In this document: positions 1 to 56,841 of the stretch, one piece after another
How the letters are laid out: every line of letters starts with the position of its first letter
Numbering within the stretch: position 1 is the stretch's first letter
NCBI GenBank assembly: GCA_964571545.1
Contig: CAZNCK010000001.1
Span: 8,944 to 65,784, forward strand
DNA: 56,841 nt
Source: an uncultured Treponemataceae bacterium
Lineage (GTDB): Bacteria > Spirochaetota > Spirochaetia > Treponematales > UBA12059
Direction of reading: 5' to 3'
Program-made: the position numbers and the translations under genes
The notes under the pieces: model-generated
The model's input: the letters and a program-made list of their open reading frames with translations, nothing else
Database searches by the model: none
What the model was told of the DNA's origin: nothing

Positions 1-873
1 GCCATAGGCAATCGCGCCTGGGTGCTCAACCCCAAGCTCAAGATCATATGCGTCTCCGCTGAGGACTTTACTAACGACTTCATACACTCCATACACGAAA
101 AGGCCATGTCGTCGTTCAAGAACCGCTACCGCTCCGTGGACATACTGCTCATCGACGATATCCACTTCTTCGAAAACAAGGAAGGTTCACAGGAAGAGCT
201 GTTCCATACGTTCAATGCGCTCTACGACGGCAACAAGCAGATGGTGTTTACCTGTGACCGCCCAGCGTCTGAACTCAAGAACCTGTCCGACAGACTCAGG
301 AGCCGCTTTGAACGCGGCCTCAACGTCGACCTCCAGCCTCCCAACTACGAAACGCGCTACGCCATACTCAAAAAGAAGGTGGAGACTAACAAGCTGAACA
401 TCCCGCCGGAGGTATTCGACGTCATTGCCAGAAACATATCGACGAACGTGCGGGATCTCGAGGCGGCACTCGTCAAACTGAGCGCATACGCCAATCTGGT
501 CGGCATGAACATCACTCTGGAAGTTGCCCAACAACAGCTCAAGGATGTGTTCAGCCAGACGCGCCACGGCAATGTGACGATAGACCATATCATTCGAACC
601 GTCTCCGAGGCCTACAAAGTCACCGCAAACGACCTCAAGGGCAAAAAACGCACGAGAAGCATCGTAGTCCCTCGGCAGATAGCCATGTTCATAGCGCGAG
701 AGATAACCGAGTACTCTACGACCGAGCTGGGGTTGGAATTCGGCGGACGTGACCACACGACCGTTATGCATTCATGCCAGAAGATAGACGAGCAACTCAA
801 ACTCGACCCTACTCTCGATTCAAAGATACAAAAACTCATCCAGTCTATCAGGCAGATGAGCATCAAGGGCTAA
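1..873 (+). CDS. dnaA: Chromosomal replication initiator DnaA, C-terminal part (5' end upstream of window)
   Basis: Frame 1 is open from nt 1 (AIGNRAWVLNPKLKIICVSAEDFTNDF). AAA+ motifs DILLIDDIHFF and RLRSRFERGL. C-terminal DnaA-box-binding HTH (PRQIAMFIAREIT...GGRDHTTVMH). Followed by dnaN-recF. Confidence 0.96.
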   Translation, partial: AIGNRAWVLNPKLKIICVSAEDFTNDFIHSIHEKAMSSFKNRYRSVDILLIDDIHFFENKEGSQEELFHTFNALYDGNKQMVFTCDRPASELKNLSDRLRSRFERGLNVDLQPPNYETRYAILKKKVETNKLNIPPEVFDVIARNISTNVRDLEAALVKLSAYANLVGMNITLEVAQQQLKDVFSQTRHGNVTIDHIIRTVSEAYKVTANDLKGKKRTRSIVVPRQIAMFIAREITEYSTTELGLEFGGRDHTTVMHSCQKIDEQLKLDPTLDSKIQKLIQSIRQMSIKG

Positions 874-1310
874 CCGGTACATAACCCGGGGCATTCCTGT
901 AGACAAACGGTGCGCCCGCTGAGGGCCGCTTGGAATGCCTTGGTCATGTGTAAAACCTCGTCGACTTTCGTGCAGGGTTATGCACTAGGCAAGTCCATAC
1001 CAGGCAAGGCCCTAACACAGGTTTCCACTTATACAGTACCCTTACTATGATTATTACGAATTTATATATATTCAATCATTATAAAACCCTTTTAAACTAT
1101 GAGAGTCTGTTCTCTTGTAGAATTTTCCACTTCTGTATATTCATGTTAACCTGCAACTTTCAATATAAGATAACGTAATAGAAATCGTACAACATTCGAA
1201 CCGGGGTCTGTCCCCCGAAAATCATCATCATTCCTTTTATTGCACGGCTTAACGCTTCTATGATATTCTCGTTTGAATATAATCGCCTTAGGCGATGGAA
1301 TGAGGTAGCC
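874..1310. other. Candidate oriC (dnaA-dnaN intergenic region with AT-rich unwinding block)
   Basis: 437-nt non-coding gap with a strongly AT-rich block at ~1040-1200. Degenerate DnaA-box-like 9-mers: TGTAGACAA 898, TTATGCACT 978, GTTTCCACT 1021, TTTTCCACT 1123. Confidence 0.45.
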
Positions 1311-2414
1311 ATGAAATTCGTCTGCGAAAAGAGCGCCTTCCAGCGCGAGATAGCATTTGCCCAGGAAATAATTTCCTCAAAGAGCGCAATGTCGGTCGTA
1401 TCGAACGTCTACCTGGAAGCGCAGGATGGCTCACTTCTCATACGCGCCACTGACATAAAGATAGGCTTCGAAACGCGCATGCCCGTGGATATCCAAGAGC
1501 CCGGTAGTATGACGGTTTTTTGCGACAAACTTACTGGTATCCTCGCTAGTATTCCCGAAGGCACTATCGAAGTTGACCAGAAAGACACAAAGGTTATCAT
1601 CAAACCCAGCTTCAAAAAGGCCCAGTTCAGCCTGAAAACTATAGCCAGCGAGCAGTTTCCCCAATTGCCTGATATCGACGACGATAAGTATTTTGCATTG
1701 CCGTTGGCTGATTTCAGAGACATGATAGCCCAGACTGTCTTTGCGGTTTCAGACGACGAGACGCGATACTTCATGAATGGCGTTTACCTGGAACGAGTCC
1801 AAGATGGTCTCGTCATGGTAGCTACCGACGGTAGACGCCTCGCATATATCAAGCGTGGTATCACAGAAGGTATACCGGAGTTCAAGGGCGTCATCATTCC
1901 TCCCAAGATACTTTCAGTCGTTCTCCACCGCGCTTCAGACGAAGGGCAGATAATGCTGGCCGTCAATGACAAGAACCTGTTCGTAAAGTTTGGCCAGTAT
2001 AGGCTGAGTTCGGTGCTCATTGAAGGGCAGTTCCCGAACTACCAGAAGGTCGTACCCGATACCCAGAAATATCTCATCACAGTGAAGCGCCAGGATGTCA
2101 TAGATGCTCTTAAGCGCGTGTCAATCTTCGTCGAGCAGAAATCCAGGCGCACATTTTTCGCCATCTCGGCCGACAAGCTGGTTATTTCGTCGGAAGAGAC
2201 AGATATCGGCACCGCACGTGAAGAGATTCCGTGCTCGTACGAGGGTCCGGAATCGGTCATAGCGATGAATTACAAATATATTGAGGAGCCGCTCCGCGCC
2301 ATAGACTCGGAGAACGTCTGTTTCAGATTTACCGAGACTTCCAGAGCTGTGACCGTCTCGCCTGAACCTGAATCCGACTACTTCCATATCCTCATGCCGA
2401 TGCAGGTCGATTGA
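1311..2414 (+). CDS. dnaN: DNA polymerase III beta sliding clamp
   Basis: MKFVCEKSAFQREIAFAQEIISSKS... is a typical DnaN N-terminus, ~367 aa, with a C-terminus ending MPMQVD. ATG at 1311 is preferred over the ORF-track start 1260 (GGAATGAGG precedes it). Synteny dnaA-dnaN-recF. Confidence 0.95.
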   Translation: MKFVCEKSAFQREIAFAQEIISSKSAMSVVSNVYLEAQDGSLLIRATDIKIGFETRMPVDIQEPGSMTVFCDKLTGILASIPEGTIEVDQKDTKVIIKPSFKKAQFSLKTIASEQFPQLPDIDDDKYFALPLADFRDMIAQTVFAVSDDETRYFMNGVYLERVQDGLVMVATDGRRLAYIKRGITEGIPEFKGVIIPPKILSVVLHRASDEGQIMLAVNDKNLFVKFGQYRLSSVLIEGQFPNYQKVVPDTQKYLITVKRQDVIDALKRVSIFVEQKSRRTFFAISADKLVISSEETDIGTAREEIPCSYEGPESVIAMNYKYIEEPLRAIDSENVCFRFTETSRAVTVSPEPESDYFHILMPMQVD

Positions 2415-2433
2415 ACCGTCAGCGTAACGGCTG

Positions 2434-3504
2434 ATGTCGTTTTCTAGCATTGAAACCGTATCGTTCCGTAATCTTGCGGACGGGGCTGTCCATACAGACG
2501 CCTCGTCCGTTTTCGTCGTCGGGGATAATGGGCAGGGTAAGACAAACTTTCTAGATGCCGTCTATACGCTCTGCTACGGCTCCTCTTTCAGGGATTCACA
2601 GGATGCTGATGCGGCACGGCTGGGCGGCCAGGTCTGGTCTGTCCGAGGTACCAATCCCGACGGTTCAGGTTGCCGTGTTTCATGGAACTCCGGCCAGAAA
2701 TCGATACGCGAGGATGACAAGCCGATTCACGATCGCAAACGGCTGGTGGAACGCAATCCGGCCATAGTGTTCTGCCACGACGACATGGAATTCGCTCGAG
2801 GCGAACCCGAACGTAGGCGTTTTTTCTTCGACCAAACCGCCAGTCTTGTCTCCATAGGCTACATAGACCTTCTCCGCGCGTATCGCAGGGCGCTCAAAGC
2901 CAGAAACGTCGCCCTTAAGGAACGCAGCCTAGACGTGCTGGACGTGCTGGATATTCAGGTTGCTACGTACGGCCTTGGGCTACGCGACGAACGCGCCAGG
3001 CTAGCAGTGGAGTTCGACGAACGCTTTGCGCCGCGTTACGAGCTGGTTTCCAGGCTCGGAAGCCGGGTGGGCGTGGCATACCGGCCTTCCTGGAAGCTCG
3101 ACGATTCTGTGGATACCGTCGTCTCCAGGCTGGGCCAGGGCCGCGAGCGGGAGCTTGCACTGGGCACAAGCCTGTCGGGTCCGCACCGGGACCGCTTCAT
3201 ATTCACTGACGAGCGAGGGGACTTCTCGGACCGGGCTTCTACCGGACAGCTCAGACTTCTTAGCCTGACCCTGCGCATTGCACAGGCTGAGCACTATGCA
3301 GTCGTTTCCGGCAGACCTCCGGTACTGTTGCTTGACGACGTGCTCCTGGAACTTGATCCTGAAAAGCGGCGTCGGTTCATGGAGAACCTGCCAGAGGCCG
3401 ACCAGACTTTTTTTACCTTCCTGCCTGGCGAACCATACCGGGATTACACGCAGAGCGACACTATCGTATACTGGACGGACGATGGACGATTCTCGCGTAC
3501 GTAA
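2434..3504 (+). CDS. recF: DNA replication/repair protein RecF
   Basis: Walker A GDNGQGKTNFLDA, SMC-type signature STGQLRLLSLTLRIAQ, Walker B PVLLLDDVLLELD. Located after dnaN. Confidence 0.93.
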   Translation: MSFSSIETVSFRNLADGAVHTDASSVFVVGDNGQGKTNFLDAVYTLCYGSSFRDSQDADAARLGGQVWSVRGTNPDGSGCRVSWNSGQKSIREDDKPIHDRKRLVERNPAIVFCHDDMEFARGEPERRRFFFDQTASLVSIGYIDLLRAYRRALKARNVALKERSLDVLDVLDIQVATYGLGLRDERARLAVEFDERFAPRYELVSRLGSRVGVAYRPSWKLDDSVDTVVSRLGQGRERELALGTSLSGPHRDRFIFTDERGDFSDRASTGQLRLLSLTLRIAQAEHYAVVSGRPPVLLLDDVLLELDPEKRRRFMENLPEADQTFFTFLPGEPYRDYTQSDTIVYWTDDGRFSRT

Positions 3505-4081
3505 GGCCTCCGACCTTCTCGGCTCTCTCCTGTCTCCCAAAGCCGCGGCCCAGGCAGATGGCTGGTCGCGTTTCTTTGGCTTTTGGACCAAAGCCGCCGG
3601 CGAGAACCTTGCCGCCCACTCGCGGCCTGTCGACGTGCGCAACGGCATCGTCTACGTGGAGACCACGCATCCCGGCTGGATCCAGTTGCTCCAGATGGAA
3701 CAGAACCGCATCCTGGATACGATACGGCGCACCTTCCCCGAACTCGGCATCTCGGGCATCGCGTTCAGGCTCGCCAGGGACGGCTCCCTGCCCGGCACCG
3801 TTCGCATCACCCGAGCCAGCAGCCCTGAAACAGCAGATGCCGGGGGTCTGTCCCCGGAAGGGCAGGCCGACGGCATCTGCCTCGGGGATCAGACGCGGGC
3901 TGGAAGCGGCATGAAGCCCGAGAAGATGCCGTCGGTAGCGCAGACAATACGGGGCGTCACCGACGATTCGTTCCGAAGCATACTCTCGTCGCTGGCGAGC
4001 ACCCTAAACGAGGCCAACCGGGAAGCCGGCGTCAAGGCCAGAGCCACGACGGCCGAAGACGGGCACAACGGCGGGGTCTGA
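3482..4081 (+). CDS. DUF721 (DciA-like) protein
   Basis: Start MDDSRVRKASDLLGSLL overlaps the recF stop. Core W..AAGENLAAHSRPVDVRNGIVYVETTHPGWIQLLQMEQNRILDTI matches the DUF721 pattern commonly found after recF. Low-complexity C-terminal tail. Confidence 0.7.
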   Translation: MDDSRVRKASDLLGSLLSPKAAAQADGWSRFFGFWTKAAGENLAAHSRPVDVRNGIVYVETTHPGWIQLLQMEQNRILDTIRRTFPELGISGIAFRLARDGSLPGTVRITRASSPETADAGGLSPEGQADGICLGDQTRAGSGMKPEKMPSVAQTIRGVTDDSFRSILSSLASTLNEANREAGVKARATTAEDGHNGGV

Positions 4082-4168
4082 CCCCTTGTGGTCCGATGAG
4101 GGGAACTGCATGGATTTGTGCTTGATTTTTATAGCTCTACCCCGTATCGTGACGGACTTACGAAGCTT

Positions 4169-4507
4169 ATGAACCAAGTGATCAACATAGACGTGTACGG
4201 CAAGGCCGAAGACCAGATCTGCGCCGGTTGCGAGCATTCGTGCGGCGACTGCAAACCAGGAACCAAACGGCGGACCATAGAGCTGGTCGACGAGTTCAGG
4301 ACGCTCCTCGCAGCCTCGGATATCGGGGCATGCTACTCGGTAACATTCTACGAATCAACGCCCCAGAACATCGCCAGGAACTACGACGTTCAGAAGTTGC
4401 TGTCGATGGCGAGCCTCGAACCAGTCGTCTGCCTGGGCGGCAAGGTTACCTATCTCGGCGGCTTCAGCCCCGAGGGCCTCCTCTCGGAATTACGCAAGAA
4501 ACAGTAA
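4169..4507 (+). CDS. Small Cys-rich thioredoxin-fold-like protein (YuzD/DUF1462-like?)
   Basis: MNQVINIDVYGKAEDQICAGCEHSCGDC... has the layout of YuzD-type putative disulfide oxidoreductases (I.VYGAE.iCAsC). The assignment is by eye only. Confidence 0.4.
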   Translation: MNQVINIDVYGKAEDQICAGCEHSCGDCKPGTKRRTIELVDEFRTLLAASDIGACYSVTFYESTPQNIARNYDVQKLLSMASLEPVVCLGGKVTYLGGFSPEGLLSELRKKQ

Positions 4508-4517
4508 GGGTGCAAAC

Positions 4518-6917
4518 ATGGAATTGAACGACGAATTCATAGCCGGACTCGAAGTAGTCAAGACCGATCTCCTGAACCGCATAGCCGCTCAGCTTACGAT
4601 ACGCGCCAGCCAGGCCGCAGCTGTCGTCGAACTGACGGCAGAAGGTAGCACGGTGCCGTTCATCAGCCGTTACCGCAAGGAGCGCACAGGAGAACTCGAT
4701 GAAGTCCAGGTTCGTGACGTGGTCCACCTGCACCAGAGCATGACCAATCTGGAGACCCGTCGCATAGAGGTGATCCAGGCTATTTACGGCCAGGGCAAGC
4801 TCTCCGAGGAGCTGTACGGGAATATCCGCAAGTGTGCCACTCTCACCGAGATCGAGGACATTTACGCGCCGTATAAACGCAAGAAGAAGACCCGAGGTAT
4901 GGTCGCCATAGAGAAGGGACTCGAGCCGCTTGCGGAGCTGATGTTGAAGAAGAATGCCGCGGCCGTTCTCGCCGCGGCTACCGGATTCATCAGGGAGGAC
5001 GCCGAGCATCCGGAGCTCTCCGTAGCCTGCGCCGAGGACGCCATTAAGGGCGCCGTGGACATCATTGCCGAGCGGGTGTCCCAGGACCCCGAGAACCGCG
5101 TTGCGGTCAAGAAACTATACCTGCGCGATGGCTTCATGACCGTCAAGGGCTTGGGCGACGAGAAGAAGAAGGAATCAAGCACCTATCAGATGTACTGGGA
5201 CTACCGCGAGCCCCTGGGGTCTCTCAAGCCCCATCGCGTGTTGGCGATCAACCGCGGCGAGCGCGAAGGTGAGCTGGAAGTGGGCTTGGAAGTCGACGAG
5301 GATGCTGCGGTCAAACGCCTTCAGGAGCGCTACGAGCTTGCTAACGAATACCATGCCGACGCGGTGGACGAGGCGTTACGTCGGCTTGTATCGCCCGCCG
5401 TACTCCGCGAGATACGCTCCGAGGCTCTGGACCAGGCTGACGGCCACGGCATTGCGGTGTTCAGCGAGAATCTGAAAAACCTGCTTCTGTCGGCCCCGAT
5501 CAAGGGCACACGCGTGCTAGGCGTCGATCCGGGGATACGTACCGGCACCAAGTGCGCCGCCATAGATGAGACGGGTAAGTTCCTGGGGTACTTCGTGGTG
5601 TACCAGGAGCAGAAGCCCGACGAGGCGCGCAAGGCCATTGCCAAGGCCATCAAGGACTATGCCATCCAACTGGTCGCGGTGGGCAACGGCACCGGTAGCC
5701 ATGACGTGCAGAAGATAGTTTCCGAGGCCCTCGTTGAACTCGGTGGGGAGTCCAAGTACGCCGTCGTGGACGAGGACGGCGCGTCCGTATATTCCGCCAG
5801 CGACATAGCGCGCGAAGAATTTCCCGAGCTTGATCTGACGATACGAGGCGCCATTTCCATAGGCAGGCGCATCCAGGACCCGCTCGCCGAGCTGGTCAAG
5901 ATCGACCCCAAGAGCATAGGCGTTGGCCTGTACCAGCACGACGTCAACCAGAAGAGACTTTCCGAGACAGTCGACGAGGTGGTGGAGTCGGTGGTCAACC
6001 GGGTGGGCGTCAACATCAACACGGCCAGCCACATGCTCCTTAAGTACGTCTCCGGCATCAATTCTTCGCTGGCCAAGAAAATAGTCAAGTTTCGCGACGA
6101 GAACGGCAAGATCACGAGCCGTGACCAGCTCAAGGCCGTATCCGGCATGGGTGAGAAGAGCTATGAACAATGTGCTGGCTTTCTCAAGATACCCGGCAGT
6201 GCCAACCCTCTAGACAACACCTGGGTGCATCCTGAGCACTACGAGTTGGCAAGCGAGATCCTGGAAGGCGTCCGCGCAGGAAAGGATCCGTCCAGGGAGC
6301 AACGCGCCGGTCTCAAGGAGAAGTATGCTGTCGGCGACACGACTATCGACGACATCATCGCGGAGCTCAAGAAACCAAACCGCGACCCGCGCGACGATTA
6401 TCCCAAGCCCCTGCTCCAGCAGGGCGTTCTGGCCTTCGACGACCTCAAGGAAGGCATGAAGGTCACCGGCAAGGTCAAGAACGTCGTAGACTTCGGCGCC
6501 TTCGTCGACATCGGCATCAAGGAGAGCGCCCTCATCCACGTCTCCGAGCTCTCCGACCAGTTCGTCAAGGACCCGATGGACGTGCTCAAGGTGGGCGACG
6601 TCAAGGAATTCAGGATCATTTCCCTCGATCTGGCGCGCAGGCGCATAGGTCTGTCCCTGAAGAGCGAACGCAGGCCTGACGGCCAGGGCACGCCGCGTCC
6701 TGAAGGCTCCCAGACAAATTCGTCTTCAGGCGCGCGCCGCGTCGTCGTCGCACGCAAGCCCGAGGGACAGACCCTGGGGTCGGCCGCAAACCCGGCGAGA
6801 TCAGTCGAGGGACAGACCCCGAGGTCGCCGCGGTCGGGCGTCAAGTCTGTTTCGGAGCGCGACGATGACGGGTCTAGCTACAATCCTTTTGCCGAGCTGC
6901 TCAAGAATCGGAAATAG
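4518..6917 (+). CDS. tex: Tex-like transcription accessory protein (YqgF/HhH/S1 domains)
   Basis: 799 aa. N-terminal ASQAAAVVELTAEGSTVPFISRYRKERTG, YqgF-like VLGVDPGIRTGTK, C-terminal S1 domain GKVKNVVDFGAFVDIG...HVSEL. Low-complexity tail containing two motif copies. Confidence 0.92.
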   Translation: MELNDEFIAGLEVVKTDLLNRIAAQLTIRASQAAAVVELTAEGSTVPFISRYRKERTGELDEVQVRDVVHLHQSMTNLETRRIEVIQAIYGQGKLSEELYGNIRKCATLTEIEDIYAPYKRKKKTRGMVAIEKGLEPLAELMLKKNAAAVLAAATGFIREDAEHPELSVACAEDAIKGAVDIIAERVSQDPENRVAVKKLYLRDGFMTVKGLGDEKKKESSTYQMYWDYREPLGSLKPHRVLAINRGEREGELEVGLEVDEDAAVKRLQERYELANEYHADAVDEALRRLVSPAVLREIRSEALDQADGHGIAVFSENLKNLLLSAPIKGTRVLGVDPGIRTGTKCAAIDETGKFLGYFVVYQEQKPDEARKAIAKAIKDYAIQLVAVGNGTGSHDVQKIVSEALVELGGESKYAVVDEDGASVYSASDIAREEFPELDLTIRGAISIGRRIQDPLAELVKIDPKSIGVGLYQHDVNQKRLSETVDEVVESVVNRVGVNINTASHMLLKYVSGINSSLAKKIVKFRDENGKITSRDQLKAVSGMGEKSYEQCAGFLKIPGSANPLDNTWVHPEHYELASEILEGVRAGKDPSREQRAGLKEKYAVGDTTIDDIIAELKKPNRDPRDDYPKPLLQQGVLAFDDLKEGMKVTGKVKNVVDFGAFVDIGIKESALIHVSELSDQFVKDPMDVLKVGDVKEFRIISLDLARRRIGLSLKSERRPDGQGTPRPEGSQTNSSSGARRVVVARKPEGQTLGSAANPARSVEGQTPRSPRSGVKSVSERDDDGSSYNPFAELLKNRK

Positions 6918-6979
6918 ACGCCATTTTAATTATTTTTGTTTGAATTCCCGGGGCCGCGCGCAGGTGCGGTCCCTTTTCT

Positions 6980-7396
6980 ATGGCGGAGCTACAGTATCGG
7001 GATTATAGTACCGGCATGGAAACTGAACGAAGGGCGCAACCACGATTCAAGCTTTCGCGCATGGTCGCCTATGATCTGGGGCGGGAGCAGTACCTCAAGG
7101 CCAGGGGGGTCGATATATCCTCTGGCGGTATGTCATTTGTTTCTGACGAGTACGTCGACCCCCTCCTATCGGTCTGGCTCTCTTTCTCCATACCCGATTC
7201 GGACGGTTGCTGGCACCAGCTGGAGGCGGAGGGCTATGTGGTCAGCGTCAGCGACTTCGGTGAAGGATGCCGCTTCGGAGTGTCGTTTTCCAGAATGTCG
7301 AAGGAAGACCGGTCCGACTTCGAGGCCTTCCTCGAAAGGCTCAAGGCAGGCAACCAAGAAGGCGCTGTACCCGATGACATCGGAACGGGATTCTGA
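6980..7396 (+). CDS. PilZ domain protein (putative c-di-GMP receptor)
   Basis: RRAQPRF (RxxxR) followed by GVDISSGGMSF (D/NxSxxG), as in PilZ domains. Confidence 0.7.
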   Translation: MAELQYRDYSTGMETERRAQPRFKLSRMVAYDLGREQYLKARGVDISSGGMSFVSDEYVDPLLSVWLSFSIPDSDGCWHQLEAEGYVVSVSDFGEGCRFGVSFSRMSKEDRSDFEAFLERLKAGNQEGAVPDDIGTGF

Positions 7397-7402
7397 ATCG
7401 AC

Positions 7403-8506
7403 ATGAGCGGAACAAAACGGACCAGGGCGCGGCAGCACATCGAACCCATTTTCAAGAGTGTGGCGTCCGGCAGCGCTGGGTCTGTCCCCGGTTCACCCGT
7501 CTACATAGGCGACAAGGCTCCGACCGAGGCCGCGTTCTCGCTGATCCAGTACGACCACGAAGAAATCTCGTTCGTTACCCCGGAGAACATCGAGGAAGTG
7601 CTGGCGATGCTTGAGGATGGCATGGTCAACTGGATCAACATCAATGGGCTTGCAGACCAGGACGCAATCAAACGCCTAGGCGGCTTCTTCAAGCTCGACT
7701 CTTTGACCATCGAAGACATTCTCAACACCGAACATCGCCCTAAAATAGAGGATTTCGGTCGCTATCTTCTCATTATCACCAAGATGTTGACGCGGAGGCC
7801 TGACGACACGATCGAGTATGAACAAGTTGCCATTGTGCTCACCAGCAATTCGGTACTGACCATCCAGGAAAGTCCGGGGGACTGTTTTGGCCCCGTGCGC
7901 GACCGGCTCAGGACCGCAACGGGTAGGCTGAGGCGTATGAAATCCAGTTTTCTTGCCTACGCGCTCATAGACGTCATCGTTGACAATTACTTTGCCCTCC
8001 TGGAGTGGCTTGGCAACAGGCTTGAGGAGCTTGAGGAGACAAGCGCCTCTGCCCGCGAGGCCTCGGGATTCATGGCTGGGTTACAGACGGTCAAGGCGGA
8101 CCTTAATCGCTTCAGGCGCATCGTGTGGCCGGTAAGGGAGACCATCGGCGTTCTCCTCCATTCCGATTCGGAGTTGCTCGAAGACTCACTGGAACCTTTC
8201 TTCCGGGACCTCCAGGAAAATTCGGTACAGGTCATCGAGGCGTTGGAAAGCTACCGGGAAACGGCGACCGGCATACAGGAAGTTTTTTTTTCGTCGGTGT
8301 CCAACCGGATGAACGAAGTGATGAAGGTGCTGACCATCATCTCCACTATCTTCATACCGCTAACGTTCATCGCGGGTGTCTACGGTATGAATTTCAGGTT
8401 CATGCCGGAACTGGACCAACCTTGGGCTTACCCCGCCGCTTGGGGCCTGATGCTGGCCATAGCGGTAGGCATGATCATCTACTTCAAGCGTAAGAAATGG
8501 TTCTGA
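7403..8506 (+). CDS. corA: Magnesium/cobalt transporter CorA
   Basis: 367 aa. C-terminal two TM helices with the signature YGMNF (GVYGMNFRFMPEL). Confidence 0.9.
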   Translation: MSGTKRTRARQHIEPIFKSVASGSAGSVPGSPVYIGDKAPTEAAFSLIQYDHEEISFVTPENIEEVLAMLEDGMVNWININGLADQDAIKRLGGFFKLDSLTIEDILNTEHRPKIEDFGRYLLIITKMLTRRPDDTIEYEQVAIVLTSNSVLTIQESPGDCFGPVRDRLRTATGRLRRMKSSFLAYALIDVIVDNYFALLEWLGNRLEELEETSASAREASGFMAGLQTVKADLNRFRRIVWPVRETIGVLLHSDSELLEDSLEPFFRDLQENSVQVIEALESYRETATGIQEVFFSSVSNRMNEVMKVLTIISTIFIPLTFIAGVYGMNFRFMPELDQPWAYPAAWGLMLAIAVGMIIYFKRKKWF

Positions 8507-8548
8507 TCGATAAAAAAACATCCGATGATTCCTATATAGGCTGTGAGC

Positions 8549-8577
8549 TTGACGGTTTTTTTGAAGCGGGTTACGAT
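8549..8577 (+). promoter_or_regulatory. Candidate sigma70-type promoter upstream of the rnf operon
   Basis: TTGACG (8549-8554), 17-nt spacer, TACGAT (8572-8577), ~95 nt before the rnfC ATG. Confidence 0.35.
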
Positions 8578-8672
8578 ACGGCCCGTCAAATACCATAATC
8601 GTTCATCGACCTCAGCCCAGGCCAGCGGCAACAGAACCGCGGCCGTAGCGGAATAAGGAGCATCTCCTCGCC

Positions 8673-10019
8673 ATGTCGACAAAAACATTCAAGGGCGGAG
8701 CGCATCCGCCCGAGCGTAAAGAGCGCAGCGCGTCCGTTCCCATAGAGATACTGCGCAAAGTCACGCAGGTGGTCATTCCGGTCAACCAGCATTTCGGGGC
8801 GCCGATACAGCCCCTCGTCAAGGTGGGCGATCTGGTAAAGCGCGGACAGAAGATAGCCGACGCTGACGGCCGCATGACCGTGCCGTTGCACGCGTCTATA
8901 ACAGGAACGGTCAAGAAGATCGAACCGCGGATGCAGGCCAATAATCTCGAGGGCCTCGCCATCGTCATTGAGCCCGCCTCAGAAGACGAGACGGACTTCA
9001 TGCAGCCGCTCGATGCCTTTGCCTGTACGAAGCAGGAGGCGCTGGCGCGCGTCCGCGAGGCCGGCATCATAGGCGTCGGCGGCGCGGGCTTTCCCGCGCA
9101 CGTCAAGTTTGCCCCGCCGCCCAACAAACCCATCGAGTACGTCATCGCCAACGCGGCCGAGTGCGAGCCGTTTCTGACCATAGACGAGCGTGTGATGGAA
9201 GAGACGCCTGAGGACCTCATTGACGGCATGGCCATAGTCATGGCCATCGTGGGCGCTTCCAAGGGCGTGGTAGGACTGGAGAACAACAAGACGCACCTTG
9301 TGCACCTGCTCGAAAAAGCCATAGCGGACAAGGCCCACGGCCTGGACATCAGCGTCCAGCTGTTGGCGACCAAGTACCCGCAGGGCGGAGAGAAGATGCT
9401 CATCACAGCGATCACCGGCCGCGAAGTGCCATCCGGCGGCCTGCCGATGGACGTGGCCTGTGTGGTGAGCAACGTGGGCACGCTCAAGGCCGTGTCCGAG
9501 GCGTTCCGCAAGGGCAAGCCGGTCATCGACACGGGACTGACCGTAACCGGCGGCGCCTGCGAGACTCCGAAAAACCTCTTCGTACCGGTGGGCATGCTGG
9601 TTCAGGACTTGTTTCCTGACGTCGTCCGCTACGATGAGGGCAAGCTCCGACGCATCGTCATGGGCGGACCGATGATGGGTCCGGCCGTGCCGACGCTCCA
9701 GATACCGATACAGAAGAACACCTCCGGCGTGCTTCTCATGGATGCCACCGAAGCCAAGGCCTATGCGGAAGGGCCGTGCATACGCTGCGGTCGCTGTATG
9801 CGCGCCTGTTCGTGCCGGCTCTCGCCCGCTCTGCTCAACGTCGCCTTCAATGCCGGCGACCTCGACACCGCCGAGAAGATCGGCGCTCTCGATTGCATCG
9901 AATGCGGCACTTGTAGCTTTGTATGCCCATCCCACATCCAGCTCGTTCAGCGCTTCCGCGTAGGCAAGCAGCTCGTCCGGGTCAAGAAGCAGAAGGAGGC
10001 CCTGCGTGCCGGCAAATAA
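8673..10019 (+). CDS. rnfC: Rnf electron-transport complex subunit C
   Basis: 448 aa. GIIGVGGAGFPAHVK NADH/FMN-binding region and two 4Fe-4S motifs (CIRCGRCMRAC, CIECGTCSFVC). First gene of the rnfCDGEAB order. Confidence 0.93.
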   Translation: MSTKTFKGGAHPPERKERSASVPIEILRKVTQVVIPVNQHFGAPIQPLVKVGDLVKRGQKIADADGRMTVPLHASITGTVKKIEPRMQANNLEGLAIVIEPASEDETDFMQPLDAFACTKQEALARVREAGIIGVGGAGFPAHVKFAPPPNKPIEYVIANAAECEPFLTIDERVMEETPEDLIDGMAIVMAIVGASKGVVGLENNKTHLVHLLEKAIADKAHGLDISVQLLATKYPQGGEKMLITAITGREVPSGGLPMDVACVVSNVGTLKAVSEAFRKGKPVIDTGLTVTGGACETPKNLFVPVGMLVQDLFPDVVRYDEGKLRRIVMGGPMMGPAVPTLQIPIQKNTSGVLLMDATEAKAYAEGPCIRCGRCMRACSCRLSPALLNVAFNAGDLDTAEKIGALDCIECGTCSFVCPSHIQLVQRFRVGKQLVRVKKQKEALRAGK

Positions 10020-11031
10020 CCTGCTCCTCTCGTCGAGCCCGCACGTCTTTACGGGCGTGACGCCGCAGAAACTCATGCTCGCGGTTATCATCGCGCTGGC
10101 GCCGGTCTCGGTGTACGGTGTCGTGCTCTACGGACTGCCCGCGCTTTTCGTCATGCTTGTGTCCGTAGCCACCGCGGTCCTCTCCGAGGCCGGTTTTCGC
10201 GCCCTCACCAAGCAGGATGTCAGGATCGGCGATCTCTCGGCCGTCGTTACAGGCCTGCTCGTCGCGCTGATATCGCCGCCGTCCATACCGCTGTGGATGG
10301 TCGCCTTGGGCTCGTTCGCCGCCATCGTGCTGGCCAAGGAGTTCTTCGGAGGCCTCGGCGCCAATCCGTTCAACCCCGCGCTCATCGGGCGCGCGATACT
10401 GTTGATGAGCTTTCCGGCCGCGATGACCACGTGGCACATACCGTTCAAGGGTCTGTCTGACGCTACGGCCGGAGCCACACCGCTCAATATCGTTAAGATG
10501 GGCGGTTCGATAGCCGACGTCGGCACGGGCTTCATGCAAAACGGCCTTGCCGCCGCGTCCGACTACAGTTCGACGCTGGTGACGCTGTTCGTGGGCAATC
10601 GCGCCGGTTGTATCGGCGAGAGTTCCATCATGCTGATACTGGTCGGCTTCGTGTTCCTGCTTGCCACTCGTGTAATCTCCTTCATCATTCCCGTCGCGAT
10701 GGTCGGTACCGCGTTCCTCGCCTCATGGGCGTTCGGCATGGACCCTGTCTTCGGCACTCTGTCTGGCGGCATCCTGTTCGGCGCCGTATTCATGGCTACT
10801 GATTACTCTTCCAGCCCGCTAACGCCGCTCGGCAAGTTGCTCTTCGGCGCCGGCGCCGGCCTCGTCACCATTATCATACGCAGGTTCGGCGGCTATCCCG
10901 AAGGCGTAACCTACGGAATCCTCCTTATGAACATGCTGTCGCCATTCATGGATAAGCTCCGCGTGAAGAAGTACGGATTCGTGCCGGCTGTTAAGCCTGC
11001 CAAGCCCGCCAGCAAGGGGGCCGGGAAATGA
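10006..11031 (+). CDS. rnfD: Rnf complex subunit D
   Basis: Polytopic membrane protein with LLSSSPH... N-terminus and FMATDYSSSP (FMN-attachment region, NqrB/RnfD family). Overlaps the rnfC stop. Confidence 0.92.
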   Translation: MPANNLLLSSSPHVFTGVTPQKLMLAVIIALAPVSVYGVVLYGLPALFVMLVSVATAVLSEAGFRALTKQDVRIGDLSAVVTGLLVALISPPSIPLWMVALGSFAAIVLAKEFFGGLGANPFNPALIGRAILLMSFPAAMTTWHIPFKGLSDATAGATPLNIVKMGGSIADVGTGFMQNGLAAASDYSSTLVTLFVGNRAGCIGESSIMLILVGFVFLLATRVISFIIPVAMVGTAFLASWAFGMDPVFGTLSGGILFGAVFMATDYSSSPLTPLGKLLFGAGAGLVTIIIRRFGGYPEGVTYGILLMNMLSPFMDKLRVKKYGFVPAVKPAKPASKGAGK

Positions 11032-11633
11032 AAAAAGACATATTAAGGCTTGGCACCTCGTTGGCTTTGTACGCGGTGGCCGCCTGCGTTGCCTTGGCCC
11101 TCGTGTATTCTATCACTGCCCCTACCATAGCCGGGCTTGCCCAACAGCAGCTTGAGGCTTCGCTTACGGATCTTTTCCCCGATGCCGAAAGCTTCGAGGC
11201 TGTCAAGGACGCGCTCCCCTCGGTCGATACCGCAGTCGCGTTCGAAGGCGCCTGGACTGCAAAACGTGGCGCGAATATCCTCGGCGTGGCCATCAAGGCC
11301 AATGGCAAAAGTTACGGAGGCGCGGCCGTCATGCTGGTCGGTATATCGACTGACAAGCGCATATCCGGCGCCCGCATCCTGACGCTGTCAGATACGCCGG
11401 GCCTGGGCGCCAACGCTTTGAGTCCTACGTACTTTGTGGACAAGAGCTCCAAGACGACCTTTCCCGGCCAGTTCAGCGGCAAGCCGGTATCCGACCCCTT
11501 CGAGGTCAAAAATGATGTCACCGCCATTACTGCCAGCACCATCACGAGCAAGGCGCTCACACTCATGGTGAAGCGGTCCGGCGAGGCCGGTTCCGCCTGG
11601 CTCGAAGCCAACGCCGCCGGAGGTGTCAAGTGA
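11028..11633 (+). CDS. rnfG: Rnf complex subunit G
   Basis: N-terminal anchor plus FMN-binding domain (SDTPGLGA...ITASTITSKA). 4-nt overlaps on both sides. Confidence 0.9.
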   Translation: MKKDILRLGTSLALYAVAACVALALVYSITAPTIAGLAQQQLEASLTDLFPDAESFEAVKDALPSVDTAVAFEGAWTAKRGANILGVAIKANGKSYGGAAVMLVGISTDKRISGARILTLSDTPGLGANALSPTYFVDKSSKTTFPGQFSGKPVSDPFEVKNDVTAITASTITSKALTLMVKRSGEAGSAWLEANAAGGVK

Positions 11634-12253
11634 AGCGCTTACTCAACATCCTGCTCAAGGGCATTATCACGGAAAATCCACTCCTGATGCTCATGATAGG
11701 CCTGTGCTCCGCGCTTGCCGTCACCTCGAGCGTCGCGAACGGCATTGGCATGGGACTCGCGATGACCTTTGTCAATGTGTTCGCCGAACTGGTCATCTCG
11801 CTGTTCCGCAAGGCCATACCGAACGACGCGCGCATCCCGATCTTCATCATCGTTATCGCCGCCTTCACGACGATAGTCGACCTCGTGATGAAGGCTTACT
11901 TTCCCGAACTTTCCAAGGCCATGGGTGTCTTCATACCGCTCATCGTGGTAAACTGCATCATCATGGGTCGCGTCGAAGCGTTCGCGTACAAGCAACCGCC
12001 GATCGACGCCATCTTCGACGGAATAGGCATGGGTATCGGCTATACCTGGGTGCTCGTCGGTATCGCGGCGGTTCGTGAACTGCTCGGCGCTGGAACCATA
12101 GCCGGTATCCAGATCATGCCCGAGGCCTTCCAGCCCATACTCTTCTTTACCCTACCGCCCGGAGGGTTCATAGTCTTTGCCCTGTTCATATCGCTGAACA
12201 TCTGGCTCAACAAGGTGCAGAACAACCGCGCCGCCGCCAAGGAGGCCGCATGA
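11630..12253 (+). CDS. rnfE: Rnf complex subunit E
   Basis: ENPLLMLMIGLCSALAVTS...GVFIPLIVVNCIIMGRVEAFA is typical RnfE/NqrD. Confidence 0.92.
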   Translation: MKRLLNILLKGIITENPLLMLMIGLCSALAVTSSVANGIGMGLAMTFVNVFAELVISLFRKAIPNDARIPIFIIVIAAFTTIVDLVMKAYFPELSKAMGVFIPLIVVNCIIMGRVEAFAYKQPPIDAIFDGIGMGIGYTWVLVGIAAVRELLGAGTIAGIQIMPEAFQPILFFTLPPGGFIVFALFISLNIWLNKVQNNRAAAKEAA

Positions 12254-12825
12254 ACCTCGGCACGATATTTCTAGCCTCTCTACTCGTCGAGAACGTTGTT
12301 CTCATGCGCTTCCTGGCCCTGTGCTCATACGTCGGCATGACCTCCGATGTCGGCCAGTCCGTAGGCATGGGCTTCGCCGTGACCTTCGTCACAGTACTCG
12401 CCACCGCAGCCACCTGGCCCATCTACCATTTTATACTCGTCCCCCTCGGGATAGAGTTTCTGCAGATTCTCGTTTTCATACTGGTGATAGCCAGTCTCGT
12501 GCAGCTCGTCGAGTTCTACCTCAAGAAGAACGTTCCGGGCCTGTACGCCGCCATGGGCATTTACCTGCCGCTGATAACGACCAACTGTGCTATTCTGGCC
12601 GTCACGTTTGACAACATCACGAAGAATTACAACCTCATCCAGTCAATCGTGTATGCCGTCGGTGTCTCGGCAGGGTACCTGCTGGCCATGGTACTGCTCG
12701 CTGGAGTCAGGGACCGCATTAAGACTAGCCCGATACCGAAGTTTCTGCAGGGAACGCCGATCCTGTTCGTCGCGACGGGACTCATCACCGTCGCCTTCAT
12801 GGGCTTCGCCGGAATGATTAAGTAG
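12250..12825 (+). CDS. rnfA: Rnf complex subunit A
   Basis: ENVVLMRFLALCSYVG...GIYLPLITTNCAILAV is typical RnfA/NqrE. Confidence 0.92.
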   Translation: MNLGTIFLASLLVENVVLMRFLALCSYVGMTSDVGQSVGMGFAVTFVTVLATAATWPIYHFILVPLGIEFLQILVFILVIASLVQLVEFYLKKNVPGLYAAMGIYLPLITTNCAILAVTFDNITKNYNLIQSIVYAVGVSAGYLLAMVLLAGVRDRIKTSPIPKFLQGTPILFVATGLITVAFMGFAGMIK

Positions 12826-12837
12826 GAGGATCCGAAC

Positions 12838-13680
12838 ATGACTATTGTATTGATTACACTCGGATTCTCGGCCATCCTCGCGTTTTCTCTCGGCGCGGCC
12901 CTGGGCTTCTTCAAAGAGAAGTTCAAGGTGGAACGCGACCCCAAGATAGATGAAGTACGCAACGTACTGCCTAGTTATAACTGTGGTGGCTGCGGATATC
13001 CTGGTTGCGACGGCTATGCCGAAGCCGTGGCCCACGGTGACGCTCCGGTGGCCAAGTGCGCACCCGGCGGCAAGGCTGTCTCGGAAGCGCTTGCTGCCTT
13101 GATGGGCGTCAACGCTTCCGCCGAAGACACAGTCGCCGTGCTCTTGTGTCAGGGCAAGAAAGACGTCGCCCCTGCCAAGGGCCAGTACGTAGGCGTCCCG
13201 ACCTGTCGCGCCGCCAAGCTTTCCACCGGCGGCACCAAGCTCTGCTCGTACGGCTGTATGGGTTTCGGCGACTGCGCCAAGGTCTGCATGTTCGACGCGC
13301 TCCATATGGGAGACGACGGCTTGCCCCACGTCGACTACGAGAAGTGCACAGGCTGTGGTATGTGCATCAAAGAATGCCCCCAACAGATTCTGGGGTCTGT
13401 CCCCCGAGCCAGGTTGGGTTCAGTCGTCGTGTGCTCGAACCGCGCTGTCGTCAAGGCGACCGTGATGAAAAGCTGCAAGGTCGGCTGCATCAAGTGTGAG
13501 GCCTGCGTCCGCGCCTGCCCTGAGCAATGCATCACGATGGTCAACGGTATACCCGTTACGGACTACACTAAGTGTACTTCCTGTGGAATATGTGTACAGA
13601 AGTGCCCGACCAAGTGCTACAAGCTCCTGGAAACGGACATAAGGGGTAAGGTTGTTGTAGCAGAGACCGGTTTAGTCTGA
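12838..13680 (+). CDS. rnfB: Rnf complex subunit B (polyferredoxin)
   Basis: N-terminal anchor, CGGCGYPGCDGYAEA cluster, then several CxxCxxCxxxCP ferredoxin motifs. Good RBS (AGGAGG). Confidence 0.92.
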   Translation: MTIVLITLGFSAILAFSLGAALGFFKEKFKVERDPKIDEVRNVLPSYNCGGCGYPGCDGYAEAVAHGDAPVAKCAPGGKAVSEALAALMGVNASAEDTVAVLLCQGKKDVAPAKGQYVGVPTCRAAKLSTGGTKLCSYGCMGFGDCAKVCMFDALHMGDDGLPHVDYEKCTGCGMCIKECPQQILGSVPRARLGSVVVCSNRAVVKATVMKSCKVGCIKCEACVRACPEQCITMVNGIPVTDYTKCTSCGICVQKCPTKCYKLLETDIRGKVVVAETGLV

Positions 13681-13706
13681 TTTTTCTATTATAGTAAATT
13701 GACATT

Positions 13707-13753
13707 GGGGACAGACCCCCTAAGTTCGCATCGCGAATTTCAGGGTCTGTCCC
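13707..13753. repeat. Inverted pair of the hyper-abundant motif (hairpin-forming), between rnfB and the RayT-like gene
   Basis: GGGGACAGACCCCC (13707-13720), 22-nt spacer, GGGTCTGTCCC (13743-13753). Confidence 0.85.
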
Positions 13754-13790
13754 TTTAATTTAATTTTGTTGTTATAAAACGAAAGCGCAG

Positions 13791-14285
13791 ATGCGTTTTT
13801 CTACGTTCAGTTGTATGCGACAAAAACGCTTATTACTTCCCGGAGCCATGTATCACATAACGATGCGGGTCAACCACCAACAAATGCAGCTGAGGCCTAT
13901 CGCTGTTAAGGAGCTGTATATAAAGGTGGTTGAAGATGCAAAGTTAAAATACAAGTTCAGGATCGAGACTTTCTGTATCATGGATAATCATGTGCATTTC
14001 ATTATCCAGCCTGATATTGACGAGAGTATTTCTAGGATCATGCAATGGATAAACGGGGTATTTGCCATGAGGTACAACCGGTTGATGTCTATCGGGGGCA
14101 GTTTCTGGGGTGAACGTTTCTACTCTAGAATACTCCAACGGTTGAAAGATTACCTCAGAACGCTTGAATATATAGAAGAGAATCCTGTCAGGGCTAATCT
14201 TGTTTACTGTGCGGTAGACTGGTTATTCGGTGGTGCGAGGCACAGGGCGGATGGGTGTGAAAGTATCTTGGATTTTTCGGGCTAA
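13791..14285 (+). CDS. IS200/IS605-type Y1 (HUH) transposase-like protein, RayT-like, solitary
   Basis: HUH motif FCIMDNHVHFIIQP and catalytic Tyr region GERFYSRIL, then ...YIEENPVRANL. No obvious IS ends and no tnpB partner. Local AT-rich DNA. Confidence 0.8.
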   Translation: MRFSTFSCMRQKRLLLPGAMYHITMRVNHQQMQLRPIAVKELYIKVVEDAKLKYKFRIETFCIMDNHVHFIIQPDIDESISRIMQWINGVFAMRYNRLMSIGGSFWGERFYSRILQRLKDYLRTLEYIEENPVRANLVYCAVDWLFGGARHRADGCESILDFSG

Positions 14286-14309
14286 TGCGTCTACCACATC
14301 AGCAAATAG

Positions 14310-14338
14310 TTGACACCTTTGCATTGAATACGTATACT
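14310..14338 (+). promoter_or_regulatory. Strong sigma70-type promoter
   Basis: TTGACA (14310-14315), 17-nt spacer, TATACT (14333-14338). Confidence 0.55.
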
Positions 14339-14344
14339 TAAGTT

Positions 14345-14503
14345 AAGCGGTTTTTTATAGATCGTTTTTCCGGAACAATTTTTGTTCCGCCCAATTTCAG
14401 TCCATCTTTTAGAACGGGTTAATCCCGCTCTTATAGATGGGCCAGCGCGAGTTTCGCAACTTTGCGCTTTTTATCATATCGTCGCTTCGGCGACTTTTTT
14501 TTT
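14345..14503 (+). ncRNA. Candidate small RNA or tRNA leader (promoter to hairpin/T-run)
   Basis: ~160 nt with no credible ORF, between the promoter and the hairpin GTCGCTTCGGCGAC + T9 (14481-14503). Internal hairpin GGAACAATTTTTGTTCC. Confidence 0.25.
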
Positions 14504-14574
14504 GCGACCGTCGTATAACGGTATTACCCGAGCTTCCCAAGCTCGTGACGCGGGTTCGACTCCCGTCGGTCGCT
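14504..14574 (+). tRNA. tRNA-Gly (anticodon CCC)
   Basis: Manual cloverleaf: acceptor GCGACCG/CGGTCGC, anticodon stem CGAGC/GCTCG with loop TTCCCAA, T-arm GCGGG-TTCGACT-CCCGT, discriminator T. 71 nt, CCA not encoded. Confidence 0.9.
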
Positions 14575-14581
14575 AGCACGT

Positions 14582-14605
14582 AGCCCGCCGAATGGCGGGC
14601 TTTTA
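14582..14605 (+). terminator. Rho-independent terminator after tRNA-Gly
   Basis: AGCCCGCC-GAAT-GGCGGGCT followed by TTTTAT. Confidence 0.7.
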
Positions 14606-14644
14606 TATGTAGGAGCAATTTTGAGGGTCTGTCCCTTTATTGGA

Positions 14645-14938
14645 TTATTCGACAGAAAAACTGGGGTATTTGCCTTTGGGTATACGCTCAGAAATATCAA
14701 GAGAATCGACACGGGCTCCGGGGGGGCCGTGGTTAAGCCACTGGACGTAGCGGTCGACTGCCGCATTGGTTCCTTCGGCATAAGTCTCGACGCCACCGTC
14801 GGGAAGGTTGGTGATCCAGCCAAGGATACCGAGTGATCTGGCGACGGAGCGGGCATCATACCTGAAACCTACACCCTGTACGCGGCCCCGTATCAAGGCC
14901 AGAACAGCCTTTTGGTGAGATTCCTTAAGCTCCGGCAT
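14645..14938 (-). CDS. acyP: Acylphosphatase
   Basis: VLALIRGRVQGVGFRYDARSVARSLGILGWITNLPDGGVE carries the acylphosphatase signatures. Start MPELKES at 14938 overlaps the upstream receiver-gene stop by 14 nt. Confidence 0.85.
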   Translation of the reverse strand: MPELKESHQKAVLALIRGRVQGVGFRYDARSVARSLGILGWITNLPDGGVETYAEGTNAAVDRYVQWLNHGPPGARVDSLDISERIPKGKYPSFSVE

Positions 14939-15302
14939 CTTCTTTTTTTCCGGACAAGATATTCCTGACCTTGAGTTCCAGTTCGGAATAATCGAATGGT
15001 TTGTAGACAACCTCGTACGGAATGTCGAAATCGGGACGAAGGAAGCCGGAGGTGATGATGACTTCCTTTTCAGGACAGTACTTCCTGAGGAACTTTATCC
15101 AGTAATCACCGCCGAGGATGTCCATGCGGTAATCGGTCAGGATGATGTCGATGTTGTAGTCCAGGAGGAGCTTGATGGCGCCTACGCCGTCCGAGGCGAC
15201 GAGCACCTCATAGCCTTTACGCCTGAGATAATCGCGTAATGTGAGCCTAATGGCATCTTCATCCTCGACTATGAGGATGATTTTTTCATTTTTAACTTCC
15301 AT
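14925..15302 (-). CDS. Single-domain response regulator (CheY-like receiver)
   Basis: KIILIVEDEDAIRL...DIILTDYRMD...VIITSGF...YKPF has the receiver-domain acidic pocket, phospho-acceptor Asp and conserved T/S and K. Confidence 0.85.
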   Translation of the reverse strand: MEVKNEKIILIVEDEDAIRLTLRDYLRRKGYEVLVASDGVGAIKLLLDYNIDIILTDYRMDILGGDYWIKFLRKYCPEKEVIITSGFLRPDFDIPYEVVYKPFDYSELELKVRNILSGKKEDAGA

Positions 15303-15304
15303 AG

Positions 15305-15913
15305 TTAGCGGACCTTTCCTGCAAAATCAGCCATAATCGAGCCAAGAAGATCGAAATCCAGAGGTTTGGGCAGGAACGCGTCGGAACCGGCCTGCAGAGA
15401 ACTCTCCTTGGTACCGGGCATGTCGAGCCCCGTGATAGTTATCACGAAGGGTTTGCCGAACACGGGCTCGGTCTTGATGCGCTTGCATATTTGATTACCG
15501 TCCAGGCCCGGCAGGTCAATATCAAGGATGACGAATCCAGGTCGCTTCTCGGTCAAGAGTGCTCCGGCTTCGAAGCCGTCGTACGCTTGGAAGATAGTGA
15601 ATGATATTTCGTTTTTTTCGAAAAAAGTTTTGATGATATCATTGAGAACCTTGTCGTCGTCGATAATGGCGAGGCTAGTCCAGTCGACATCAGTTTTGCT
15701 TCCGCCTTCGAGTTCCGCTGGTATCCGCATGTGGCGCTGTTCCAGGAAGGCGACGAGATCTTCAAGATATACCCGGTATTGTCCCCCGGGTGTCATGAAG
15801 GCCTTGAGATATCCGTTCCTGATCCAGTTGATTGCAGTCTGGTTGACGACGCCGCACAGATTGGCTACTTCAAGCGCAGAGAAGATTCTGATTTTACGGG
15901 GCGATTTTGCCAT
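15305..15913 (-). CDS. Excisionase/MerR-type HTH fused N-terminally to a receiver domain
   Basis: Start MAKSPRK, RBS GGTGGAG. IFSALEVANLCGVVNQTAINWIRNGYLKAFMTPGGQYRV is an excisionase-family HTH. Then LAIIDDD...FVILDIDLPGLDG...VITITG...LPKP is a receiver. Confidence 0.75.
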   Translation of the reverse strand: MAKSPRKIRIFSALEVANLCGVVNQTAINWIRNGYLKAFMTPGGQYRVYLEDLVAFLEQRHMRIPAELEGGSKTDVDWTSLAIIDDDKVLNDIIKTFFEKNEISFTIFQAYDGFEAGALLTEKRPGFVILDIDLPGLDGNQICKRIKTEPVFGKPFVITITGLDMPGTKESSLQAGSDAFLPKPLDFDLLGSIMADFAGKVR

Positions 15914-16205
15914 TGCTCCACCTTCTTCTTGAGAGAGAAGAATAACATTGAAATAATAAGCAGAGTAAGATTGAATTGTAGTTAAAATATCCATAATGTC
16001 AATAAAAAGTCAAAGAGTTCTGCGAATTTACCGATAATTGTGATGTTCCTTTCAAAAGGGACAGACCCCGAAGGGATTGTTGCCATCATATTATATACGT
16101 TGACCAAAGTATACGGAAAGTCTATAATCCGGCGGCTATAGTTACGAGAAAAGCTCTCGGACGGTGTTTACCGTCCGTGGGGATATATTCCGAGGAGACA
16201 TCGTC

Positions 16206-16361
16206 ATGAAGCGAACGTATCAGCCCAGCAGGACCCGCCGTGTCAGGAAATTCGGATTCAGGGCCCGCATGAAGACTAAGGGCGGTCAGGCCGTCCTGAA
16301 AAGGCGCCGCGCCAAGGGGCGCATCAAGCTCAGCACATCCGACGAGAAGAAGAAGTACTGA
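16206..16361 (+). CDS. rpmH: 50S ribosomal protein L34
   Basis: [39 protein letters not shown]; RBS GAGGAG. Confidence 0.95.
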
Positions 16362-16366
16362 TTTCC

Positions 16367-16732
16367 GTGTCGGACGACGAGCGGGGCGCATCAGGTTTCC
16401 GTTTTCGGAAATCTGAGCGTATCCGTACGCGACGCGACATATCTAGGGTGTTCGACGAAGGGGTCCGTTGGTCCGGCAGAGGGCTACGCCTGAACGTCAG
16501 GCCTAACGGCGGCGCGGAAACCCGCGCCGTTTTCGTTACCGTGCGCAAGTATGGCAATGCCGTAGCCAGGAACAAGGCGCGAAGAGTCGTGTCCGAGTGT
16601 TGGCGCCTGATGAAACCATCGATCGTACCCGGTATGGACGTTGTCGTTGTCATTTTCCCCGGCGATGATCGCTTTGAGCTCCGCAACGGCCAGCTCGAAG
16701 CGGTGCTGCGTCGAGCTTCGCTGGCGGTATAG
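16367..16732 (+). CDS. rnpA: RNase P protein component
   Basis: [19 protein letters not shown]...[15 protein letters not shown]; position after rpmH; GTG start. Confidence 0.88.
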
Positions 16733-16736
16733 ATCA

Positions 16737-16958
16737 ATGAACCGGATCTTCTCGGTCGTAGTGCAAGCACCGATTCGATTTTACCGGGTAGCTCTGTCCC
16801 CGCTCAAGCCTCGTTCGTGCCGCTATCATCCCACCTGTTCTGCCTATGCGCTCGAGGCCATCGAGCGGCACGGTGCCGTGCGAGGCACAGCCATGGCTAT
16901 GAAGAGAATCCTGCGCTGTAATCCATTTCATCCGGGAGGTTTCGATCCGGTCCTATGA
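16737..16958 (+). CDS. yidD: Membrane protein insertion efficiency factor YidD
   Basis: [34 protein letters not shown]...[16 protein letters not shown]. Confidence 0.92.
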
Positions 16959-18820
16959 GCATAAACAACGACGACAACAACAAGGCGTTTGACGCCAAGA
17001 CGATGATTGCCATTGTACTGATGGTGGTTGTCATAACGGTCGGCATGGCCGTCCAGAACTACTTCTTTCCGAAGCCCGGCCTGCCGGTTGAATCCCAGTC
17101 CACCCAAGCTCCGGCCGCGACACAGGCACAACCTGCAACGGTAGCCCAGGTTGGTTCAACAACGGGCAACTTGTCGGCTTTGGCTCTCGCCGAAACACTC
17201 GATGCGCCCGTGAGTGAGGCCACGTATGTGCTGAACACCGGCCTGTTCAAGGCTCAGTTCTCCAACAAAGGCGGCGAACTTGTGTCCCTGAAGCTCAAGG
17301 AGCACAAGGAAAAGGGCGAACCAGTCGAACTGCTTCTCGCTAAGGGCGGCAGAGTAGAAGGATTCTCCCTTGCTTTTGGTGGCGCGGGGTCTGTCCCTCT
17401 GGAGGCCCTCTTTACAACGACCCAGCCCGCACCCGGCGTTATCGTGTTCTCGCGATCGTTTCTGGCTCCGAATGCTTCCGGCGTTCAGGTACCGTTCACA
17501 CTGAGCAAGCGCTACGAGTTCCATGAAGGCGACTACATGTTCCGCCTTTCGGTGACCGTAGAGAGTTCCGACGGGTCTGTCCCCAGGATGGGCAACGGTG
17601 AGTACGCCTACACGCTCAAGCTCGGTCCCCAGATCGGACCGAGCTACGATGATCTACCCAAGAACGCCGATTTCCGCAAGATCGTCACGTACGAAAACGA
17701 CAAGCGCAAAGTGATCAAAGCCGGCACGCAGTCAGTTCCGTCGAGCAAAGCGACATGGGCGGCTATCGCCGGCAAGTATTTCGCGATCGTCGTGCTACCC
17801 GATGCCACGTCTTATTCGGCCACGTATACGAACCTCATGGTGGATGGCAAGCCTGCGACCGCCTCCATAGCGTTCAGCCGCCCTGTCCTAGGAGCAAGCA
17901 CCCAGACCGATGTCTTCCATATATATGCCGGCCCGAAGCAGGCTGCTGAGCTGGCACGGTACGACGACGTCACCGCCAACGCTTTCAAGCGCTCCGGTGA
18001 CGACCTTGAGGGTATCCTGGAAGGCAACAATATCCTGGGTTGGCTGGAAACGGCCCTCAAGTGGAGCCTCAACTTCTTCCAGAAGTACGTCAACAACTAC
18101 GGCATAGCGATCATACTCGTGACGATACTGGTCCGCGTGATCATGTTCCCTCTGACGTTCAAGGGTAGCCAATCCACCGCCAGGATGGCAGAACTGCAGC
18201 CCAGAATCAAGGAACTCCAAGACAAGTATAAGGGCAATCCCCAGAAACTCAACGCGGAGATGGCCGAGTTCTACAAGAAGGAAGGCTACAACCCGCTGTC
18301 GGGTTGCGCGCCGATGCTCATCCAGTTCCCGATATTCATCGCCATGTACTCGCTGTTTAACAATCACTTCGATCTGCGCGGCGCGTCGTTCATAGCCGGC
18401 TGGATCAACGACTTGTCACTGCCGGAGTCGGTGTATGACTTCAATACGATCAACCTGGTCATTTGGAGGGTCTCGGCCATCCGCATCCTACCAGTGATCT
18501 ACGTTCTCAGCCAGTTGGCCTACGGGCGCTTCATGCAACAACCGACGAGCGGCGGCCAGAGCGCCGGGCAGATGAAGTTCATGATGTACGGTATGCCAAT
18601 CATGTTCTTCTTCATCCTGTACGATGTGCCCTCTGGCTTACTCGTGTACTGGATCGCGTCCAACGTTCTGACAACACTTCAGCAGTTGGTTATTAATAGG
18701 GTTATCCACAAGAAGCGACTCGCCACTGCGGCGGCCGCTCCTGCGCCGTCGCCGGCAGCCAGATCCAAGATCGTTCCGATAAAGAACGGCAAGGGCGGCG
18801 GCAAGAAGGGGCGCGGCTAA
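16955..18820 (+). CDS. yidC: Membrane protein insertase YidC
   Basis: 621 aa. N-terminal TM, large periplasmic domain, C-terminal 60-kDa IMP core ([21 protein letters not shown]...[16 protein letters not shown]...YWIASNVLT). Basic tail. Confidence 0.93.
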
Positions 18821-18851
18821 AACGAACACTTCTCTCTGATAGGAGACCTAT

Positions 18852-19577
18852 ATGGAATACGAGTTCGAAGGCCGCACCGAGGAAGAGGCCATCGAGATCG
18901 CCGCCCGGGAGCTGGGCGTTGCCCGCGACGAGTTTGACGTTGAAATCATGGAATCGCAGCGCGGTGGCTTCCTCAAGAAGGGCAAGACGCGGATACGGGT
19001 ACAAGTACGAAGCTCCGTACCTCCGAGTCCTGTGCCCCGGAGGCGGACAGAGAAGCCTGTTGCCGTGGGCGCCGCTCCAGAGCGTAGACCCAGGACTTCT
19101 ACGGATGCCGTAGTGGCTGGCGAATTCGAGGAAAAGCTTCTCGCCTTCGTCAGGATCACCGTGGAGAAGATGGGCTATAGCTGTAAAGCCAGCATTCTGT
19201 TCCGCGAGGAACTGAAGCTGGGCATCAGGCTGGAAAGCGAGAGCGCCGCCATTCTGATTGGCAAGAAGGGCAAGAACCTGGATGCACTCCAGTTGCTTGC
19301 CAACGTGTATGCTGGCCGGTTGGGCAGGGAAGACCTGCGGATTATCTTGGATTCGGAGAATTACCGAATCAGGCGCGAGGAAGCCATCGTCAAGATGGCT
19401 TACGAGGTAGCCGAGCGGGTGCGTAGCACAAGGAATTCGGTGCTCTTGGAGCCGATGAATCCGTTCGAGCGCCGCATCGTGCACACTACGCTCAACGATA
19501 TCGTCGATATCGAGACCAAGAGCGAGGGCGAGGGCCTGTACAAGCAAGTTCGCGTCACTTTCCGTGGACACCGGTAG
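18852..19577 (+). CDS. jag: Jag/KhpB RNA-binding protein (Jag_N, KH, R3H)
   Basis: MEYEFEGRTEEEAIEIAARELGV (Jag_N), IGKKGKNLDALQLL (KH GxxG), LEPMNPFERRIVHTTL (R3H). Follows yidC. Confidence 0.9.
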   Translation: MEYEFEGRTEEEAIEIAARELGVARDEFDVEIMESQRGGFLKKGKTRIRVQVRSSVPPSPVPRRRTEKPVAVGAAPERRPRTSTDAVVAGEFEEKLLAFVRITVEKMGYSCKASILFREELKLGIRLESESAAILIGKKGKNLDALQLLANVYAGRLGREDLRIILDSENYRIRREEAIVKMAYEVAERVRSTRNSVLLEPMNPFERRIVHTTLNDIVDIETKSEGEGLYKQVRVTFRGHR

Positions 19578-19593
19578 AAAAAAACGATGAAAA

Positions 19594-19621
19594 GCGGCCG
19601 CCCAAAAGGGCGGCTTTTTTT
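19594..19621 (+). terminator. Rho-independent terminator after jag
   Basis: GCCGCCC-AAAA-GGGCGGC followed by T7. Confidence 0.8.
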
Positions 19622-19827
19622 GGCCATAGTCAAGGTCTGTCCCTGGCAAAGGGAATATTTATACATACATCAGGTTAACCACAAAAAATATAATTGGTTA
19701 ACAGAAGTTGTCCTTAATTCGCAATTATTATCGGGACTGTCCCTAAAGATTCCTAAAATTCTATAAATTTGAAAGTACCTTTGGAATGGGGTATCGTTTA
19801 TATTCTTATTGCTTTGGAGGAGGCTTC

Positions 19828-20424
19828 ATGACCAAGCGTTTACATATTTTGGTTGTTATGGTTGTGCTTGCCGTGGGGGCTGTGGGGGCTGATGAAGGTT
19901 TTTGGACCGATACCCCCTACGAGAAGTATCCTTCGTCGCTGGGATACTATGTGAACACTTCAGGCGGGGTCGGGCTGTCATGGCAACACTGGTATGGCAG
20001 CCTTGGGTTGGCGTTTGCGGCAGGGGCTATGTACAACGAGGAAGGGGACTATCCCTTCGCGGATACCGGGTACCAGCTGGCCGTCTTGGACTATAGTATC
20101 CAAGCAAGACTGTCGTGGCTGTTGTACGCCGAGGAGTTCTCTCCATGGCTGTCCAGCAACCTACACGCGGTGGCGTACCTGGCGTACCGCGGACTGATCG
20201 GACTGGAAGCAATCGTACCTACAGAGGAAGAGCTAGATGATCCGGCCTATACGGATCACTACAACAAGATGCCCTACGAGTCGAATTTCATGGTCGGTGG
20301 AGGCGTGGCTGTGGAAATGACCGCATTTGAACATTTTTCTCAGACCCTGGATTTCATGTATGTTGCAAAATGGCCGCTCTCTCTGGATCTGGCAGTGGGA
20401 TACAGCCTACGGTACCGGTACTGA
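19828..20424 (+). CDS. Small secreted beta-barrel-like outer membrane protein (paralog 1)
   Basis: Signal peptide MTKRLHILVVMVVLAVGAVGA, alternating aromatic/Gly-rich strands, C-terminal YSLRYRY. RBS GGAGGAGG. Confidence 0.6.
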   Translation: MTKRLHILVVMVVLAVGAVGADEGFWTDTPYEKYPSSLGYYVNTSGGVGLSWQHWYGSLGLAFAAGAMYNEEGDYPFADTGYQLAVLDYSIQARLSWLLYAEEFSPWLSSNLHAVAYLAYRGLIGLEAIVPTEEELDDPAYTDHYNKMPYESNFMVGGGVAVEMTAFEHFSQTLDFMYVAKWPLSLDLAVGYSLRYRY

Positions 20425-20443
20425 GATCATATAGGAGGATACT

Positions 20444-20965
20444 ATGCTTTCAAAGAAACTTGTTATTTTCGCCACTGCGCTGTTTTTTGCGGGTGCTGAA
20501 CTCTGGGCACAGCCTGTCGGGTCTGAATCCGGCGAGGGAACGGTGTTTCAGAACTATCCAAGCGCCCTCGGTGCGTATGGCAATATCATGACCGGCGGCG
20601 GACTGACCTACCAGCGCTGGTTCGGCAAGGCTGGTCTCGAGGCAACGCTCGGCGCCATGGTACAGACCGATGGCAGCTTCGAATATGGTGTGCAGGCTGC
20701 TTTCCAGTACATGCTGTTCGGAGAGGATTTCGCCAAATGGTTCTCCGGCGCGCTGTACACCAACGTACTCCTGGCACATACCGCCGAAGGCTCCAGTACA
20801 GCAGGGGAACCAACATACACACCGTTCGGTCATCTTGGCCTGGGCGTAGGCATCGAGATGGTGTTCCTGCGGCACCTGTCGACGAGCGTGGAGTTCATGT
20901 ATATAGGACGCATCCCCCTCAAGGTGGATTTCAGCGTCGGTGGTAGCCTCAAGTACCGCTTCTAA
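20444..20965 (+). CDS. Small secreted beta-barrel-like outer membrane protein (paralog 2)
   Basis: Signal peptide MLSKKLVIFATALFFAGAELWA, C-terminal GGSLKYRF. Shares YPS.LG.Y.N...GGGL.YQ.W.G..GL....GAM with the upstream gene. Confidence 0.6.
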   Translation: MLSKKLVIFATALFFAGAELWAQPVGSESGEGTVFQNYPSALGAYGNIMTGGGLTYQRWFGKAGLEATLGAMVQTDGSFEYGVQAAFQYMLFGEDFAKWFSGALYTNVLLAHTAEGSSTAGEPTYTPFGHLGLGVGIEMVFLRHLSTSVEFMYIGRIPLKVDFSVGGSLKYRF

Positions 20966-21096
20966 CCTTTCATCACTTCCGTTCCTCATGGATTTTACCG
21001 CATGAGCATGCTAGGATTGTGCGGAACGCCACCGTGAGGGACAGACCCGGATTGATAAAGCCGAGCCGAGCCCCTGGAAACTCAAGAGGAACCCCT

Positions 21097-21636
21097 ATGC
21101 CCTTTACCGTTGCAGGAACATCCCTCAAGGGACTGCTAATAGTCACGCCGCGCGTGTTCTCGGACGAACGCGGTTTCTTCATCGAGACGTACAAGGAATC
21201 GGATTTCATCAAAGCCGGCATCACCGAGCGTTTTGTGCAGGACAACCATTCACGCTCTTCGAAAGGCACGCTACGCGGGCTGCACTTCCAGCGCTCGCCG
21301 CATGCGCAAGGCAAGCTGGTGCGAGCGACGAGGGGCAGACTCTGGGACGTGGCGGTGGACTTAAGGCCGGATTCGGCAACATACCGGCAGTGGCATGGCG
21401 TCGAGTTATCGGAAGCGAATCGGACCATGTTCTATATTCCTGCGGGTTTCGCGCACGGATTCGTAGCGCTGGCGGACGATACCGAGTTGCAGTACAAGTG
21501 CACCGCCGAGTATAACGCCGTGAGTGACGGTGGTGTGCGTTGGGACGACCCGGACCTGGCCATAAGCTGGCCCCTCATGGACGTGCTCGTGTCGGCCAAG
21601 GATGCAGCGCTCCCGTATTTAAAGGAACTCTCATGA
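21097..21636 (+). CDS. rfbC: dTDP-4-dehydrorhamnose 3,5-epimerase
   Basis: LKGLLIVTPRVFSDERGFFIETYK...FVQDNHSRSSKGTLRGLHFQ...GKLVRATRGRLWDVAVD...IPAGFAHGF. Confidence 0.93.
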   Translation: MPFTVAGTSLKGLLIVTPRVFSDERGFFIETYKESDFIKAGITERFVQDNHSRSSKGTLRGLHFQRSPHAQGKLVRATRGRLWDVAVDLRPDSATYRQWHGVELSEANRTMFYIPAGFAHGFVALADDTELQYKCTAEYNAVSDGGVRWDDPDLAISWPLMDVLVSAKDAALPYLKELS

Positions 21637-22502
21637 TCTGGCTCATAGGCAACAAAGGCATGCTCGGTACCGAACTGTCCCTGGTTTTAAAGCAGCGGGG
21701 TCTGTCCCTCGTTGGCACCGACCGCGAGTTGGACATCCTAGACCCTTCCGCCCTCGAAGCGTTCGCGGCAGGCAAGGATATACGATGGGTTATCAACTGC
21801 GCCGCGTACACCGCCGTGGACAAGGCAGAGGATGAGGAAGCCTTCGCGCTCCGCCTCAACGCGGAAGGCCCTGGCAACATAGCCAGGCTCTGCGCCAGGA
21901 TTGGAGCGAGGGTTATCCACATATCCACAGACTACGTGTTTTCTGGCGAAGGCACGTCCCCCTATCTGGAGTCCGACCCCACAGATCCCACCGGCGCTTA
22001 TGGCAGGACTAAGGCTGAAGGGGAGCGGGTTGTTCTGGGCGAGGCTCCTGACGCCATTATCATTCGCACGGCGTGGCTTTACGGCAGATACGGCCCGAAC
22101 TTCGTGGCAACAATGCTCAAGCTTATGGCCGCCAGGGACGAGATAGGCGTGGTTGCCGACCAAAAGGGCACCCCCACCTGGGCCTATGACCTATCCCAAG
22201 CAGTAGCGGACATAACCACGAAGAATAATTTTCCTGCCGGAATTTACCATTTCACCAACGCGGGCGAAACAACGTGGTACGAATTTGCCCTTGAAATTCA
22301 GCGCGTTGGGACAGACCTCGGCCTCCTCACCCGTACTTGCCGTACTAAGGCGCTTTCGACCGCGGAGTACCCCACCAAAACGAAACGGCCCGCGTATTCT
22401 GTGTTGGCCAAGGACAAGATCCTGGCCGCTGGCATTACTGTGCCCGACTGGAAGATGAGCTTACGTGACTTTCTGACTAGCCTGGGGACAGACCTCGCGT
22501 AG
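21633..22502 (+). CDS. rfbD: dTDP-4-dehydrorhamnose reductase
   Basis: MIWLIGNKGMLGTEL...INCAAYTAVDKAE...ISTDYVFSG...YGRTKAEGE; ATGA overlap with rfbC. Confidence 0.92.
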   Translation: MIWLIGNKGMLGTELSLVLKQRGLSLVGTDRELDILDPSALEAFAAGKDIRWVINCAAYTAVDKAEDEEAFALRLNAEGPGNIARLCARIGARVIHISTDYVFSGEGTSPYLESDPTDPTGAYGRTKAEGERVVLGEAPDAIIIRTAWLYGRYGPNFVATMLKLMAARDEIGVVADQKGTPTWAYDLSQAVADITTKNNFPAGIYHFTNAGETTWYEFALEIQRVGTDLGLLTRTCRTKALSTAEYPTKTKRPAYSVLAKDKILAAGITVPDWKMSLRDFLTSLGTDLA

Positions 22503-22819
22503 GTCAAACGATTCATATTGATTTTACCAAATGGCCGTGATACGCTTGTTCGAAGAATGAACACGAAGAGCGTGTCCTTTGGGAACCACTCGACGACAGA
22601 CTTTCAGGGACGATCGGGAGCGTGTTGCGGCCGCCTCGGGATGCTTTGAAACTACAGCTAATCGATTAAAATTCGCCTTATCGCGGCGAAATGAATTCAC
22701 GTGCCCTGGCCGAGCATCTAGCGGGATTAGATGCCTTCACTAGATAGTATTCGTCTTTGAAAAACCTTCAACTCAATATACCCTCATATCCTCCATGATG
22801 CACTAAAACGATAGGAATC

Positions 22820-23428
22820 ATGACAACGCTAGCCATGGACAGGGCTTCAACGCCAACCGACGACGCCGAGCTCGTCATACTTGAAAACATATACTCTTCC
22901 CAGAAGCGGTCCAGGAATGTCACCCAGCGTGACTTGGCCGAGGCGTCGGGTCTGTCCCTCGGGATGACCAACGCCTTGCTCAAGCGCTTTTCGGAGACGG
23001 GATGGGTGCTTCTCAAGCGGCTGAACGCACGCAACATCCAGTACGTGCTGACCCCCGATGGCGTCAACGAGATAGCGCACCGTACCTATCGCTATTTTAA
23101 GCGTACCGCCAGGGCGGCGGGGCTGTACCGGGACATGATCGAGGCCTTCGTCATCACCAAGAAGCGTGCTGGTGCAACTCGTCTGGTGCTTGCCGGTGTT
23201 TCCGATCTGGACTTCCTTATCGAGTATGCCTGCGAGCGGCACGGCTTACTGTTTATCAAATCGGTCGACCCTGCCAAGGCGGAGCGCCTAGGGACAGACC
23301 CCGGCACCGTCATCGTGCATGCCGAGGGCGATTCTCGGCCGGGCAACGATACGGGAAAGGCGTTTCCCGATGAAAGCCTATCACGAGTACTCGTTGGCGT
23401 AGGCCCAATGGGGACAGACCTCAAATGA
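22820..23428 (+). CDS. Winged-helix (MarR/GntR-like) DNA-binding protein with uncharacterised C-terminal domain
   Basis: VTQRDLAEASGLSLGMTNALLKRFSETGWVLLKRLNARNIQYVLTPDGVNEI resembles a wHTH. Embedded between rfbD and manC. Confidence 0.55.
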   Translation: MTTLAMDRASTPTDDAELVILENIYSSQKRSRNVTQRDLAEASGLSLGMTNALLKRFSETGWVLLKRLNARNIQYVLTPDGVNEIAHRTYRYFKRTARAAGLYRDMIEAFVITKKRAGATRLVLAGVSDLDFLIEYACERHGLLFIKSVDPAKAERLGTDPGTVIVHAEGDSRPGNDTGKAFPDESLSRVLVGVGPMGTDLK

Positions 23429-23477
23429 TATACAAATGATATAACCAGACCTCAAATAATATTATTGAAGGATATCA

Positions 23478-24548
23478 ATGACGACCATCATTCTGTGTGG
23501 CGGTTCTGGCACCAGGCTCTGGCCTCTGTCACGTGTTGCTATGCCCAAACAGTTTGCTGCCATAGTGCCCGGCGGATCTTTGTTCGAAGGCGCCGTCAGA
23601 CGCGGACTGGAACTGGGCTCTGATTTTCTCGTGGCGGCTAACGAGGGACAGACCTTGCTGGCTTCAGCCCAGCTTGCGGGCCTCGGGGTCACTAAGTACG
23701 GTTCGCTGGTGGAGCCGATCGGTCGTAACACGGCGCCCGCGATAGCGCTTGCCTGCATGATGCTGCCGCTCGACAAAGTAGTCTTCGTGGCGCCGAGCGA
23801 CCACTTGATTCGTGGACTGCCCGAATACCATGCGGTGATACGTCGGGGGACAGACCTTGCTAAATCAGGCCAGCTCGTCACCTTCGGCATTGCTCCTACC
23901 TATGCCGAAACCGGCTACGGTTACATAGAATCCGATGGCGAGACGGTAGTCTCCTTCAAAGAGAAACCCGATGCGGAAACCGCGGCGCGCTACGTCGCCT
24001 CGGGCCGTTATTCCTGGAATTCCGGCATGTTCTGCTTTCAGGCCGGGGCGTTTCTTTTAGAGTTGAAGAGGCATTCGCCCGACGTATACAACGCCTGCTT
24101 GAGGGCCTACGAGAAGGCGCCGATCAAGGATCCGCTCAAACCGGCCAAGGACGATATGGCGGCCATTCCGTCCATCAGCGTCGACTATGCGGTTATGGAG
24201 AAGAGCACACATGTTTCCTGCGTGCGCTGTCCCCCGGAGATGCTCTGGAGCGACTTAGGCAGCTACGACGCCCTGTACGACGAGCTCTGTCCCCCGTCGA
24301 GCTTCTCTTCGCCAGCCCCTTCGGACACTCCGCTTAGCAACGCCACGGTGGGATCAACTGAACCAGTACTTGTCCAGTCAAACGGCAACCTGGTCATGTC
24401 CTCGGGCAGACGCATCGTCCTCGTCGACGTGCAGGACCTCGTAATAGTGGACACCCCCGACGCCATCCTCGTGGCTCGACGCGGCTCCACCCAGAAGGTC
24501 AAGGACGCCGTGGACGCGCTTAGAGGGACAGACCCCGGACTGCTTTAG
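23478..24548 (+). CDS. manC: Mannose-1-phosphate guanylyltransferase (NTP-transferase, no PMI domain)
   Basis: [24 protein letters not shown]...[14 protein letters not shown]...PSDHLI...[16 protein letters not shown]...[10 protein letters not shown]. Confidence 0.85.
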
Positions 24549-24571
24549 CAAAACAATCACAAGGAGCTTTC

Positions 24572-25435
24572 ATGAAGGGAATCGTTCTAGCGGGCGGAAC
24601 CGCCACGAGGCTGTTTCCGGCCACGGTGGCCGTGTCTAAGCAGATGCTACCGGTGTACGACAAGCCGATGGTCTACTACCCCATCTCCACGCTCATGCTC
24701 GCGGGCATCAGGGAGATCCTCCTCATATCCACGCCGCGCGACATAGGCGGGTTCAAAGAACTCCTGGGCGACGGCTCAGGCTTCGGACTATCCATCCAGT
24801 ATGCCGTGCAGGACAAGCCGCGCGGCCTGGCCGACGCCTTCATTGTGGGCGAAACGTTCATCGGCAAGGACAAGGTCGCCCTCGTGCTGGGCGACAACGT
24901 CTTCTACGGCCAGAGCTTCACGCAGGTCCTGGAGCGGGCCGCGGCGCGGGCCAGCGGCGCCACAATCTTCGGCTACTACGTCAAGGATCCCAGCTCCTAC
25001 GGCGTCGTCGAGTTCGATACCAACGGAAAGGCCCTTTCTATAGAAGAAAAACCGAAAGTACCCAAGAGTAACTACGCGGTACCTGGCCTCTACTTCTACG
25101 ACAACCACGTGATAGACATCGCAAAGAACGTCAAACCCTCAGGCAGAGGCGAGATCGAAATAACAAGCGTCAACAACGAGTACCTGGCTCGCGGTACTCT
25201 GCAGGTAGAAGTCCTCGGCCGCGGCTTCGCATGGCTGGACACAGGCAATCCCAGCGACCTGTTATCCGCCAGCTCCTACATCGAGGCCATCCAGAACCGC
25301 CAGGGCCTCTATGTCGCCTGCCTCGAGGAAATCGGCTACCACCAGGGCTGGCTGAGCCGTGACGGCCTCCTCGCCGCCGCTGACCTGATGAAGAAGACCG
25401 AGTACGGCGAGTACCTGGCCTACCTGGCAAGGTAA
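24572..25435 (+). CDS. rfbA: Glucose-1-phosphate thymidylyltransferase
   Basis: [53 protein letters not shown]...RGFAWLDTG. Confidence 0.95.
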
Positions 25436-25480
25436 TCTCGCAGCGAGGTCTGTCCCCATAATAGCGTGGCCTTGGTGTAT

Positions 25481-25600
25481 GGGCGCATGGCCCGCCTTCA
25501 GGCGGGCCACCGGGCTCTCCGCTCCAACTCCTCGCCATCTCGCTCCGCTCTGCGAGCGACGCTCATCGGCTCCGGGGTTTCCGCTACGATCCCTTGCGCG
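25481..25600 (-). repeat. Structured repeat family, copy 1 (inverted relative to copies at 51077 and 52466)
   Basis: GGGCGCATGGCCCGCCTTCAGGCGGGCC...CGGGCTCTCCGCTCCAACTCCTCGC...GGGGTTTCCGCTACGATCCCTTGCGCG aligns with the reverse complement of 52466-52551. The hairpin arms differ by compensatory changes. Confidence 0.7.
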
Positions 25601-25752
25601 CAGGAGCGCAGACGCCTGATAGTAGAAGTGGGGATGTCGTGATACACCCGTGTATCCAGTTTGATCTATTCTTGCATGCCATTCTGAAGAAACCTGACCG
25701 GGAGCTAACAACGAAAGCATCATCCCAGAACGACATGCGGAACGGCCTCGTG

Positions 25753-26130
25753 ATGAGCGACGATGCCCTGCTTCTCGTGCGTGACGACGAGCGGATCAGT
25801 GCGGTATACCTGCACGGTAGCCAGGCGCGAGGTGAGGCGCGTTCTGACAGCGATGTTGATCTGGGGATACTTCCGGTTGCCGGTGTGACCTTTACCGATT
25901 ACGAGCGGGCTATGCTCGCGAGCAACCTGGGGCTCCTGCTGCACAAGACCGTGGATGTCGGCGAGGTGTCGTCGAGGAACCTGGTCTATGCCAAAGAGGT
26001 CATATACAAGGGCGTTCCGGTATTCGTCAGGGACGAGGGGTACGCGCGGTTGATGGAGATGACGCTCCTGTCGATGTACGCGTCGTTCAACGAGGACCGT
26101 AAAGAGGTTATAGATGCCTGGACCGCATGA
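25753..26130 (+). CDS. mntA: MNT-type nucleotidyltransferase antitoxin (MntA-like)
   Basis: AVYLHGSQARGEARSDSDVDLGIL is the GSxxxG...DxD minimal NTase motif. Overlaps the downstream DUF86 gene. Alternative ATG at 25735. Confidence 0.8.
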   Translation: MSDDALLLVRDDERISAVYLHGSQARGEARSDSDVDLGILPVAGVTFTDYERAMLASNLGLLLHKTVDVGEVSSRNLVYAKEVIYKGVPVFVRDEGYARLMEMTLLSMYASFNEDRKEVIDAWTA

Positions 26131-26545
26131 CGACATCGGGTACAACAAAGCCGCGATCATAGGCCGGTGCATAGCGCGGATACACGAAGAGTACGACGCG
26201 GATCCGGAGTTGCGGAACGTAACGCATGTCGATGCGCTGACGCTCAACATAGAGCGTGCCTGCCAGGCGGCCATCGATCTGGCATTCCACGTCGTATCAA
26301 GCGACAAGCTCGGCCTGCCGCAGACGAGCGGCGACGCATTCCTGCTCCTTGCCCGATCGAAGCTGATCAAGGAATCCACAGCACGGTCCATGGTCGCGAT
26401 GACCGGATTCAGGAACGTAGCGATACACGAGTATCAGGCGATGGATATGAGCATCCTGAAGGCCGTGGCCCAGACGCACTGGATATCCCTCGTGACGTTC
26501 TGCGAAGAGCTGGGGTTTTCAATAAGGAAAGTGTCGGAAAACTGA
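26114..26545 (+). CDS. hepT: HepT (DUF86, HEPN) RNase toxin
   Basis: C-terminal GFRNVAIHEY is the Rx4HxY HEPN motif of DUF86/HepT. 17-nt overlap with the mntA-like gene. Confidence 0.82.
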   Translation: MPGPHDDIGYNKAAIIGRCIARIHEEYDADPELRNVTHVDALTLNIERACQAAIDLAFHVVSSDKLGLPQTSGDAFLLLARSKLIKESTARSMVAMTGFRNVAIHEYQAMDMSILKAVAQTHWISLVTFCEELGFSIRKVSEN

Positions 26546-26608
26546 CAGCATAGCGCATTACTGGAGTTCATCCATAACCCGATGAGTCCCGGATAACAGG
26601 GGGTACTC

Positions 26609-26959
26609 ATGGTACGAGAAGCTGCACGATTGGCGGACCGCTGGAAAAAAAGCAATAGTGAGGCTGAGAAGAGGCGTGATCGCGCTCAGGATTTTGCCAG
26701 GAAACTGGCAGTACAACTTGGGCTTGCCGACCCCGGCGTCAGAGCCATTCTTGGGTTCGGTTCCACATTTGAGCCATGGCGACAGTACCGGCAAGATTCC
26801 GACATAGATCTGGCCCTGTGCGGTGGCGACTGGGGTTTTCTGTGGTCCTTGATTCCACAGAGCGAATTTTTAGTATCACTGATCGAGCTTGATCTGCAAC
26901 CTGTCGCTTTTGCTGAACAAGTCAAGACGCAAGGGGTACTTCTCTATGAAAAACAGTGA
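26609..26959 (+). CDS. Second MNT-type nucleotidyltransferase
   Basis: ILGFGSTFEPWRQYRQDSDIDLAL is a minimal NTase GS...DxD motif. 116 aa. Confidence 0.7.
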   Translation: MVREAARLADRWKKSNSEAEKRRDRAQDFARKLAVQLGLADPGVRAILGFGSTFEPWRQYRQDSDIDLALCGGDWGFLWSLIPQSEFLVSLIELDLQPVAFAEQVKTQGVLLYEKQ

Positions 26960-27449
26960 CGCGGTACGGCAGTTGCGGGCGGAACTGATGCAGGATTATG
27001 ACTTCATAGTCCTTAATGCGGAAAAGAATGCCATCATGACGAAGCGGATTGCCGTTAGCCAGGACCGGGATGAATTTGCTTATGCCGCGCTCGGGTATAC
27101 GCTGCACAATCTATACAACGCCTTCGAGGGGTATTTTTTCCGCATAGCCAAGTTTTTCGAGAATAATAGTACCGACACTACCTGGCACAAAGCGCTTTTG
27201 GAACGAATGACCCTGAATATAGAGGGCATCAGGCCCGCGTTGCTTGACCACTCCATCAGTCTGCGCATTGAAGAGTTGCTTAAATTCCGGCACGTATACC
27301 GGAATATCTATAAAAGCCCCCTCGTTCCCGCGAAGGTAGATTTTACTAATCTGGCAGCGAACAATCTAGCCGCAGACTTCAACGTCCATCATGAACGGTT
27401 CCTGGGATTCTTGCGTAACCTGATCCAGGAGCTGGATGATAATTCTTGA
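26946..27449 (+). CDS. Putative divergent HEPN-like partner of the second MNT
   Basis: Start MKNSDAV overlaps the upstream stop by 14 nt. All-helical-looking 167 aa with C-terminal IRPALLDH and LLKFRHVYRNIY (R/H-rich HEPN-like region). The assignment is tentative. Confidence 0.4.
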   Translation: MKNSDAVRQLRAELMQDYDFIVLNAEKNAIMTKRIAVSQDRDEFAYAALGYTLHNLYNAFEGYFFRIAKFFENNSTDTTWHKALLERMTLNIEGIRPALLDHSISLRIEELLKFRHVYRNIYKSPLVPAKVDFTNLAANNLAADFNVHHERFLGFLRNLIQELDDNS

Positions 27450-27561
27450 GACCAGGTAGCTTGCAAAGATACTAAAAGCGCAAGATTAATTCCCTTGATT
27501 AACAGTCGACAAACAAAGCTTTACGGAATTTCTACTATGGTACACCCAAGAGGTTACGACT

Positions 27562-28779
27562 ATGCCCTCAATTAAAATTATTGATTTTGGGCCTATAAAG
27601 GCCGGGTACACTCAGTCGGTAGACGGCTTTTTTGATATACCTAGGGTAACGCTGCTTTGCGGTACGCAGGGTTCTGGAAAAAGTTCGGTTGCAAAACTGG
27701 TCTCCGTGTTCAGTTGGCTGGAAAAGGCTCTTTTACGGGGAGACTTTTCGGAGAAAGAACTTAAACAGTATAACCGCTTTGTAAACAAATATTGTTCTTA
27801 TCAGAACATTCAAAACTATTTTTCGGCTTCTACCCGACTTGGGTACAGGGGAAGTGCATACGAGTTCGAGTATAAAGACAAGCGACTCTCGCTCAGGAAA
27901 ATACCGGAAGCCCGATATACACGTCCGAAGATTATGTATATTCCCGCAGAGCGGAATTTCATGAGTGCGGTAGCTGATCCAGAGAAACTGAAAAACCTGC
28001 CCAGCACCCTCTATACCTTGCTCGCAGAGTTTGAGCAGGCTAAACGGAGTCTACAACAAAAAGAAACTAAATTGCCCATCGGAGGGGTATCGTTTGTATA
28101 CGACAAACAAAACAAAATTTCATGGCTTCAGACCAATGACTACAAAATTCGCCTGCAGGAAGCGTCCAGTGGGTTTCAATCAGTTCTTCCCCTGTTTTTA
28201 GTTACCCAATATCTGTCAGACACGATAGGTCAGCCGGACAATCCTTCCCGCAGAACTATAAGCCTTGAAGAATCCCGAAAATTGGCTATTGATCTGGAAA
28301 AAATATTAAAAGATCAGAAACTTGCGCCAGAGGTGAGGGAAACCCTTGTTGCCAGATTGATCGCCGCTTCGGTTAACAGCCGCTTTGTCAACATAGTGGA
28401 AGAGCCAGAACAGAATCTGCATCCAGCCAGCCAGCGATCAATTTTATTTGATTTGTTAACTAACATGAATAAAAACCAGGATAATTCTCTTCTGATGACC
28501 ACGCATAGCCCGTACATGATCAGCTGGCTGACTCTGGCCATTAAAGCTGGCGAACTTGCGGCAACGGTTACCAGACCAGAGGAGTTGGCCCGTATTGTGC
28601 CGCGTGGCGCATGGATATCCTCACAGGAGGTCGCGATCTATCAGCTCTCGGACAAGGGGCAAATCGAGCGCCTGGGCAATTATAAAGGGTTACCCTTGGA
28701 TGAGAACATGCTGAACGCTGAAATCGAAGCCGGAAATGATCTGTTTACGGAGCTTCTTGAGCTGGACGATTCAAAGTGA
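27562..28779 (+). CDS. ABC-type (AAA_15/AAA_21-like) ATPase, candidate defence NTPase
   Basis: Walker A LLCGTQGSGKSS, signature-like QEASSGFQSVLPL, Walker B/D-loop FVNIVEEPEQNLHP, H-loop LMTTHSPYM. No TM segments. Confidence 0.8.
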   Translation: MPSIKIIDFGPIKAGYTQSVDGFFDIPRVTLLCGTQGSGKSSVAKLVSVFSWLEKALLRGDFSEKELKQYNRFVNKYCSYQNIQNYFSASTRLGYRGSAYEFEYKDKRLSLRKIPEARYTRPKIMYIPAERNFMSAVADPEKLKNLPSTLYTLLAEFEQAKRSLQQKETKLPIGGVSFVYDKQNKISWLQTNDYKIRLQEASSGFQSVLPLFLVTQYLSDTIGQPDNPSRRTISLEESRKLAIDLEKILKDQKLAPEVRETLVARLIAASVNSRFVNIVEEPEQNLHPASQRSILFDLLTNMNKNQDNSLLMTTHSPYMISWLTLAIKAGELAATVTRPEELARIVPRGAWISSQEVAIYQLSDKGQIERLGNYKGLPLDENMLNAEIEAGNDLFTELLELDDSK

Positions 28780-29321
28780 TTTCTTTCTTCGACCCGATGT
28801 TCCAGATAGAACAGGCCAGAACAGAAGATGCGTTCGGTATTGTTGACGGAGATGAGCAACACCCCGCGTACACAACGCTTGAAAATAGCGTTGAATGGAC
28901 AGCACAGGTTGAAAACTTGCACAAGGAAGTGGCGCTGTTTATACCGGTAGATAAAAACATGCCACTTCATTCCCCGGACGGTCGTCAATTAAAAACTTGT
29001 GATGGAATGCTGACCCTTCCCAATAAAAAGCAGGACTTGCTGATATTTCTGGAACTCAAAACCGGAAAAACAAGGAATAGAAAAAACTGGATCAATCACG
29101 GTATAGAGCAGTTGGAGAGCACCATTGCTGAATTTCGACGGTACCATGATGACGCTATGCGTGCTGATAAACGAGCGTATGTCTGCAACGGTAAGCGCCC
29201 CATGCAAAGGGAATTTTCGCAGGAACGGGCGCAACGATTTTTTGACAATACCGGCTTTCGATTATATATCGACCATGTCGTACGTATTGTTTCTAGGAAT
29301 GTCCCGAGCCAGATGTCTTGA
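28776..29321 (+). CDS. Small PD-(D/E)xK nuclease-like protein coupled to the ATPase
   Basis: GTG start overlaps the ATPase stop (GTGA). KTCDGMLTLPNKKQDLLIFLELKTGKT is a D...ExK arrangement resembling the RecB-family hhDYKTG strand. Alternative ATG at 28797. Confidence 0.5.
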   Translation: MISFFDPMFQIEQARTEDAFGIVDGDEQHPAYTTLENSVEWTAQVENLHKEVALFIPVDKNMPLHSPDGRQLKTCDGMLTLPNKKQDLLIFLELKTGKTRNRKNWINHGIEQLESTIAEFRRYHDDAMRADKRAYVCNGKRPMQREFSQERAQRFFDNTGFRLYIDHVVRIVSRNVPSQMS

Positions 29322-29359
29322 TTGTAGAATCCGCGATCAATACAGTGGACTATTCGGGT

Positions 29360-29428
29360 ACGGATTCAATGTGCTAAGGGCATTGGTTTCAACGTGGTAA
29401 CGATACCGGTTTCAACAAGGAACTGGAA
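29360..29428 (+). repeat. Three tandem ~23-nt iteron-like repeats (left set)
   Basis: acggattcaatgtgctaagggca / ttggtttcaacgtggtaacgata / ccggtttcaacaaggaactggaa. Confidence 0.7.
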
Positions 29429-29570
29429 TAGAAAACAAGTCTAGATTGAACCTGGTGGTAGGATAGTCTGAAGAGAGGCGCCCTACCGTTGCGGGGAAGG
29501 GCGCCCGGTAGATTTTTAGATCGTTACGCTACGGAGACTGGGTCGGAGAGCATGGCTTCCTTGATGTCCT
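29408..29570 (+). repeat. 163-nt direct repeat A (left copy), including an orphan copy of the last 47 nt of the 30793-31464 gene
   Basis: Near-identical to 30677-30839, with a handful of substitutions. Contains hairpin GGCGCCC-N15-GGGCGCC. Confidence 0.9.
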
Positions 29571-29578
29571 GCATTCAA

Positions 29579-29690
29579 TTATCCTGTTCATCTTTTCCTT
29601 GATCCTGTACATCCTGTACCCATTTTTGAATAAACCCAAATGTGGACAGGATGTACAGGATGAAGTCGAAGAGATATACAAGATACGGGT
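29579..29690 (+). repeat. Long imperfect palindrome built of ATCCTGT heptads (element B, left copy)
   Basis: ttatcctgttcatcttttccttgatcctgtacatcctgt, ~27-nt loop, acaggatgtacaggatgaagtcgaagagatatacaagat. Same-orientation homolog at 30461-30570. Confidence 0.8.
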
Positions 29691-29825
29691 ATAAAAAGTA
29701 TAAAGAAATTGTGGAGTACGACTGCAGAGCGCCTGTCCTGCTTTCTGTGGGACTTTGGGAGATCACTACGTTCGCTTGCGCTAGGGTGTTGTTGTTAGAA
29801 CGTTGTGTCAGGGAGGAAGCCGTCC

Positions 29826-30026
29826 ATGTTAGTTTCATACTTTGGAACATACGATGATGGGGTTATAAAGCTTTCTGAGAAGCCGGAGGGGATCAGCCAT
29901 GCCCGGGTAATCATCACGCTTATACCTGATGAAGAAGGGAATGAGAACCAGGCCACTATGAAGCTAGCTGAAGCCGTCTTTGACGAATGGGATAACGACG
30001 TGGATTCTGTCTATGATACCTTATAA
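29826..30026 (+). CDS. Antitoxin (DUF104/AF2212-like) of the MazF-type toxin
   Basis: RBS GGGAGGAAG. MLVSYFGTYDDGVIKLSEKPEGISHARVIITLI fits the Y.nGvlkP.e...l.eg..v.i pattern. Overlaps the toxin start. Confidence 0.6.
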   Translation: MLVSYFGTYDDGVIKLSEKPEGISHARVIITLIPDEEGNENQATMKLAEAVFDEWDNDVDSVYDTL

Positions 30027-30354
30027 GCCTTGGGATGTGATTCTTGTTCCATTCCCTTTCACTGACCTGAGTTTGAACAAGCAGCGACCAGCAGTTGTCA
30101 TTTCGTGTAATGATTACAATAAATCTGGCGATCTAATCATAGGATTTCTGACTAGCAACCTACATGGAACTTTGAAATTGGGTGACTATAGGCTTGTTGG
30201 GTACCACCAGGCTGGTCTTCCACTTCCAACAAGGTTCAGGGCTAAGTTTGCAACAATAACAAAAGAGATAGTTGTTCGAAAACTTGGATCCTTGGTAGCA
30301 GTAGATCGGACAGCAGTTTCGGATAGCATTCGCGATGTTTTAGCTATGGTTTGA
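30013..30354 (+). CDS. MazF/PemK-family toxin
   Basis: YKPWDVILVPFPFTDLSLNKQRPAVVIS...FLTSN is the typical PemK/MazF N-terminus. 113 aa. Confidence 0.75.
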   Translation: MIPYKPWDVILVPFPFTDLSLNKQRPAVVISCNDYNKSGDLIIGFLTSNLHGTLKLGDYRLVGYHQAGLPLPTRFRAKFATITKEIVVRKLGSLVAVDRTAVSDSIRDVLAMV

Positions 30355-30460
30355 CTCCCGAATCTCTGAGCCCATATATCGGACCGCATATCCTTGAGGA
30401 AGTCGAGTATTATGCATTCTGACTATGAAATCCTTTACGATAAGTGATCCTGGGTTTTTC

Positions 30461-30570
30461 TTATCCTGTTCATCTCTTTCTTGATCCTGTAAATCCTGTT
30501 GAATCTTACAATACAGTTCAAGAAGAACAGGATATACAGGATGAAGTCGAAGAGATGTACAGGATAAGTC
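30461..30570 (+). repeat. ATCCTGT-heptad palindrome (element B, right copy)
   Basis: ttatcctgttcatctctttcttgatcctgtaaatcctgt ... acaggatatacaggatgaagtcgaagagatgtacaggat. Confidence 0.8.
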
Positions 30571-30605
30571 AGAGAATTTAAGTTTGGGCGTTTCTTATTA
30601 CGATT

Positions 30606-30697
30606 CCAGTTTTAACGTGGTAATGATACCAGTTCCAATGTGGTCACGGTATCGGTTTCAATGTGGTATTGATGTCGGTTTCAACAAGGAACTGGTA
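30606..30697 (+). repeat. Four tandem ~23-nt iteron-like repeats (right set)
   Basis: ccagttttaacgtggtaatgata / ccagttccaatgtggtcacggta / tcggtttcaatgtggtattgatg / tcggtttcaacaaggaactggta. Confidence 0.75.
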
Positions 30698-30839
30698 CCT
30701 AAAACAAGTCTAGATTGAACCTGGTGGTAGGATAGTCTGAAGAGAGGCGCCCGACCGTTGCGGGGAAGGGCGCTCGGTAGATTTTTAGATCGTTACGCTA
30801 CGGAGACTGGGTCGGAGAGCATGGCTTCCTTGATGTCCT
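30677..30839 (+). repeat. 163-nt direct repeat A (right copy): 3' end of the 30793-31464 gene plus its downstream region
   Basis: See 29408-29570. Confidence 0.9.
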
Positions 30840-31464
30840 TCTCGTTTGGCGACGTGCGGACTATCAGGGAGTATTGGCCAGCCCCCAGGTCCGGGGGGAC
30901 CTGGGCAATGACGGTGCCGGGGGTGACGGATGCGTACTGGACGGCGCGGTGTTCCGAGCCGTTCTTGAACCAGACGCCGGTCTCGGGCTGGGTTTTGTTA
31001 AACTTCATGTTGCGTCCATGGATGCGGATGAAGTCTCCCGGTGAGGCGGTGAGTTCCTCGTCGGTGCGGACCGAGTGAGCCGTGTAGAGGCACGGGGCGG
31101 TCTTGTCGATCTGGAATTCGCGCTGGATAAGCGTCTCGTTGACGATTCTGGCTTCTTCTGCCTTGTTTGCCCTGAAATGGAGGCTGACCTTGTGGCCCGT
31201 TTCCTTGGTAGCCGGGTCAAAGGCTTGCCCGGCATAGTCAAACGTACCGGAAGCGCTCAGGTAGAGGGAGAAAAAGGGCAGCTTGATTACGGTGCCGCGG
31301 GACAGTTCACGGGACATCACCTTGAAGAAGGCATTGAGCGCCGCGAGGCAGTCTGCCTCGGAAAGCCCCGTGCCGCCCTCGGTCATGTCCTTGACCAGGT
31401 CTTGCGCATCCCTGGTTTCATCATGGATGGTATGCACGATGAAATGTTTTTTCACCGTTGGCAA
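30793..31464 (-). CDS. HU-like DNA-binding domain protein with C-terminal Ig-like (DUF4469-like) domain
   Basis: N-terminus ...LSEADCLAALNAFFKVMSRELSRGTVIKLPFFSLYLSASGTF is HU/IHF-like. C-terminus PGDFIRIHGRNMKFN...ETGVWF...GQYSLIV resembles DUF4469. Assigned by recall of the family pattern. Confidence 0.5.
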   Translation of the reverse strand: MPTVKKHFIVHTIHDETRDAQDLVKDMTEGGTGLSEADCLAALNAFFKVMSRELSRGTVIKLPFFSLYLSASGTFDYAGQAFDPATKETGHKVSLHFRANKAEEARIVNETLIQREFQIDKTAPCLYTAHSVRTDEELTASPGDFIRIHGRNMKFNKTQPETGVWFKNGSEHRAVQYASVTPGTVIAQVPPDLGAGQYSLIVRTSPNEKDIKEAMLSDPVSVA

Positions 31465-31713
31465 ATAGTTAGGGGTGGCATATATTTTAAAGATGGCACA
31501 CCTCGAGTCGCGGATTCCTCCATTACGGCGCGTTAATTACTCGCGCCGTTGGGCTCTCCGCCTTCGTACATCGTGATGACGTCGGCATACGCCGTCGTTG
31601 TGCCCTTCAGGAGGGGCCGTAGTACATCACCTGCTCGCGAGCGTTGCTTCTATAACATCGGCACATTTTTCAAAACTTGAGCACTTTATTTCCTTATTAT
31701 GCAAATATTTAGC

Positions 31714-31742
31714 TTGACAGCCACATAATACTTGAATATAGC
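31714..31742 (+). promoter_or_regulatory. Candidate sigma70-type promoter now facing the IS element
   Basis: TTGACA (31714-31719), 17 nt, TATAGC (31737-31742). Followed by the palindrome TGTAGACAGTTGTCTACA (31787-31804). Confidence 0.4.
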
Positions 31743-31867
31743 CGCCCGACACTTCAGGACTATCGGATAAAAAAAGCAATACTTTATGTAGACAGTTGTC
31801 TACAAGGGGGTTTGGGTGGGTTATCTTCCATATACATTGATAGAAAATAATTCGGGTTGGACTAATC

Positions 31868-33183
31868 TAACAGGATGTCGAAAATGCCTTGTTTTTGGTC
31901 AATGGCTCTGCGTTGGCAATTTTATGATTGCCTTTCAGTAAATATTGTGTAATTTGCCGCAGGGAGGCATTCCTGCATGCGACTGTTAAGATCTTAGCGC
32001 CCATCGGAGCGCTGGAGAATGTCACTGGCATCATGCTTCCGCCTCCATGTTCCGCAGGCGGACTGGGTTGAAGACAGCGAGGCTCATCGGGAAAAGCCAG
32101 TCTATATTTGCTCGCCCTTGTAGCTTGGCTTTTCGTATCAGCCCGACAGTCTTGGCCCACCCAAATATCTCTTCGACAAGATTTCTTTTCCGTTGGCTTG
32201 TCTCGTAGCCTTCGTGTCTTGTTGTCCGGCCGTCTACTGATTTCCCGTTTCTCCTCTGAGAAATAGGTGGTGTGGTTTTCAAGTCGCGCAGGTTTTCAGC
32301 AAACTCACTGGCATCGTAGCTTTTGTCCGCTCCCAGCGTCCGTTTCTTGTTGCCATTCAACCGCAGCGCCATACTGTGTGCAGCATCGCGCTCTGCCGTT
32401 CCGCTTGCCAACGTTACTTCGACATCAACAGCAAGTCCGTTTCGGTTCTCCATGAGCACATGGCCCAGATAGGCGAGTTTTGCCTGAGATCCGCTCGACT
32501 TCTTGTAGAGCCAGGCGTCCTTGTCTGACCGCGACTCATGAGTCGCATTGGATCGTTTCTCTCCATGGAAATCGACTTCGGGATTCCTGCCGCCCGCCTC
32601 CGGAATCTTTTCCAGTAGGATCGATTGTATCCTTCTCCTGAAGCTTTTCATGCTTGCCCAAGCTTCTATACGAGTACCATCTACGGTGAAATGCTCGTCA
32701 GAGAGGAACTTCTTTCGCCGAGTCCCCTCAACTACTTTGATAAAAAACAGTCGCGTGATGCTGGAACCAAGCAAACGGTCACGGTTTTTAATGAATTTTT
32801 AATGTTCCCAGAGGGGCGCATCAATGCTCAACCCGACAAACCACCGGGACAGGATGTTGAAGTCTATCTGTTCCATCAGCTGGCGCTCGCTCCTGACCGA
32901 ACAGAGGATCTGTAGGACCGACGCGCGTAAGAGGCACTCTGGCGCGATCGAAGGACGACCGGAGATTGAGTATATCGAATCGAATTCGGTATCAAGGCTC
33001 TTTAGTATCTCGTCGACCATGATCCGAATTGGCCTGCTTGTGTGTCGGGCTGGAATCCGATCCTTCACATGCTGATGTAACCGAAGGCGTCGATCTGCTT
33101 CTCTTCGATACCGCGCATACGGTCCCCCCGGGGGGATCAGTATGATATAAATTTGTCACTTAACGAATTTCAACAGCCTGTTA
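31868..33183 (-). mobile_element. IS5-family insertion sequence (~1.3 kb)
   Basis: Terminal inverted repeats TAACAGGATGTCGAAAAT (31868-31885) versus the reverse complement of AATTTCAACAGCCTGTTA (33166-33183), 15/18 matching. Encloses a DDE transposase reading frame. Confidence 0.65.
32031..33068 (-). pseudogene. IS5-family (DUF772 + DDE) transposase interrupted by one in-frame TAA
   Basis: ORFs 32799-33068 (...LSRWFVGLSIDAPLWEH*) and 32031-32795 (KFIKNRDRLLGSS...) are in the same frame, separated only by a TAA at 32796-32798. Together ~345 codons. Confidence 0.75.
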
Positions 33184-33268
33184 ATATACCTTTCAAATGC
33201 CAGCACGCGATCCAGCTATGGCAGTTCCTGCCATACGATTAGTATATCTGTTATAAGTTGGAGGTAAC

Positions 33269-34153
33269 ATGATCAAAGCACAAGGGAAGAACAATGAAAT
33301 CGATCCCAGCGCGAGTATTTGCGCTGATATCGAAATCGGCTCTTGGAATCGAATTGGAAAAGGTGTAGTGATATCCTCTAGTGAAGAAAGTTATGGCAAC
33401 CGTCTGTTTCTGGGAGACTGCAACACTATCAACGATAACACAAGAATTCTAGTAGGTCCTCAAGGGATTCAAATCGGTGATTGGAACGTTTTTCATAACA
33501 ACATGCTTTTCCTTGGCGAGCAACAGATGAGGATTGGTTCTAACTGCTGGTTTGGCCAAAATACAATCCTTGATTCAACCGGTGGATTGAAAATTGGCAA
33601 TGGGGTTCGGGTGGGCATGTATTCGCAAATTTGGACTCATGTCGCTAGTGGAGAGTTAATAGAGGGATGCACGCTATTTGCGAAAAATGCGACCACGATC
33701 GAAGACGAAGTTTGGCTGGTCGGAAGCTGCTTTGTGGGATCGGGATTGCACCTTGGCTATAGAAGTATCTGCATGTCTGGATCGAACATAACAAAAGATA
33801 CCGAAGAAGGGGGTGTTTATGGCGGGGTCCCAGCAAAGCGGCTGGAGAAACTGAATTTCTATAAAGAAGTGACTCTTCTCCAAAAAATGGAGTTCATGAA
33901 GCAGTGGGCTGAAGAGTTCGCTTTATCAGATAGTCAATTGGAGATACAATGCGATTCTCAGGAGGAGATTTCGATACTCAACAAAATCTCGGGAGAGAAA
34001 GTTCAAATCGTTGGGCATTTACCAAAAAAAACTGAAGTAACTACGACCTATTTTGAAGTGGCCTCTAAGCGCTATACCAAACGCCTGTCCAGGCTCGAAG
34101 TTGATTTTTATCGAAGCATTTTTGGAAATCGAGCAAGGTTTCTTCCATTTTAG
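33269..34153 (+). CDS. Hexapeptide-repeat (left-handed beta-helix) acyltransferase with extra C-terminal domain
   Basis: Repeated [LIV]G-x4 hexads (ADIEIGSWNRIGKGVVIS, IQIGDWNVFHNNM, LKIGNGVRVGMYSQIW). First gene of the glycan locus. Confidence 0.75.
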   Translation: MIKAQGKNNEIDPSASICADIEIGSWNRIGKGVVISSSEESYGNRLFLGDCNTINDNTRILVGPQGIQIGDWNVFHNNMLFLGEQQMRIGSNCWFGQNTILDSTGGLKIGNGVRVGMYSQIWTHVASGELIEGCTLFAKNATTIEDEVWLVGSCFVGSGLHLGYRSICMSGSNITKDTEEGGVYGGVPAKRLEKLNFYKEVTLLQKMEFMKQWAEEFALSDSQLEIQCDSQEEISILNKISGEKVQIVGHLPKKTEVTTTYFEVASKRYTKRLSRLEVDFYRSIFGNRARFLPF

Positions 34154-34167
34154 CAAAGGAGTATTAA

Positions 34168-35007
34168 ATGAGCACCTTCGGTATTGTGGGTCTTGGAACT
34201 ATAGGTTTGAAACTTGTAGAATACCTTGCTGAAAAAGGTTTTGAAGTTATTGGGTACAATTACCGAGATGTAGACACAAAGAATAAAAAATTTTACGAAG
34301 CAATTGAGCGAAAAATAAAATATGAAAAGTTACCGCTATCTTCATTTGAGACCGTAATGAATCGTGTGAGACTAAGCGAAAATCTCGCAGATTTGGCTGA
34401 CTCTACTATAATAATCGATGCTACAAAAGAAGACTATGATGTTAAGAAGAAGGCGCTTGAGGCCATTCGGGCAATTGTGCAAGAAAAGGATTCGATCGTC
34501 GCGACTACGACATCTAGCCTTTCCCTCGAGAGGCTAGCTCGTGACTCCGGACTGCCGGACTTAGTTGGGATGCATTTTTTTAATCCCCCAACACGAATGA
34601 AGCTTATTGAACTAGCGTTGCCATCTTCCTTTTCTCAGGGAAAGCGAGCGAAGCTATATAAAATACTTGCTTCCTTCGATGACAAGGCGATTGTCGAGGT
34701 GCCCCAGGTCCAAGGATATATAGTCAACCGCATTCTTTTCGCCTACTTGAACTTTGCACTGGAATTTATGAGGACCAATAACTTGGCTCCTTCCGTTGTT
34801 GACAGCGCCATGAAACTCGGTACCAATTCGCCCATGGGGCCACTTGAACTGACTGACTATATTGGGAATGACGTGTCTCTTCAGATCCTAAATGAGTTTT
34901 ACCGAGCTACTGGTGACGAGCGCTACAAGCCGGACCAGTTGCTTGCCGATATCGTTTCTTCGGGACAGCTTGGGAGAAAAACCAAGCAGGGATTTTACCA
35001 ATACTGA
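34168..35007 (+). CDS. 3-hydroxyacyl-CoA (3-hydroxybutyryl-CoA) dehydrogenase family protein
   Basis: Rossmann FGIVGLGTIGLKLVEYLAEKGFEV; GMHFFNPPTRMKLIEL; QGYIVNRILFAYLNFA; SPMGPLELTDYIG. Confidence 0.8.
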   Translation: MSTFGIVGLGTIGLKLVEYLAEKGFEVIGYNYRDVDTKNKKFYEAIERKIKYEKLPLSSFETVMNRVRLSENLADLADSTIIIDATKEDYDVKKKALEAIRAIVQEKDSIVATTTSSLSLERLARDSGLPDLVGMHFFNPPTRMKLIELALPSSFSQGKRAKLYKILASFDDKAIVEVPQVQGYIVNRILFAYLNFALEFMRTNNLAPSVVDSAMKLGTNSPMGPLELTDYIGNDVSLQILNEFYRATGDERYKPDQLLADIVSSGQLGRKTKQGFYQY

Positions 35008-35037
35008 CGAAATAGCATTCAATGCAATGGAGGGAAT

Positions 35038-36123
35038 ATGATTCCACTTGTAAAAGTTTCGATGCCGCCTAGAGAAATATTGTTACCCGCCCTCGAAGAA
35101 GTGCTTTATAGCGGGATGGTCGCTGAAGGCGAATACGTATACCGATTCGAGAAGGCCTTTGGCGAGTATTTTGGGTTGCCCAACCTTCTTAGCCAGAGCA
35201 GTGGGACGGCTGCTCTTCATACTGCGCTAACTCTAGCGGGAGTAGGTCCTGGTTCTGAAGTAGTTTCCACTCCGATGACCGCTGAGCCGACCAATATGGC
35301 CATCCTCTATTCTGGCGCTAAAGTCGTATGGGCCGATGTTAATTCTGAGAACGGCACACTGGATCCTGATTCTGTACGTGACGCAATTACGCCGAAGACA
35401 AAGGCCATAATGATCGTGCACTATGCTGGATACCCGACCGATATGGAATCGATCATGAAGATCGCCGCTGAGAAGAGCATCCCTGTCATCGAGGACTGCG
35501 CCCACTCTCTTGGAGCCATGTACGACGGGAAACCGATCGGCACTATGGGCGACTATTCAATTTTCTCGTTCCAAGCAATCAAGCATTTTACGACCGTAGA
35601 TGGCGGCGCTATATCAATTAAGGACGACAAGCGGATTGATGAAGCCAAGAGATTCCGCTGGTTCGGCATGCTAAAAGGAGTATCCAGGACCGAGGTTGAT
35701 ATCGAATCAATCGGATACAAATATAATATGAGCAACGTCACCGCTGCGATCGGACTTACCCAGCTCAAGGTCGTCGATTCAGTACTTTCTCGCCACATCG
35801 CCAATGGTCGATACTATGACGAAAAGTTCTCGTCAATTTCTGGTTTTGCCCCCGCGCGTTTTGACATTAAGGCTTCGCCTTCCTACTGGGTCTACACCCT
35901 CCTGTGCGATGATGCTGCAGGTGCCGAGCGGATCTTGAAGGAGCATGAGGTCATTGCCTCAAAGCTACATAAACCGAACAACCGGCACTCCATCTTTTCC
36001 GGTTCAGCCCGCAAACTGCCAGGACTTGATCGATTCTATAGCCGGCTACTTCATATTCCTTGCGGCTGGTGGGTGACAGACGACGATCGCGCAATGATCG
36101 TCGACGCCCTAGCGAGAGGGTAA
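35038..36123 (+). CDS. DegT/DnrJ/EryC1/StrS-family sugar aminotransferase (PLP lysine present)
   Basis: SSGTAALHTAL...EDCAHSLGA...SIFSFQAIKHFTTVDGGAI, with the Schiff-base Lys in the SFxxxK context. Confidence 0.88.
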   Translation: MIPLVKVSMPPREILLPALEEVLYSGMVAEGEYVYRFEKAFGEYFGLPNLLSQSSGTAALHTALTLAGVGPGSEVVSTPMTAEPTNMAILYSGAKVVWADVNSENGTLDPDSVRDAITPKTKAIMIVHYAGYPTDMESIMKIAAEKSIPVIEDCAHSLGAMYDGKPIGTMGDYSIFSFQAIKHFTTVDGGAISIKDDKRIDEAKRFRWFGMLKGVSRTEVDIESIGYKYNMSNVTAAIGLTQLKVVDSVLSRHIANGRYYDEKFSSISGFAPARFDIKASPSYWVYTLLCDDAAGAERILKEHEVIASKLHKPNNRHSIFSGSARKLPGLDRFYSRLLHIPCGWWVTDDDRAMIVDALARG

Positions 36124-36124
36124 T

Positions 36125-37234
36125 ATGCTTGGATCTATTCCGCTGTTCAAGGCGTATCACGACGAGGAGATGGAACGCAATTCATTAGAAGTGCTTCGTT
36201 CAGGCTCTATTGCAGTCGGAAAATACAACGACCTATTCACTAAGTCATTCGGGGCTTTAGTAGGGCATAGCGGCATTGTAGGCACTAACGATATGTCGAA
36301 TGCAATCCAGATAGCACTCCGACTCGCGGGCGTGGAAGCTGGAGACGAAGTTTTGACGACTCCCTACGCATGCATGTCGACGAATTCTCCTATCTCTATG
36401 GTCGGTGCCAAGCCTGTGTGGGTTGATGTGCACCCCGATAGTGCTACTGTCGATCTAGAATCCCTCGGCAAGGCTTGTACTCCCAATTGCAAAGCCATGA
36501 TTCTCTATCATGTATGTGGTTATCCGGGACCAGTGGAGGAGATTGCGAGATTCTGCGACGAACGGGGCATCGCACTTATAGAGGATTGCGACAATGCTCT
36601 TCTTGCAACGATGAACGGTAGGCAAGTTGGTACGTTTAGTCGGTTCTCGATTTATTCTTTCTACCCGAACAGGCAGATAAACGCTAGTGAAGGTGGGGCG
36701 CTTGGATGCCGTGATGAGGCTGATCGCGCTCGCGCGGTTAAGCTACGCCGTTATGGCATAGATTTTTCAAAATTCAGGACCTCAGATGGGGAAATCGATC
36801 CTAATTGTGACATTCCTGAAATTGGTTGGGCTGCTACGCTTAATAACCTTTGCTCTGCTCTTGGTTATGCACAAATCACCGGAGTTAGAGCTCGCATAGA
36901 GAAGGCGAAGGTGAATGCTGCTGAATACGACCGCCTTTTAGAACATTCCTCGATTGTCCGGCCTCTACGACTGCTTCCCGGGTCGAATCCTAGCTATTGG
37001 ACTTATCTTATACGAACTAAGCGAAGCACAGAACTGTTGAGCTATCTGAAGGGCAAAGGCATCGGGTGCTCAAGAGTTCATGTTCTCAATACGCCGTATA
37101 GTGGATTTAACGCAGTTAGTCGGGAACTGCCGGGTAGCGAAGAACTAATGAGAAGTATCATTGCACTGCCATGTGGCTGGTGGCTGGAATCCGTTGATGT
37201 CGCGGAGATAACCCGCCTGATAGAAGAATTTTGA
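36125..37234 (+). CDS. DegT-family paralog with Arg in place of the PLP-binding Lys
   Basis: Aligns with the upstream paralog (EDCDNALLA...SIYSFYPNRQINASEGGAL). The position of the catalytic K is R, codon AGG. Confidence 0.75.
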   Translation: MLGSIPLFKAYHDEEMERNSLEVLRSGSIAVGKYNDLFTKSFGALVGHSGIVGTNDMSNAIQIALRLAGVEAGDEVLTTPYACMSTNSPISMVGAKPVWVDVHPDSATVDLESLGKACTPNCKAMILYHVCGYPGPVEEIARFCDERGIALIEDCDNALLATMNGRQVGTFSRFSIYSFYPNRQINASEGGALGCRDEADRARAVKLRRYGIDFSKFRTSDGEIDPNCDIPEIGWAATLNNLCSALGYAQITGVRARIEKAKVNAAEYDRLLEHSSIVRPLRLLPGSNPSYWTYLIRTKRSTELLSYLKGKGIGCSRVHVLNTPYSGFNAVSRELPGSEELMRSIIALPCGWWLESVDVAEITRLIEEF

Positions 37235-37280
37235 ATCGTCCGAAGGAGGGGATCTTTATCTCCTCTGAAAGCACAGAGGA

Positions 37281-38777
37281 ATGATGCTTCGCAACAATGT
37301 CCTTGCCAATCTCGCGGGGCGAGTCTGGGGTTTAGTCTCGGTCTACTTCTTTGCACCTATATACCTCCACTACCTCGGGCCTGATGCATATGGTCTTGTC
37401 GGATTCTATTCGACGCTTCTCGGTGTAATTGCTTTCACCGACATCGGACTAACCGCAACACTGAGCAGAGAGATGGCGAGACTTTCAACTGTGCCGGGGG
37501 GAGAATCGGGCAAGCAAAATTTACTTCGGACTTATGAAATCATCTATTTATTTCTCTCGATTTTTATTTTTTTGGCAGTATTTACGGTATCTCCTTGGAT
37601 CGCCCGGTACTGGCTGAAAGCTACAGTCATTTCGGTCTCGGACGTGACAGTTGCGCTTCGCTGGATGGGGCTTGCTATCGCGTTGCAGATGCCCGCAGGG
37701 CTCTTCTTGGGCGGGTTAATGGGCTTGCAGATGCAAGTCTTTTCGAACATGCTGCAGATTGTTTGGGGAATGTTTAGGGGATTCGGGGCGGTTGCGCTTC
37801 TTCAGTTCGTTTCAAACGATATCGTGATGTTTTCCGTTTCTCAAGTAGCCTGCAATCTGGCATATTGCCTCCTTGCACGGGGCTATCTTTGGAAGTCGAT
37901 CAAGGTAACACCAAATATTGCCCGATTCGACTTACAGACTCTGAGGTCGACCTGGAAATATGCGTCTGGAATGGCACTCGCAACTCTACTCTCTGTTGTA
38001 CTGACCCAAGAAGACAAAGTAATCCTTAGTAAATTGGAAAGCTTAAGTAATTTTGGATATTACTCCCTCGCTGGCTCTCTTGCGGCGATACCATTAAGCC
38101 TGGCCGGCCCTATTGGGTCAGCCTTCTTTCCGCAGTTGACTTCGCTGCATAGTTTGGGAAAATTAGATGAGCTCAAAAAAATCTACCATCGCGGGTGTCA
38201 GCTCATAAGCGTCGCTATCTTTCCTTTAGTGGTGGTCATAGCTTTTTTTTCCAGGCCACTGATAGTAGCCTGGACTGGCTCCCCGGAGATTGCGTCAGTC
38301 GCTGGTACGGCGACAACACTACTGGTGATCGGCCAAGGCCTGCAGGCTGTTACCGTCATGCCGTACTATACCTTGCTTTCTTTCGGCAAGCTCAGGCTCA
38401 ATATTGCGTTAAGCATCGCTTCCATTGTCATCATCACTCCTGTGCTCTACTTTCTCATTCTCTTGCGGGGGATGGAAGGAGCTGGCATTTCTTGGTTGCT
38501 TATGAACCTTGCAACCTTGCCATTCTATATGTACATAATGCACCGAACAATCTTGCCGGGAGAATTCAAGATATGGCTAGTTTTAGATTTTTTGAGACCT
38601 CTTGTCCCGGCCTTGCTCGTTGCTGGTGCTTGCAACTTCCTGTTGCCCTCGCCAGTTTCAAGATTTGATACTATTGCTTTCGCTGGTATTGCCTGGTTGA
38701 GCGCTACGATTGCATCATGCTTGGCAATACCGGACTACCGGTTGAAGATCTTCAGGTTCAAGAGAAGGCCTCGGTGA
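37281..38777 (+). CDS. wzx: Wzx-type oligosaccharide flippase (MOP superfamily)
   Basis: 498 aa, ~12-14 predicted TM helices. N-terminus NNVLANLAGRVWGLVSVYFFAPIYLHYLGPDAYGLVGFY is typical of polysaccharide-biosynthesis flippases. Confidence 0.8.
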   Translation: MMLRNNVLANLAGRVWGLVSVYFFAPIYLHYLGPDAYGLVGFYSTLLGVIAFTDIGLTATLSREMARLSTVPGGESGKQNLLRTYEIIYLFLSIFIFLAVFTVSPWIARYWLKATVISVSDVTVALRWMGLAIALQMPAGLFLGGLMGLQMQVFSNMLQIVWGMFRGFGAVALLQFVSNDIVMFSVSQVACNLAYCLLARGYLWKSIKVTPNIARFDLQTLRSTWKYASGMALATLLSVVLTQEDKVILSKLESLSNFGYYSLAGSLAAIPLSLAGPIGSAFFPQLTSLHSLGKLDELKKIYHRGCQLISVAIFPLVVVIAFFSRPLIVAWTGSPEIASVAGTATTLLVIGQGLQAVTVMPYYTLLSFGKLRLNIALSIASIVIITPVLYFLILLRGMEGAGISWLLMNLATLPFYMYIMHRTILPGEFKIWLVLDFLRPLVPALLVAGACNFLLPSPVSRFDTIAFAGIAWLSATIASCLAIPDYRLKIFRFKRRPR

Positions 38778-38893
38778 ATTAACAAAGAATCAGGGAGAAA
38801 GCATGGTCCGCGTGGAATGGCGGATGTTTTTATGCTATCGGCTTTCATCTATACTGATTGAAGCATGCAAACACAAAATAGCTGGGAGAGATA

Positions 38894-40126
38894 ATGCGAA
38901 AAATCGCACAGTTATGTTTTCTGTGCCTCATTTACTTTGTTCCCTTTGCTTCAATATTTGAGGTAGCGACGCTGTTTTCAGCATCCAGGCCATCCCTGGT
39001 GAGCATCGCAAGCCCACTTTGGTGGAAACTCCTTAAGGATGGCCTGGTACTCATTGTAATATTATTGTCACTTGCTTCCAGTGGGAAACCAGTGACAATG
39101 AGCATCGCAAGCTGGTTCGCGACCTTGGGAATAGGCATATCTATCGTAATCAGCATTTTAGCTTCAATAGGGCAGGTTGAACTCTTGGTTTTGTTCGCTG
39201 GGCTTAGATGGCTACTACCATTAGCCCTTCTCTGGTCAATCGCGCTGATCGTTGATGATGATTTTCTGGCTTCGGTATATCACGCGCTTACTATCATATT
39301 TATGTTACATTTCGCTTTTCAGGTAGTCCAACTCTTTACGATGAGTCATTTTTATGGGCTGCAACTTGGTGGACTCGCCGCGAGAACTCCAGGATTATTT
39401 CTTGTGCCAAATAGTGCTGCGTTTTTTTCAACATTTTTTCTTTTTCTGGCGCTTTACGGTGAAGAACGTCAGAAAACATTCAGCGTTGTTATGGCGCTGG
39501 CAAGTGTCTTCCTAACGCAGTCCGGTACAGGAATAGTAATTTGTGTTATTTTAATTTACCTAAAAGCAGTTCCCAAGAAATTTACACCTGTTCTGCCTTG
39601 GTTCTTGTTTTCTGGTTGCGTAGGGGTAATCCTTATGTTTTTTGCCTTCAGCCCAGCATTGGGTCGGGGTAGCGACTATATAGCAGTTTCTGGCGGAACC
39701 CGATTGCGCATATTTCTAGATGCGCTGGCAAGGTCGAATTTTTTGAGCTATACCTTTGGTGCCGGGACGAATTCATCTCAGTTGTTAGGGTTTACTGAGT
39801 TTGCTGTAGATAGTATCTATGCCTCAATTGTCATAAATCTAGGATGGGGTGCTTTGCTGATAATTCTCATTATTGCAGCCATCACAATATTTAAAAATCG
39901 CAAGCGCAAGAGGAATACCGCTTTCATGTTGATGTATGGTTTGTTTGGCGCAACTACTATTTTTTTAGAAGCTTTTCCCATGAACTACCTATTTTCGCTA
40001 ATGGCTGTGGTTTATTTTGGGAGAAAAAAATCGAGATTTGAAATTAAGTTCGTTGAACGACGACAAGCCGCTAGAATGGCTATCTTTAGCAAGCAAGCAA
40101 ACAAGGATTATAAATGGAACCCATAA
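38894..40126 (+). CDS. wzy: Wzy-type O-antigen/oligosaccharide polymerase-like membrane protein
   Basis: 410 aa polytopic membrane protein, AT-rich, next to wzx and the GT genes. No soluble-domain motifs. Confidence 0.6.
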   Translation: MRKIAQLCFLCLIYFVPFASIFEVATLFSASRPSLVSIASPLWWKLLKDGLVLIVILLSLASSGKPVTMSIASWFATLGIGISIVISILASIGQVELLVLFAGLRWLLPLALLWSIALIVDDDFLASVYHALTIIFMLHFAFQVVQLFTMSHFYGLQLGGLAARTPGLFLVPNSAAFFSTFFLFLALYGEERQKTFSVVMALASVFLTQSGTGIVICVILIYLKAVPKKFTPVLPWFLFSGCVGVILMFFAFSPALGRGSDYIAVSGGTRLRIFLDALARSNFLSYTFGAGTNSSQLLGFTEFAVDSIYASIVINLGWGALLIILIIAAITIFKNRKRKRNTAFMLMYGLFGATTIFLEAFPMNYLFSLMAVVYFGRKKSRFEIKFVERRQAARMAIFSKQANKDYKWNP

Positions 40127-41286
40127 TAACGATTGTAATACCGACTTTAAATAGACAAAAGTACGCCGCAATTTTGGTTCAGTCGGTATTGGAGTTGATT
40201 CCGAACTGCCAAGTTGTAGTGAACGATAACAGCGACAATGATTCTCTGAGAGAAATGCTTTGTGATTCGTTATCCGATCCTAGACTCTCCTATAAGTATT
40301 TTAAGCAAGTTATGAGCGTGGTAGAGAATTTTAACAGTGCTCTTGAACGTGCGCAAGGACGTTATATCTGCTTTCTGGGTGATGATGACATGATCGGACC
40401 TAGATTTTTGTCTTATGTAGAATGGGCAGAAAAGAATAAGATAGAGGCCATATTATATCGAAATAAGGGAAGGGTAATCCATTATTTTTGGCCAGGTGTC
40501 AGCTCCCCTCGTTGGGGAGATTTGGGTGGCAAACTATTTTTCTCGGATTTCAGCGGGGAAATCACTCCTTCAGCTATTCCTAGAGCCATAAAGGACGCAA
40601 TCAACCATCTCGGTAGCGGTCCCCGGAATATGCCTCGAATCTACTTGGGAATAGTATCACGAGAACTCATCTGGCGGGTCCAAGAATGCTATGGCCTCTT
40701 ATTCGGTGGGTTTAGCCCGGATATTTATAGCAGCCATTTACTTTCAACATGTTGCGGTAAAGCAGCGGTCGTCGATTTTCCTTTTATTATTCCTGGAGCT
40801 TCCCCAAAGAGTACGTCTGCAGCTAGGGCTGAACGTTCTGACGTGGGTGGGTTAACGACTAACGACCATATCGGGCGATTCACCCAGGTAGATTGGGATA
40901 AACGCATACCTATGTACTATTCTCCTAATTCTGTGTGGGCACAGAGCCATTTAATGGCTCTGGTAAAGACGGAAATGAAACCGCCTATAAGGGCTTTTGC
41001 GTATCTATATGCCACATTATTGGTCTTCACTCCGAAGCAAGCTGTTAGATTTGTGCCAACGGCAATCATCGCTCATTTGGGAGTTTGGCGAAGGCTTCTG
41101 GTCTCAACAACTACTCTTTTATATCTTCTCCCGGTAGCCGTAGCTTATGCTTTTAGTAAGATTCCTACGTTTCTTGTGGGTAAGCCAGGGGCTGCGCGTC
41201 ATTCAATCGTAGGGCTCGCTGATACGCGGGGGGCTCTAGATCATTTATCAGTGTTAATGGAACCCCCTGAGAGCCTCAGCTCATGA
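40114..41286 (+). CDS. Family 2 glycosyltransferase with C-terminal membrane segment
   Basis: ITIVIPTLNRQKYAAILVQSVL...VVNDNSDND...ICFLGDDD is a GT-A fold with a DxD motif. Confidence 0.8.
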   Translation: MEPIITIVIPTLNRQKYAAILVQSVLELIPNCQVVVNDNSDNDSLREMLCDSLSDPRLSYKYFKQVMSVVENFNSALERAQGRYICFLGDDDMIGPRFLSYVEWAEKNKIEAILYRNKGRVIHYFWPGVSSPRWGDLGGKLFFSDFSGEITPSAIPRAIKDAINHLGSGPRNMPRIYLGIVSRELIWRVQECYGLLFGGFSPDIYSSHLLSTCCGKAAVVDFPFIIPGASPKSTSAARAERSDVGGLTTNDHIGRFTQVDWDKRIPMYYSPNSVWAQSHLMALVKTEMKPPIRAFAYLYATLLVFTPKQAVRFVPTAIIAHLGVWRRLLVSTTTLLYLLPVAVAYAFSKIPTFLVGKPGAARHSIVGLADTRGALDHLSVLMEPPESLSS

Positions 41287-42410
41287 AGATTTTAGTTTTC
41301 GACGTTCCAGCCAGTGAAGGCGGAGCCCTTTCGGTGCTTGCTGATTTTTTTAAGTATGTAGAAGATTGTCCACGGAAGGATATTAAGTGGGTCTTCATCG
41401 TAAGCACCAACGACCTAGGAGAACCAAAGACCCCCAGTCGCATCAAGATCGAACGCTATCCTAGTGTCAAGCGAGGATGGTTTTCGCGTATTCTGTTCGA
41501 ATTGTTTTGCGCTCCCAAGCTAGTCCGGAAGCACAGCCCGGATGTTATTTTTTCACTGCAGAATACTGCTATTCTTTTTACTGCGGTGCCTCAGGTCGTT
41601 TATGTGCATCAATCTATACCCTATGCACCTACTCGCTTTTCCTATGCTGATCCTCACGAGCGCAAACTAGCTATTATCGGTGATATATTCAGACCGATAA
41701 TCGGGTGGTCCATAGGACGGTCACGAGCGGCAATTGTGCAGACCGGGTGGCTTCGGGATGCCATCGAAAAAGAGCACAATATTGCTCCTGGCAAAGTTCA
41801 TGTCGTTCCGCAGGCCATCAATATCCAGACTGTTGCATGTGATCTTTCTGCCGTACCCCGGATGCTATTTTATCCTGCGGCAGCATACATCTATAAAGGC
41901 TTTGAAGAGATCATATCTGCTGTAGAAATACTAATAACTGAAGGCTATATACCAAAGGTAATCCTCACTATCAACGGAAGTGAGAATGCCTATGCTCATA
42001 AGCTCGTACAGCGAATAAAAAGATGTGGGTTGGGGGCCTTTTTCAGGCTAGAAGGTCGTATAACACGGGATCAAGTCTTCGCACTCTATCATGAGAGTGC
42101 GTTGCTCTTCACCTCGAGGCTTGAGTCTTTTGGCCTGCCCCTTTTAGAGGCCAGACTTGTAGGCACTCCTATCATCGCGACTAGCCAACCCTTTTCCCGT
42201 GAAATACTGAACGGCTATGCTCGAGCACACCTGGTTTCTCAAGGAGATGTGGAAGGGCTGGCAGAAGAAATGAAGCGGTTTTGTATAAAACGGGATAATG
42301 AAGCTTCTGTAGAATCCGTCTCCGATAATATAGCTGAACGAATTGTGCAGTATAACTGTGATGGTGGGTGGAACGTTGTGCTTGAACTGATAGCGGGTAT
42401 GGGCGATTAA
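41283..42410 (+). CDS. GT-B glycosyltransferase (GT4-like)
   Basis: C-terminal ALLFTSRLESFGLPLLEARLVGTPIIAT is an E-x7-E motif. Confidence 0.8.
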   Translation: MKILVFDVPASEGGALSVLADFFKYVEDCPRKDIKWVFIVSTNDLGEPKTPSRIKIERYPSVKRGWFSRILFELFCAPKLVRKHSPDVIFSLQNTAILFTAVPQVVYVHQSIPYAPTRFSYADPHERKLAIIGDIFRPIIGWSIGRSRAAIVQTGWLRDAIEKEHNIAPGKVHVVPQAINIQTVACDLSAVPRMLFYPAAAYIYKGFEEIISAVEILITEGYIPKVILTINGSENAYAHKLVQRIKRCGLGAFFRLEGRITRDQVFALYHESALLFTSRLESFGLPLLEARLVGTPIIATSQPFSREILNGYARAHLVSQGDVEGLAEEMKRFCIKRDNEASVESVSDNIAERIVQYNCDGGWNVVLELIAGMGD

Positions 42411-42454
42411 TATCGCCATTCTTAAATTTCAATTCACAAGTGGAGGGATTTATT

Positions 42455-43468
42455 ATGTTCAAGAATAAGATTTTACTGATTACTGGAGGCACTGGATCTT
42501 TCGGTAACGCCGTATTAGACCGTTTTCTCTCGACCGATATCGGAGAAATTAGGATCTTCAGTCGTGATGAAAAAAAACAAGATGACATGCGCCACAAGTA
42601 TAAAAATGATAAAATTAAGTTCTATATTGGTGATGTTAGGGATTATGATTCAGTACTAAGTGCAATGCGAGGCGTCGATTATGTTTTTTCCGCAGCAGCA
42701 TTAAAACAGGTACCTTCTTGCGAATTCTATCCACTTGAGGCTGTTCGTACAAATGTCATAGGGACCGGAAATACCATCGACGCAGCTATCTCAAGTAGCG
42801 TCTCTCGTGTGGTCGTTCTTTCTACCGATAAGGCAGTCTATCCGATAAATGCGATGGGAATGTCTAAGGCGATGATGGAAAAAGTAATGATCGCTAAGTC
42901 CCGTAATGTTACAAAGAAAGAAACACTTTTATGTGGAACGCGTTACGGAAACGTCATGGGTTCGCGCGGATCTGTGATCCCCCTTTTTATGCAACAAATT
43001 AAAGAAGGACGGCCGATAACCGTAACAGATCCCGACATGACGCGTTTTATGATGTCCCTTGATCAAGCAGTTGAACTTGTCTTGTTTGCGTTCGAGCACG
43101 CGGAGCAAGGAGATATGTTTGTGCAAAAGGCCCCAGCCGCTACCATTAGAGACCTCGCGGCTGTAATACAAGAAATTATGAATGACGGATCAGAAATAAA
43201 AGTTATTGGTACTAGGCATGGCGAAAAACTCTACGAAACTCTTCTTTCCCGCGAAGAAGCTGTAAAGGCAGTCGATCTTGGAGGGTACTATCGCGTACCT
43301 GCCGATACACGCGATCTAAATTATAGTCTCTACTTTGAAGAGGGCAATACTCGCATTAGCAAAGCCGAAGAATATACTTCCCACAACACTCATAGACTCA
43401 ATCGAGAGGAGCTTAAAAAGCTACTCCTGACTTTGGATTTCGTTCGGGCTGAACGGACTTCAATTTAA
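42455..43468 (+). CDS. UDP-GlcNAc 4,6-dehydratase/5-epimerase, CapE/FnlA/WbjB/WbvB family
   Basis: MFKNKILLITGGTGSFGNAVLDRFL...IRIFSRDEKKQDDMRHKY...ALKQVPSCEF...STDKAVYPINAMGMSKAMMEK...GTRYGNVMGSRGSVIPLF...YYRVPADTRDLNY. Confidence 0.9.
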   Translation: MFKNKILLITGGTGSFGNAVLDRFLSTDIGEIRIFSRDEKKQDDMRHKYKNDKIKFYIGDVRDYDSVLSAMRGVDYVFSAAALKQVPSCEFYPLEAVRTNVIGTGNTIDAAISSSVSRVVVLSTDKAVYPINAMGMSKAMMEKVMIAKSRNVTKKETLLCGTRYGNVMGSRGSVIPLFMQQIKEGRPITVTDPDMTRFMMSLDQAVELVLFAFEHAEQGDMFVQKAPAATIRDLAAVIQEIMNDGSEIKVIGTRHGEKLYETLLSREEAVKAVDLGGYYRVPADTRDLNYSLYFEEGNTRISKAEEYTSHNTHRLNREELKKLLLTLDFVRAERTSI

Positions 43469-43485
43469 GAAAAGGGTTGCGAAAC

Positions 43486-44604
43486 ATGCTCAAAGTAATG
43501 ACTATACTTGGAACTAGGCCGGAGATTATTAAACTCGCAAGAGTTTTGGCTGAACTTGAGACCCACACCCAGCATATTCTTGTGCATACAGGCCAAAATT
43601 ATGACTATGAGCTAAACCAGATATTTTTCGATGAGCTTGGAGTCAAGAAGCCTGATTATTTCCTTGCCGCAGTGGGCGATAGCGTCGCGAAAACCATTGG
43701 GAATATCATAGCCAACGCCGATGAGGTAATTGTAAAAGAGAATCCAGATGCAATTCTTGTCTATGGCGATACAAACAGTTGCTTGGCTGTAATTGCAGCA
43801 AAGCGAAGGAAAATACCCATATTCCATATGGAGGCAGGAAATCGCTGTTTTGATCAGCGCGTGCCTGAAGAGATCAATCGAAAGATAGTGGATCATACAT
43901 CCGATATTAATATGACACTCACCGAGCATGCCCGGCGTTATTTACTCGCAGAAGGAATCAGGCCAGAAACTATTTTTAAGACAGGTTCTTCGATGAAAGA
44001 AATTTTTACTTATTACCATAAGCAAATAGAATCGTCGGATATTTTGACTAGGTTAGGTCTCACGGACCGAGGATACTTCGTAGTTAGCGCTCACCGGGAA
44101 GAGAATATCGATGATGAAACTAATTTCGAGAATCTAGTGGCCACGCTAAACTACTTGGGTGATAAATATAAAAGGCCGCTCATTTTTTCCACTCATCCTC
44201 GAACCATGAAAAGAATTGTCGAGAGGGGAATCGAGTTCAACGAATACGTTCGAGTGATGAAACCGCTGGGATTTTTCGACTACAACAAGCTCCAGATTTC
44301 TGCTTACTGCGTAATATCTGATTCTGGCACGGTATTCGAAGAATCTTCTTTGCTAAGATTTCCAGCAATTACCATTCGCAATGCGCATGAGCGCCCAGAA
44401 GGGATGGATTCGGGAACACTAATTATGTCAGGGCTTGAAAAAGAGGATGTTGAGAAATCCATTGAAATTGTTGTAGGCGATTATATAGAAGGCTACAGTC
44501 CGAAGCTTATACCCGATTTTGATGTCGACGATGTATCGAAAAAGGTTCTAAGGATCATAATGAGCTATACACGCTACATTAAGCGTACAGTGTGGAAGGT
44601 CTGA
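43486..44604 (+). CDS. Non-hydrolysing UDP-hexosamine 2-epimerase (CapG/FnlC/WbvD-like)
   Basis: MLKVMTILGTRPEIIKLA...VLVYGDTNS...HMEAGNRCFD...PEEINRKIVDH...DSGTVFEES. Confidence 0.88.
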   Translation: MLKVMTILGTRPEIIKLARVLAELETHTQHILVHTGQNYDYELNQIFFDELGVKKPDYFLAAVGDSVAKTIGNIIANADEVIVKENPDAILVYGDTNSCLAVIAAKRRKIPIFHMEAGNRCFDQRVPEEINRKIVDHTSDINMTLTEHARRYLLAEGIRPETIFKTGSSMKEIFTYYHKQIESSDILTRLGLTDRGYFVVSAHREENIDDETNFENLVATLNYLGDKYKRPLIFSTHPRTMKRIVERGIEFNEYVRVMKPLGFFDYNKLQISAYCVISDSGTVFEESSLLRFPAITIRNAHERPEGMDSGTLIMSGLEKEDVEKSIEIVVGDYIEGYSPKLIPDFDVDDVSKKVLRIIMSYTRYIKRTVWKV

Positions 44605-44606
44605 GC

Positions 44607-45473
44607 ATGTCACGGGTGTTAGTACTAGGCGGTGGAGGAATGGCTGGTCATATGATCAGTCTTGTTCTTGGGGACCGTGGACATGAAGTACTGTCCATCC
44701 AGAGAACAGAGGCTTTAAACTGCGACAGGGTGGATGTCGAAAAAAATGAAGATCTCCGAAACTATATAATTTCCAAGAAGCCCGATGTTGTTGTCAATTG
44801 TGTAGGAGTCCTAATCAAGGAATCCGAGGATAATCCTGAAAGGTCGATCAGAATCAATTCTTTGCTCCCAAGGATGCTTTCTCGACTTGGACGGGAAAAT
44901 CACTTTAGACTAATTCATCTCAGCTCTGATTGCGTGTTTTCCGGAAGAAACGGCCCTTACAGCGAAGAGGATTTTCGTGATGCCGATGATGTTTATGGGC
45001 GAACGAAAGCTCTCGGTGAGATCATCAACGATCGTGACCTTACTATAAGGACATCCATAGTTGGGCCAGATATAAAGAAGGAAGGGTCGGGCTTATTTAG
45101 TTGGTTCATGCGTCAGCGAGGAACAATTAAGGGCTATGCTTGCGCAATGTGGGGTGGTGTGACAACATTGGAGTTAGCAAAAGCTATCGACATCTTGATT
45201 GCAGAGGGCACCACCGGCCTGGTTCACCTCACCAACGGTAAAGCCATCAGTAAATATGATCTTTTAAAGTTATTTCAAATCTTATGGGAACGTGATGATG
45301 TTGTTATCGAATTCGACGAATCCTATATTTCATATAGAGGACTTCGTAGTTCTCGAATGGATTTCCAGTATATTGTACCGTCATATAGAGCCATGTTAGA
45401 AGATATGAAAGCATTTATGGTCGAGCATGAGGAGCTCTATTGCCTTTATGAAAAAAATACTATTAATAACTGA
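44607..45473 (+). CDS. RmlD-like SDR reductase (WbvR-type 4-reductase candidate)
   Basis: MSRVLVLGGGGMAGHMI...VVNCVGV...LSSDCVFSG..GPY.E...DVYGRTKALGE is the RmlD substrate-binding-domain pattern. ~288 aa. Confidence 0.75.
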   Translation: MSRVLVLGGGGMAGHMISLVLGDRGHEVLSIQRTEALNCDRVDVEKNEDLRNYIISKKPDVVVNCVGVLIKESEDNPERSIRINSLLPRMLSRLGRENHFRLIHLSSDCVFSGRNGPYSEEDFRDADDVYGRTKALGEIINDRDLTIRTSIVGPDIKKEGSGLFSWFMRQRGTIKGYACAMWGGVTTLELAKAIDILIAEGTTGLVHLTNGKAISKYDLLKLFQILWERDDVVIEFDESYISYRGLRSSRMDFQYIVPSYRAMLEDMKAFMVEHEELYCLYEKNTINN

Positions 45474-46653
45474 ATACTTCTGGCCAGAGGAGTTTGTGAT
45501 AGGAGATCTGGCAGCTGATGCGGTTTTAAGCGGATACGAAATCGACGTACTTACACTTCAGCCGTCCTATCCTAGGGGCAGGATGGTACGAGGGTATAGG
45601 AATCAGTTTTTCTCACAGCAAAATTGGAAAGGTGTCAATATTTTCCGATTGAAAACTATTCTCGGTTATCGGGAGAGTCTTTTTTATAAGTTGCTTAACT
45701 ATAGTTGGTTTGCTGTAGCCGCATCTATTGTAGCTTTCTGTTTACGAAAACGTTACGACCATGTTCTCATTTATCAGGTGGGACCGTTAACTATGGCGAT
45801 CCCTGGCATTGTTTACGGCAAGTCTCGTGGTGTACCGGTGGCAGTTTGGACACAGGATGTATGGCCTGATTCTGTTTATGCCTACGGTTTCAAGCGGACA
45901 GGTGTTCTTTCCCGCAGTCTCGATTTTTTTGTGCGCTGGGTTTACGCTTCTGTAGATACCATCTTCATTTCTTGCAAGGGTTTTGAACGGATACTTAAAG
46001 TATATACAAACAAGCCGATGTATTACGCTCCTAACTGGCCGCTCACAGTCTATGAACACGGAATGAAGAACGCAAGGTTGGCAGAGAAGCCGGTTTTTTT
46101 ATTTGCGGGAAACATCGGAAAGGTGCAGAATCTCGATAATGTCATCCGAGGATTTGCCATTGCCTGCTCGCGAGAAAACTTCAAAGGCAAGCTTCGCATC
46201 GTGGGAGACGGCTCAGCTCTAGTTGAGCTTAAGCAACTCGCAGATACCTGTTGCAGGACTGTTGAATTTGTTGGAAGAAAACCGTCGAGTATTATGGCTG
46301 AGGAGTATCGACGTGCGAGTTTCCTGATTCTGTCTCTCGCCGACAAACCGGTATTTAGGCTTACAGTACCTTCAAAATTCCAGATGTACGTGTCCGTCGG
46401 GAAGCCGATCCTCTGCGCAGCAGAAGGCGAGGTACGGGCTCTTGTACGAGAATTTGATCTAGGTGTCGATGCAGATTCTGATTCGCCCGAATCCATCGCA
46501 GAGGCCTTTTTACGGTTGTCGACAGCTACAGAAAAAGAAATAGACTCTTGGGGAAATAATGCGGCACGGGCTTTCTCCGGGGCTTTTGACCGCAAACTGA
46601 TAGTTAGCGGCATCTTAGCAACCATTGCACAATCGCGTCAGAACAAAACCTAA
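45448..46653 (+). CDS. GT4 glycosyltransferase (WbuB-like)
   Basis: MKKILLITEYFWPEEFVIGDLA is a WbuB-type N-terminus. Position directly after the 6-deoxy-hexosamine genes. Confidence 0.75.
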   Translation: MKKILLITEYFWPEEFVIGDLAADAVLSGYEIDVLTLQPSYPRGRMVRGYRNQFFSQQNWKGVNIFRLKTILGYRESLFYKLLNYSWFAVAASIVAFCLRKRYDHVLIYQVGPLTMAIPGIVYGKSRGVPVAVWTQDVWPDSVYAYGFKRTGVLSRSLDFFVRWVYASVDTIFISCKGFERILKVYTNKPMYYAPNWPLTVYEHGMKNARLAEKPVFLFAGNIGKVQNLDNVIRGFAIACSRENFKGKLRIVGDGSALVELKQLADTCCRTVEFVGRKPSSIMAEEYRRASFLILSLADKPVFRLTVPSKFQMYVSVGKPILCAAEGEVRALVREFDLGVDADSDSPESIAEAFLRLSTATEKEIDSWGNNAARAFSGAFDRKLIVSGILATIAQSRQNKT

Positions 46654-46758
46654 GGAGCATTGAACAAATGTCATTATCTGAAAAAATATCAGTCGCCACC
46701 GTGGCAGATGCTCTGACAGCTGTTTCCCAGGTCTGTTCGAAGCATTCCATCTCAACTG

Positions 46759-47007
46759 ATGTCGTTTTATATATTCTTCTTGCGATCATATTTGCTGGAT
46801 TCTCTTATTATTCACCCCACGTTCAAGCATGATGCATCGAGATATGTAATTCTGGCGTTTGGTATTATGAGCGTTTCATATGGAGGCGTTAAGATTGCCC
46901 ATTTATATTTCGGCGTCGATCCAGTCATAGCCAAAGCTTGTATAGATTCTTCCCTTTTTGTTGTTTCATTTTTTGTTCAGCGTTTGTCTGTCTTCAAACG
47001 CCGATGA
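46759..47007 (+). CDS. Small hydrophobic hypothetical protein (possibly part of a disrupted membrane-protein gene)
   Basis: 82-aa ORF with 2-3 hydrophobic segments. A 54-codon ORF (46668-46832) overlaps it in another frame. Confidence 0.25.
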   Translation: MSFYIFFLRSYLLDSLIIHPTFKHDASRYVILAFGIMSVSYGGVKIAHLYFGVDPVIAKACIDSSLFVVSFFVQRLSVFKRR

Positions 47008-47172
47008 AAATATTTGATCTAATCCAAAACTAAGACCTTAGCGAGGTTTCATGGGAATCCATTTCTTTGTGGCATAATTATAACTATTTTGACTACCACT
47101 TCAATAGTTTTGGTTAGGAAGCAGGCGTGATGATTCAAACGATTTTCTTAAAACTACAGGATGCTTCTTAAA

Positions 47173-48054
47173 ATGAAAACTATTCTTATATTTGGTGAAG
47201 CCAGTTATATCGGGCAATCCTTTTGTTACTATTTAAAAACAAATTTGGATTATACATTTTCATTTAAATCAAGTAAGACACTTGAATGGCAATCTGCCGA
47301 TTTCAGTAACTTAGACGTGATCCTCCACGTCGCCGGTCTCGCCCACGTCTCCACCGACCCATCCATGGAAAACCTCTACTACGAAGTAAACCGCGACCTA
47401 CCCATTGCCGTCGCCCGTAAAGCCAAAGCCGAAGGCGTTAAACATTTCGTTTTCTTGAGCAGCATGATTGTCTATGGTGATGACTTGCCTATCGGGCAAG
47501 AAAGTGTCATTACCGGGGCCACCCTTCCCGCACCCGCCAACTTCTACGGCAAGAGCAAGCTACAGGCTGAAGAAGGGCTTCTTGCTCTGCAGGATGATTC
47601 CTTTGCCGTCTCAATCATTAGGCTACCCATGGTGTATGGCGAAGGATGCAAAGGCAATTTTCCCAAGCTCGTGTCCTTGGCCCGGAAATTGCCCGTCTTT
47701 CCTGCCCTGGATAACCACCGTAGCATGATCTACATCGGCAACCTCTGCGCCTTCCTTAAAATGGTCATCGACACCAAAATGACTGGGATATTATTCCCGC
47801 AGAACACGGAATACGTCAGCACCCTGGACATCGTACGGCATGCCGCCAGACTTTCCGGCCGCAAGATATTCTTTACTCGTATTTTTAATCCGCTTCTCAT
47901 CACCATCTCCCAAAAGGCTGGCGTCTTGCGCAAACTTTTCGGTTCAAAAGTCTATTCAAGGAGCTTGTCCCCGGACCTGGAGTCCTACAACGTTTATACT
48001 TTTGAGCAGTCGATGGAGCGATATATTGCCAGTACTATAAAAGACCAGCCTTGA
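47173..48054 (+). CDS. NAD-dependent epimerase/dehydratase family protein (Cap5N/Cap8N-like)
   Basis: MKTILIFGEASYIGQSF...VILHVAGLAHV...FVFLSSMIVYG...YGKSKLQAE is an SDR YxxxK pattern. Confidence 0.75.
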   Translation: MKTILIFGEASYIGQSFCYYLKTNLDYTFSFKSSKTLEWQSADFSNLDVILHVAGLAHVSTDPSMENLYYEVNRDLPIAVARKAKAEGVKHFVFLSSMIVYGDDLPIGQESVITGATLPAPANFYGKSKLQAEEGLLALQDDSFAVSIIRLPMVYGEGCKGNFPKLVSLARKLPVFPALDNHRSMIYIGNLCAFLKMVIDTKMTGILFPQNTEYVSTLDIVRHAARLSGRKIFFTRIFNPLLITISQKAGVLRKLFGSKVYSRSLSPDLESYNVYTFEQSMERYIASTIKDQP

Positions 48055-48108
48055 TCCCAATCTGAAATGGCAAACCGAATTGTCAATATATTTTTATAGC
48101 TGGAGCAT

Positions 48109-49302
48109 TTGATGGATTCCATACTTTCACTTATCGGCCGCAGTACCCCCCTTCTAGCTCAGGATCTCGCTACCAATTCCAGTATACTTGGAGATATCGT
48201 CTCTGCTTCCCGCTTCCTCGTCATCGGCGGCGCCGGATCCATCGGCCAGGCTGTAACCCGCGAGATATTCAAGCGCAATCCTCGCCTTCTCCATGTCGTC
48301 GATATATCAGAGAACAACACGGTGGAACTGGTGCGCGATCTGCGCAGTTCCATAGGCTATTCAGATGGCGAGTTTGCCACCTTCGCGATAGACGCGGGCA
48401 GCGACATCTTCGATGCCTTCATGGAACATGGCCCCGGGTACGACTATGTGCTCAACCTCTCGGCGCTCAAGCACGTGCGCAGCGAGAGGGACCCGTACAC
48501 GCTGATGCGCATGATCGATGTCAATGTATTCAACACTGATAAAACCATGCGGCAGGCCAAGTCCAAGGGAGCAAAGAAGTATTTCTGCGTGTCCACTGAC
48601 AAGGCCGCCAACCCCGTCAACATGATGGGGGCCAGCAAACGCATCATGGAGATGTTCCTGATGCGCCGCAGCCTTGAAATGCCCGTTTCCACCGCCCGCT
48701 TTGCCAACGTGGCCTTCTCAGACGGCAGCCTCCTCTATGGCTTCAACCGCCGCATGGAGAAGGACCAACCGCTCGCCGCGCCTAACGACGTGCGCCGCTA
48801 CTTCGTTACCCCCCAGGAATCAGGTGAACTGTGCCTCTGCTCCTGCCTCCTGGGCGACAACAGGGATGTCTTCTTTCCCAAGCTCGACCAGGGCCTGAAC
48901 CTCATCACCTTCAGCCAGATAGCGGAACGCTACCTGGAACGCGCGGGCTACGAATCCGTCCACTGCGCCAGCGAGGACGAGGCCCGCGCCCGCGTGGCCG
49001 AACTCAAGCCCCAGCGCAAGTGGCCCGTATACTTCTTCAGTAGCGACACCACCGGAGAGAAGGACTTTGAGGAGTTCTACACAGACAACGAGACCCTGGA
49101 TATGGCCCGCTTCAAGAACCTCGGCATAATCAAGAACCAACCGGATTACGACGAGGCCAAGCTGGCCCATTTTGAGTCACGCATCAAAGAGCTGCGCGCC
49201 CGGGGCACCTGGAGCCGCACCGACCTCATAGACCTCTTCAACACCATGATTCCCGAGTTTAACCACAAGGAAACAGGCAAGTTTCTGGACGGAAGGATGT
49301 AG
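48109..49302 (+). CDS. CapD/PglF/WbpM-family NDP-sugar 4,6-dehydratase (soluble form), full-length copy
   Basis: RFLVIGGAGSIGQAVTREI...LHVVDISENN...LSALKHVRSE...FCVSTDKAANPVNMMGASKRIME...ARFANVAFSDGS. 397 aa. Confidence 0.88.
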   Translation: MMDSILSLIGRSTPLLAQDLATNSSILGDIVSASRFLVIGGAGSIGQAVTREIFKRNPRLLHVVDISENNTVELVRDLRSSIGYSDGEFATFAIDAGSDIFDAFMEHGPGYDYVLNLSALKHVRSERDPYTLMRMIDVNVFNTDKTMRQAKSKGAKKYFCVSTDKAANPVNMMGASKRIMEMFLMRRSLEMPVSTARFANVAFSDGSLLYGFNRRMEKDQPLAAPNDVRRYFVTPQESGELCLCSCLLGDNRDVFFPKLDQGLNLITFSQIAERYLERAGYESVHCASEDEARARVAELKPQRKWPVYFFSSDTTGEKDFEEFYTDNETLDMARFKNLGIIKNQPDYDEAKLAHFESRIKELRARGTWSRTDLIDLFNTMIPEFNHKETGKFLDGRM

Positions 49303-49368
49303 CGACTTAACACTACTTTCACGGAAATCCAAGTTGTAAGAGCAGATAATCTGTAGTATTGTTGGTTT

Positions 49369-50097
49369 ATGAGCAATTCTCTGCCAGTTTCTATAAGCCC
49401 GTGTCCTATTCAGGAAGCTGTCGTTGAAATCAGATTTTCTACAGCCATACCTCCAGATGCGGTTTTTGGAATTTTGTACGCAAAAGTAAAACAGAAATTT
49501 AACACAACAAATGCCCTGCCTATTCTACAGATTCCAGAGGCTATACGCTCCCAGGACCCAAATCTGACGTATCAACCTCATTATATGCTGAGCAATGGCA
49601 ATCTCAACCTGAAAATTGGCCCGAAAGTTCTTGGATTCAGCTGTGTAGCCCCGTATGTAGGATGGGAGCACTATTTTTCTTTTGTCAAAGAAATTATTGA
49701 AGCAACCAGGGATACTGGAGTAATGGAAAGGCCAGAACGGCTTGGTCTACGGTACATCAATTATTTCCCCATGCCGGTTCTCGATGTTCTTGACCTTGGC
49801 ATACAATTCGGGGCAATGCAGGTATCTCAAGAGCCAACCTATCTCCGTACTGAGTTCAAGCATGACGATTTTGATAAAATCGTAAGCATTACCAACAATA
49901 TGTCCATAACATTGCCTGGTAAAACCGAGCTTGGGTCACTACTTGACATAGACTGCGTGCATACGTTCTCTCAGGACGCTGGTAGTTTTTACACTACGCA
50001 TGATCATATCATCAACCAGGGCCACGAAATAGAGAAGCAAACTTTTTTTAAGATGCTTAAACCGGATTTTTTGGCAACACTGGATCCAAAATATTGA
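49369..50097 (+). CDS. Uncharacterised protein, TIGR04255-like
   Basis: N-terminal PIQEAVVEIRF and central RLGLRYINYF match my recollection of the TIGR04255 family pattern. 242 aa, AT-rich cassette. Confidence 0.55.
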   Translation: MSNSLPVSISPCPIQEAVVEIRFSTAIPPDAVFGILYAKVKQKFNTTNALPILQIPEAIRSQDPNLTYQPHYMLSNGNLNLKIGPKVLGFSCVAPYVGWEHYFSFVKEIIEATRDTGVMERPERLGLRYINYFPMPVLDVLDLGIQFGAMQVSQEPTYLRTEFKHDDFDKIVSITNNMSITLPGKTELGSLLDIDCVHTFSQDAGSFYTTHDHIINQGHEIEKQTFFKMLKPDFLATLDPKY

Positions 50098-50106
50098 GGT
50101 AAAACC

Positions 50107-50421
50107 ATGTATGAAACAAATTCAACCATCAAAATTAATTCTGTGATGGCGACAGCGAGTGCGGTTGCCATGACCCTTGCCGTCATGGGAAGTTTTCCTG
50201 CTCTGCCCCGGAGGGAGTATTGTTTGCCAAAAATTGAAGCGGTCTTGTCCAGAGATTTGGTACGAACATTGGAAACAATGAATATAGCCTGTGTTGTACA
50301 AACTCCTCAGGAAAAGATGGATGTAATTAGTAGATTCGTCGGGATCATGGTATCAGAATCCAGAGATCTTGAACCAGAAGTGAGGTCTATAGTCCAAAGC
50401 AACTTCTGGGATCTTATCTGA
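50107..50421 (+). CDS. Hypothetical small protein (hydrophobic N-terminal segment)
   Basis: 104 aa, starts 10 nt after the upstream gene stop. MATASAVAMTLAVMGSFPALP hydrophobic stretch. No recognisable motif. Confidence 0.45.
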   Translation: MYETNSTIKINSVMATASAVAMTLAVMGSFPALPRREYCLPKIEAVLSRDLVRTLETMNIACVVQTPQEKMDVISRFVGIMVSESRDLEPEVRSIVQSNFWDLI

Positions 50422-50423
50422 AA

Positions 50424-51041
50424 ATGTCGGAATTTGAAAATTTCTCGCTGTTTTTACCCAGATATCTGAGTCCAGATACAGAGAATACATTGTTGGCTGA
50501 CCTCAAAGACTTTCCCGGCAATATTGATAAGAGAATGTATGGTTTTTATGGCAAATCAGACACCGTAATCTATCAGGGAGATGGACTGAAAGGATTGCCC
50601 TATATCAACTTTCCGGAGCCAAGAATAGAGTCCTTGTCTTGTCTGGTACTCTCCAATACTTGCGATGTAGACCCCTCAAATCAGCGAAAATTCGGCTCCT
50701 CCATCGTATATTCACCTGTGATTGCACTGGAAAAATATGAGAAACTCCTATTAGATAAAGGAATATTTTCTTCAGTTGCTCTGCAGGCACACGTGGGCGC
50801 CATACGAAGACAGGAAATTACCCAGATATTTTATTTACCTTCTTACTCTACTGATCTACCAGAGTCGATAGTTTTTCTTGATCGTCTCTGTCATTGTGAT
50901 TCAACCTTCGTCCTTCGCGATGAATTATCCACCAGGCGGTTGTTTTCCTTGTCTCAATATGGATTGTACCTGTTTCTCTATAAACTTTCGATACACTTCA
51001 CCCGGTTCCATGAAAAAATCGACAGAACGTATAGACAATAA
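50424..51041 (+). CDS. Hypothetical protein (205 aa), third gene of the cassette
   Basis: Starts 3 nt after the previous stop. No recognisable catalytic motif. Conserved-looking block YQGDGLKGLPYINFPEP...LVLSNTCDVDP. Confidence 0.5.
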   Translation: MSEFENFSLFLPRYLSPDTENTLLADLKDFPGNIDKRMYGFYGKSDTVIYQGDGLKGLPYINFPEPRIESLSCLVLSNTCDVDPSNQRKFGSSIVYSPVIALEKYEKLLLDKGIFSSVALQAHVGAIRRQEITQIFYLPSYSTDLPESIVFLDRLCHCDSTFVLRDELSTRRLFSLSQYGLYLFLYKLSIHFTRFHEKIDRTYRQ

Positions 51042-51076
51042 CTGTCGAGAATTACCAGAAGAGGGTAACAATTTTT

Positions 51077-51125
51077 CGCGTGAGGGAGCGTAGAGCCCGC
51101 CCCGACCGCAGGTCGGGGCACGCCC
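51077..51125 (+). repeat. Structured repeat family, copy 2 (short form)
   Basis: CGCGTGAGGGAGCGTAGAGCCCG-CCCCGACC-GCA-GGTCGGGG-CACGCCC, with a perfect 8-bp stem. Confidence 0.75.
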
Positions 51126-51143
51126 ATTACTGAACAGTGTAAC

Positions 51144-51671
51144 GTCTTCAACACTGACGTGCGCCGCTACTTCGTTACCCCCCAGGAATCAGGTGAACTG
51201 TGCCTCTGCTCCTGCCTCCTGGGCGACAACAGGGATGTCTTCTTTCCCAAGCTCGACCAGGGCCTGAACCTCATCACCTTCAGCCAGATAGCGGAACGCT
51301 ACCTGGAACGCGCGGGCTACGAATCCGTCCACTGCGCCAGCGAGGACGAGGCCCGCGCCCGCGTGGCCGAACTCAAGCCCCAGCGCAAGTGGCCCGTATA
51401 CTTCTTCAGTAGCGACACCACCGGAGAGAAGGACTTTGAGGAGTTCTACACAGACAACGAGACCCTGGATATGGCCCGCTTCAAGAACCTCGGCATAATC
51501 AAGAACGAACCAGACTACGACCAGGCCAAGCTGGCCCATTTCGAGTCCCGTATCCGGCAGCTGCGCGCCCAGGGTACCTGGAGCCGCACCGACCTCATAG
51601 ACCTGTTCAACACCATGATCCCCGAGTTTAACCACAAGGAAACAGGCAAGTTTTTGGACGGGAGGATGTAG
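51144..51671 (+). pseudogene. CapD-like gene fragment R1 (C-terminal ~170 codons, 5'-truncated, internal deletion)
   Basis: ORF 51159-51671 is identical at the protein level to 48790-49128 of the full gene, then diverges (EPDYDQ...RIRQLRAQ versus QPDYDE...RIKELRAR). The junction GTCTTCAACACTGAC|GTGCGCCGC fuses two distant parts of the gene. Confidence 0.9.
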
Positions 51672-51813
51672 CAGGCCTATTCATCCGCTTATTCAGCAGA
51701 ATATGCGCTAAACTATTCCTGTCTTCCAGTTTTGCGTATATTTTATGTAGTTTAATGTCCATAAACTACGCGGTACATGGTTTGGTGGATGGAAACACTA
51801 CAAGGAGCTCATT

Positions 51814-52020
51814 ATGGTGGCAGTAGAATTTGAAGCCAATGTTGAAGGTGGGATGATAAAAATCCCTCGAAAATATACTCAACTCGAGAACAAACACATG
51901 AAGGTACTTCTATTCGAGACTGGTGCACACAACCAACCCTTGCCTGAATCTTTTTTTGAACCAATCATCATCTCTTCATACAGCCTGATTGCTACACGGG
52001 ATGAAATCTATGAACGGTGA
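51814..52020 (+). CDS. AbrB/SpoVT-like antitoxin (VapB-type)
   Basis: 68 aa, GGMIKIPRKY...ATRDEIYER*. The stop overlaps the PIN gene ATG. Confidence 0.6.
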   Translation: MVAVEFEANVEGGMIKIPRKYTQLENKHMKVLLFETGAHNQPLPESFFEPIIISSYSLIATRDEIYER

Positions 52021-52452
52021 TGTCTTTGTAGACACGAATATATTCCTGTATGCACTGACGATACCAGATTCTCCTCTTCTTCGGATCTTGAAAAGCATGA
52101 AAAAGCACAGGAATTCTTCAAGACTACAATTTTGGATGCTGAATCCCTTGTAACATCCGTCCAGATAATAAATGAAGTTCACTTCAACTTGATAAGGAAA
52201 TTTCATATTGGCGACCCAGTAGCCTTTGAATTGGTAAAGACGAGGATTGTCAGCAATTTTGAAGTACTCCCGGTCAGTATTTCCGCATGGTACAAATCGA
52301 TTGAGCTTCGTTCCAGATACAGCCTGTCATATTGGGATTCGATCATGGTTTCATCCGCTATTGAAAGAAGTTGTTCATTTCTGGTGACCGAAGACTTGCA
52401 GGATGGACTTGTCATAAACAAAGAGTTGCGCATATTAAACCCGCTTACCTGA
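52010..52452 (+). pseudogene. PIN-domain (VapC) toxin gene with an apparent frameshift
   Basis: N-terminus MNGDVFVDTNIFLYAL is in the frame of 52010 (stops at 52153). The rest (EKAQEFFKTTILDAESLVTSVQIINEV...YWDSIMVSSAIE...LVTEDLQDG) is in a different frame, open from 52021. The shift lies within ~52060-52100. Confidence 0.7.
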
Positions 52453-52465
52453 GTTGTATGCATTC

Positions 52466-52551
52466 CGCGTGAGGGATCGTAGCGTAAAGCCCGCAGCGCA
52501 GCGAGGACTTGAAGCGAAGAGCCCGACCCGACCGCAGGTCGGGGCACGCCC
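52466..52551 (+). repeat. Structured repeat family, copy 3 (long form)
   Basis: CGCGTGAGGGATCGTAGCGTAAAGCCCGCAGCGCAGCGAGGACTTGAAGCGAAGAGCCCGA-CCCGACC-GCA-GGTCGGG-GCACGCCC. Confidence 0.75.
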
Positions 52552-52562
52552 TAATCCGCCTA

Positions 52563-53046
52563 CGACTGCGTGTCTACTGACAAGGCCGCCAACCCCGTCA
52601 ACATGATGGGGGCCAGCAAACGCATCATGGAGATGTTCCTGATGCGCCGCAGCCTTGAAATGCCCGTTTCCACCGCCCGCTTTGCCAACGTGGCCTTCTC
52701 AGACGGCAGCCTCCTCTATGGCTTTAACCGCCGCATGGAGAAGGACCAACCGCTCGCCGCGCCTAATGACGTGCGCCGCTACTTCGTTACCCCCCAGGAA
52801 TCAGGCGAACTGTGCCTCTGCTCCTGCCTCCTGGGCAACAACCGTGACGTCTTCTTTCCCAAGCTCGGCATAACCAAGAACGAACCAGACTACGATCAGG
52901 CCAAGCTGGCCCATATCGAGTCCCGTATCCGGCAACTGCGCGCGCGCGGCACCTGGAGCCGCACCGACCTCATAGACCTGTTCAACACCATGATCCCTGA
53001 GTTTAACCACAGGGAAACCGGCAAGTTTTTGGATGGGAGGATGTGA
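52563..53046 (+). pseudogene. CapD-like gene fragment R2 (158 codons, 5'-truncated, in-frame internal deletion)
   Basis: STDKAANPVNMMGASKRIME...RDVFFPKL|GITKNEPDYDQ...GKFLDGRM. About 83 codons are missing relative to the full copy, at a CTCG microhomology. Confidence 0.9.
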
Positions 53047-53080
53047 TCATGGTAAGAAAGCACGATCCTGAAGAATTATT

Positions 53081-53404
53081 ATGAGCAAAATACTTATAGA
53101 TGTTCTTCGGTTAATTCAACTCAACGAGCTTAGAATTTCCGATCACGGATATGATGAGCTTGCTGAAGATGGTATTTTCGTAAAAGATATACTTGTATCC
53201 ATTGCGGATGCTATAGTTGTTGAGGAATACCCGGAGTACCCTAAAGGGCCGTGTGTACTTGTCCTGCAGAAGGTTAGAAATGGCGATTCAATCCACGCCG
53301 TATGGGGTATCCCTAAAGGAATGTCTTCACCGGCCGTTCTGATTACTGCGTATAGACCGGATCCATCGCGGTGGGAAGACGGTTTTATGAGGAGAAAGAA
53401 ATGA
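53081..53404 (+). CDS. DUF4258-like toxin
   Basis: ISDHGYDELAEDGIFVKDILVSIADAIVVEEYPEYPKGPCVLVL...IHAVWG fits the DUF4258 pattern. ATGA overlap with the next gene. Confidence 0.55.
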   Translation: MSKILIDVLRLIQLNELRISDHGYDELAEDGIFVKDILVSIADAIVVEEYPEYPKGPCVLVLQKVRNGDSIHAVWGIPKGMSSPAVLITAYRPDPSRWEDGFMRRKK

Positions 53405-53616
53405 ACACCAGGAACTTCACAAAGATGATCCATGAAGGTGATTTTGTAGCAGAAGTTGATGTTGCTTTGATCTATACGGAAGAAGGATGGGCTCCATACC
53501 TTTCATTACAGGATGCGTACAAACTCGATGATGTTCGAGAAGCACTGAGACAGGGCGACATAAAGGCTGCAACACAACTCTCTCGAGTATACACCTTGAC
53601 CAGAATTGCTGGTTAA
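53401..53616 (+). CDS. Putative cognate antitoxin (71 aa)
   Basis: Translationally coupled to the DUF4258-like gene. No motif recognised. Confidence 0.4.
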   Translation: MNTRNFTKMIHEGDFVAEVDVALIYTEEGWAPYLSLQDAYKLDDVREALRQGDIKAATQLSRVYTLTRIAG

Positions 53617-53621
53617 AGAAG

Positions 53622-53675
53622 ATCCCCGAGTTCAACTACAAGAAAACAGGAAAGTTTTTGGACGGGAGAATGTAG
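53622..53675 (+). repeat. CapD 3'-end remnant R3
   Basis: ATCCCCGAGTTCAACTACAAGAAAACAGGAAAGTTTTTGGACGGGAGAATGTAG (IPEFNYKKTGKFLDGRM*). Confidence 0.85.
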
Positions 53676-53782
53676 CAGGCCATATGCTTTACCAACTTTG
53701 TCAAGCTCATAGACAAACTAAATCATTGTGAATATAGTAATACTAACACCCTACTGAGTAGGGTGATGCTACTGGAGTATAT

Positions 53783-54121
53783 ATGAAACGTCTTTTCATT
53801 CAAACCAATGAGTTCCAAGCATGTTGGAAAGAACTTGGGATGACTGAAGACGATTTACGGCAATTTCAGGAACATCTTCTGGAGTGTCCAGAGGCTGGGC
53901 CTGTTATTCAGGGTACTGGCGGTGTTAGAAAAGTGCGGTGGGCACGCCAGGGGAAAGGAAAGTCAGGTGGTCTCCGTATTATTTATATTGACATCCGCAA
54001 TCGGGAGACGATCTGGCTAATTACAGCATTTGGCAAAAACGAACAAGATAGCTTGAGTTCTGCAGAGAAAAAACATATTAAGGAGTTTGTTAAATCCTTG
54101 TATGGTGAGGAGGAGCAATGA
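53783..54121 (+). CDS. RelE/HigB-type toxin (DUF1044-like)
   Basis: GTGGVRKVRWARQGKGKSGGLRIIYIDIRNRETIWLITAFGKNEQDSL is the typical toxin pattern. Toxin precedes antitoxin (HigBA order). Confidence 0.65.
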   Translation: MKRLFIQTNEFQACWKELGMTEDDLRQFQEHLLECPEAGPVIQGTGGVRKVRWARQGKGKSGGLRIIYIDIRNRETIWLITAFGKNEQDSLSSAEKKHIKEFVKSLYGEEEQ

Positions 54122-54435
54122 GTAAAGCGTATGCAAGTATCATGAAAGGGCTTGTAGAAATAAAAGCCCACAATGAGGGGAAACTGCAACTGAAGACTTC
54201 AACCCTGGAAATAAAACCCCCACCGAGATGTGACGATACTGTTGTCAAGAACCTTCGTGCGGATCTTAGGCTTTCACAATCGGCTTTTGCCACGGTTATG
54301 GGAGTTTCCAAAAAAACCGTGGAAGCATGGGAATCGGCTCGAAACGTACCCAGTGGTAGTTCCTGCCGCCTTATCGAGGTCATCAGCAAAGATACATCCA
54401 TACTGGAACGGGAAAACATAGTAATTTCGTCGTGA
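54118..54435 (+). CDS. XRE-family HTH antitoxin (HigA/MqsA-like)
   Basis: VKNLRADLRLSQSAFATVMGVSKKTVEAWESARNVPSGSSCRLI is an XRE HTH. 4-nt overlap with the toxin. Confidence 0.7.
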   Translation: MSKAYASIMKGLVEIKAHNEGKLQLKTSTLEIKPPPRCDDTVVKNLRADLRLSQSAFATVMGVSKKTVEAWESARNVPSGSSCRLIEVISKDTSILERENIVISS

Positions 54436-54450
54436 TATCGATCCAAGACC

Positions 54451-54506
54451 CCCCGAATCAAGCCACAAGCAAGGAAACGGGCAAGTTTCTGGACGGGAGG
54501 ATGTAG
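54451..54506 (+). repeat. CapD 3'-end remnant R4
   Basis: CCCCGAATCAAGCCACAAGCAAGGAAACGGGCAAGTTTCTGGACGGGAGGATGTAG. Confidence 0.8.
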
Positions 54507-54636
54507 CAGTCCTTCGAGAGCAAGACCCATGGTTTGAGTGGTGTTGTACAAGAGCAAGATTTATGGTTTCTGCTGTGCCAAGCTTTACATGTAGAATCAA
54601 GATGAGGAAACGAAATACTATTTTAAAGGTTTTAGC

Positions 54637-54714
54637 ATGAATTTTGAATGGGATCCGGCAAAAGCTGAAATAAATCGGTCTAAACACGATGTCAGCTTTG
54701 AAGACGGGAGATAG
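54637..54714 (+). pseudogene. BrnT (DUF497) toxin remnant, 25 codons
   Basis: MNFEWDPAKAEINRSKHDVSFEDGR* is the canonical BrnT N-terminus but truncated (family members are ~90 aa). Confidence 0.65.
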
Positions 54715-54718
54715 TGTT

Positions 54719-54931
54719 ATGAGTGATATGCTGGATGAATATGACTTTTCCAAGGCTGAACGCGGCAAGTTCTACATTCCACAAGAAGAAATACGATTGC
54801 CTCACTATTTGCCGCCATCTCTGGAGCAGAAGTTGGCATTGCTGTCCAAAACGAGCGGGAAAAGCCGTGATGCCTTGATCAATATGGTTCTTGAGAATGA
54901 ATTGGACCTTCTTCTGACGGTAGCAAACTAA
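54719..54931 (+). CDS. BrnA-like (RHH/CopG) antitoxin, now orphan
   Basis: MSDMLDEYDFSKAERGKFY...LEQKLALLSKTSGKSRDALINMVLE is a BrnA-like N-terminus with a C-terminal RHH-like segment. Confidence 0.55.
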   Translation: MSDMLDEYDFSKAERGKFYIPQEEIRLPHYLPPSLEQKLALLSKTSGKSRDALINMVLENELDLLLTVAN

Positions 54932-55001
54932 CCTGTTCAACACCATGATCCCCGGGTTCAACCACAAGTACACAGGCAAGTTTTTAGACGGGAGAATGTA
55001 A
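54932..55001 (+). repeat. CapD 3'-end remnant R5, abutting the phosphoglycosyl transferase start
   Basis: CCTGTTCAACACCATGATCCCCGGGTTCAACCACAAGTACACAGGCAAGTTTTTAGACGGGAGAATGTAA. Its TAA overlaps the ATG at 55001 (TAATG). Confidence 0.85.
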
Positions 55002-55669
55002 TGATGACCAGACTGTTCGATATCCTGTTCTCGCTTATGGCGATGGTACTGCTTCTGCCCTTCATGCTGCCCGTCATGATAGCCCTCAAGCTTTCAGGCG
55101 AGCACTACATCTTCTACCGCCAAAGCCGGGTCGGCATCCATGGCCGGGACTTTGACCTCTTCAAATTCGCCACCATGCTCCTGGATTCACCCAACCTGCC
55201 TGGTGGACTATATACAGACAAGAACGACCCCCGCATGCTGCCCATGGGCCGCTTCCTCCGCAAGACAAAGATCAACGAGCTACCCCAGCTTATCAACATC
55301 TTTGTGGGGCAGATGAGCATCGTCGGCTTTCGCCCCACCGTTCGCCAGCACTTTGAAGGCTATCCGGCCTACGCCAAGGAAAAGCTCTACAACGCCGCCC
55401 CAGGCCTCACCGGCATCGGCTCCGTAGTATTCAGGAACGAAGAAGAAATCCTGCAGAACTTTGCGGATAAAAAGGCCTTCCACCAGAACGTCATAGCGCC
55501 CTACAAGGCCGCCCTGGAATGCTGGTATGTGGACCACGCGGGGCTGTTCAACTACTTCAAACTCATACTGCTGACCGTCGTCTCGGTCCTGAACCCTGCT
55601 TCCTCAGCCTGGAAGACCTGGTTCAAGGATTTGCCCCCTGTACCCCCGGAACTGGAGCCGTACATCTAG
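55001..55669 (+). CDS. Small monotopic phosphoglycosyl transferase (PglC/WbaP C-terminal domain family), initiating enzyme
   Basis: RLFDILFSLMAMVLLLPFMLPVMIALKL...YRQSRVG..G..F.LFKFATM...DPRMLPMGRFLRKTKINELPQLINIFVGQMSIVGFRP. Confidence 0.9.
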   Translation: MMTRLFDILFSLMAMVLLLPFMLPVMIALKLSGEHYIFYRQSRVGIHGRDFDLFKFATMLLDSPNLPGGLYTDKNDPRMLPMGRFLRKTKINELPQLINIFVGQMSIVGFRPTVRQHFEGYPAYAKEKLYNAAPGLTGIGSVVFRNEEEILQNFADKKAFHQNVIAPYKAALECWYVDHAGLFNYFKLILLTVVSVLNPASSAWKTWFKDLPPVPPELEPYI

Positions 55670-55774
55670 ACGTCCTGGATTGGTTCCCAGGGCCTGATAT
55701 ACCCAGGTTTTCTTGTTCCAATACCGATGGAATAATAACTGGATAATTTCAACAGATACGTTTAGAATATCACA

Positions 55775-56841
55775 ATGATTCCACGTAATGACACAGCCCA
55801 TTTGGTGGAGCAGGCCGGCAAACATACACTGAGCATACTCCTGGGCAGCCGGCAGGTTGGCAAGTCAACCTTGCTCGGCATGATACAGGCAGAACTCGGG
55901 CTTCCAGCGGATGTGTACAACCTTGAAAATCCCCTGCATCTGGCGCTGTTCAACGAGGGGTATACCTCATTCATCCGCCAGGTACGCCACACCCTGGTTT
56001 TCATCGACGAGTTCCAGTACTGCAAGGATATTTCATCGGTATTCAAGGCCATATTCGACCTGAATCCCGACATCAAGGTATATGCATCCGGGTCATCATC
56101 CCTTGAGAGCCAGGCTCACCTCAAGGAATCCCTCGCGGGCCGCAAGCGTGAGACGATCATCTATCCTTTGAGCTTTGCGGAATGGCTTGCGGGTACGGAG
56201 CCAGCACTGGCTCGATTGCCCGGGGCCGGCGAGACAACGCGGGTCGATGATCTGGCTGCGTACAGGAATCACCTGGATACTTTTATGAGGTACGGCGCCA
56301 TGCCCGGTATCGTAACCATGACTGACGAGATAGAGAGGCGGGAGTACCTGTCCGGCATATACCGCACGTATATCGCCAAAGACATCAAGTCGTTTCTGAA
56401 TGACGAATCGGTGCTCTCGTTCAACAAGATGATTTCCTGGCTGTCGTTGAACAATGGCTCGCGACTGAACAAGAACAACCTCTCCGTGGTGGCGGGGGTG
56501 TCGGCGCGTCAGGTGGATCGCTACCTCGATGTGCTGCAGGGAACTTTTGTCCTGGCTTTGGTCCCTCCGCTCAGTACGAACAAGACCAAAGAACTCGTAC
56601 GGACCAACAAATACTATCTGTACGACCAGGGCGTCATCAATGCCATCGTCCAGGATTTCAGGCCCACGGCGCAGCGACCCGACGCCGGCATGATCCGGGA
56701 AGCCTTTGTGTACTGGGAACTCCGCAAGACGGTTGACATTCGCTACAGCATCCGCTACTGGCGTACCGCCGATGGCAAGGAAGTCGATTTTGTGCTTGAA
56801 CGTGACAGGGCGTTGCTGCCGGTCGAGGTCAAGTCCGGCTG
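55775..56841 (+). CDS. AAA ATPase with DUF4143-like C-terminus (3' end beyond window)
   Basis: Not in the ORF track because it is open to the window end. Translation from the ATG at 55775: ...ILLGSRQVGKSTLLG (Walker A), LVFIDEFQY (Walker B), ...EVDFVLERDRALLPVEVKSG. Confidence 0.75.
   Translation, partial: MIPRNDTAHLVEQAGKHTLSILLGSRQVGKSTLLGMIQAELGLPADVYNLENPLHLALFNEGYTSFIRQVRHTLVFIDEFQYCKDISSVFKAIFDLNPDIKVYASGSSSLESQAHLKESLAGRKRETIIYPLSFAEWLAGTEPALARLPGAGETTRVDDLAAYRNHLDTFMRYGAMPGIVTMTDEIERREYLSGIYRTYIAKDIKSFLNDESVLSFNKMISWLSLNNGSRLNKNNLSVVAGVSARQVDRYLDVLQGTFVLALVPPLSTNKTKELVRTNKYYLYDQGVINAIVQDFRPTAQRPDAGMIREAFVYWELRKTVDIRYSIRYWRTADGKEVDFVLERDRALLPVEVKSG

Follow-up and report, generated by a model that had tools for sequence, protein, structure and literature searches.

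The 10-nt word GGTCTGTCCC (complement GGGACAGACC), which recurs through part of a 56,841-nt stretch of DNA from an uncultured Treponemataceae bacterium (hereafter, the window), is probably the recognition sequence of the REP-associated tyrosine transposase (RayT) encoded at 13815–14285, laid out as a cis-limited array that reaches ~10–12 kb to either side of that gene. We put the probability of this reading, in which binding is deduced from sequence comparisons, at about 0.6. The evidence supports an unusual variant of a RayT-linked word, one that is short, mostly intragenic, born by substitution, and confined in cis.

A recount over both strands of the window returned the 25 exact copies (13 plus, 12 minus) reported in the initial annotation, all within 1205–25456 and none at 25.6–56.8 kb, and agreed with the genes and peptides to which they had been assigned (17 copies, or 68%, genic and 8 intergenic); two positions had been given one nucleotide off (6649 for 6648 and 17389 for 17388). 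Exact one-mismatch relatives lie at 2636, 4075, 9533, 16791, 19734, 20659, and 24284; those at 2636 and 24284 had been placed correctly and those at 4075 and 19734 approximately (~4073 and ~19733), whereas a further candidate at ~10449 carries two mismatches (GGTCTGTCTG). The 8-mer core TCTGTCCC occurs 27 times, in the 25 word copies and in two copies of GCTCTGTCCC (16791 and 24284), and with its flanks the word approximates C-R-R-GGTCTGTCCC-Y. Around their own RayT, related spirochaetes have the word at a density of ~1 per kb, in dialects in which GG, GC, CC, or AC precedes TCTGTCCC. The conserved unit spans 10–12 nt, its flanks are without covariation, and most dialects (GC, CC, and AC) have no self-complementarity; only one inverted doublet is found among the 25 copies. 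The orientations are mixed, as had been noted, and the genic copies use only four of the six frames (peptides GLS[LP], GSVP, GTD[LP], and GQT). The copies and associated features of the window are as follows.

1205–25456, no strand: word-rich domain (halo) with 25 exact and 2 GC-dialect copies, reaching 11.2 kb past the RayT gene on the downstream side and at least 12.6 kb on the upstream side, where every assembly ends inside dnaA
1205–1214, plus: exact word, intergenic between dnaA and dnaN
3845–3854, plus: exact word in dciA, encoding GLSP
6648–6657, plus: exact word in the C-terminal region of tex, encoding GLSL
6764–6773, minus: exact word in the tex tail, encoding EGQT
6809–6818, minus: exact word in the tex tail, encoding EGQT
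7479–7488, plus: word in corA, GSVP; relatives have GSIP at the site, with no indel
13394–13403, plus: word in rnfB, GSVP; at the orthologous site L125 has GC (SSVP), and L126 and L129 have CC (TSVP)
13707–13754, no strand: inverted pair GGGGACAGACCCC...GGGTCTGTCCC, its arms separated by a palindromic spacer; it lies 28 nt past the end of rnfB and immediately upstream of RayT, with a T-rich run after it
13708–13717, minus: exact word, left arm of the 13707–13754 pair
13744–13753, plus: exact word, right arm of the 13707–13754 pair
13815–14285, plus: RayT gene, with HUH motif NHVHF and the catalytic Tyr in EYIEENPV
14626–14635, plus: word downstream of RayT and tRNA-Gly; position kept in L129, L130, and L133, each in its own dialect
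16058–16067, minus: exact word, intergenic between a response regulator gene and rpmH
16791–16800, plus: GCTCTGTCCC in yidD, a one-mismatch relative in the (probably older) GC dialect
17388–17397, plus: word in yidC, GSVP; no indel relative to outgroups
17574–17583, plus: word in yidC, GSVP; L128–L133 have TSVP (CC dialect) and L134 has SSVP (GC dialect) at the orthologous site
19634–19643, plus: word 57 nt past jag; L124 has an opposite-orientation copy at about the same place
21038–21047, minus: exact word upstream of rmlC
21699–21708, plus: word in rmlD, GLSL; gap-free alignment to PDB RmlD sequences
22308–22317, minus: word in a variable loop of rmlD, GTDL
22485–22494, minus: exact word in the last codons of rmlD
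22949–22958, plus: word in the wHTH/MarR-EPS gene, GLSL; the peptide, but not the word, is found in relatives
23291–23300, minus: exact word in the wHTH gene, GTDP
23411–23420, minus: exact word in the final codons of the wHTH gene
23645–23654, minus: word in manC, orthologous in six species, the residue varying with dialect: EGQT (GG), EGQS (GC), EGQR (CC)
23847–23856, minus: word in manC, GTDL; L124 lacks the word through 4 substitutions, and L129 and L224 have the GC form
24284–24293, plus: GCTCTGTCCC in manC; L124 and L129 have it too at their orthologous sites
24525–24534, minus: exact word in the manC tail, GTDP
25447–25456, plus: word 12 nt past rmlA, the last copy ahead of word-free DNA

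The RayT product scores 84.2 bits against NCBIfam NF047646 (REP-associated tyrosine transposase; cutoff 80), matches Pfam Y1_Tnp, and has E. coli TnpA-REP (4ER8) as its only PDB match, with which its HUH motif and Tyr align. The gene is called from 13848, and homologues suggest a start at 13815. An IS200/IS605 insertion sequence was considered and rejected, as the product falls below the threshold of the IS200 model NF033573 (26.8 against a cutoff of 55) and the gene is syntenic across species, not mobile: the order rnfB–RayT–tRNA-Gly is kept in six related species. Between the same species pairs, RayT diverges much faster than YidC. Words flank the gene in the window at 13708 (minus) and 13744 (plus) upstream and at 14626 (plus) downstream, and RayT likewise lies between inverted words in L125, L126, L129, L130, and L133, each in the local dialect.

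In every case sampled, the word is confined regionally, to ~10–12 kb on each side of RayT. Pooled density outward from the gene runs from 2.06 per kb to 0.6–1.2, 0.27, 0.08, and finally 0 per kb, being roughly flat at 1–10 kb, with no smooth decay, and zero beyond ~20 kb in the sampled regions, where the word-free far samples are few and come mostly from one orthologous region (a polysaccharide cluster with FtsX/TP_0789 genes) in three genomes, with Breznakiella and the L211 genome represented only by DNA near RayT. For instance, one 244-kb contig of a relative has nine copies within 8 kb around RayT (L224) and none in the 20.8 kb lying 38–59 kb from it (L222), and 12.5 kb of another contig, from Treponema sp. 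MASR2M78 (L221, whose link to L209 is by MAG binning only), hold a single non-dialect match. In the window's own organism, the contiguous 40 kb rightward of the last copy contain no word. The division into core and accessory DNA made in the initial annotation is an interpretation of this pattern, not an observation.

The word accompanies RayT in at least two phyla besides the spirochaetes, and within the spirochaetes in four genomic contexts unrelated to one another. One is the context of the window; the other three (L208 Breznakiella, L209, and L211), none of them that of dnaA/yidC, likewise have RayT amid word-rich DNA, and RayT is the only gene common to all four. Among orthologous yidC loci, the 6 with RayT have 0.41–1.42 words per kb and the 14 without it 0–0.11. 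In Clostridia L017 (29% GC) and Desulfobacterium L085, RayT-like genes have the identical 10-mer on their flanks, in the inverted layout seen in the window, and inverted GGGGACGGACTA flanks a RayT of 33% identity; more distant relatives also have intergenic clusters (L126 12804–12954 and L211 16378–16512). That the word is REP-like and tied to its RayT-like neighbour had been offered only as an alternative, and it is this suggestion that the identity of RayT, the flanking words, their co-occurrence, and the distance profile uphold.

Most copies lie inside housekeeping genes. The genic copies were created by point substitutions where the protein tolerates them, not by insertion, and sites were rewritten in place when the dialect of a lineage changed. 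Alignment of orthologs, which had been proposed as a check, placed no indel at the genic sites checked in yidC, manC, rmlD, rnfB, and corA relative to outgroups, relatives, and PDB homologues; the sites fall on alignable residues and were both gained and lost via substitution. Residues follow the dialect at orthologous sites in YidC, ManC, and RnfB, and such sites are shared by species with only 70% YidC identity, each in its own dialect. Perfect conservation was found at 11 of 14 sites, compared with 20% for all 10-mers (P = 4.7e-6), the flanks being 66% identical. Of the 18 compatible peptides in the word-rich half of the window, 17 have the exact word as their coding sequence. Site conservation, this use of the exact word, and the tracking of dialects bear out the earlier view that selection acts on the DNA word and not on a peptide.

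The word is real and far beyond chance, as had been claimed: in 100 dinucleotide-preserving shuffles it appeared 0.11 times on average and once at most. An artefact of composition or chance, or a codon-usage by-product of common peptides, could be suspected from the GC-richness of the word and the lower GC of the word-free half of the window, but no shuffle reached 2 copies, the word is missing from DNA of 57–60% GC (L222 and L217, the latter an 8.8-kb continuation of the window's contig with zero copies) while it stands beside RayT even in a 29% GC genome, and the peptides that it encodes number 18 in the word-rich half and zero in the 7,265 aa of the other. These results already refute this explanation, to which we give practically no credence. 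The reading first preferred was that of a DNA uptake sequence (DUS/USS-like) throughout the core DNA, where a surface receptor prefers the word and uptake with recombination spreads it through the core genome. It would account for about one copy per kb in both orientations, the inverted pair at a gene end, the absence from low-GC DNA, restricted frames with a 68% genic share (comparable to 65% for the H. influenzae USS; PMC2817400), and species dialects with orthologous-site conservation, as in Neisseriaceae (PMC3630211). However, the word is not genome-wide (zero in the 40 kb rightward and in 20.8 kb of the relative's RayT contig, and the lone match in L221); the same 10-mer accompanies the RayT genes of other phyla, which an independent lineage-specific tag would not predict; and a search for competence genes, suggested at the outset, found none in the window or in the 66 kb seen with its continuation. 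Because the copies are regionally confined in every sample, which the initial annotation had itself named as fatal, the uptake reading fails, and we regard it as very improbable.

Two further explanations keep a local cause. The word could be an ordinary REP/REPIN family that RayT transposition has spread, copies hopping locally into nearby genes: inverted repeats flank RayT, REP insertions within genes are known (PMC3733652), transposases are often cis-acting, and L126 and L211 have their intergenic clusters. This is hard to reconcile with genic sites that are indel-free on alignable residues and gained and lost by substitution, with a 10–12-nt unit lacking a 20–40-nt palindrome, with one inverted doublet among 25 copies, and with sites shared at 70% YidC identity in each species' dialect, which makes it quite unlikely. 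Alternatively, another chromosomal protein (a nucleoid, segregation, or replication factor) might bind the array and mark a local domain in which RayT is merely embedded. The regional clustering, sites in genes, conservation across species, lack of strand polarity, and proximity of the cluster here to dnaA, dnaN, and yidC would all suit such a protein; against it, RayT alone is common to the four word-rich contexts, RayT has this word beside it in other phyla too, the Breznakiella, L209, and L211 arrays lie elsewhere than dnaA/yidC, and the window offers no ParB-like or comparable candidate, so that we consider it unlikely as well. One known array of this type is parS, a 16-bp palindrome bound by ParB and arrayed around parAB; it resembles the word in its short conserved sites, many in coding sequence, within tens of kilobases of the binder's gene, but the word is asymmetric and its candidate binder is an HUH nuclease. 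A parS/ParB-type centromere array was rejected on the asymmetry and on the absence of a ParB-like gene from the window.

Among other known systems, HIP1 of cyanobacteria (GCGATCGC) is likewise hyper-abundant, short, present in genes, substitution-born, and conserved beyond neutral expectation, but it is palindromic, genome-wide, and without a linked RayT. DUS of Neisseriaceae and USS of Pasteurellaceae share with the word a length of 10–12 nt, ~1 copy per kb (locally, for the word) in both orientations, a presence in genes with favoured frames and inflation of particular peptides, lineage dialects around a constant core with orthologous-site conservation, and occasional inverted pairs at gene ends. 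They are, however, genome-wide and centred on no gene, whereas the word is regional, centred on RayT, and without implicated uptake machinery or receptor; the resemblance is real in pattern, not in distribution. The REP/REPIN–RAYT systems (REPtrons) of Proteobacteria, to which TnpA-REP (4ER8) belongs, are alike in having a RayT with HUH and Tyr that passes the NCBIfam model, a short repeat flanking it in inverted copies, an intergenic location that related species share, as fits vertical inheritance, and variation of both repeat and RayT between lineages; REPtrons are also known in species without a dispersed REP family (PMC3733652). However, REPs are 20–40-nt imperfect palindromes and REPINs ~100-bp doublets, "almost exclusively extragenic," found in hundreds of copies across the genome, and believed to spread as RayT duplicates them (10.1101/2021.07.10.451892), whereas the word is 10–12 nt long, non-palindromic in most dialects, mostly a singleton, intragenic in 17 of 25 cases, substitution-born rather than duplicated or inserted, limited in the regions sampled to ~10–12 kb on each side of RayT, and without a GTAG or CGTC tag. 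Intragenic REPs and Rickettsia palindromic elements (RPE) also place repeat-derived sequence in functional coding genes, often in tails or loops, but as in-frame insertions that add ~20–80 residues (PMC3733652), whereas the word copies are substitutions that add none.

Because the sampled copies fill only ~10–12 kb on each side of RayT, the word reads as a RayT recognition word and not as an uptake tag. Known HUH/Y1 chemistry, that is, hairpin recognition in single-stranded DNA and cut-and-paste insertion, leaves the substitution-born copies unexplained. We suggest that RayT, as a domesticated HUH/Y1 transposase, would bind the word, with the invariant core TCTGTCCC(Y) serving as a constant contact and the variable 5' dinucleotide as a specificity element that co-evolves with the protein. 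If RayT is active mainly near its own gene, only nearby sites would be kept, via selection or a RayT-dependent repair bias. The array might then act as a local sink, sequestering a nuclease that could be genotoxic, or it might form a nucleoprotein domain.

The initial annotation had listed 25 copies of the 10-mer GGTCTGTCCC or its complement in the window, and this count was borne out, with two coordinates shifted by one nucleotide. All copies lie in the first half of the window, 13 on the forward and 12 on the reverse strand, an orientation split that rules out Chi/KOPS-type polarity, and 100 dinucleotide-preserving shuffles gave a mean of 0.11 copies and a maximum of one. Because one-mismatch relatives number only seven in the window, the word is sharply defined, with a weak flank extension of the form C-R-R-GGTCTGTCCC-Y. 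A hairpin, GGGG-TCTGT-CCCC, was also considered as the nature of the word and rejected, as the flanks do not covary and other versions of the word are unable to pair. Literature searches on the word sequence gave only primer coincidences. The features discussed are as follows.

Features of the window
1-873: start of the window, inside dnaA, where all available assemblies of this population stop at the same place; the upstream edge of the word-rich domain is cut by the contig end
1205-25456, both strands: all 25 copies of the word
13708 and 13744: inverted word pair preceding RayT
13815-14285, forward strand: RayT, a domesticated HUH/Y1 tyrosine transposase gene
14310-14500, forward strand: candidate small RNA between RayT and tRNA-Gly
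14626: further word copy, after tRNA-Gly
25594-27449: two nucleotidyltransferase/HepT toxin-antitoxin pairs that open the word-free DNA
48109-49302: ORF whose 3' part occurs in three to four near-identical copies (partial gene duplicates) at 48790-49250, 51159-51620, 52771-53000 and ~54936

Gene order in the word-rich part (GC 0.55-0.60, vs 0.43-0.51 past 26 kb) is dnaA, dnaN, recF, dciA, tex, a PilZ gene, corA and rnfCDGEAB, followed by RayT, tRNA-Gly, acylphosphatase, two response regulators, rpmH, rnpA, yidD, yidC and jag, and then by two unknown genes, rmlC, rmlD, a MarR-like wHTH gene, manC and rmlA; toxin-antitoxin modules and polysaccharide genes lie beyond. The region is ~91% coding, and 17 word copies are genic vs eight intergenic. 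Genic copies use four of the six frames (GLS[LP], GSVP, GTD[LP], GQT), and the word contains no stop codon in any frame. Where a peptide compatible with the word occurs in the word-rich half, the exact word encodes it in 17 of 18 cases, and the proteins of the other half (7,265 aa) contain none. This places the signal in the DNA sequence itself, in agreement with the earlier proposal that selection acts on the DNA word and not on a peptide. In the word-free half, the block at 25594-27449 is kept at 87% identity in a related species (L124) and is thus not a strain-specific insertion. Further downstream, the partial duplicates alternate with PIN, RelE and HTH toxin-antitoxin genes, and these repeats probably explain why independent assemblies break at ~48.7-49.1 kb.

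Word content was compared across 80 metagenomic yidC loci. In the closest relatives (YidC identity 88-92%) the word recurs unchanged at ~1 per kb; those with YidC 61-78% identical carry AGCTCTGTCCC or AACCTCTGTCCCC in its place, and the more distant loci among the 80 contain no version of it. Three loci reached through RayT homologues, in very different gene contexts, have further versions at 0.8-1.1 per kb; one of them belongs to Breznakiella, which is absent among the 120 YidC homologues listed.

Dialects of the word at three loci reached through RayT
Breznakiella homolactica (CP067089.2, 2.47-2.49 Mb of the assembled genome, with RayT near 2.483 Mb): TACTCTGTCCCC
Treponema sp. MASR2M78: AGCTCTGTCCCC
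Spirochaetales GCA_016926955.1: AGGTCTGTCCCT

TCTGTCCC(Y) is constant across these dialects; variation lies in the 2-4 bases 5' of it, with a lineage-specific dinucleotide (GG, GC, CC or AC). Minority copies in the GC dialect remain in GG and CC lineages (in the window, for example, at 16791 and 24284), and one related yidC locus (L126) combines 12 CC with eight GC words; from these sequences, the pattern suggests that GC is the older dialect and is being replaced site by site.

The window and L124 are 78% identical over 9.4 kb, and 11 of 14 word sites are perfectly conserved at orthologous positions vs 20% of all 10-mers (P = 4.7e-6), with the 12-nt flanks on either side just 66% identical. 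At these sites the two sequences differ by substitutions and, in one intergenic case, by the orientation of the word. When the encoded proteins are aligned with wordless outgroups or PDB homologues, the word sites of yidC, manC, corA and rnfB are free of indels, as is one rmlD site out of three; in rmlD, the second falls within a variable loop prone to indels and the third outside the aligned region. An origin of the word by insertion is ruled out at the checked sites by gap-free alignments. At shared sites each species bears its own dialect, and the encoded residue tracks it.

Residues that track the dialect
YidC: G/T/S-SVP
ManC: EGQ-T/S/R
RnfB: G/S/T-SVP

The RayT protein passes the NCBIfam model NF047646 (REP-associated tyrosine transposase) at 84.2 bits (cutoff 80), fails the IS200 model, and retains both the HUH motif and the catalytic Tyr; its sole solved relative is E. 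coli TnpA-REP (4ER8). The order rnfB-RayT-tRNA-Gly is shared by six related loci (L125, L126, L129, L130, L133 and L224), in which RayT is 42-52% identical to that of the window where YidC is 70-77% identical. The candidate small RNA has a promoter-like TTGACA-N17-TATACT and then ~150 nt containing three hairpins plus a terminator of the GC-hairpin/T-run type; the candidate is kept in six species, with compensatory changes at four predicted pairs, and matches no Rfam family (best, isrK, 14 bits vs a cutoff of 50). The MAG "Spirochaetes bacterium GWB1_48_6" (contig MIAP01000009.1) encodes proteins 100% identical to both the RayT and the YidC of the window. NCBI binning is inconsistent here, with the dnaN-RayT-yidC contig assigned to "GWB1_48_6" and its continuation (L217, equivalent to 49.1-65.7 kb of the window and carrying a TP_0789-like gene) to "GWB1_59_5"; their contiguity is supported by synteny on a 244-kb HGW-Spirochaetae-3 contig.

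In the regions sampled, the word is confined to the surroundings of RayT. On the continuation scaffold, which extends the window to the 65.7-kb equivalent with a GC of 0.52-0.60 and ordinary genes (FtsX permeases, a TP_0789-like lipoprotein-sorting protein), there are no copies. On the HGW-Spirochaetae-3 contig (Ga0246094_000138, 243,871 nt), nine GC-dialect copies extend from 0.6 kb upstream to 7.2 kb downstream of RayT; the remaining 13.6 kb of that locus has none, nor does a 20.8-kb stretch 38-59 kb away that includes peptidase M24 and hydrogenase genes at 0.59 GC. In MASR2M78, 22 matches surround RayT (L209) vs one non-dialect match in 12.5 kb of another contig (L221), the two contigs being assigned to one genome by MAG binning alone. 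Pooled over eight RayT loci, there are 2.06 words per kb in the first 1 kb from RayT and 0.6-1.2 at 1-10 kb, falling to 0.27 at 10-13 kb, 0.08 at 13-20 kb and 0 at 20-45 kb, where the samples far from RayT are few and represent the same orthologous region in three genomes. For orthologous yidC loci whose upstream DNA is long enough, the count is 0.41-1.42 words per kb with RayT (n=6) vs 0-0.11 without it (n=14), and RayT is the only gene common to the four word-rich contexts. A division into core and island as the determinant of the word is ruled out by wordless DNA of 57-60% GC with ordinary genes.

Reference genomes were scanned for the inverted pair GGGACAGACC-N5-35-GGTCTGTCCC, and the matches listed, which do not include the window's genome, are mostly long palindromes from many phyla with the 10-mer at their core. 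Among them, these palindromes are taxon-specific (for example, cgGGGACAGACCacgttttcc...ggaaaacgtGGTCTGTCCCcg) and occur in many Beta- and Gammaproteobacteria, Clostridia, Bacteroidales, Actinomycetes and others; in a Ferrovaceae MAG, two of the three 8-kb loci (L016, L021 and L056) have 8-10 copies, and a Burkholderiales MAG (L113) has hairpins arrayed in tandem. Using tblastn, RayT-like genes were found adjoining such palindromes at three loci: in a Clostridia MAG of 29% GC (L017), with the word on both sides of RayT; in Desulfobacterium (L085), where the gene has inverted words at 218 nt on its upstream and 264 nt on its downstream side; and in Pseudomonas brassicacearum (L010), beside a palindrome. 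Further, in a non-spirochaete soil organism (L213, 9800-10850), a RayT of 33% identity lies between inverted GGGGACGGACTA and TAGTCCGTCCCC; GGGGACGGACTA is a one-base variant of the core and has a low copy number there (three in 20 kb). This suggests that the core GGGAC(A/G)GAC is an old specificity of the window's RayT clade.

The initial annotation had likened the word to the DNA uptake sequences DUS and USS, and had set out confinement to one region as evidence against that likeness. Density, frame usage, dialects and orthologous conservation all resemble those of uptake sequences, and in a single window such statistics are insufficient to establish one. The uptake reading fails on the regional confinement in the DNA sampled and on the link to RayT across phyla, as a lineage-specific uptake tag is not expected to equal the repeat that flanks RayT elsewhere. 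The four word-rich contexts, the flanking in other phyla and the density near RayT support the alternative, a word linked to RayT. Nevertheless, this is no REP family of the classical kind: both REPs and REPINs are palindromic, dispersed, almost exclusively extragenic and spread by duplication (10.1101/2021.07.10.451892; PMC3733652), with intragenic REPs being insertions (PMC3733652), whereas the word is 10-12 nt long, is not a palindrome in most dialects, lies mainly inside genes, arose by substitution and is restricted in cis. We favor, with a probability of roughly 60% and on comparative sequence evidence, the reading that the word is the predicted recognition site of RayT and that the array is due to RayT acting, or being held, near its own gene.

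Clear evidence supports preservation of the sites and their change in parallel with RayT, even where this replaces amino acids in conserved proteins. How they are kept may be explained in two ways. Selection could act on the array as a sink or nucleoprotein domain, in which case co-evolution of array and enzyme would be strong enough to impose amino-acid changes in YidC, ManC and RnfB. Alternatively, the sites could be kept by a RayT-dependent repair bias, with RayT acting in cis on repair or mutation to turn near-matches into the word. We offer only tentatively, and regard as rather unlikely, the full proposition that a domesticated RayT keeps a ~20-kb array of its own word, mostly in housekeeping genes and installed by substitution and not transposition, through such a cis bias or as a selected domain of this kind.

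If true, the bias version would amount to a new way for repeats to propagate. Both the role of RayTs in their hosts and how REP-type repeats originate are open questions, and this lineage, with a single RayT, a single short word and an array of limited extent, is an unusually clean handle on both. Breznakiella homolactica, which is cultured and has a complete genome, has the same arrangement in another dialect, making experiments on RayT feasible.

What the first reader, a model, noticed from the sequence alone, without database searches (positions are those of the whole stretch)
27562..29321. Two-gene candidate defence system: ABC-type ATPase coupled to a small PD-(D/E)xK-like protein
The 405-aa protein has a full ABC/SMC-like ATPase motif set: GTQGSGKSS, ASSGFQS, IVEEPEQNLHP and TTHSP. 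It has no transporter domains, like the AAA_15/AAA_21 ATPases of Gabija, Septu, PARIS and OLD-type systems. Its stop overlaps the GTG start of a 181-aa protein (GTGA). The only recognisable feature of that protein is D(79)-x16-E-L-K-T-G-K, preceded by hydrophobic strands (CDGMLTLPNKKQDLLIFLELKTGK). This is the arrangement of restriction-endonuclease-fold/RecB-like nucleases. Known partners of such ATPases are Toprim (GajA, AriB, OLD) or HNH (PtuB). A short stand-alone PD-(D/E)xK-like effector would be a different architecture. The pair sits among TA modules in AT-rich, apparently acquired DNA.
Basis: partly seen in the sequence, partly recalled or inferred. Interest (0 to 1): 0.8.

Follow-up and report, generated by a model that had tools for sequence, protein, structure and literature searches.

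The report
Catalogued, untested ATPase–nuclease defence candidate (PDC-M29)
The two overlapping genes are real and intact, but they are an instance of "PDC-M29", a predicted and still untested anti-phage gene pair already listed in the PADLOC database, so the finding is sound but not new.

Summary
A 405-aa ABC-type ATPase gene (27562-28779) overlaps by GTGA a 181-aa gene (28776-29321), and every quoted motif is present and invariant across homologs. The only correction is that the aspartate is D76, not D79.

- Both proteins match PADLOC models PDC-M29A (E=2e-151) and PDC-M29B (E=1e-40) over their full length.
- PDC-M29 is one of 145 "untested phage defence candidates" from Payne et al. (bioRxiv 2024).
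- That paper also validated HEC-02, an ABC ATPase with a separate small PD-(D/E)xK (NERD) protein, so the architecture has a precedent.

New support found here:
- An A homolog lies directly upstream of B in 23 of 25 loci from unrelated genomes, usually with overlapping stop and start codons.
- In one locus the pair sits inside a type I RM operon, and in another it is directly followed by hsdR.
- The A model resembles Septu/retron PtuA (E about 1e-9) but only distantly (TM about 0.4).
- The B model is confident and keeps invariant D76 and E93-x-K95 on a β-hairpin, yet it has no significant structural or sequence neighbour. Only sub-threshold hits point to PD-(D/E)xK nucleases.

The most likely mechanism is an ATPase that senses infection and gates a nuclease effector. 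This is inferred, not shown.

The parts
27562..28779 (+). Gene A: 405-aa soluble ABC-type ATPase (PADLOC PDC-M29A; Pfam AAA_15/AAA_21). Walker A is at 34-42, the signature-like SSGFQS at 202-207, Walker B/D-loop at 278-288 and the H-loop at 313-317.
   Evidence: ORF and sequence. PDC-M29A E=2.1e-151, residues 1-403 of a 410-position model. Pfam. Motifs invariant in 118 homologs. AF2 model pLDDT 90.8. Nearest solved fold is Septu PtuA, E=5.7e-10. The identical protein is annotated 'hypothetical protein A2Z96_07940, Spirochaetes bacterium GWB1_48_6'.
28776..29321 (+). Gene B: 181-aa small protein (PADLOC PDC-M29B), a probable divergent PD-(D/E)xK-type nuclease. Invariant residues are D24, N47, D59, C75-D76, E93-L94 (K95 in 116/117), Q112 and N138.
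   Evidence: ORF. PDC-M29B E=1.4e-40, residues 2-171 of a 164-position model. No Pfam, NCBIfam or PHROG hit. Family of 1019 clusters at 90% identity and 852 at 50%, all stand-alone at about 160-180 aa among the hits listed. Invariant residues. AF2 model pLDDT 91.4.
28776..28779 (+). GTGA overlap of B's start with A's stop (translational coupling).
   Evidence: Sequence. Of the 25 loci holding a B homolog, 17 show a 4-10 nt overlap, one a 1-nt overlap and one a 1-nt gap. The same overlap is seen in L030 and L032.
27450..27561 (+). 112-nt intergenic leader upstream of A, with an AAGAGG Shine-Dalgarno-like sequence about 8 nt before the ATG and one promoter-like match (27446-27473).
   Evidence: Sequence. 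Promoter-like site. The number of such sites in the region is no greater than in shuffles, so this is weak evidence.
29477..29519 (+). Possible terminator of the operon: a G+C-rich hairpin (29477-29505) followed 6 nt later by AUUUUU.
   Evidence: RNA fold: -28.8 kcal/mol, z=-2.05, 3 of 200 shuffles fold as well. The simple terminator scan does not call it because the loop is too large. Suggestive only.

Best explanation
What it is: the pair is an intact instance of the PADLOC candidate anti-phage system PDC-M29, organised as a translationally coupled two-gene operon.

Gene A encodes a soluble ABC-type ATPase of the same broad superfamily as PtuA (Septu), GajA, AriA and NsnB. It belongs to a family of its own.

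Gene B encodes a small stand-alone enzyme. Its invariant D76 and E93-x-K95 sit at the start and the end of a predicted β-hairpin, followed by a helix and a fourth strand. This is the core arrangement of PD-(D/E)xK metal-dependent nucleases.

Inferred mechanism, by analogy with Septu PtuAB and HEC-02:
- A and B form a complex.
- The ATPase oligomer senses infection and gates the nuclease through its nucleotide state. The trigger is unknown. Candidates are a phage protein, a DNA end or other DNA structure, or a fall in ATP.
- The released or activated B then cleaves DNA. That either destroys the invader or kills or arrests the infected cell.

Shown here: family identity, conservation of the catalytic motifs in both proteins, strict gene linkage and co-divergence, and the ABC fold of A.

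Inferred only: physical interaction of A and B, nuclease activity and substrate of B, the trigger, and anti-phage function itself.
For: - Family identity: PDC-M29A E=2.1e-151 and PDC-M29B E=1.4e-40, both full length.
- Source of the family: PDC-M29 is cassette CAS_00123 (FAM_00005>>FAM_02872, count 110) in Payne et al., derived by guilt-by-embedding inside known defence systems.
- Forward linkage: 23 of 25 loci with a B homolog, from several phyla, have an A homolog directly upstream on the same strand. One exception is cut by the contig end and the other is a truncated orphan remnant.
- Reverse linkage: A homologs in Tenacibaculum discolor and Sphingobacterium oryzagri carry a B homolog downstream.
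- Coupling: stop/start overlap is conserved.
- Co-divergence: A and B identities co-vary, Spearman 0.61, p=0.0025, n=22.
- Defence context: in L003 the order is hsdM-hsdS-x-A-B-hsdR, and in L013 it is A-B-hsdR. Other neighbours include a Pycsar cyclase, MADS and PDC-S01 genes. In the window the neighbours are two MNT-HepT pairs and PemK.
- ATPase: all motifs are invariant. The confident model matches Septu and retron PtuA at E=1e-9 to 1e-7, probability 1.0.
- B catalytic residues: D59, D76, E93, Q112 and N138 are invariant in 117/117 members and K95 in 116/117.
- B topology: the confident model has strands 53-57, 77-80 and 88-95, helix 102-123 and strand 131-138.
- B weak hits converge on one superfamily. 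By Pfam: NERD in 15 members, PDDEXK_9 in 6, SduA_C in 4, HSDR_N in 2. By Foldseek: FokI, N.BspD6I, EcoT38I, HindIII, BstEII, Mus81 and FAN1 give the highest probabilities and lowest rmsd among the PDB hits, and VRR-NUC and PD-(D/E)XK proteins appear in BFVD.
- Precedent: HEC-02, an ABC ATPase plus a NERD protein, gave phage defence experimentally.
Against: - No experimental test of PDC-M29 was found, and its authors call the PDCs untested.
- Other PDCs have failed when tested: PDC-M63 and PDC-S04, and 4 of the 8 candidates tested.
- B has no statistically significant neighbour. Best Foldseek E is 0.5 in PDB and 0.011 in BFVD. The family profile against PDB sequences finds nothing relevant. hhalign against FokI is negative.
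- The canonical N-terminal helix of the PD-(D/E)xK core is replaced in the model by a β-rich extension.
- Many instances lie singly among housekeeping genes, not in defence islands.
- No phage record carries B and only one plasmid does.
Confidence: 0.6

Rival explanations
1. B is not a nuclease. It could be a different kind of enzyme, or an adaptor or sensor for the ATPase, with the invariant polar residues serving another chemistry or ligand. Examples would be action on nucleotides or RNA, or metal binding through the conserved cysteines. The module's output would then differ from DNA cleavage.
For: - No significant structural match in PDB or BFVD.
- No Pfam, NCBIfam or PHROG hit for the window's B.
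- The family profile against PDB sequences finds nothing relevant, and hhalign against FokI is negative.
- The model lacks the canonical first helix.
- Most family members carry five conserved cysteines of unknown role.
Against: - The invariant D...ExK sits on a β-hairpin followed by a helix and a strand, which is the PD-(D/E)xK signature.
- Sub-threshold hits from two independent methods converge on PD-(D/E)xK families rather than scattering.
- The partners of related ATPases are nucleases: HNH in the PtuAB structures, and NERD, PIN and TOPRIM.
Confidence: 0.2
2. The pair is mainly a selfish addiction or toxin-antitoxin-like module. B would be a toxic nuclease and A its ATP-dependent restraint. 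Such a module persists by post-segregational killing or by stabilising the mobile islet, with little or no anti-phage role.
For: - In the window it sits in a cluster of TA modules next to a broken IS element.
- In cultured isolates it occurs as a lone two-gene insertion among housekeeping genes.
- Degraded or orphan copies exist in L009, L010, L014 and L018.
- One copy lies on a plasmid.
Against: - It recurs inside or beside type I RM and other defence genes, which is the basis on which it was catalogued.
- The ATPase is closest to defence ATPases.
- TA-like behaviour and abortive-infection defence are not mutually exclusive, so this rival overlaps the main explanation.
Confidence: 0.12
3. It is a housekeeping or mobile-element DNA-processing pair, meaning an ATPase-nuclease for repair, recombination or replication in the manner of SbcCD or RecN. 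It would not be a conflict system.
For: ABC/SMC-type ATPases with nuclease partners also act in DNA repair (established knowledge). Some copies sit among core metabolic genes.
Against: - The distribution is sparse and patchy. Only 25 loci were found among 185,579 species-representative genomes, spread over Bacteroidota, Spirochaetota, Cyanobacteriota, Burkholderiales and Bacillota. The scan is pattern-limited, so this is a lower bound.
- There is no conserved synteny with repair genes.
- In the window the pair lies in a low-GC stretch with an IS element.
- Sequence scores against SMC/RecF-type families are negligible.
Confidence: 0.05

Closest known systems
PDC-M29 (PADLOC-DB v2 phage defence candidate; Payne et al., bioRxiv 10.1101/2024.01.29.577857, cassette CAS_00123)
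   Same: Both proteins match the PDC-M29A and PDC-M29B models over their full length, in the same order and on the same strand. This pair is a member.
   Different: The window's B belongs to a small divergent clade of 174-181 aa, about 35% identical to the main family, that has lost three of the five conserved cysteines. PDC-M29 itself is untested and has no described mechanism. I found no annotation for the B family in the part of the supplement that is held.
HEC-02 (ABC ATPase + NERD protein; experimentally validated in the same paper)
   Same: It has the same architecture: a soluble ABC ATPase plus a separate small protein of the PD-(D/E)xK superfamily. The most frequent weak Pfam hit of B-family members is NERD, in 15 of 117 members.
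   Different: B gives no hit to any HEC-02B model at E<=1. HEC-02A is not among the 25 best of A's 107 PADLOC hits, the only ones listed. The families therefore differ. The NERD hits are all below threshold.
Septu (PtuA-PtuB) and retron-associated PtuAB (Ec78, Ec83, Eco7)
   Same: These are the closest solved structures to A (E=5.7e-10 to 1e-7, probability 1.0). They are also a two-gene ATPase plus small nuclease effector. From my own knowledge, PtuA oligomers scaffold PtuB and the nucleotide state regulates the nuclease.
   Different: TM-score is only 0.35-0.45 and identity about 12%. The NCBIfam PtuA score is 31.6 bits against a cut-off of 500. The effector here is not an HNH protein.
Gabija (GajA), PARIS (AriA/AriB), OLD, PD-T4-4, Menshen (NsnB)
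   Same: A shares the ABC ATPase motifs and gives partial PADLOC matches: NsnB 3.7e-15 over residues 24-337, AriA 6.7e-14, GajA 3.4e-12, PD-T4-4_A 2e-10.
   Different: Apart from the NsnB and GajA matches, these cover only the Walker B to H-loop segment (about residues 270-325). Neither A nor B contains a Toprim domain.
PDC-M47 (another untested PADLOC candidate)
   Same: A weakly matches PDC-M47A (1.4e-07) and B weakly matches PDC-M47B (E=0.011, residues 36-120, which cover the catalytic core). It may be a sister ATPase plus PD-(D/E)xK-like pair.
   Different: The scores are marginal. This was not followed up.

Membership tests
PADLOC PDC-M29 | Protein A matches the PDC-M29A profile over its full length | tested here: met
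   PDLC04562: E=2.1e-151, 502.8 bits, residues 1-403 against positions 1-408 of 410.
PADLOC PDC-M29 | Protein B matches a PDC-M29B profile over its full length | tested here: met
   PDLC04563: E=1.4e-40, residues 2-171 against positions 3-163 of 164. PDLC04564: E=9.8e-21.
PADLOC PDC-M29 | A and B are adjacent on the same strand in the order A then B (cassette FAM_00005>>FAM_02872) | tested here: met
   A 4-nt overlap in the window. The same order is seen in 23 of 25 loci. Cassette definition.
Soluble ABC-type ATPases of conflict systems (Pfam AAA_15 / AAA_21) | Walker A, signature-like motif, Walker B with catalytic Glu, and H-loop, with Pfam scores above the gathering thresholds | tested here: met
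   AAA_15 scores 41.5 bits (cut-off 32.1) and AAA_21 scores 40.9 bits (cut-off 27). Motif residues are invariant in 118 homologs.
Soluble ABC-type ATPases of conflict systems (Pfam AAA_15 / AAA_21) | ABC ATPase fold confirmed by structural comparison, with no transmembrane or transporter partner domain | tested here: met
   Model pLDDT 90.8. There are 132 PDB matches at E<=0.001, led by PtuA. No transporter domain appears in Pfam.
Septu (PtuAB) | ATPase meets the PtuA family threshold | tested here: not met
   NCBIfam NF041760 PtuA (the retron Ec78 PtuA equivalog, the only PtuA model that hit): 31.6 bits against a cut-off of 500. PADLOC PtuA models match only at E of about 1e-12 to 1e-6, over partial stretches. 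TM is 0.42-0.45.
Septu (PtuAB) | Partner is an HNH nuclease (PtuB) | tested here: not met
   B has no HNH or PtuB hit in Pfam, NCBIfam or PADLOC.
Gabija / PARIS / OLD class | Toprim nuclease domain, either fused or in the partner protein | tested here: not met
   No Toprim or DUF4435 hit for A or B.
HEC-02 | Partner matches HEC-02B or the Pfam NERD family | tested here: not met
   The window's B has 0 Pfam families at E<=5 and no HEC-02B hit at E<=1. Fifteen of 117 family members hit NERD, but only below threshold (best E=0.0045).
PD-(D/E)xK (restriction-endonuclease-like) nuclease superfamily | Catalytic D ... (D/E)xK residues, conserved | tested here: met
   D76 and E93 are invariant in 117/117 members and K95 in 116/117, with x16 spacing. 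D59, Q112 and N138 are also invariant.
PD-(D/E)xK (restriction-endonuclease-like) nuclease superfamily | Core alpha-beta-beta-beta-alpha-beta topology, with D at the start of strand 2 and (D/E)xK on strand 3 | tested here: inconclusive
   The model has strands 53-57, 77-80 and 88-95, helix 102-123 and strand 131-138, which puts D76 and E93/K95 at opposite ends of one hairpin. The first helix is replaced by extra strands. No coordinates were available to measure the site geometry.
PD-(D/E)xK (restriction-endonuclease-like) nuclease superfamily | Statistically significant sequence or structure similarity to an established member | tested here: not met
   Best Foldseek matches are FokI and N.BspD6I at E=0.5-0.8, probability 0.4-0.5, TM 0.35. 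BFVD best E is 0.011. The profile against PDB sequences finds nothing relevant. hhalign against FokI gives probability 0.2. The Pfam clan hits are all sub-threshold.
Anti-phage defence system (functional class) | Recurrent association with known defence genes | tested here: inconclusive
   The pair lies inside a type I RM operon in L003 and next to hsdR in L013. A few other loci have defence genes among the three nearest neighbours on each side. Many loci have housekeeping neighbours. No formal enrichment statistic was computed here; the published basis is guilt-by-embedding.
Anti-phage defence system (functional class) | Protection against phage when expressed | not testable with these tools
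   No published test was found.

The most novel reading that the evidence does not exclude
PDC-M29 is a genuine anti-phage system whose effector B is a structurally distinct small nuclease. B would have a minimal PD-(D/E)xK-like catalytic hairpin grafted onto a new β-rich N-terminal module. In most family members that module carries a cysteine cluster (C9/C23/C61) that the window's clade has lost. No close relative exists in PDB or BFVD. B would be gated by a compact PtuA-like ABC ATPase through a trigger not yet seen in Septu, Gabija or PARIS.
Probability: 0.2. Interest if true: 0.55.

Novelty: already known. Interest (0 to 1): 0.3.

Why it matters
As a discovery it matters little. Running PADLOC on this contig would label the pair PDC-M29, and the general design of an ABC ATPase plus a separate nuclease effector is well established (Septu, and the validated HEC-02).

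The residual value is practical, because PDC-M29 is still an untested candidate. This analysis adds:
- a testable catalytic hypothesis for its 'hypothetical' B subunit (D59, D76, E93, K95, Q112, N138);
- evidence of strict A-B linkage, translational coupling and co-divergence;
- the closest structural analogue for A (PtuA);
- cultured or isolate sources for experiments: Sphingobacterium oryzagri, Tenacibaculum discolor and Belliella calami DSM 107340.

If validated, PDC-M29 would add one more effector type to the ABC-ATPase defence superfamily.

Tried and rejected
- Pfam, NCBIfam and PHROG scans of B gave no hit.
- The B-family profile against all PDB sequences gave only a spurious amidohydrolase hit at E=0.33.
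- Foldseek of the confident B model against PDB and BFVD gave nothing with E<=0.001. The PD-(D/E)xK assignment therefore rests on motifs, topology and converging sub-threshold hits.
- hhalign of the B family against the FokI cleavage domain was negative (probability 0.2, 9 irrelevant columns). By eye, FokI 'PDGAI...VIVDTK' and B 'CDGML...IFLELK' have the same 17-residue D-to-(D/E) spacing, but this is only a lead.
The 5-sequence alignment worked. Because that scan is limited by its patterns, 25 loci is a lower bound.
- Full-text search for 'PDC-M29' found 0 papers. Searches for later validation or naming found none.
- The sigma-70 promoter scan found no more sites than shuffled sequence.
- Membership in Septu, Gabija/PARIS/OLD and HEC-02 was considered and rejected on tested defining features.
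- An A-B complex prediction was not possible.
Full report
OBSERVATION

A runs 27562-28779 (+, ATG, 405 aa) and B runs 28776-29321 (+, GTG, 181 aa). B's GTG start overlaps A's TGA stop as GTGA.

All quoted ATPase motifs are present: GTQGSGKSS (34-42), ASSGFQS (201-207), IVEEPEQNLHP (278-288) and TTHSP (313-317). In an alignment of 118 homologs the key residues are invariant. They are G34, Q36, G37, G39, K40, S41; S203, G204; E280, E281, E283; and T313, T314, H315, S316 (Q206 is near-invariant). Pfam finds only AAA_15 and AAA_21, both above their gathering scores, and no transporter domain.

In B the quoted stretch CDGMLTLPNKKQDLLIFLELKTGK is present. The aspartate is residue 76 rather than 79, and the D-x16-ELK spacing is right.

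The context claim also holds. Two MNT-HepT pairs lie upstream (25594-27449). A PemK/MazF module, an HU-like gene and a split IS5-type transposase lie downstream. GC drops from about 0.55-0.61 to about 0.46 near 27 kb, but the low GC continues into the downstream polysaccharide genes.

The window is from Spirochaetes bacterium GWB1_48_6 (GCA_001830565.1, contig MIAP01000009.1). There A is annotated 'hypothetical protein A2Z96_07940'.

WHAT IT IS

PADLOC-DB gives full-length matches of both proteins to a single catalogued candidate system. A matches PDC-M29A at E=2.1e-151 (residues 1-403 of a 410-position model). B matches PDC-M29B at E=1.4e-40 (residues 2-171 of a 164-position model).

[quoted passage not shown] (bioRxiv 10.1101/2024.01.29.577857). 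They were predicted because their genes recur embedded inside known defence systems. PDC-M29 is cassette CAS_00123, FAM_00005>>FAM_02872, with a count of 110. FAM_00005 is the same ATPase family as in HEC-01.

I found no paper that mentions PDC-M29 in its text, tests it or renames it.

THE SMALL PROTEIN B

B has no Pfam, NCBIfam or PHROG match, yet it belongs to a large family. That family has 1019 clusters at 90% identity and 852 at 50% identity. All of the hits listed are stand-alone proteins of about 160-180 aa, and the few that carry a name are labelled hypothetical.

Across 117 members, D24, N47, D59, C75, D76, E93, L94, Q112 and N138 are invariant, and K95 is present in 116.

The AlphaFold model is confident (pLDDT 91.4, pTM 0.89). 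It has strands 19-23, 32-34, 43-47, 53-57, 77-80 and 88-95, helix 102-123, strand 131-138, helix 149-159, and strands 162-165 and 168-171. D76 therefore sits at the start and E93-x-K95 at the end of one β-hairpin, followed by a helix and a further strand. That is the core arrangement of PD-(D/E)xK nucleases (inference from the secondary-structure order; no coordinates were available).

Nothing reaches significance, however.
- The best PDB Foldseek hits have E=0.5-0.8, and the best BFVD hit has E=0.011.
- The family profile finds no relevant PDB sequence.
- hhalign against the FokI cleavage domain is negative.

What supports the assignment is convergence of the weak hits.
- Fourteen of the top 50 PDB hits are PD-(D/E)xK-type nucleases: FokI, N.BspD6I, EcoT38I, HindIII, BstEII, Mus81-Eme1 and FAN1. 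Among them, FokI and N.BspD6I carry the highest probabilities (0.38-0.54) and the lowest rmsd (3.8-4.8 Å over 93-107 columns) of the list.
- VRR-NUC and PD-(D/E)XK proteins recur among the BFVD hits.
- Sub-threshold Pfam hits of family members fall on NERD (15 members), PDDEXK_9 (6), SduA_C (4) and HSDR_N (2). To my knowledge, all four belong to the PD-(D/E)xK clan.

I therefore regard B as a probable, divergent PD-(D/E)xK-type nuclease with a non-canonical β-rich N-terminal extension. This is not proven.

THE ATPASE A

The model is confident (pLDDT 90.8). Its nearest solved structures are Septu PtuA (8eea, 8sux, 8ee4) and the PtuA subunits of retrons Ec78, Ec83 and Eco7 (E=5.7e-10 to 1e-7, probability 1.0). 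TM-scores are only 0.35-0.45 and identity is about 12%.

Sequence scores agree that A belongs to the superfamily but to none of the named families.
- NsnB 3.7e-15, AriA 6.7e-14, GajA 3.4e-12 and PtuA about 1e-12. Apart from the NsnB and GajA matches, these cover only the Walker B to H-loop segment.
- NCBIfam PtuA scores 31.6 bits against a cut-off of 500.

ARE THE TWO GENES A UNIT?

Yes.
- Of 25 loci found through B in species-representative genomes, 23 have an A homolog ending just upstream on the same strand. These genomes span Bacteroidota, Spirochaetota, Cyanobacteriota, Burkholderiales, Thioploca and Oscillospiraceae.
- L023 is cut by the contig end. L018 holds only a truncated orphan B.
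- The stop/start overlap of 4-10 nt is conserved in 17 loci, with one 1-nt overlap and one 1-nt gap.
- Starting from A instead, homologs in Tenacibaculum discolor and Sphingobacterium oryzagri carry an overlapping B homolog downstream.
- A and B identities to the window proteins co-vary (Spearman 0.61, p=0.0025, n=22).

CONTEXT ELSEWHERE

Context is mixed.
- In L003 the order is hsdM-hsdS-x-A-B-hsdR, which places the pair inside a type I RM operon. In L013 the pair is followed directly by hsdR.
- A Pycsar cyclase, MADS and PDC-S01 genes appear among the neighbours of a few loci.
- Many neighbours are housekeeping genes, including SufBD and citrate synthase. In the two cultured isolates the pair is a lone insertion.
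- B is found on one plasmid (Persicobacter) and in no phage record.

This is the behaviour of a small mobile cassette with some defence association. I did not compute a formal enrichment.

MECHANISM (INFERRED)

The analogy is with Septu PtuAB, the closest structures to A, and with HEC-02. HEC-02 is an ABC ATPase plus a separate NERD protein and was shown experimentally to defend.

I propose that A oligomerises, binds B, and uses its nucleotide state to hold B inactive until infection is sensed. B then cleaves DNA through the D76/E93/K95 metal site. The result is either destruction of the invader or abortive infection.

The trigger is unknown. So are the stoichiometry, the substrate and whether the outcome is abortive.

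Operon signals are modest:
- an AAGAGG Shine-Dalgarno-like sequence before A;
- one promoter-like site, no more than chance would give;
- a G+C-rich hairpin with a U-run at 29477-29519, z=-2.05.

COMPARISON AND NOVELTY

The pair is a member of PDC-M29. All three defining features were tested and met.

It works like Septu and HEC-02 but is a member of neither. The PtuA threshold and the HNH partner are not met, and there is no HEC-02B or NERD match. It also lacks the Toprim domain of the Gabija, PARIS and OLD systems.

The system is already catalogued, and the architecture already has a validated precedent.

What remains unknown is whether PDC-M29 works at all. Other PDCs have failed when tested. 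What B does also remains unknown.

VERDICT

This is a real, intact and ordinary instance of a catalogued but uncharacterised candidate defence system. Interest is 0.3.

Noticed in passing
window 25594-27449 (+): Two tandem MNT-HepT (nucleotidyltransferase / HEPN RNase, type VII TA-like) pairs lie directly upstream of the ATPase. The first pair is Polbeta/NTP_transf_2 (25594-26130) with HepT-like (26114-26545). The second is a weak Polbeta (26609-26959) with HepT-like_2 (26889-27449). Within each pair the genes overlap. The first MNT also hits PADLOC PDC-S09 models (E about 1e-8).
   Followed up: partly
window 29805-30354 (+): A PemK/MazF-like toxin ORF (29980-30354, Pfam E=6.8e-08) is preceded by an overlapping 73-aa ORF with no family hit, which may be the antitoxin. 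Public gene calls for the same DNA disagree: the toxin is called in two assemblies and not in the other two.
   Followed up: partly
window 25.5-33.2 kb: An islet of about 7.5 kb interrupts a surface-polysaccharide locus. The islet holds the TA pairs, PDC-M29, PemK, an HU-like gene and a split IS5-type transposase (DDE_Tnp_1 at 32031-32774 and DUF772 at 32799-33068, both on the - strand). Upstream are dTDP-sugar isomerase, RmlD-like, ManC and RfbA-like genes. Downstream are two DegT aminotransferases and a Polysacc_synt_3 flippase. No insertion boundaries or repeats were searched for.
   Followed up: no
window 30793-31464 (-): A 223-aa protein has HU-DNA_bdg / HU-HIG and DUF4469 (Ig-like) domains. 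To my knowledge this architecture is typical of Bacteroidota. Most PDC-M29 homologs found are also from Bacteroidota, so the islet in this spirochaete MAG may have come from that phylum. Not tested.
   Followed up: no
B family alignment A2 (window B residues 9, 23, 61, 75, 137): Five cysteines are conserved in 104 of 117 family members. The window's B and its two closest relatives have lost C9, C23 and C61 together (F/Y, V/N, N) but keep C75 and C137. N61 always goes with a non-Cys at position 9 (5 of 5). This suggests a structural metal or disulfide site that this clade has dispensed with.
   Followed up: partly
L009 8446-8781, L010 141-1382, L014 6234-6530, L017 10001-10405, L018 10010-10354: Several genomes carry degraded copies. 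B is truncated in L009 and L014, and both genes are truncated in L010. L017 has a B with no intact ORF of at least 90 aa. L018 has an orphan B fragment with no A. This points to frequent decay of the cassette.
   Followed up: partly
window 28776-29321 versus PADLOC PDC-M47B: B weakly matches PDC-M47B (E=0.011, residues 36-120) and A matches PDC-M47A (1.4e-07). PDC-M47 may be a sister ATPase plus PD-(D/E)xK-like candidate.
   Followed up: no
window 27562-28779 versus PDB 22bu_B: The best PDB sequence match of A is an 'AAA family ATPase' of 551 aa (entries 22bu and 22bv). The match is E=0.0011 over the Walker A and Walker B/H-loop segments. The nature of that entry was not examined.
   Followed up: no

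Follow-up and report, generated by a model that had tools for sequence, protein, structure and literature searches.

The window, a 56,841-nt stretch of DNA from an uncultured Treponemataceae bacterium, contains an intact gene for a CapD/PglF/FlaA1-like NDP-sugar dehydratase and, downstream, a gene for a phosphoglycosyl transferase (Table 1). Homologues of the dehydratase (66–81% identity) occur in many phyla. In other genomes the transferase gene is the immediate neighbor of the dehydratase gene, and in many its start overlaps the dehydratase stop codon or lies within a few nt of it. Adjacency of the two genes is the ancestral arrangement. In the window, the 3ʹ end of the dehydratase gene is present six times, with a different module in each interval; here a repeat search and alignment agree with an earlier, sequence-only reading. 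The repeat search returned a family (D4) of six 61-nt copies with start-to-start spacings of 2369, 1375, 629, 831 and 495, and a search for a 39-nt core with at most 3 mismatches found three sites, against 0 expected in shuffled sequences. The five extra copies represent the last 38–517 nt of the gene and end at 51671, 53046, 53675, 54506 and 55001. The last of them, R5, preserves the ancestral junction, as had been suggested: its TAA overlaps the transferase ATG (TAATG), a configuration comparable to the overlap or near-overlap in many genomes, and the ancestral Shine-Dalgarno sequence is also kept.

Table 1. Features of the cassette array between the dehydratase and transferase genes
Feature	Coordinates	Strand	Basis
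CapD/PglF/FlaA1-like NDP-sugar dehydratase gene, intact, 397 aa	48109..49302	+	ORF; Pfam Polysacc_synt_2 5e-39
R0, last ~30–70 nt of intact gene	within 48109..49302	+	ORF
Cassette 1, three co-directional genes	49303..51073	+	ORFs, family search
X1, shortened X copy (CGCGTGAGGG...CCCCGACCGCAGGTCGGGGCACGCCC)	51074..51125	+	repeat families D6, D9; fold
R1, displaced last 517 nt of gene, 170-codon ORF	51156..51671	+	alignment of 51156–51672 to gene 48787–49303
Cassette 2, VapB-like gene 51814–52020 and PIN (VapC) gene	51672..52461	+	ORFs, Pfam
X2, full X element, like Flavo-1 RNA motif	52462..52551	+	Rfam RF01705, fold
R2, displaced copy of gene 48585–49302, 158-codon ORF	52566..53046	+	alignment
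Cassette 3, DUF4258 toxin-like gene 53081–53404 and 71-aa partner 53401–53616	53047..53620	+	Pfam DUF4258 6.8e-17
R3, ~56-nt tail copy (53621–53675) plus CAGGCC	53621..53681	+	repeat search, alignment
Cassette 4, RelE/HigB-like toxin 53783–54121 and HTH (HigA/MqsA-like) antitoxin 54118–54435	53682..54446	+	Pfam/NCBIfam
R4, degenerate tail copy and 22-nt post-stop block CAGTCCTTCGAGAGCAAGACCC	54447..54528	+	alignment
Cassette 5, BrnT remnant 54637–54714 and BrnA/RelB-like gene 54689–54931	54529..54930	+	Pfam/NCBIfam
R5, 70-nt tail copy	54931..55001	+	repeat search, alignment
Phosphoglycosyl (bacterial sugar) transferase gene	55001..55669	+	Pfam Bac_transf 2.1e-47

The entire evidence base consists of metagenome assemblies. 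Nonetheless, we consider it highly improbable that the array is an artefact of repeats mis-joined or expanded during assembly. From position 49083 onward, its order recurs at 99.96–100% identity in ENA, Logan and JGI contigs from at least three runs or samples, and cassettes 2–5, R2–R5 and the transferase gene are contiguous in at least four independent assemblies. R3–R5 are each shorter than one read, cassette 1 is chromosomal in another contig (L099), between other flanks, and unrelated samples hold related arrays. In favor of an artefact, contigs of other assemblies break within the repeats (L001 begins at 49083, L106 at 49051, L002 and L003 inside R1), and none of the independent contigs links the unique 5ʹ part of the gene to the R0 tail across a 351-nt block identical between gene and R1; an exact repeat of this length means that the assembly graph is equally compatible with a 2369-bp circle carrying cassette 1. 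The window differs from the other assemblies at only three positions, all in R1 or R2, and carries the R0 base there, so part of the identity between copies may stem from assembly or polishing.

The module contents proposed from sequence alone were largely upheld by Pfam and NCBIfam, with some corrections. The first gene of cassette 1 (49369–50097) belongs to the TIGR04255 family, and the other two (50107–50421 and 50424–51041) match no family; GC content is ~41% in this cassette versus ~60% in the repeats. A frameshift divides the PIN gene of cassette 2 into two frames (52010.. and 52132–52452), called identically in the other assemblies. In cassette 5, BrnT is a 25-codon remnant (Pfam BrnT_toxin 8.9e-5) and its partner has a weak RelB-like match, making the BrnA assignment weak. 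Cassette 4 has a promoter-like site and a palindrome at 53710–53765. As had been noted, the array carries no integrase or transposase: no array ORF has a recombinase domain (Pfam), and the only such genes in any array contig or among the Pfam-scanned window genes are an IS200-like Y1 transposase and IS5 fragments.

The repeat copies differ in extent; distances are given in nt relative to the dehydratase stop codon, with minus values upstream. R2 consists of 52566–52867 (gene 48585–48886) joined to 52861–53044 (gene 49117–49300), an in-frame internal deletion of 237 nt. R3 shows decay in its left part (changes of H to Y and of E to K) and is clean in its last 10 codons, and R4 is clean over 38 nt (54470–54506), with degenerate homology from about 54447. 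The sequence GTAGCAG(G/T)CC, reported to follow R1, R3 and R4, was seen again, and in related contigs it lengthens to a 22-nt block, CAGGCCTTCGAGAGCAAGACCC. Left boundaries lie at about -40 to -730 nt, at a different position in every copy, and right boundaries at 0, 6–8 or 22 nt past the stop codon. Such ends lend no support to a precise site-specific integration event; compared with a fixed crossover, homology-driven exchange plus illegitimate joins is the better fit to them. The suggestion that the copies are a reservoir of alternative C-termini does not hold, since TGKFLDGRM is the encoded end in every one of them.

The repeat itself forms no stable fold (z-scores -1.4 to +1.6), in agreement with the earlier statement that no attC-type site is present, but that statement overlooked a structured, Flavo-1-like element of 57–105 nt, here called X. 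Wherever a cassette meets a long gene fragment, X is present, and 7/7 X elements sit at such junctions. Its ends are precise, whereas the gene breakpoints beside it vary; X1, for instance, is followed by 30 nt of filler that includes a capD-like NVFNTD piece at 51141–51158. X2 matches Bacteroides/Phocaeicola conjugative plasmids at 86–88% and has a predicted closed structure with a terminal GCGTG/CACGC stem. X is similar to Flavo-1 (RF01705) in sequence and in its long imperfect hairpin and AGCG-containing loops, but it scores 29–31 bits (X2, 29.4 bits), under the gathering score of 42, has an extra GC hairpin, and is found here only at cassette-to-gene-fragment junctions. In Flavobacterium, matches to Flavo-1 occur in either orientation, within or outside transcripts (PMC9723704), in the manner of a dispersed DNA repeat.

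Are the copies duplicates made in place, or were they imported? The R0, R1 and R2 tails are 7–14% apart, with dN/dS of 0.09–0.18, and the six copies show 10 changes within their last 10 codons, all of them synonymous (P about 6e-8). The copies are therefore imported rather than simple in-situ duplicates, as had been argued, and derive from different functional alleles. R1 matches the gene without a difference over its first 351 nt and then has 17 mismatches in 166 nt (~10% divergence from the R0 tail, 49138–49302), a pattern consistent with a crossover near 49137 in which a closely related donor contributed another tail. Displaced copies are mosaic, with an old, decayed left part and a clean last 30 nt. 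Among eight displaced copies from five contigs, novel codons number 7 synonymous and 0 non-synonymous within the last 10 codons, versus 7 and 26 farther upstream (Fisher P = 1.8e-4). Such a contrast would be predicted if the right part of a carried copy, and no other, were periodically taken into coding use, and the mosaics support the idea that each cassette bears its own copy of the target end.

Contigs of related populations carry different arrays that share some cassettes, and the core marks cassette boundaries there. The sequence-only reading had named a fixed, identical array, or a core never found at cassette boundaries elsewhere, as results that would speak against it; neither is therefore the case. 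L099 has a 76%-identical copy of cassette 1, with cassettes 1 and 2 in the same order and an extra AbiE cassette upstream. Relatives of cassette 3 (78–82%) also lie behind capD tails in L105, L111 and L112: in L105 after a ~90-nt stub that itself follows a wzz-like gene, and in L111 behind an undeleted long fragment, at a junction homologous to X2–R2 that lacks the R2 deletion. In the window, cassette 4 is preceded by cassette 3 and a 56-nt repeat, whereas in L102 a 96.8%-identical cassette 4, with higB deleted, follows a DUF3990 pair and a ~110-nt repeat. In L104, the cassette 5 leader lies behind a full-length gene. Thus, one right-hand cassette is met behind different left-hand partners and repeat lengths. 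Other gene tails behave alike. In another organism (L108), a GDP-mannose dehydratase (gmd) gene has a matching architecture, its tail being repeated as a 35/35-nt and a 27-nt copy (2 synonymous differences) between TA/defense cassettes. Behind an AAA_14/DUF4143 gene, the transferase tail recurs with a 31/42-nt match (null maximum 28), and MazEF at 29367–30839 is flanked by a 204-nt gene-end repeat.

We propose serial displacement of the gene tail by RecA-type homologous recombination, with no need for an element-encoded recombinase, and give this reading about an even chance of being correct. Small TA/defense-type cassettes would have been inserted successively between the dehydratase gene and the normally abutting transferase gene, each moving beside a copy of the dehydratase 3ʹ end. 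Integration would be recombination of the carried copy with the resident functional tail, through one crossover if the DNA is a circle or through two if it is linear and taken up from a relative. Whatever part of the incoming copy lies right of the crossover would become the new end of the working gene, and the old end would shift downstream along with the older cassettes. The first join of cassette to gene fragment would be an illegitimate event, often at X, and later deletions would shorten long fragments to stubs of about 40–110 nt. TA pairs may accumulate because addictive pairs outlast this erosion. We infer the recombination pathway, the entry of the DNA into the cell and the order of arrival, in which the newest cassette would lie beside the gene.

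Several observations do not sit easily with tail displacement. Homology of 30–50 nt is near the lower limit of RecA-dependent exchange, and the 7/7 regularity of X is not predicted by plain illegitimate recombination. The metagenome assemblies showed neither an empty site nor an alternative junction within the same population, and no circles. In 5 of 8 displaced copies the clean zone ends exactly at -30 to -36 nt, adjoining an imperfect palindrome, GGAAAC-AGGCAA-GTTTCY; this position could mark the fixed crossover of a site-specific enzyme. With its conserved post-stop block (6–22 nt for capD, 8 nt for gmd), the repeat resembles an att site of ~50 bp centered on the stop codon.

These features raise an alternative that we regard as rather unlikely: the cassettes may be integrase-less, cis-mobilizable elements with an att-like site of ~50 bp that extends across the stop codon (about -30 to +6/+22). 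The acting enzyme would be a tyrosine or serine recombinase whose gene lies at another place in the genome or on a helper element, and tandem accretion would proceed as at tRNA or tmRNA genes. Direct repeats of the target 3ʹ end, with a carried copy that restores the gene, follow classic attL/attR logic, as for prophages e14 and 21, which supply a replacement 3ʹ end to icd. A minimal block of ~30 nt with a post-stop extension is present in all copies and in the gmd array, and the sharp change from clean to decayed sequence at about -30 lies beside the palindrome (GGAAAC-N6-GTTTCY). However, both boundaries vary, the screened genes include no candidate enzyme, the central 6 nt of the palindrome are variable (AGGCAA, CGGCAA, AGGAAA, GGGCAA), which is unfavorable for tyrosine-recombinase strand exchange, and the unrelated tails (gmd, transferase, HU-like gene) would demand several specificities. 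Tandem islands at conserved gene 3ʹ ends (Dehalococcoides ssrA; cis-mobilizable elements and the accretion of ICEs/IMEs) likewise have imported units separated by target-end repeats, the incoming unit providing the working end and displacing the old one, and in Dehalococcoides some ssrA units lack integration genes (PMC3146451). Here, in contrast, the units measure 0.5–2.4 kb, neither they nor the contigs contain an integrase, repeat length varies between about 40 and 730 nt, and the target is the tail of a protein-coding glycan gene.

A further alternative, which we consider improbable, is that larger elements (plasmids, islands or foreign glycan-locus segments bearing a capD homologue) recombined into the gene and decayed by deletion, leaving only addictive TA pairs and stubs of the duplicated gene; the cassettes would never have been mobile units. 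Plasmid-borne capD homologues exist, long fragments have internal deletions (R2; R1 plus the NVFNTD piece), L102 has internal gene pieces that lack the tail, toxins are truncated or frameshifted (BrnT, PIN; higB in L102), and L111, L102 and L103 have IS66 and MITE insertions. However, uniform decay after a single integration does not predict left parts of short copies that are far more decayed than the last 30 nt; the same small cassettes occur with different partners in several lineages, and no array shows backbone remnants (replication, transfer or integrase genes).

Tail displacement has parallels in other systems. Integrons and CALINs, including the TA cassettes of Vibrio superintegrons, share ordered, mostly co-directional, TA-rich small cassettes separated by a ~60-nt repeat, with the newest probably beside the platform. 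Here, however, the repeat is a native, non-folding gene end, there is no IntI, each cassette is a gene pair that brings control regions of its own, and X is at some cassette ends only. Homology-facilitated illegitimate recombination and homologous exchange at conserved glycan-locus flanks import DNA through one conserved anchor and a short- or non-homologous join; the dehydratase gene would be such an anchor. To our knowledge, this has not been described as yielding ordered, repeat-delimited stacks of TA cassettes; the difference here is that the carried tail copy would act as a portable second homology arm. In the C-terminal displacement of Rhs/CdiA systems, with their orphan toxin–immunity arrays, modules enter by recombination in a conserved part of the gene and old ends collect downstream, each retaining a stretch of main-gene homology of variable length; such arrays are strain-variable (Jackson et al. 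2009, cited in PMC3150448). In contrast, the protein C-terminus is constant here; the enzyme is not diversified because the cargo consists of separate genes past the stop codon.

The sequence-only reading is thus partly supported: import and polymorphism stand and the carried tail gains support, but not the precise site-specific event or the C-terminus reservoir. The stack of cassettes at the dehydratase–transferase junction is a genuine, still evolving accretion array. Because related metagenomes hold differently composed stacks, it represents a real and recurring route for collecting small selfish genes in which no integrase is visible.

The 3' end of the CapD/PglF-like dehydratase gene is present six times in the window, as had been claimed from the sequence alone. 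A repeat search recovers one 61-nt family of six members at spacings of 2369, 1375, 629, 831 and 495, and local alignment gives the extents of R0, the gene's own end, and of R1-R5, the displaced downstream copies. A 39-nt core occurs at three sites with up to three mismatches, where chance would give none. The gene itself appears to be a member of the CapD/PglF/FlaA1 family, with a Polysacc_synt_2 match (Pfam, 5e-39) and STDKA ... MGASKR visible in its translation. The repeats have a G+C content of ~60%, versus ~41% for the intervals, which hold cassettes 1-5. The toxin-antitoxin (TA) and other modules previously read in these intervals were recovered as domain matches, with two corrections: the PIN gene is split by a frameshift, and the first module gene is of the TIGR04255 family. 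Adjacent toxin and antitoxin genes with recognised domains, as in type II TA systems, are represented by PIN, DUF4258, RelE with HTH_3, and the BrnT remnant. Cassette 1 has no TA signature in the domain search, TIGR04255 being its sole family match, and PADLOC gave no match for the proteins of cassettes 1 and 3. A promoter and terminator scan performed no better than chance.

Features of the array, related arrays on other contigs or records (L-numbers), and displaced elements elsewhere; X is a structured element, P a palindromic MITE-like element, and a stub a short displaced tail copy
Feature	Location	Description
Intact CapD/PglF-like gene	48109-49302	Polysacc_synt_2
R1	51156-51672	gene 48787-49303; local alignment
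R2	52566-52867 + 52861-53044	gene 48585-48886 + 49117-49300; local alignment
R3	53621-53675	local alignment
R4	54470 to 54506 (clean)	degenerate stretch from ~54447; local alignment
R5	54931-55001	TAA overlapping ATG of the Bac_transf (transferase) gene
X copies	51074-51125 and 52462-52551	
Cassette 1		TIGR04255-family gene + two genes without known family
Cassette 2		VapB-like gene + frameshift-split PIN gene
Cassette 3		DUF4258 gene + small partner
Cassette 4		RelE/HigB-like gene + HTH (HTH_3) antitoxin
Cassette 5		25-codon BrnT remnant + small RelB/BrnA-like gene
L099		tail, AbiEi/AbiEii, X, gene fragment from ~48657, cassette 1-like, ~40-nt stub, VapB
L104 + L102, first part		full gene, 22-nt block, VapBC-like, partial X, 37-nt internal gene piece
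L104 + L102, middle		intact BrnT/BrnA, gene piece, X, DUF3990 pair, ~110-nt stub
L104 + L102, end		higB-deleted cassette 4, R4, 22-nt block, 107-nt palindromic MITE
L105		wzz-like gene end, ~90-nt stub, cassette 3-like
L111/L112, first part		IS66, vapC-end remnant, X, undeleted R2 counterpart (92% amino-acid identity)
L111/L112, second part		cassette 3-like, MITE fragment, ~100-nt stub (33-nt deletion)
L111/L112, end		MNT/HEPN, X, gene fragment from residue 311
L101		484-aa gene, 75-nt stub, then flank found after the intact gene in L100
L108 tail copies	L108 5957-5991, 9202-9236, 9835-9869	GDP-mannose 4,6-dehydratase gene
Transferase tail copies	L001 6546-6587 and 7955-7996	window 55628-55669; beyond window end
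P elsewhere	L102 3486-3596; L103 51-160, 1255-1358	fragment at L111 ~3598-3625

The order of the array, from 49083 to the window end, is reproduced at 99.96-100% identity in ENA, Logan and JGI groundwater metagenome assemblies, and it is highly improbable that the array is an assembly artefact. These contigs come from at least three runs or samples. They break inside repeats, and none extends from unique sequence in the 5' part of the gene across the 351-nt block that R0 and R1 have in common. Hence, the placement of cassette 1 comes solely from the window's assembly; a cassette 1-like copy, 76% identical, is chromosomal in a different array (L099). The window and three independent assemblies differ at only three positions, 51398, 52620 and 52674, all within R1/R2, and in each case the window base is the R0 base. 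This homogenisation is likely to reflect assembly, polishing or mapping, or a real gene-conversion polymorphism.

What was the ancestral state of the locus? The 397-aa gene family is widespread (66-81% identity), and its members closest to the window's gene are in Spirochaetota MAGs. The sugar-transferase gene of many genomes begins 0-5 nt after the dehydratase gene's stop or overlaps it, and R5 thus keeps the ancestral junction, as had been presumed. This adjacency indicates that the array was inserted between two normally coupled genes. The Shine-Dalgarno sequence of the transferase, GGGAG, is contained in the gene's last codons.

The displaced copies do not resemble decaying local duplicates. 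R1 is identical to R0 over its first 351 nt, in agreement with the sequence-only reading, and then differs at 17 of 166 positions; R2, which has an in-frame internal deletion of 237 nt, shares 97% identity with R0 upstream and 86% in the tail. For the R0, R1 and R2 tails, dN/dS is 0.09-0.18. Across the last ten codons (TGKFLDGRM and the stop), the six copies carry at least 10 changes, and all ten are synonymous, the stop codon taking three forms; synonymous changes make up only 19% of those possible in this stretch (P ~6e-8). These observations strongly suggest that the copies descend from different working alleles, and support the earlier view that they were imported. Every copy encodes the same TGKFLDGRM end, and the suggestion that the array is a reservoir of alternative C-termini for the dehydratase must therefore be abandoned. 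For the same reason we rejected a diversity-generating retroelement and gene conversion to alternative C-termini.

We found related arrays by a degenerate-core scan of metagenome contigs and from the contexts of DUF4258 homologues. The core lies at cassette boundaries in L099, L101-L105, L111 and L112. The related arrays differ in composition, so the array is not a fixed one; comparison places the same right-hand cassette behind different left-hand partners and stub lengths. Their TA and defence domains include AbiEi/AbiEii, BrnT, PIN, Gp49 and MNT/HEPN. There was no comparable array among 80 species-representative genomes carrying the gene. A phage search gave no match, viral contigs had no match to the repeat core or X, and the sole matches of a plasmid search were capD (CapD/PglF-like gene) homologues and X. 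Many shortened homologues of the R1 ORF (150-294 aa) had seemed to be gene fragments and were discarded: they lie on frameshifted long-read contigs (L006, L007, L014) or are genes cut by contig ends (L095, L096).

The same gene is rearranged differently in a Spirochaetia genome (L027 5061-6214), where the intact pair is followed downstream by duplicates of the aminotransferase (DegT) gene and of capD, the latter internally deleted so that its first ~20 codons join its last ~35. On a gut Bacteroidales-like contig (L008 10001-10882), a 293-aa ORF has a HipA_N-like N-terminus fused to some 170 codons from the end of a capD homologue. This ORF, another truncated capD copy that starts near the R1 breakpoint, directly follows an UpxY-like (NusG-family) gene and adjoins DUF2971, IS and TA genes.

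How were the copies displaced? Relative to the stop, their left ends lie at ~-40, -56, -58, -70, -75, -90, -96, -110, -517 and -730 nt. The right ends coincide with the stop (0 nt) in R0, R2 and R5, and lie 6-8 nt after it (CAGGCC) in R1, R3 and L102, and 22 nt after it (CAGGCCTTCGAGAGCAAGACCC) in R4, L104, L102 and L103. In eight displaced copies, all seven novel codons within the last ten are synonymous, whereas the upstream parts have seven synonymous and 26 non-synonymous novel codons, stops included (Fisher P = 1.8e-4). The array could be what is left of larger integrated elements, but uniform decay after a single duplication cannot yield this mosaic of clean ends and decayed upstream parts, and we consider such an origin improbable. 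If a stub-carrying cassette recombines in the last tens of nucleotides, its right part is repeatedly selected as coding and its left part never is. The mosaic thus supports the proposal that cassettes carry their own copy of the target end. Alternatively, a site-specific recombinase could act in trans on a ~50-bp site around the stop codon. Consistent with this, the transition from clean to decayed sequence falls at -30 to -36 in five of the eight displaced copies (~-45, -63 and -81 in the other three), and the minimal 30-nt clean zone with its adjoining imperfect palindrome, GGAAAC-AGGCAA-GTTTCY, makes a fixed crossover possible. However, repeat boundaries vary and no integrase is present in any array contig, in the window or in related arrays. 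The longer clean zones, the boundaries and the central hexamer all vary, which fits homologous recombination better, and a trans-acting recombinase seems to us rather unlikely.

The repeat does not behave as an attC site, an imperfect palindrome that folds as a single strand and has RYYYAAC ... GTTRRRY ends. DNA folding of the repeat copies on both strands gave z-scores of -1.4 to +1.6 and no conserved hairpin, and no inverted repeats were found at the copies; we therefore rejected attC-like folding. An integron would have an IntI tyrosine recombinase and attI beside the array, and a CALIN at least two attC; the array ORFs and the window genes scanned gave no match to a recombinase domain. Domain scan and DNA folding thus agree with the initial impression of an array with neither integrase nor attC-type repeat site. 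Inspection of the repeat by eye, which gives a lead only, revealed no dif-like 11-6-11 site of the kind that bounds Xer/dif-type modules (IMEX, pdif modules; 28-bp XerC-spacer-XerD). We also rejected an IS200/IS605-like or rolling-circle origin of the cassettes, since left ends are unconserved and the flank after X is an upstream gene part, not a continuation of the target.

X is a discrete element that runs from CGCGTGAGGG to GGGGCACGCCC, spans 57 nt in X1 and ~90-105 nt elsewhere, and has a predicted closed two-hairpin fold. Its covariance scores against Flavo-1 (RF01705), 29.4 bits at 52462-52532 and 30.6 bits in L099, are below the Rfam gathering score of 42 bits, such that X is Flavo-1-like and not a member of the family. 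All seven array copies have the same orientation, between a cassette's last gene (six different cassettes) and a gene fragment. The ends of X are precise, with 3-14 nt of filler before the fragment and five different gene breakpoints. X is missing from short stubs, which begin 0-35 nt after the last stop codon of the cassette. The presence of X at junctions with long fragments, and its absence from short stubs, ties it to the primary joins. There it may act as a hotspot for breakage or a site of recombination, or mark the 3' end of an RNA.

X-like matches are found in 34 Bacteroides/Phocaeicola plasmids (80-90% identity), mostly conjugative; 30 of the 36 records matching X were typed as conjugative. 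In the one plasmid inspected, from Bacteroides xylanisolvens (NZ_CP041231.1; L097), the X/Flavo-1-like element (4001-4065) lies in an unannotated spacer, 12 nt past the stop of a gene for a 198-aa serine recombinase. Flavo-1 matches have been described in either orientation and within or outside transcripts (PMC9723704; PMC2864571). The window has a weak Flavo-1-like match at 25511-25593. X is not a repeat of the window's IS200-like Y1 transposase, whose gene has a different flanking repeat, GGGACAGACCC. That gene (13791-14282) adjoins tRNA-Gly and is preceded by a GGGACAGACCC...GGGTCTGTCCC hairpin (13708-13753), and the window has at least five further copies of the GGGACAGACCC motif (17381, 21036, 21692, 22942, 23643). 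Transposase and motif look like a REP/RAYT pair unrelated to X.

Serial tail displacement driven by homology is the best-supported reading, and we judge its chances to be about even. A cassette with the gene on its left and a tail stub on its right would recombine with the resident tail and so pass from one related genome to another, and the newest cassette would adjoin the gene. Primary joins would be illegitimate and often at X. Deletions, IS elements and MITEs would erode the stack, and addictive TA pairs would persist. A more speculative possibility, which we find doubtful, is a dedicated, unrecognised cassette-capture system at the ends of conserved glycan-biosynthesis genes in several phyla, that is, an integron-like platform without IntI or attC. 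In one version, a trans-acting recombinase may act on X and on a stop-centred ~50-bp site, with the imperfect palindrome GGAAAC-N6-GTTTCY at -34 to -17. In another, operon transcripts may be copied into cDNA-like units, with the 3' end fixed at X and the 5' end variably truncated in the gene, that re-enter by recombination.

Similar architecture is found at other gene tails. In another organism (L108), a TA/defence block is followed by a second copy of the 35 nt that end a GDP-mannose 4,6-dehydratase gene (35/35 identity), and a YoeB pair by a further copy, whose final 27 nt have two differences, both synonymous; GGTAGC follows both displaced copies. The cassettes between these tails are a DUF4258 pair, SecB-like, AAA_21/RloB and the YoeB pair. 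The last 42 nt of the transferase gene recur (31/42; maximum 28/42 in 200 shuffles) 1.4 kb downstream, directly after an AAA_14/DUF4143 ATPase gene, and an MNT/HepT pair follows the displaced tail in L001, another assembly of the array. At window 29367-30839, a 204-nt direct repeat (92% identity), consisting of the 3' end, terminator hairpin and downstream flank of a minus-strand HU/DUF4469 gene (30793-31464), brackets a MazE/MazF (PemK) pair (29805-30354). The inner bracket is formed by two copies of P (29579-29685 and 30460-30568), a MITE-like 107-nt near-perfect palindrome with 18-bp terminal inverted repeats, CTTATCCTGT(T/A)CATCTCT, and DNA fold z-scores of -7 to -9.5. In related arrays, P is repeatedly no more than ~50 nt from capD tail stubs. 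The occurrence of this repeat architecture at several gene tails makes a mechanism tied to one sequence unlikely.

Other TA and defence modules interrupt the window's glycan genes: an MNT (Polbeta) and HepT pair (25594-26130, 26889-27449) and a PDC-M29 A/B candidate defence pair at 27562-29321 (PADLOC, 2e-151 and 1e-40). IS5-family transposase fragments lie at 32031-33068. The positions of dnaN and recF at the window start (1260-3504) and of yidC/jag (16955-19577) place the glycan locus and arrays near the replication origin region.

The array is a variant of known accretion arrays, the closest being gene-3'-end islands, Rhs/CdiA displacement arrays and integron arrays. As in tandem integrative or cis-mobilisable elements at gene 3' ends, for example the ssrA islands of Dehalococcoides (PMC3146451), direct repeats of the target end flank each unit, both in the window and in the related contigs. 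Those elements also have a cognate integrase, in at least some units or in the genome, and a constant crossover. The array contigs here have no integrase and variable boundaries, but the transition at -30 to -36 in five of eight copies may mark such a crossover. As in Rhs/CdiA C-terminal displacement arrays (cited in PMC3150448), the displaced modules remain homologous to the main gene in its 3' part. Rhs/CdiA modules carry a differing C-terminal domain and cognate immunity gene; here, the C-terminus is invariant and the cargo genes begin after the stop codon. Integron arrays differ in their defining attC fold and IntI.

If our reading is right, a conserved gene end serves as a portable homology arm, with which tiny TA and defence cassettes could spread between genomes and stack in order without integrase, transposase or attC. 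This would explain the TA and defence modules that pepper surface-glycan loci, and defence/TA islands would have one more known route of assembly, free of any integrase. Successive imports would then have left a readable fossil record in the displaced gene ends. The orphan Flavo-1-like motif gains a concrete genomic context, at cassette ends. Lastly, with up to 5.7 kb of array between two normally translationally coupled genes, glycan expression should be affected.

Follow-up and report, generated by a model that had tools for sequence, protein, structure and literature searches.

The described systems closest to the three-gene cassette considered here are the toxin-antitoxin (TA) modules of the MazEF and Kis-Kid (PemIK) kind, the type III modules of ToxN, AbiQ and CptN, several tripartite TA operons, and the defence genes GajC and Rst_3HP. 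ToxIN and AbiQ work through abortive infection, and the CcdB/MazF fold counts non-nuclease toxins among its members. The type II Gabija protein GajC is a validated defence component with a predicted MazF-like domain split by a helical insertion, and is proposed by its authors as the nuclease effector of that system (PMC13069673). GajC thus shows divergent MazF folds at work in defence systems beyond the classical TA modules. The E. coli P2-like phages have a defence hotspot at the cos-proximal locus beside the portal gene, and one system from that portal-proximal hotspot, Rst_3HP ('hp + hp + hp'), was validated against phage P1 (Rousset et al. 2022, PMC9122126). The families relevant to the present cassette, TIGR04255, phrog_5464 and phrog_4575, are only labels for uncharacterised families, with no function, partner or system described, and our literature search found no paper on any of them or on the phage protein accessions.

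The cassette is a unit of about 1.7 kb in a 56,841-nucleotide stretch of DNA, the whole of which is called the window here. Its genes encode, in order, the proteins P1, P2 and P3. The sequence-only reading of this DNA had described three closely packed genes on AT-rich DNA, bounded by an intact capD-like stop on the left and by a structured repeat and the repeat R1 on the right. The ORF listing matches that description, with gaps of 9 nt between P1 and P2 and 2 nt between P2 and P3, and contains the peptides that were quoted; both boundaries were located (Table 1). The GC content is 41.9% in the triad and 51.4% in the window as a whole, with 57.4% in capD and 59% in its fragments. Because each of the three ORFs has hundreds of homologs and is under clear constraint, they are not chance reading frames.

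Table 1. Features of the cassette and its boundaries, in window coordinates
Feature	Position	Strand	Length or detail	Source
P1 ORF	49369-50097	+	242 aa	ORF listing
P2 ORF	50107-50421	+	104 aa	ORF listing
P3 ORF	50424-51041	+	205 aa	ORF listing
Left boundary: end of live capD-like gene; R1 copy 1	49248..49308	+	last 55 nt and stop of the gene	repeat family D4
AT-rich leader	49309..49368	+	60 nt, capD stop to P1 start	sequence reading
Cassette 3' end: structured repeat D6	51042..51155	+	extended GC-rich hairpin (core 51087-51125)	
Right boundary: copy of capD 3' end	51156..51671	+	516 nt	repeats D1, D2

The surroundings form an array built on pieces of the capD-like gene, a Polysacc_synt_2 member (E = 5e-39) whose stop codon is at 49300-49302. 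The 61-nt repeat R1, whose first copy is the end of the live gene and which has six copies in all, comes after every array cassette, and each cassette is also followed by a capD 3' fragment. A promoter scan found no convincing sigma-70 promoter in the leader, so the triad may be expressed by read-through from capD or from a non-consensus promoter. The hairpin repeat at the 3' end recurs at 52513-52551, where slot 2 ends. In L002 and L003, two loci that are close relatives of the same array, it also closes the AbiE cassette. An exact 20-mer of it is found twice against 0 expected, and blastn gives 95% identity to the L002/L003 copies. Lacking a T-tract, the repeat does not qualify as a canonical intrinsic terminator, and the terminator scan was negative; Rfam returned only a sub-threshold Flavo-1 match, on the slot-2 hairpin. 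In the copy of the capD 3' end, the first 350 nt are 100% identical to live capD and the last 166 nt are 84-96% identical when identity is binned, a pattern that points to a recent recombination event as what put the triad beside capD.

The other slots hold TA-type modules only (PIN, DUF4258, and RelE-like plus HTH), as had been claimed. The position of the triad in the first slot is true of the window and is not a fixed trait, as the triad occupies slot 2 in L002/L003. With respect to integron-type features, slots 1 and 2 end in the structured hairpin, while slots 3-5 are followed only by the 61-nt capD repeat, the hairpin being absent there, and there is no integrase among the matches listed for the window's top Pfam families. 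Next to the array lie capD and an epimerase gene. In the literature we found no capD-repeat cassette array described. Such an array, made up of repeated copies of a gene's 3' end and with no adjoining integrase found, would be important in its own right if it represents a distinct cassette-capture mechanism.

Whether the three genes belong together can be judged from their occurrence elsewhere. Relatives were found in 189 of about 185,579 species genomes (about 0.1%), spread over at least ten phyla, and the range of the triad includes Bacteroidota, cyanobacteria and Pseudomonas phages. All of the roughly 80 assessable species-level loci have p1-p2-p3 complete and in that order, two seeming exceptions both having a P2-like ORF. 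The triad is also intact among homologs at 34-37% identity from Pseudanabaena, other genomes and metagenome contigs, and in five of seven contigs from IMG/VR. In 58 of 79 loci the stop of P2 and the start of P3 overlap by 4 nt, and the median gap between P1 and P2 is 2 nt. There is no conserved fourth gene, the commonest flanking family being present in only 4 of the 79 loci. The triad is a real, self-contained operon that is strictly co-inherited, its genes being co-conserved in every assessable locus. It is also horizontally mobile, as seen from its patchy spread over at least ten phyla, the unrelated flanks of its loci, its AT-rich composition relative to the host, and its different slot in L002/L003. 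Domain fusions were considered as Rosetta-stone evidence and set aside, the longer P3 homologs being miscalled starts or read-through.

This distribution bears directly on the plainest explanation, that the triad is an ordinary housekeeping or polysaccharide operon lying downstream of capD by chance. The array does lie in a surface-polysaccharide gene cluster, with the triad between capD and a sugar-transferase gene, and 3 of 138 upstream neighbours elsewhere are Polysacc_synt_2 or epimerase genes, but close relatives of the same array account for those three cases, and elsewhere the flanks are unrelated. The triad is present in a very small fraction of species and also in phages, its composition is foreign to the host, and in family and PDB profile searches none of its proteins matches a characterised metabolic family. 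We regard this explanation as effectively refuted by the distribution and give it hardly any credence.

Two phage copies are informative as to where the triad is carried. In Pseudomonas phage VW-6S it is flanked by the cI repressor and the integrase, and in Dobby, a P2-like phage of Pseudomonas aeruginosa, by the integrase and the portal gene, a slot that corresponds by position to the defence hotspot of the E. coli P2-like phages. Temperate phages thus carry the triad in accessory slots. Among host loci, the triad adjoins AbiEi/AbiEii in L002/L003, and further neighbours at some loci are an MmeI-type restriction-modification (RM) gene, an integrase, a type I RM system, HicB and PDC-S01. Strong enrichment in defence islands was not found, the neighbours being a mixture of housekeeping genes with some RM, TA and PDC-S01 genes; because many of them are housekeeping, the enrichment is only modest. 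PADLOC-DB v2.0.0 has no match at E <= 1 to the triad proteins of the window or to P1 and P3 of Dobby. In Pfam no protein of the triad is matched, in NCBIfam only P1 is, and none of the three matches a PDB sequence.

These contexts also allow us to weigh a selfish TA module that does no more than stabilise the DNA carrying it by addiction, here the capD-side array, with no part in phage defence. It would account for the array that the triad has in common with classical TA modules, for the many unrelated insertion contexts, often among housekeeping genes, and for the TA-like features of the triad. However, addiction modules thrive on plasmids, and the triad is nearly absent from them (1 of 72,556 records). 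Phage accessory slots, one of them matching a defence hotspot in position, do not favour pure addiction either, and a conserved third component of 242 aa would be superfluous for it. On balance we think pure addiction quite unlikely.

The AF2 model of P3 is confident (pLDDT 82.3, pTM 0.78) and has a predicted MazF/Kid/PemK-like barrel core, with further helices at the N and C termini and a two-helix insertion. The best 30 Foldseek matches in the PDB are all MazF/Kid/MoxT/YdcE (TMt 0.63-0.72, probability 1.0, E about 1.5e-3), with a TM of 0.4 to the MazF-type structures when normalised to the query; the type III toxin CptN (4rmo) is lower in the same list, and PemK-like proteins head the BFVD list. 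The core of P3 is predicted from this model to have a MazF-like fold. Sequence homology to MazF/PemK was a separate candidate and was rejected, the claim being kept at the level of the fold: P3 gave nothing against Pfam, including PemK/MazF PF02452, even at E <= 1, its profile search of PDB sequences was empty, and hhalign against five MazF/Kid sequences gave a probability of 0.7%. The sole hhalign segment that bears on the catalytic Arg (beta1-beta2 loop) and Thr/Ser of MazF sets MazF 'RPVLVIQND..N' against P3 'LVLSNTCD..N', with no Arg conserved there.

P3 does have invariant motifs of its own, QGD and SNxCD. An alignment (A1) has about 31 invariant positions, among them Q51 G52 D53, S77 N78 C80 D81, N86, H123, Q130, D153 R154, and K187 S189 H191 R194 R201, and since most of the invariant positions are polar or charged, the pattern suggests an enzyme. 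The earlier reading recognised no motif in P3, and the predicted MazF/Kid-like toxin fold is new in comparison. P3 falls in phrog_4575, and its homologs make up 993 representative clusters.

P1 is a clear member of TIGR04255, as had been proposed, scoring 127.2 bits (E = 9e-37) over positions 3-251 of the 252 in the NCBIfam model, where the curated cut-off is 30 bits, and it also belongs to phrog_5464. The AF2 model of P1, a confident one (pLDDT 95.4, pTM 0.91), is a duplicated alpha/beta pseudo-dimer that is loosely TBP/AdoMetDC-like. Its Foldseek matches, AdoMetDC and TBP, reach TM values of only 0.24-0.31 at an rmsd above 10 Å, from which we take a fold class only and transfer no function. 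Profile matches of P1 in the PDB, to an aminoglycoside acetyltransferase and the hnRNP H qRRM, are non-significant. P1 has 18 invariant positions, among them R60, W99, R124-x-G126-x-R128-Y129, D193-x-D195 and H219...K223, and 16 near-invariant ones. In a Campylobacter prophage, unrelated partner genes come after that of a distant TIGR04255-like protein, though this is a single case in low-complexity, AT-rich sequence.

That degree of conservation in P1 raises the question of whether the roles might be reversed or different, with P1 as the enzyme or effector and P3 as a non-nuclease binder or regulator of MazF/CcdB fold, such as a CcdB-like poison or a nucleic-acid sensor. The Campylobacter prophage would agree in making P1 the constant core of the system, to the extent that the one case can be relied on. 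Yet P3 is at least as conserved in the same loci (45-54% identity, against 37-44% for P1) and has enzyme-like invariants of its own, and P1 resembles no known enzyme or toxin. We consider such an exchange of roles unlikely.

P2 is acidic (family median pI 4.4) and, at 20-25% identity, the fastest-evolving of the three proteins, with a conserved C-terminal motif, D.D.E...VN.NFWDLI. It has no family, PDB or PHROG match and no recognisable DNA-binding domain. The N-terminal hydrophobic segment that had been pointed out in the window's P2 is kept across 82 homologs, but its hydrophobicity is marginal, with a median maximum of 1.45 on the 19-residue Kyte-Doolittle scale and only 29% of homologs reaching 1.6. 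The charge averages +0.5 before the hydrophobic core and -1.1 after it, and by eye the phage versions resemble signal peptides (VW-6S, ...SMSAIA/DT; Dobby, ...AIQQA/TPP). Several traits of P2 would suit an antitoxin, namely its small size, its acidity, its fast evolution, its position upstream of P3, and the 4-nt overlap with P3 at most loci. The charge distribution would also suit export or membrane anchoring of P2, and would then count against its being a simple cytoplasmic antitoxin. At two loci, L103 and L104, the gene after a close P1 encodes a small protein that shares the N-terminal helix of P2 and has a different C-terminus, and the next encodes a divergent P3-like protein that retains QGD and SQSCD. 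A change in the C-terminus of P2 along with P3 is the pattern expected if P2 binds P3, and we take it as a hint of such putative binding.

The same N-terminus invites an explanation in which the triad is an envelope module serving a prophage, P2 being exported or membrane-anchored so as to change the surface or block DNA entry (superinfection exclusion), and P1 and P3 being its non-toxic cytoplasmic partners. Besides the signal-peptide-like features of P2, the slots of the triad in temperate phages are ones used for lysogenic conversion, and in the window it lies inside the surface-polysaccharide cluster. The marginal hydrophobicity of P2 weakens this explanation. P1 and P3 lack export signals and yet make up the bulk of the conserved mass, the predicted MazF-like fold and densely invariant polar residues of P3 suggest a cytoplasmic enzyme, and most host loci are neither prophage nor surface-polysaccharide. 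An envelope module strikes us as distinctly improbable.

The sequence-only reading put the triad forward as a candidate conflict system, whether TA, abortive infection or another kind. That proposal is supported, and no computational test refuted it. The reading we lean toward, by a little over even chances, is that the triad is a mobile, toxin-based tripartite conflict system, TA-like, with P3 as effector, acting most likely in phage exclusion or abortive infection, or in addiction to the element that carries it. P3 would most likely be an endoribonuclease with a MazF/Kid-fold core, catalysing through a constellation of its own made up of QGD, SNxCD, and the His, Lys and Arg residues of the C-terminal helix. 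P2 would be produced at a fixed stoichiometry with P3 by translational coupling and would restrain or tether it, in the cytoplasm as an antitoxin-like partner or at the membrane as an anchored adaptor, and P1, taken as the most constrained partner, would be a sensor or regulator timing the release of P3. The toxicity and RNase activity of P3, the roles of P1 and P2, and the phage trigger are what we infer. Against P3 as a toxin is that its link to MazF/PemK is one of predicted fold, sequence comparison giving none. Against a conflict system are the lack of a PADLOC match, the frequency of housekeeping neighbours, the near absence from plasmids, and a P1 fold that gives no functional clue.

A more specific possibility, which we hold only tentatively and would not bet on, is that the triad is an unrecognised but widespread abortive-infection system that temperate phages also use as a weapon against competitors, made up of a TIGR04255 sensor of infection with a new duplicated alpha/beta fold, a small and possibly membrane-tethered acidic gate, and, for the killing, a MazF-fold nuclease with a new QGD/SNxCD motif, unrelated to PemK/MazF in sequence. 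If true, it would provide a first functional context for three orphan families, TIGR04255, phrog_5464 and phrog_4575, of which TIGR04255 is a label that NCBI puts on annotated proteins without any function attached to it. A compact defence or TA system that is invisible to PADLOC and Pfam would be added as well, and its effector would bring to the MazF/Kid fold a new sequence family whose active site differs. Through the copy in Dobby, the hypothesis is open to direct testing in Pseudomonas aeruginosa, a tractable host.

Of the described systems, Rst_3HP is like the triad in consisting of three proteins without known function, sized 333, 359 and 227 aa. Identity between the two was nonetheless rejected, since its hp1-3 (PMC9122126, Table S2A) score at most 3.6 bits against the three triad profiles with hmmsearch --max. 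GajC can be likened to P3 by description, in that both have a predicted MazF-like domain interrupted by helices, but GajC partners a helicase, GajB, and the triad has no linked helicase. The type III toxins ToxN, AbiQ and CptN have a MazF-related fold in common with predicted P3, whereas the partners in the triad are proteins, with no sequence match and no tandem-repeat RNA antitoxin; a ToxIN-like arrangement was rejected when Tandem Repeats Finder, at a minimum score of 30, was empty over 49000-51300. MazEF and Kis-Kid (PemIK) are similar in more respects. The predicted core of P3 superposes on MazF/Kid/MoxT/YdcE, there is likewise a small acidic upstream partner that is translationally coupled, and these modules too are mobile and patchy. 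P3 differs from their toxins in having no sequence similarity, nearly twice the size, extra helices and its own motifs, P2 differs from their antitoxins in having a hydrophobic N-terminus and no AbrB, RHH or MazE-like DNA-binding domain, and the triad adds an obligate TIGR04255 gene. Three genes also make up the tripartite TA operons (TAC with its SecB-like chaperone, HipBST, MqsRAC, omega-epsilon-zeta and PaaR-PaaA-ParE). The triad has none of their families, its third component being a TIGR04255 protein with a predicted TBP/AdoMetDC-like duplicated fold in place of a chaperone, kinase fragment or HTH/RHH repressor, but as proposed here it would follow the same operon logic of a toxin, its neutraliser and a controller.

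The three genes of the cassette (the triad, coding for proteins P1, P2 and P3) lie on one strand with intergenic gaps of 9 nt (P1-P2) and 2 nt (P2-P3).

Coordinates of the triad and of its bordering elements in the window
Feature	Position	Strand	Length
P1 ORF	49369-50097	+	242 aa
P2 ORF	50107-50421	+	104 aa
P3 ORF	50424-51041	+	205 aa
Hairpin ending slot 1	51087-51125		
First capD 3' end copy	51156-51671		
Hairpin ending slot 2	52513-52551		

By base composition the triad is foreign to its host, with 41.9% GC as against 57.4% in the upstream capD-like gene, 59% in the downstream capD fragments and 51.4% in the whole window. Its left border is the stop codon of the capD-like gene (Polysacc_synt_2), and its right border is a GC-rich extended hairpin with a capD 3' end copy after it. 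The other slots of the array, the row of cassettes downstream of the live capD-like gene in which the triad comes first, are filled by one module each of PIN, DUF4258 and RelE-like/HTH type and by an orphan ORF of 80 aa. The sequence-only reading is thus confirmed in all details of its observation: gene packing and lengths, AT-rich DNA, borders, a TIGR04255-like first gene and toxin-antitoxin (TA)-type neighbors, to which the orphan ORF is to be added.

That reading had asked whether homologs co-occur as a conserved triad. A word-indexed search returns 274 homologs of P3, and an exhaustive HMMER scan finds 993 representative clusters; of the full-length ones listed, nearly all have a single domain and are about 200 aa long. 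A scan of about 185,579 species, with one genome each, yielded 189 relatives; 80 loci were fetched, spanning Spirochaetota, Bacteroidota, Ignavibacteriota, Acidobacteriota, Planctomycetota, Verrucomicrobiota, Desulfobacterota, Gammaproteobacteria, Chlorobiota, Fibrobacterota, Lentisphaerota, Cloacimonadota and others. Profile searches of every ORF find the order p1-p2-p3 constant in every assessable locus, meaning all those with enough upstream DNA; the apparent gene absences are 3 end-cut contigs and 2 loci with a sub-threshold P2-like ORF (...PWDFV, ...HFWDLV). The same triad is found around TIGR04255 homologs of only 34-37% identity, as in Pseudanabaena. In 58 of 79 loci the stop codon of P2 and the start codon of P3 overlap by 4 nt; the median P1-P2 gap is 2 nt, and no single family is seen in the flanks of more than 4 of the 79. 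Constant order, overlap, short gaps and the lack of a recurrent flank together show a self-contained three-gene operon, and the patchy distribution with unrelated flanks shows that it is transferred horizontally. A housekeeping or polysaccharide function is essentially excluded by this distribution, and we regard it as very improbable indeed.

The array occupies window positions 48109-55669, between the live capD-like gene and a Bac_transf gene, and comprises five AT-rich cassettes (42-44% GC), each followed by a capD 3' end copy, in order 516 nt, about 480 nt, and three of 61 nt, the last overlapping the start of the sugar-transferase gene. Because the copies nearest capD are long and almost identical to the live gene, whereas the distal ones are short and diverged, the array suggests that new cassettes enter beside capD, with an integron-like polarity of insertion. 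No integrase was found beside the array, among the window's top Pfam families listed, and the literature search found no description of such a capD-repeat cassette array. The first capD fragment aligns with the live gene at 48787-49302, at 100% identity over 350 nt (48787-49136) and at 84-96% over the final 166 nt, with a sharp end of the identity left of 48787. Such a mosaic points to recent recombination or gene conversion linked to arrival of the triad. The hairpin (…GAGCCCGNCCCGACCGCAGGTCGGGGCACGCCC) ends slots 1 and 2 and also the AbiE cassette of L002 (at about 2036-2076), one of two close relatives with an equivalent array. In every case a capD fragment, truncated at a different point each time, follows it immediately, and it has no T-tract; around the slot-2 hairpin there is a below-threshold match to Rfam Flavo-1 (52462-52532, 29.4 bits vs a gathering score of 42, E = 0.006). 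In L002 and the other close relative, L003, the same triad at 75% DNA identity is in slot 2, behind an AbiEi/AbiEii cassette, and so it is a movable cassette not fixed to slot 1. The AbiEi/AbiEii genes of this related metagenomic lineage fill the capD-proximal slot (L002 304-1966, L003 286-1948), so cassette content and order vary among the arrays of close relatives.

Apart from the array, the window (1-47000) begins with the 3' part of dnaA, after which come dnaN and yidC-type genes, so that the likely replication origin is at most about 50 kb away from the array. Further on are genes of the Rnf complex, Tex, CorA and a polysaccharide cluster. The surface-polysaccharide cluster is long and holds a second, stronger Polysacc_synt_2 gene (E = 2.5e-105), and two window ORFs match AAA_21, a Pfam family described as putative AbiEii toxin. 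On the same scaffold, past the window end and downstream of Bac_transf, there is a Polbeta (MNT-like)/HepT-like pair (L099, 8126-8975), so TA-type modules extend beyond the repeat-bounded array.

The triad is also carried by temperate Pseudomonas phages found by tblastn, with all three genes present on re-analysis. In VW-6S (L096, MF975720; 2909-3971) the cI repressor is on one side of it and the integrase on the other, and the deposited annotation gives P2 as a 46-aa "XerC integrase" fragment where a 105-aa P2-like ORF is present (3654-3971). In the P2-like phage Dobby (L097, MK034952; 1090-2176) it is flanked by the integrase and the portal gene, next to a DNA-methyltransferase module, and the deposited P1 start is internal, at 1483 instead of 1090. 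The cos-proximal region by the portal gene gpQ is an anti-phage hotspot in E. coli P2-like phages (Rousset et al., PMC9122126); we liken the Dobby site to it by analogy of position only. The Dobby copy in Pseudomonas offers a ready experimental handle on the triad. The full triad is present on 5 of 7 IMG/VR contigs with a P1 relative, and in plasmids on 1 record only. At individual loci the neighbors are AbiEi/AbiEii, an MmeI-type restriction-modification (RM) gene, a phage integrase or smpB, and type I/II RM, HicB, RhuM and PDC-S01 genes are scattered amid many housekeeping neighbors. Addiction only, with no part in defense, is quite unlikely in our estimation.

Of the searches that the sequence-only reading had proposed, those by profile return TIGR04255 for P1 and nothing for P2, and those by structure a predicted MazF-like fold for P3. 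P1 is a clear member of TIGR04255 (127 bits) and also falls in phrog_5464. Its AlphaFold model, of very high confidence (pLDDT 95.4, pTM 0.91), predicts a duplicated alpha/beta pseudo-dimer, whose best PDB matches are AdoMetDC and TATA-binding protein at TM scores of just 0.24-0.31, which show a fold class and no function. It has 18 invariant positions, including R124-x-G-x-R-Y, D193-x-D195 and H219...K223. That the roles are reversed, P1 being the enzyme and P3 a binder without nuclease activity, appears unlikely.

P2 has no match in family libraries, PDB or PHROG. Its family (82 homologs) is of about 104 aa, acidic (median pI 4.4) and fast-evolving, with 20-25% identity in homologs as against 37-44% for P1 and 45-54% for P3, with a moderately hydrophobic N-terminal segment and, toward the C-terminus, the conserved motif D.D.E...VN.NFWDLI. 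Ahead of the hydrophobic core the net charge is slightly positive, and beyond it negative, so the segment may be a signal peptide or membrane anchor. An envelope or superinfection-exclusion module with exported P2 is in our view decidedly unlikely.

The P3 alignment has about 31 invariant positions, among them QGD, SNxCD, N86, H123, Q130, FxDR, KxSxH, R194 and R201. The best 30 PDB matches of its confidently predicted model (pLDDT 82.3, pTM 0.78) are all MazF/Kid/MoxT/YdcE endoribonuclease toxins, with probability 1.0 and target-normalized TM scores of 0.63-0.72; the type III toxin CptN is further down the list, and a viral structure library independently returned PemK-like proteins. Neither Pfam, PDB profile search nor hhalign (0.7%) gives a sequence link to MazF/PemK, so P3 is predicted to be MazF-like in fold yet outside the PemK/MazF family.

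A natural variant occurs in L103 (IMGVR_UViG_3300033169_000264, 3382-5023) and L104, where two ORFs come after a close P1 (E about 1e-80), one of 97 aa with the P2-type N-terminal hydrophobic helix and a C-terminus unrelated to P2, and one of 185 aa that barely matches the P3 profile (E = 6.5e-5) and keeps "EQGDIV" and "ILSQSCDI". Direct P2-P3 binding would predict that the P2 C-terminus and P3 diverge together while P1 stays constant, as in this single case. The variant also indicates a wider QGD/S(N/Q)xCD superfamily, which has no Pfam or PADLOC match. In Campylobacter prophage vB_CJ12660_3PH123 (L098, PP935708; 3384-4967), the gene for a distant TIGR04255-like protein (P1 profile, E = 1.5e-19) comes after one for a DNA/RNA non-specific endonuclease. 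The next two genes, which overlap and code for 187 and 127 aa, show no relation to P2 and P3, so TIGR04255 proteins may have other partners too.

We consider it somewhat better than an even bet that the triad is a conflict system based on a toxin, P3 being the effector, and are less sure of the individual roles. P3 would be toxic, most likely an endoribonuclease with a different active site on a MazF scaffold; P2, made in step with it through translational coupling, would restrain or tether it; and P1 would be the sensor or regulator. What the analysis shows is the operon, its inheritance as a unit, its mobility, its presence in phages and the predicted fold; toxicity, RNase activity, the parts played by P1 and P2 and the trigger are inferred. 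The conflict-system reading is supported as far as computation reaches.

Several tripartite TA systems are known, and they are precedents for such a mechanism. So is GajC of the validated type II Gabija, proposed by its authors as the nuclease effector, whose MazF-like domain is predicted to be split by a helical insertion (PMC13069673). PADLOC has no match for the triad proteins (window versions, and P1 and P3 of Dobby), and the literature search gave no mention of TIGR04255, phrog_5464 or phrog_4575. Rst_3HP was ruled out as the identity of the triad, the proteins being unrelated in sequence. The triad differs from PemK/MazF in that P3 fails the family sequence test, and from type III TA in that the RNA repeats of those systems are absent from its locus. 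Its proposed working comes closest to that of tripartite TA or abortive-infection systems whose toxin is of the MazF type. The logic is thus familiar and its parts are new, and we regard it as a good candidate for a conflict system that is new, compact and widespread.
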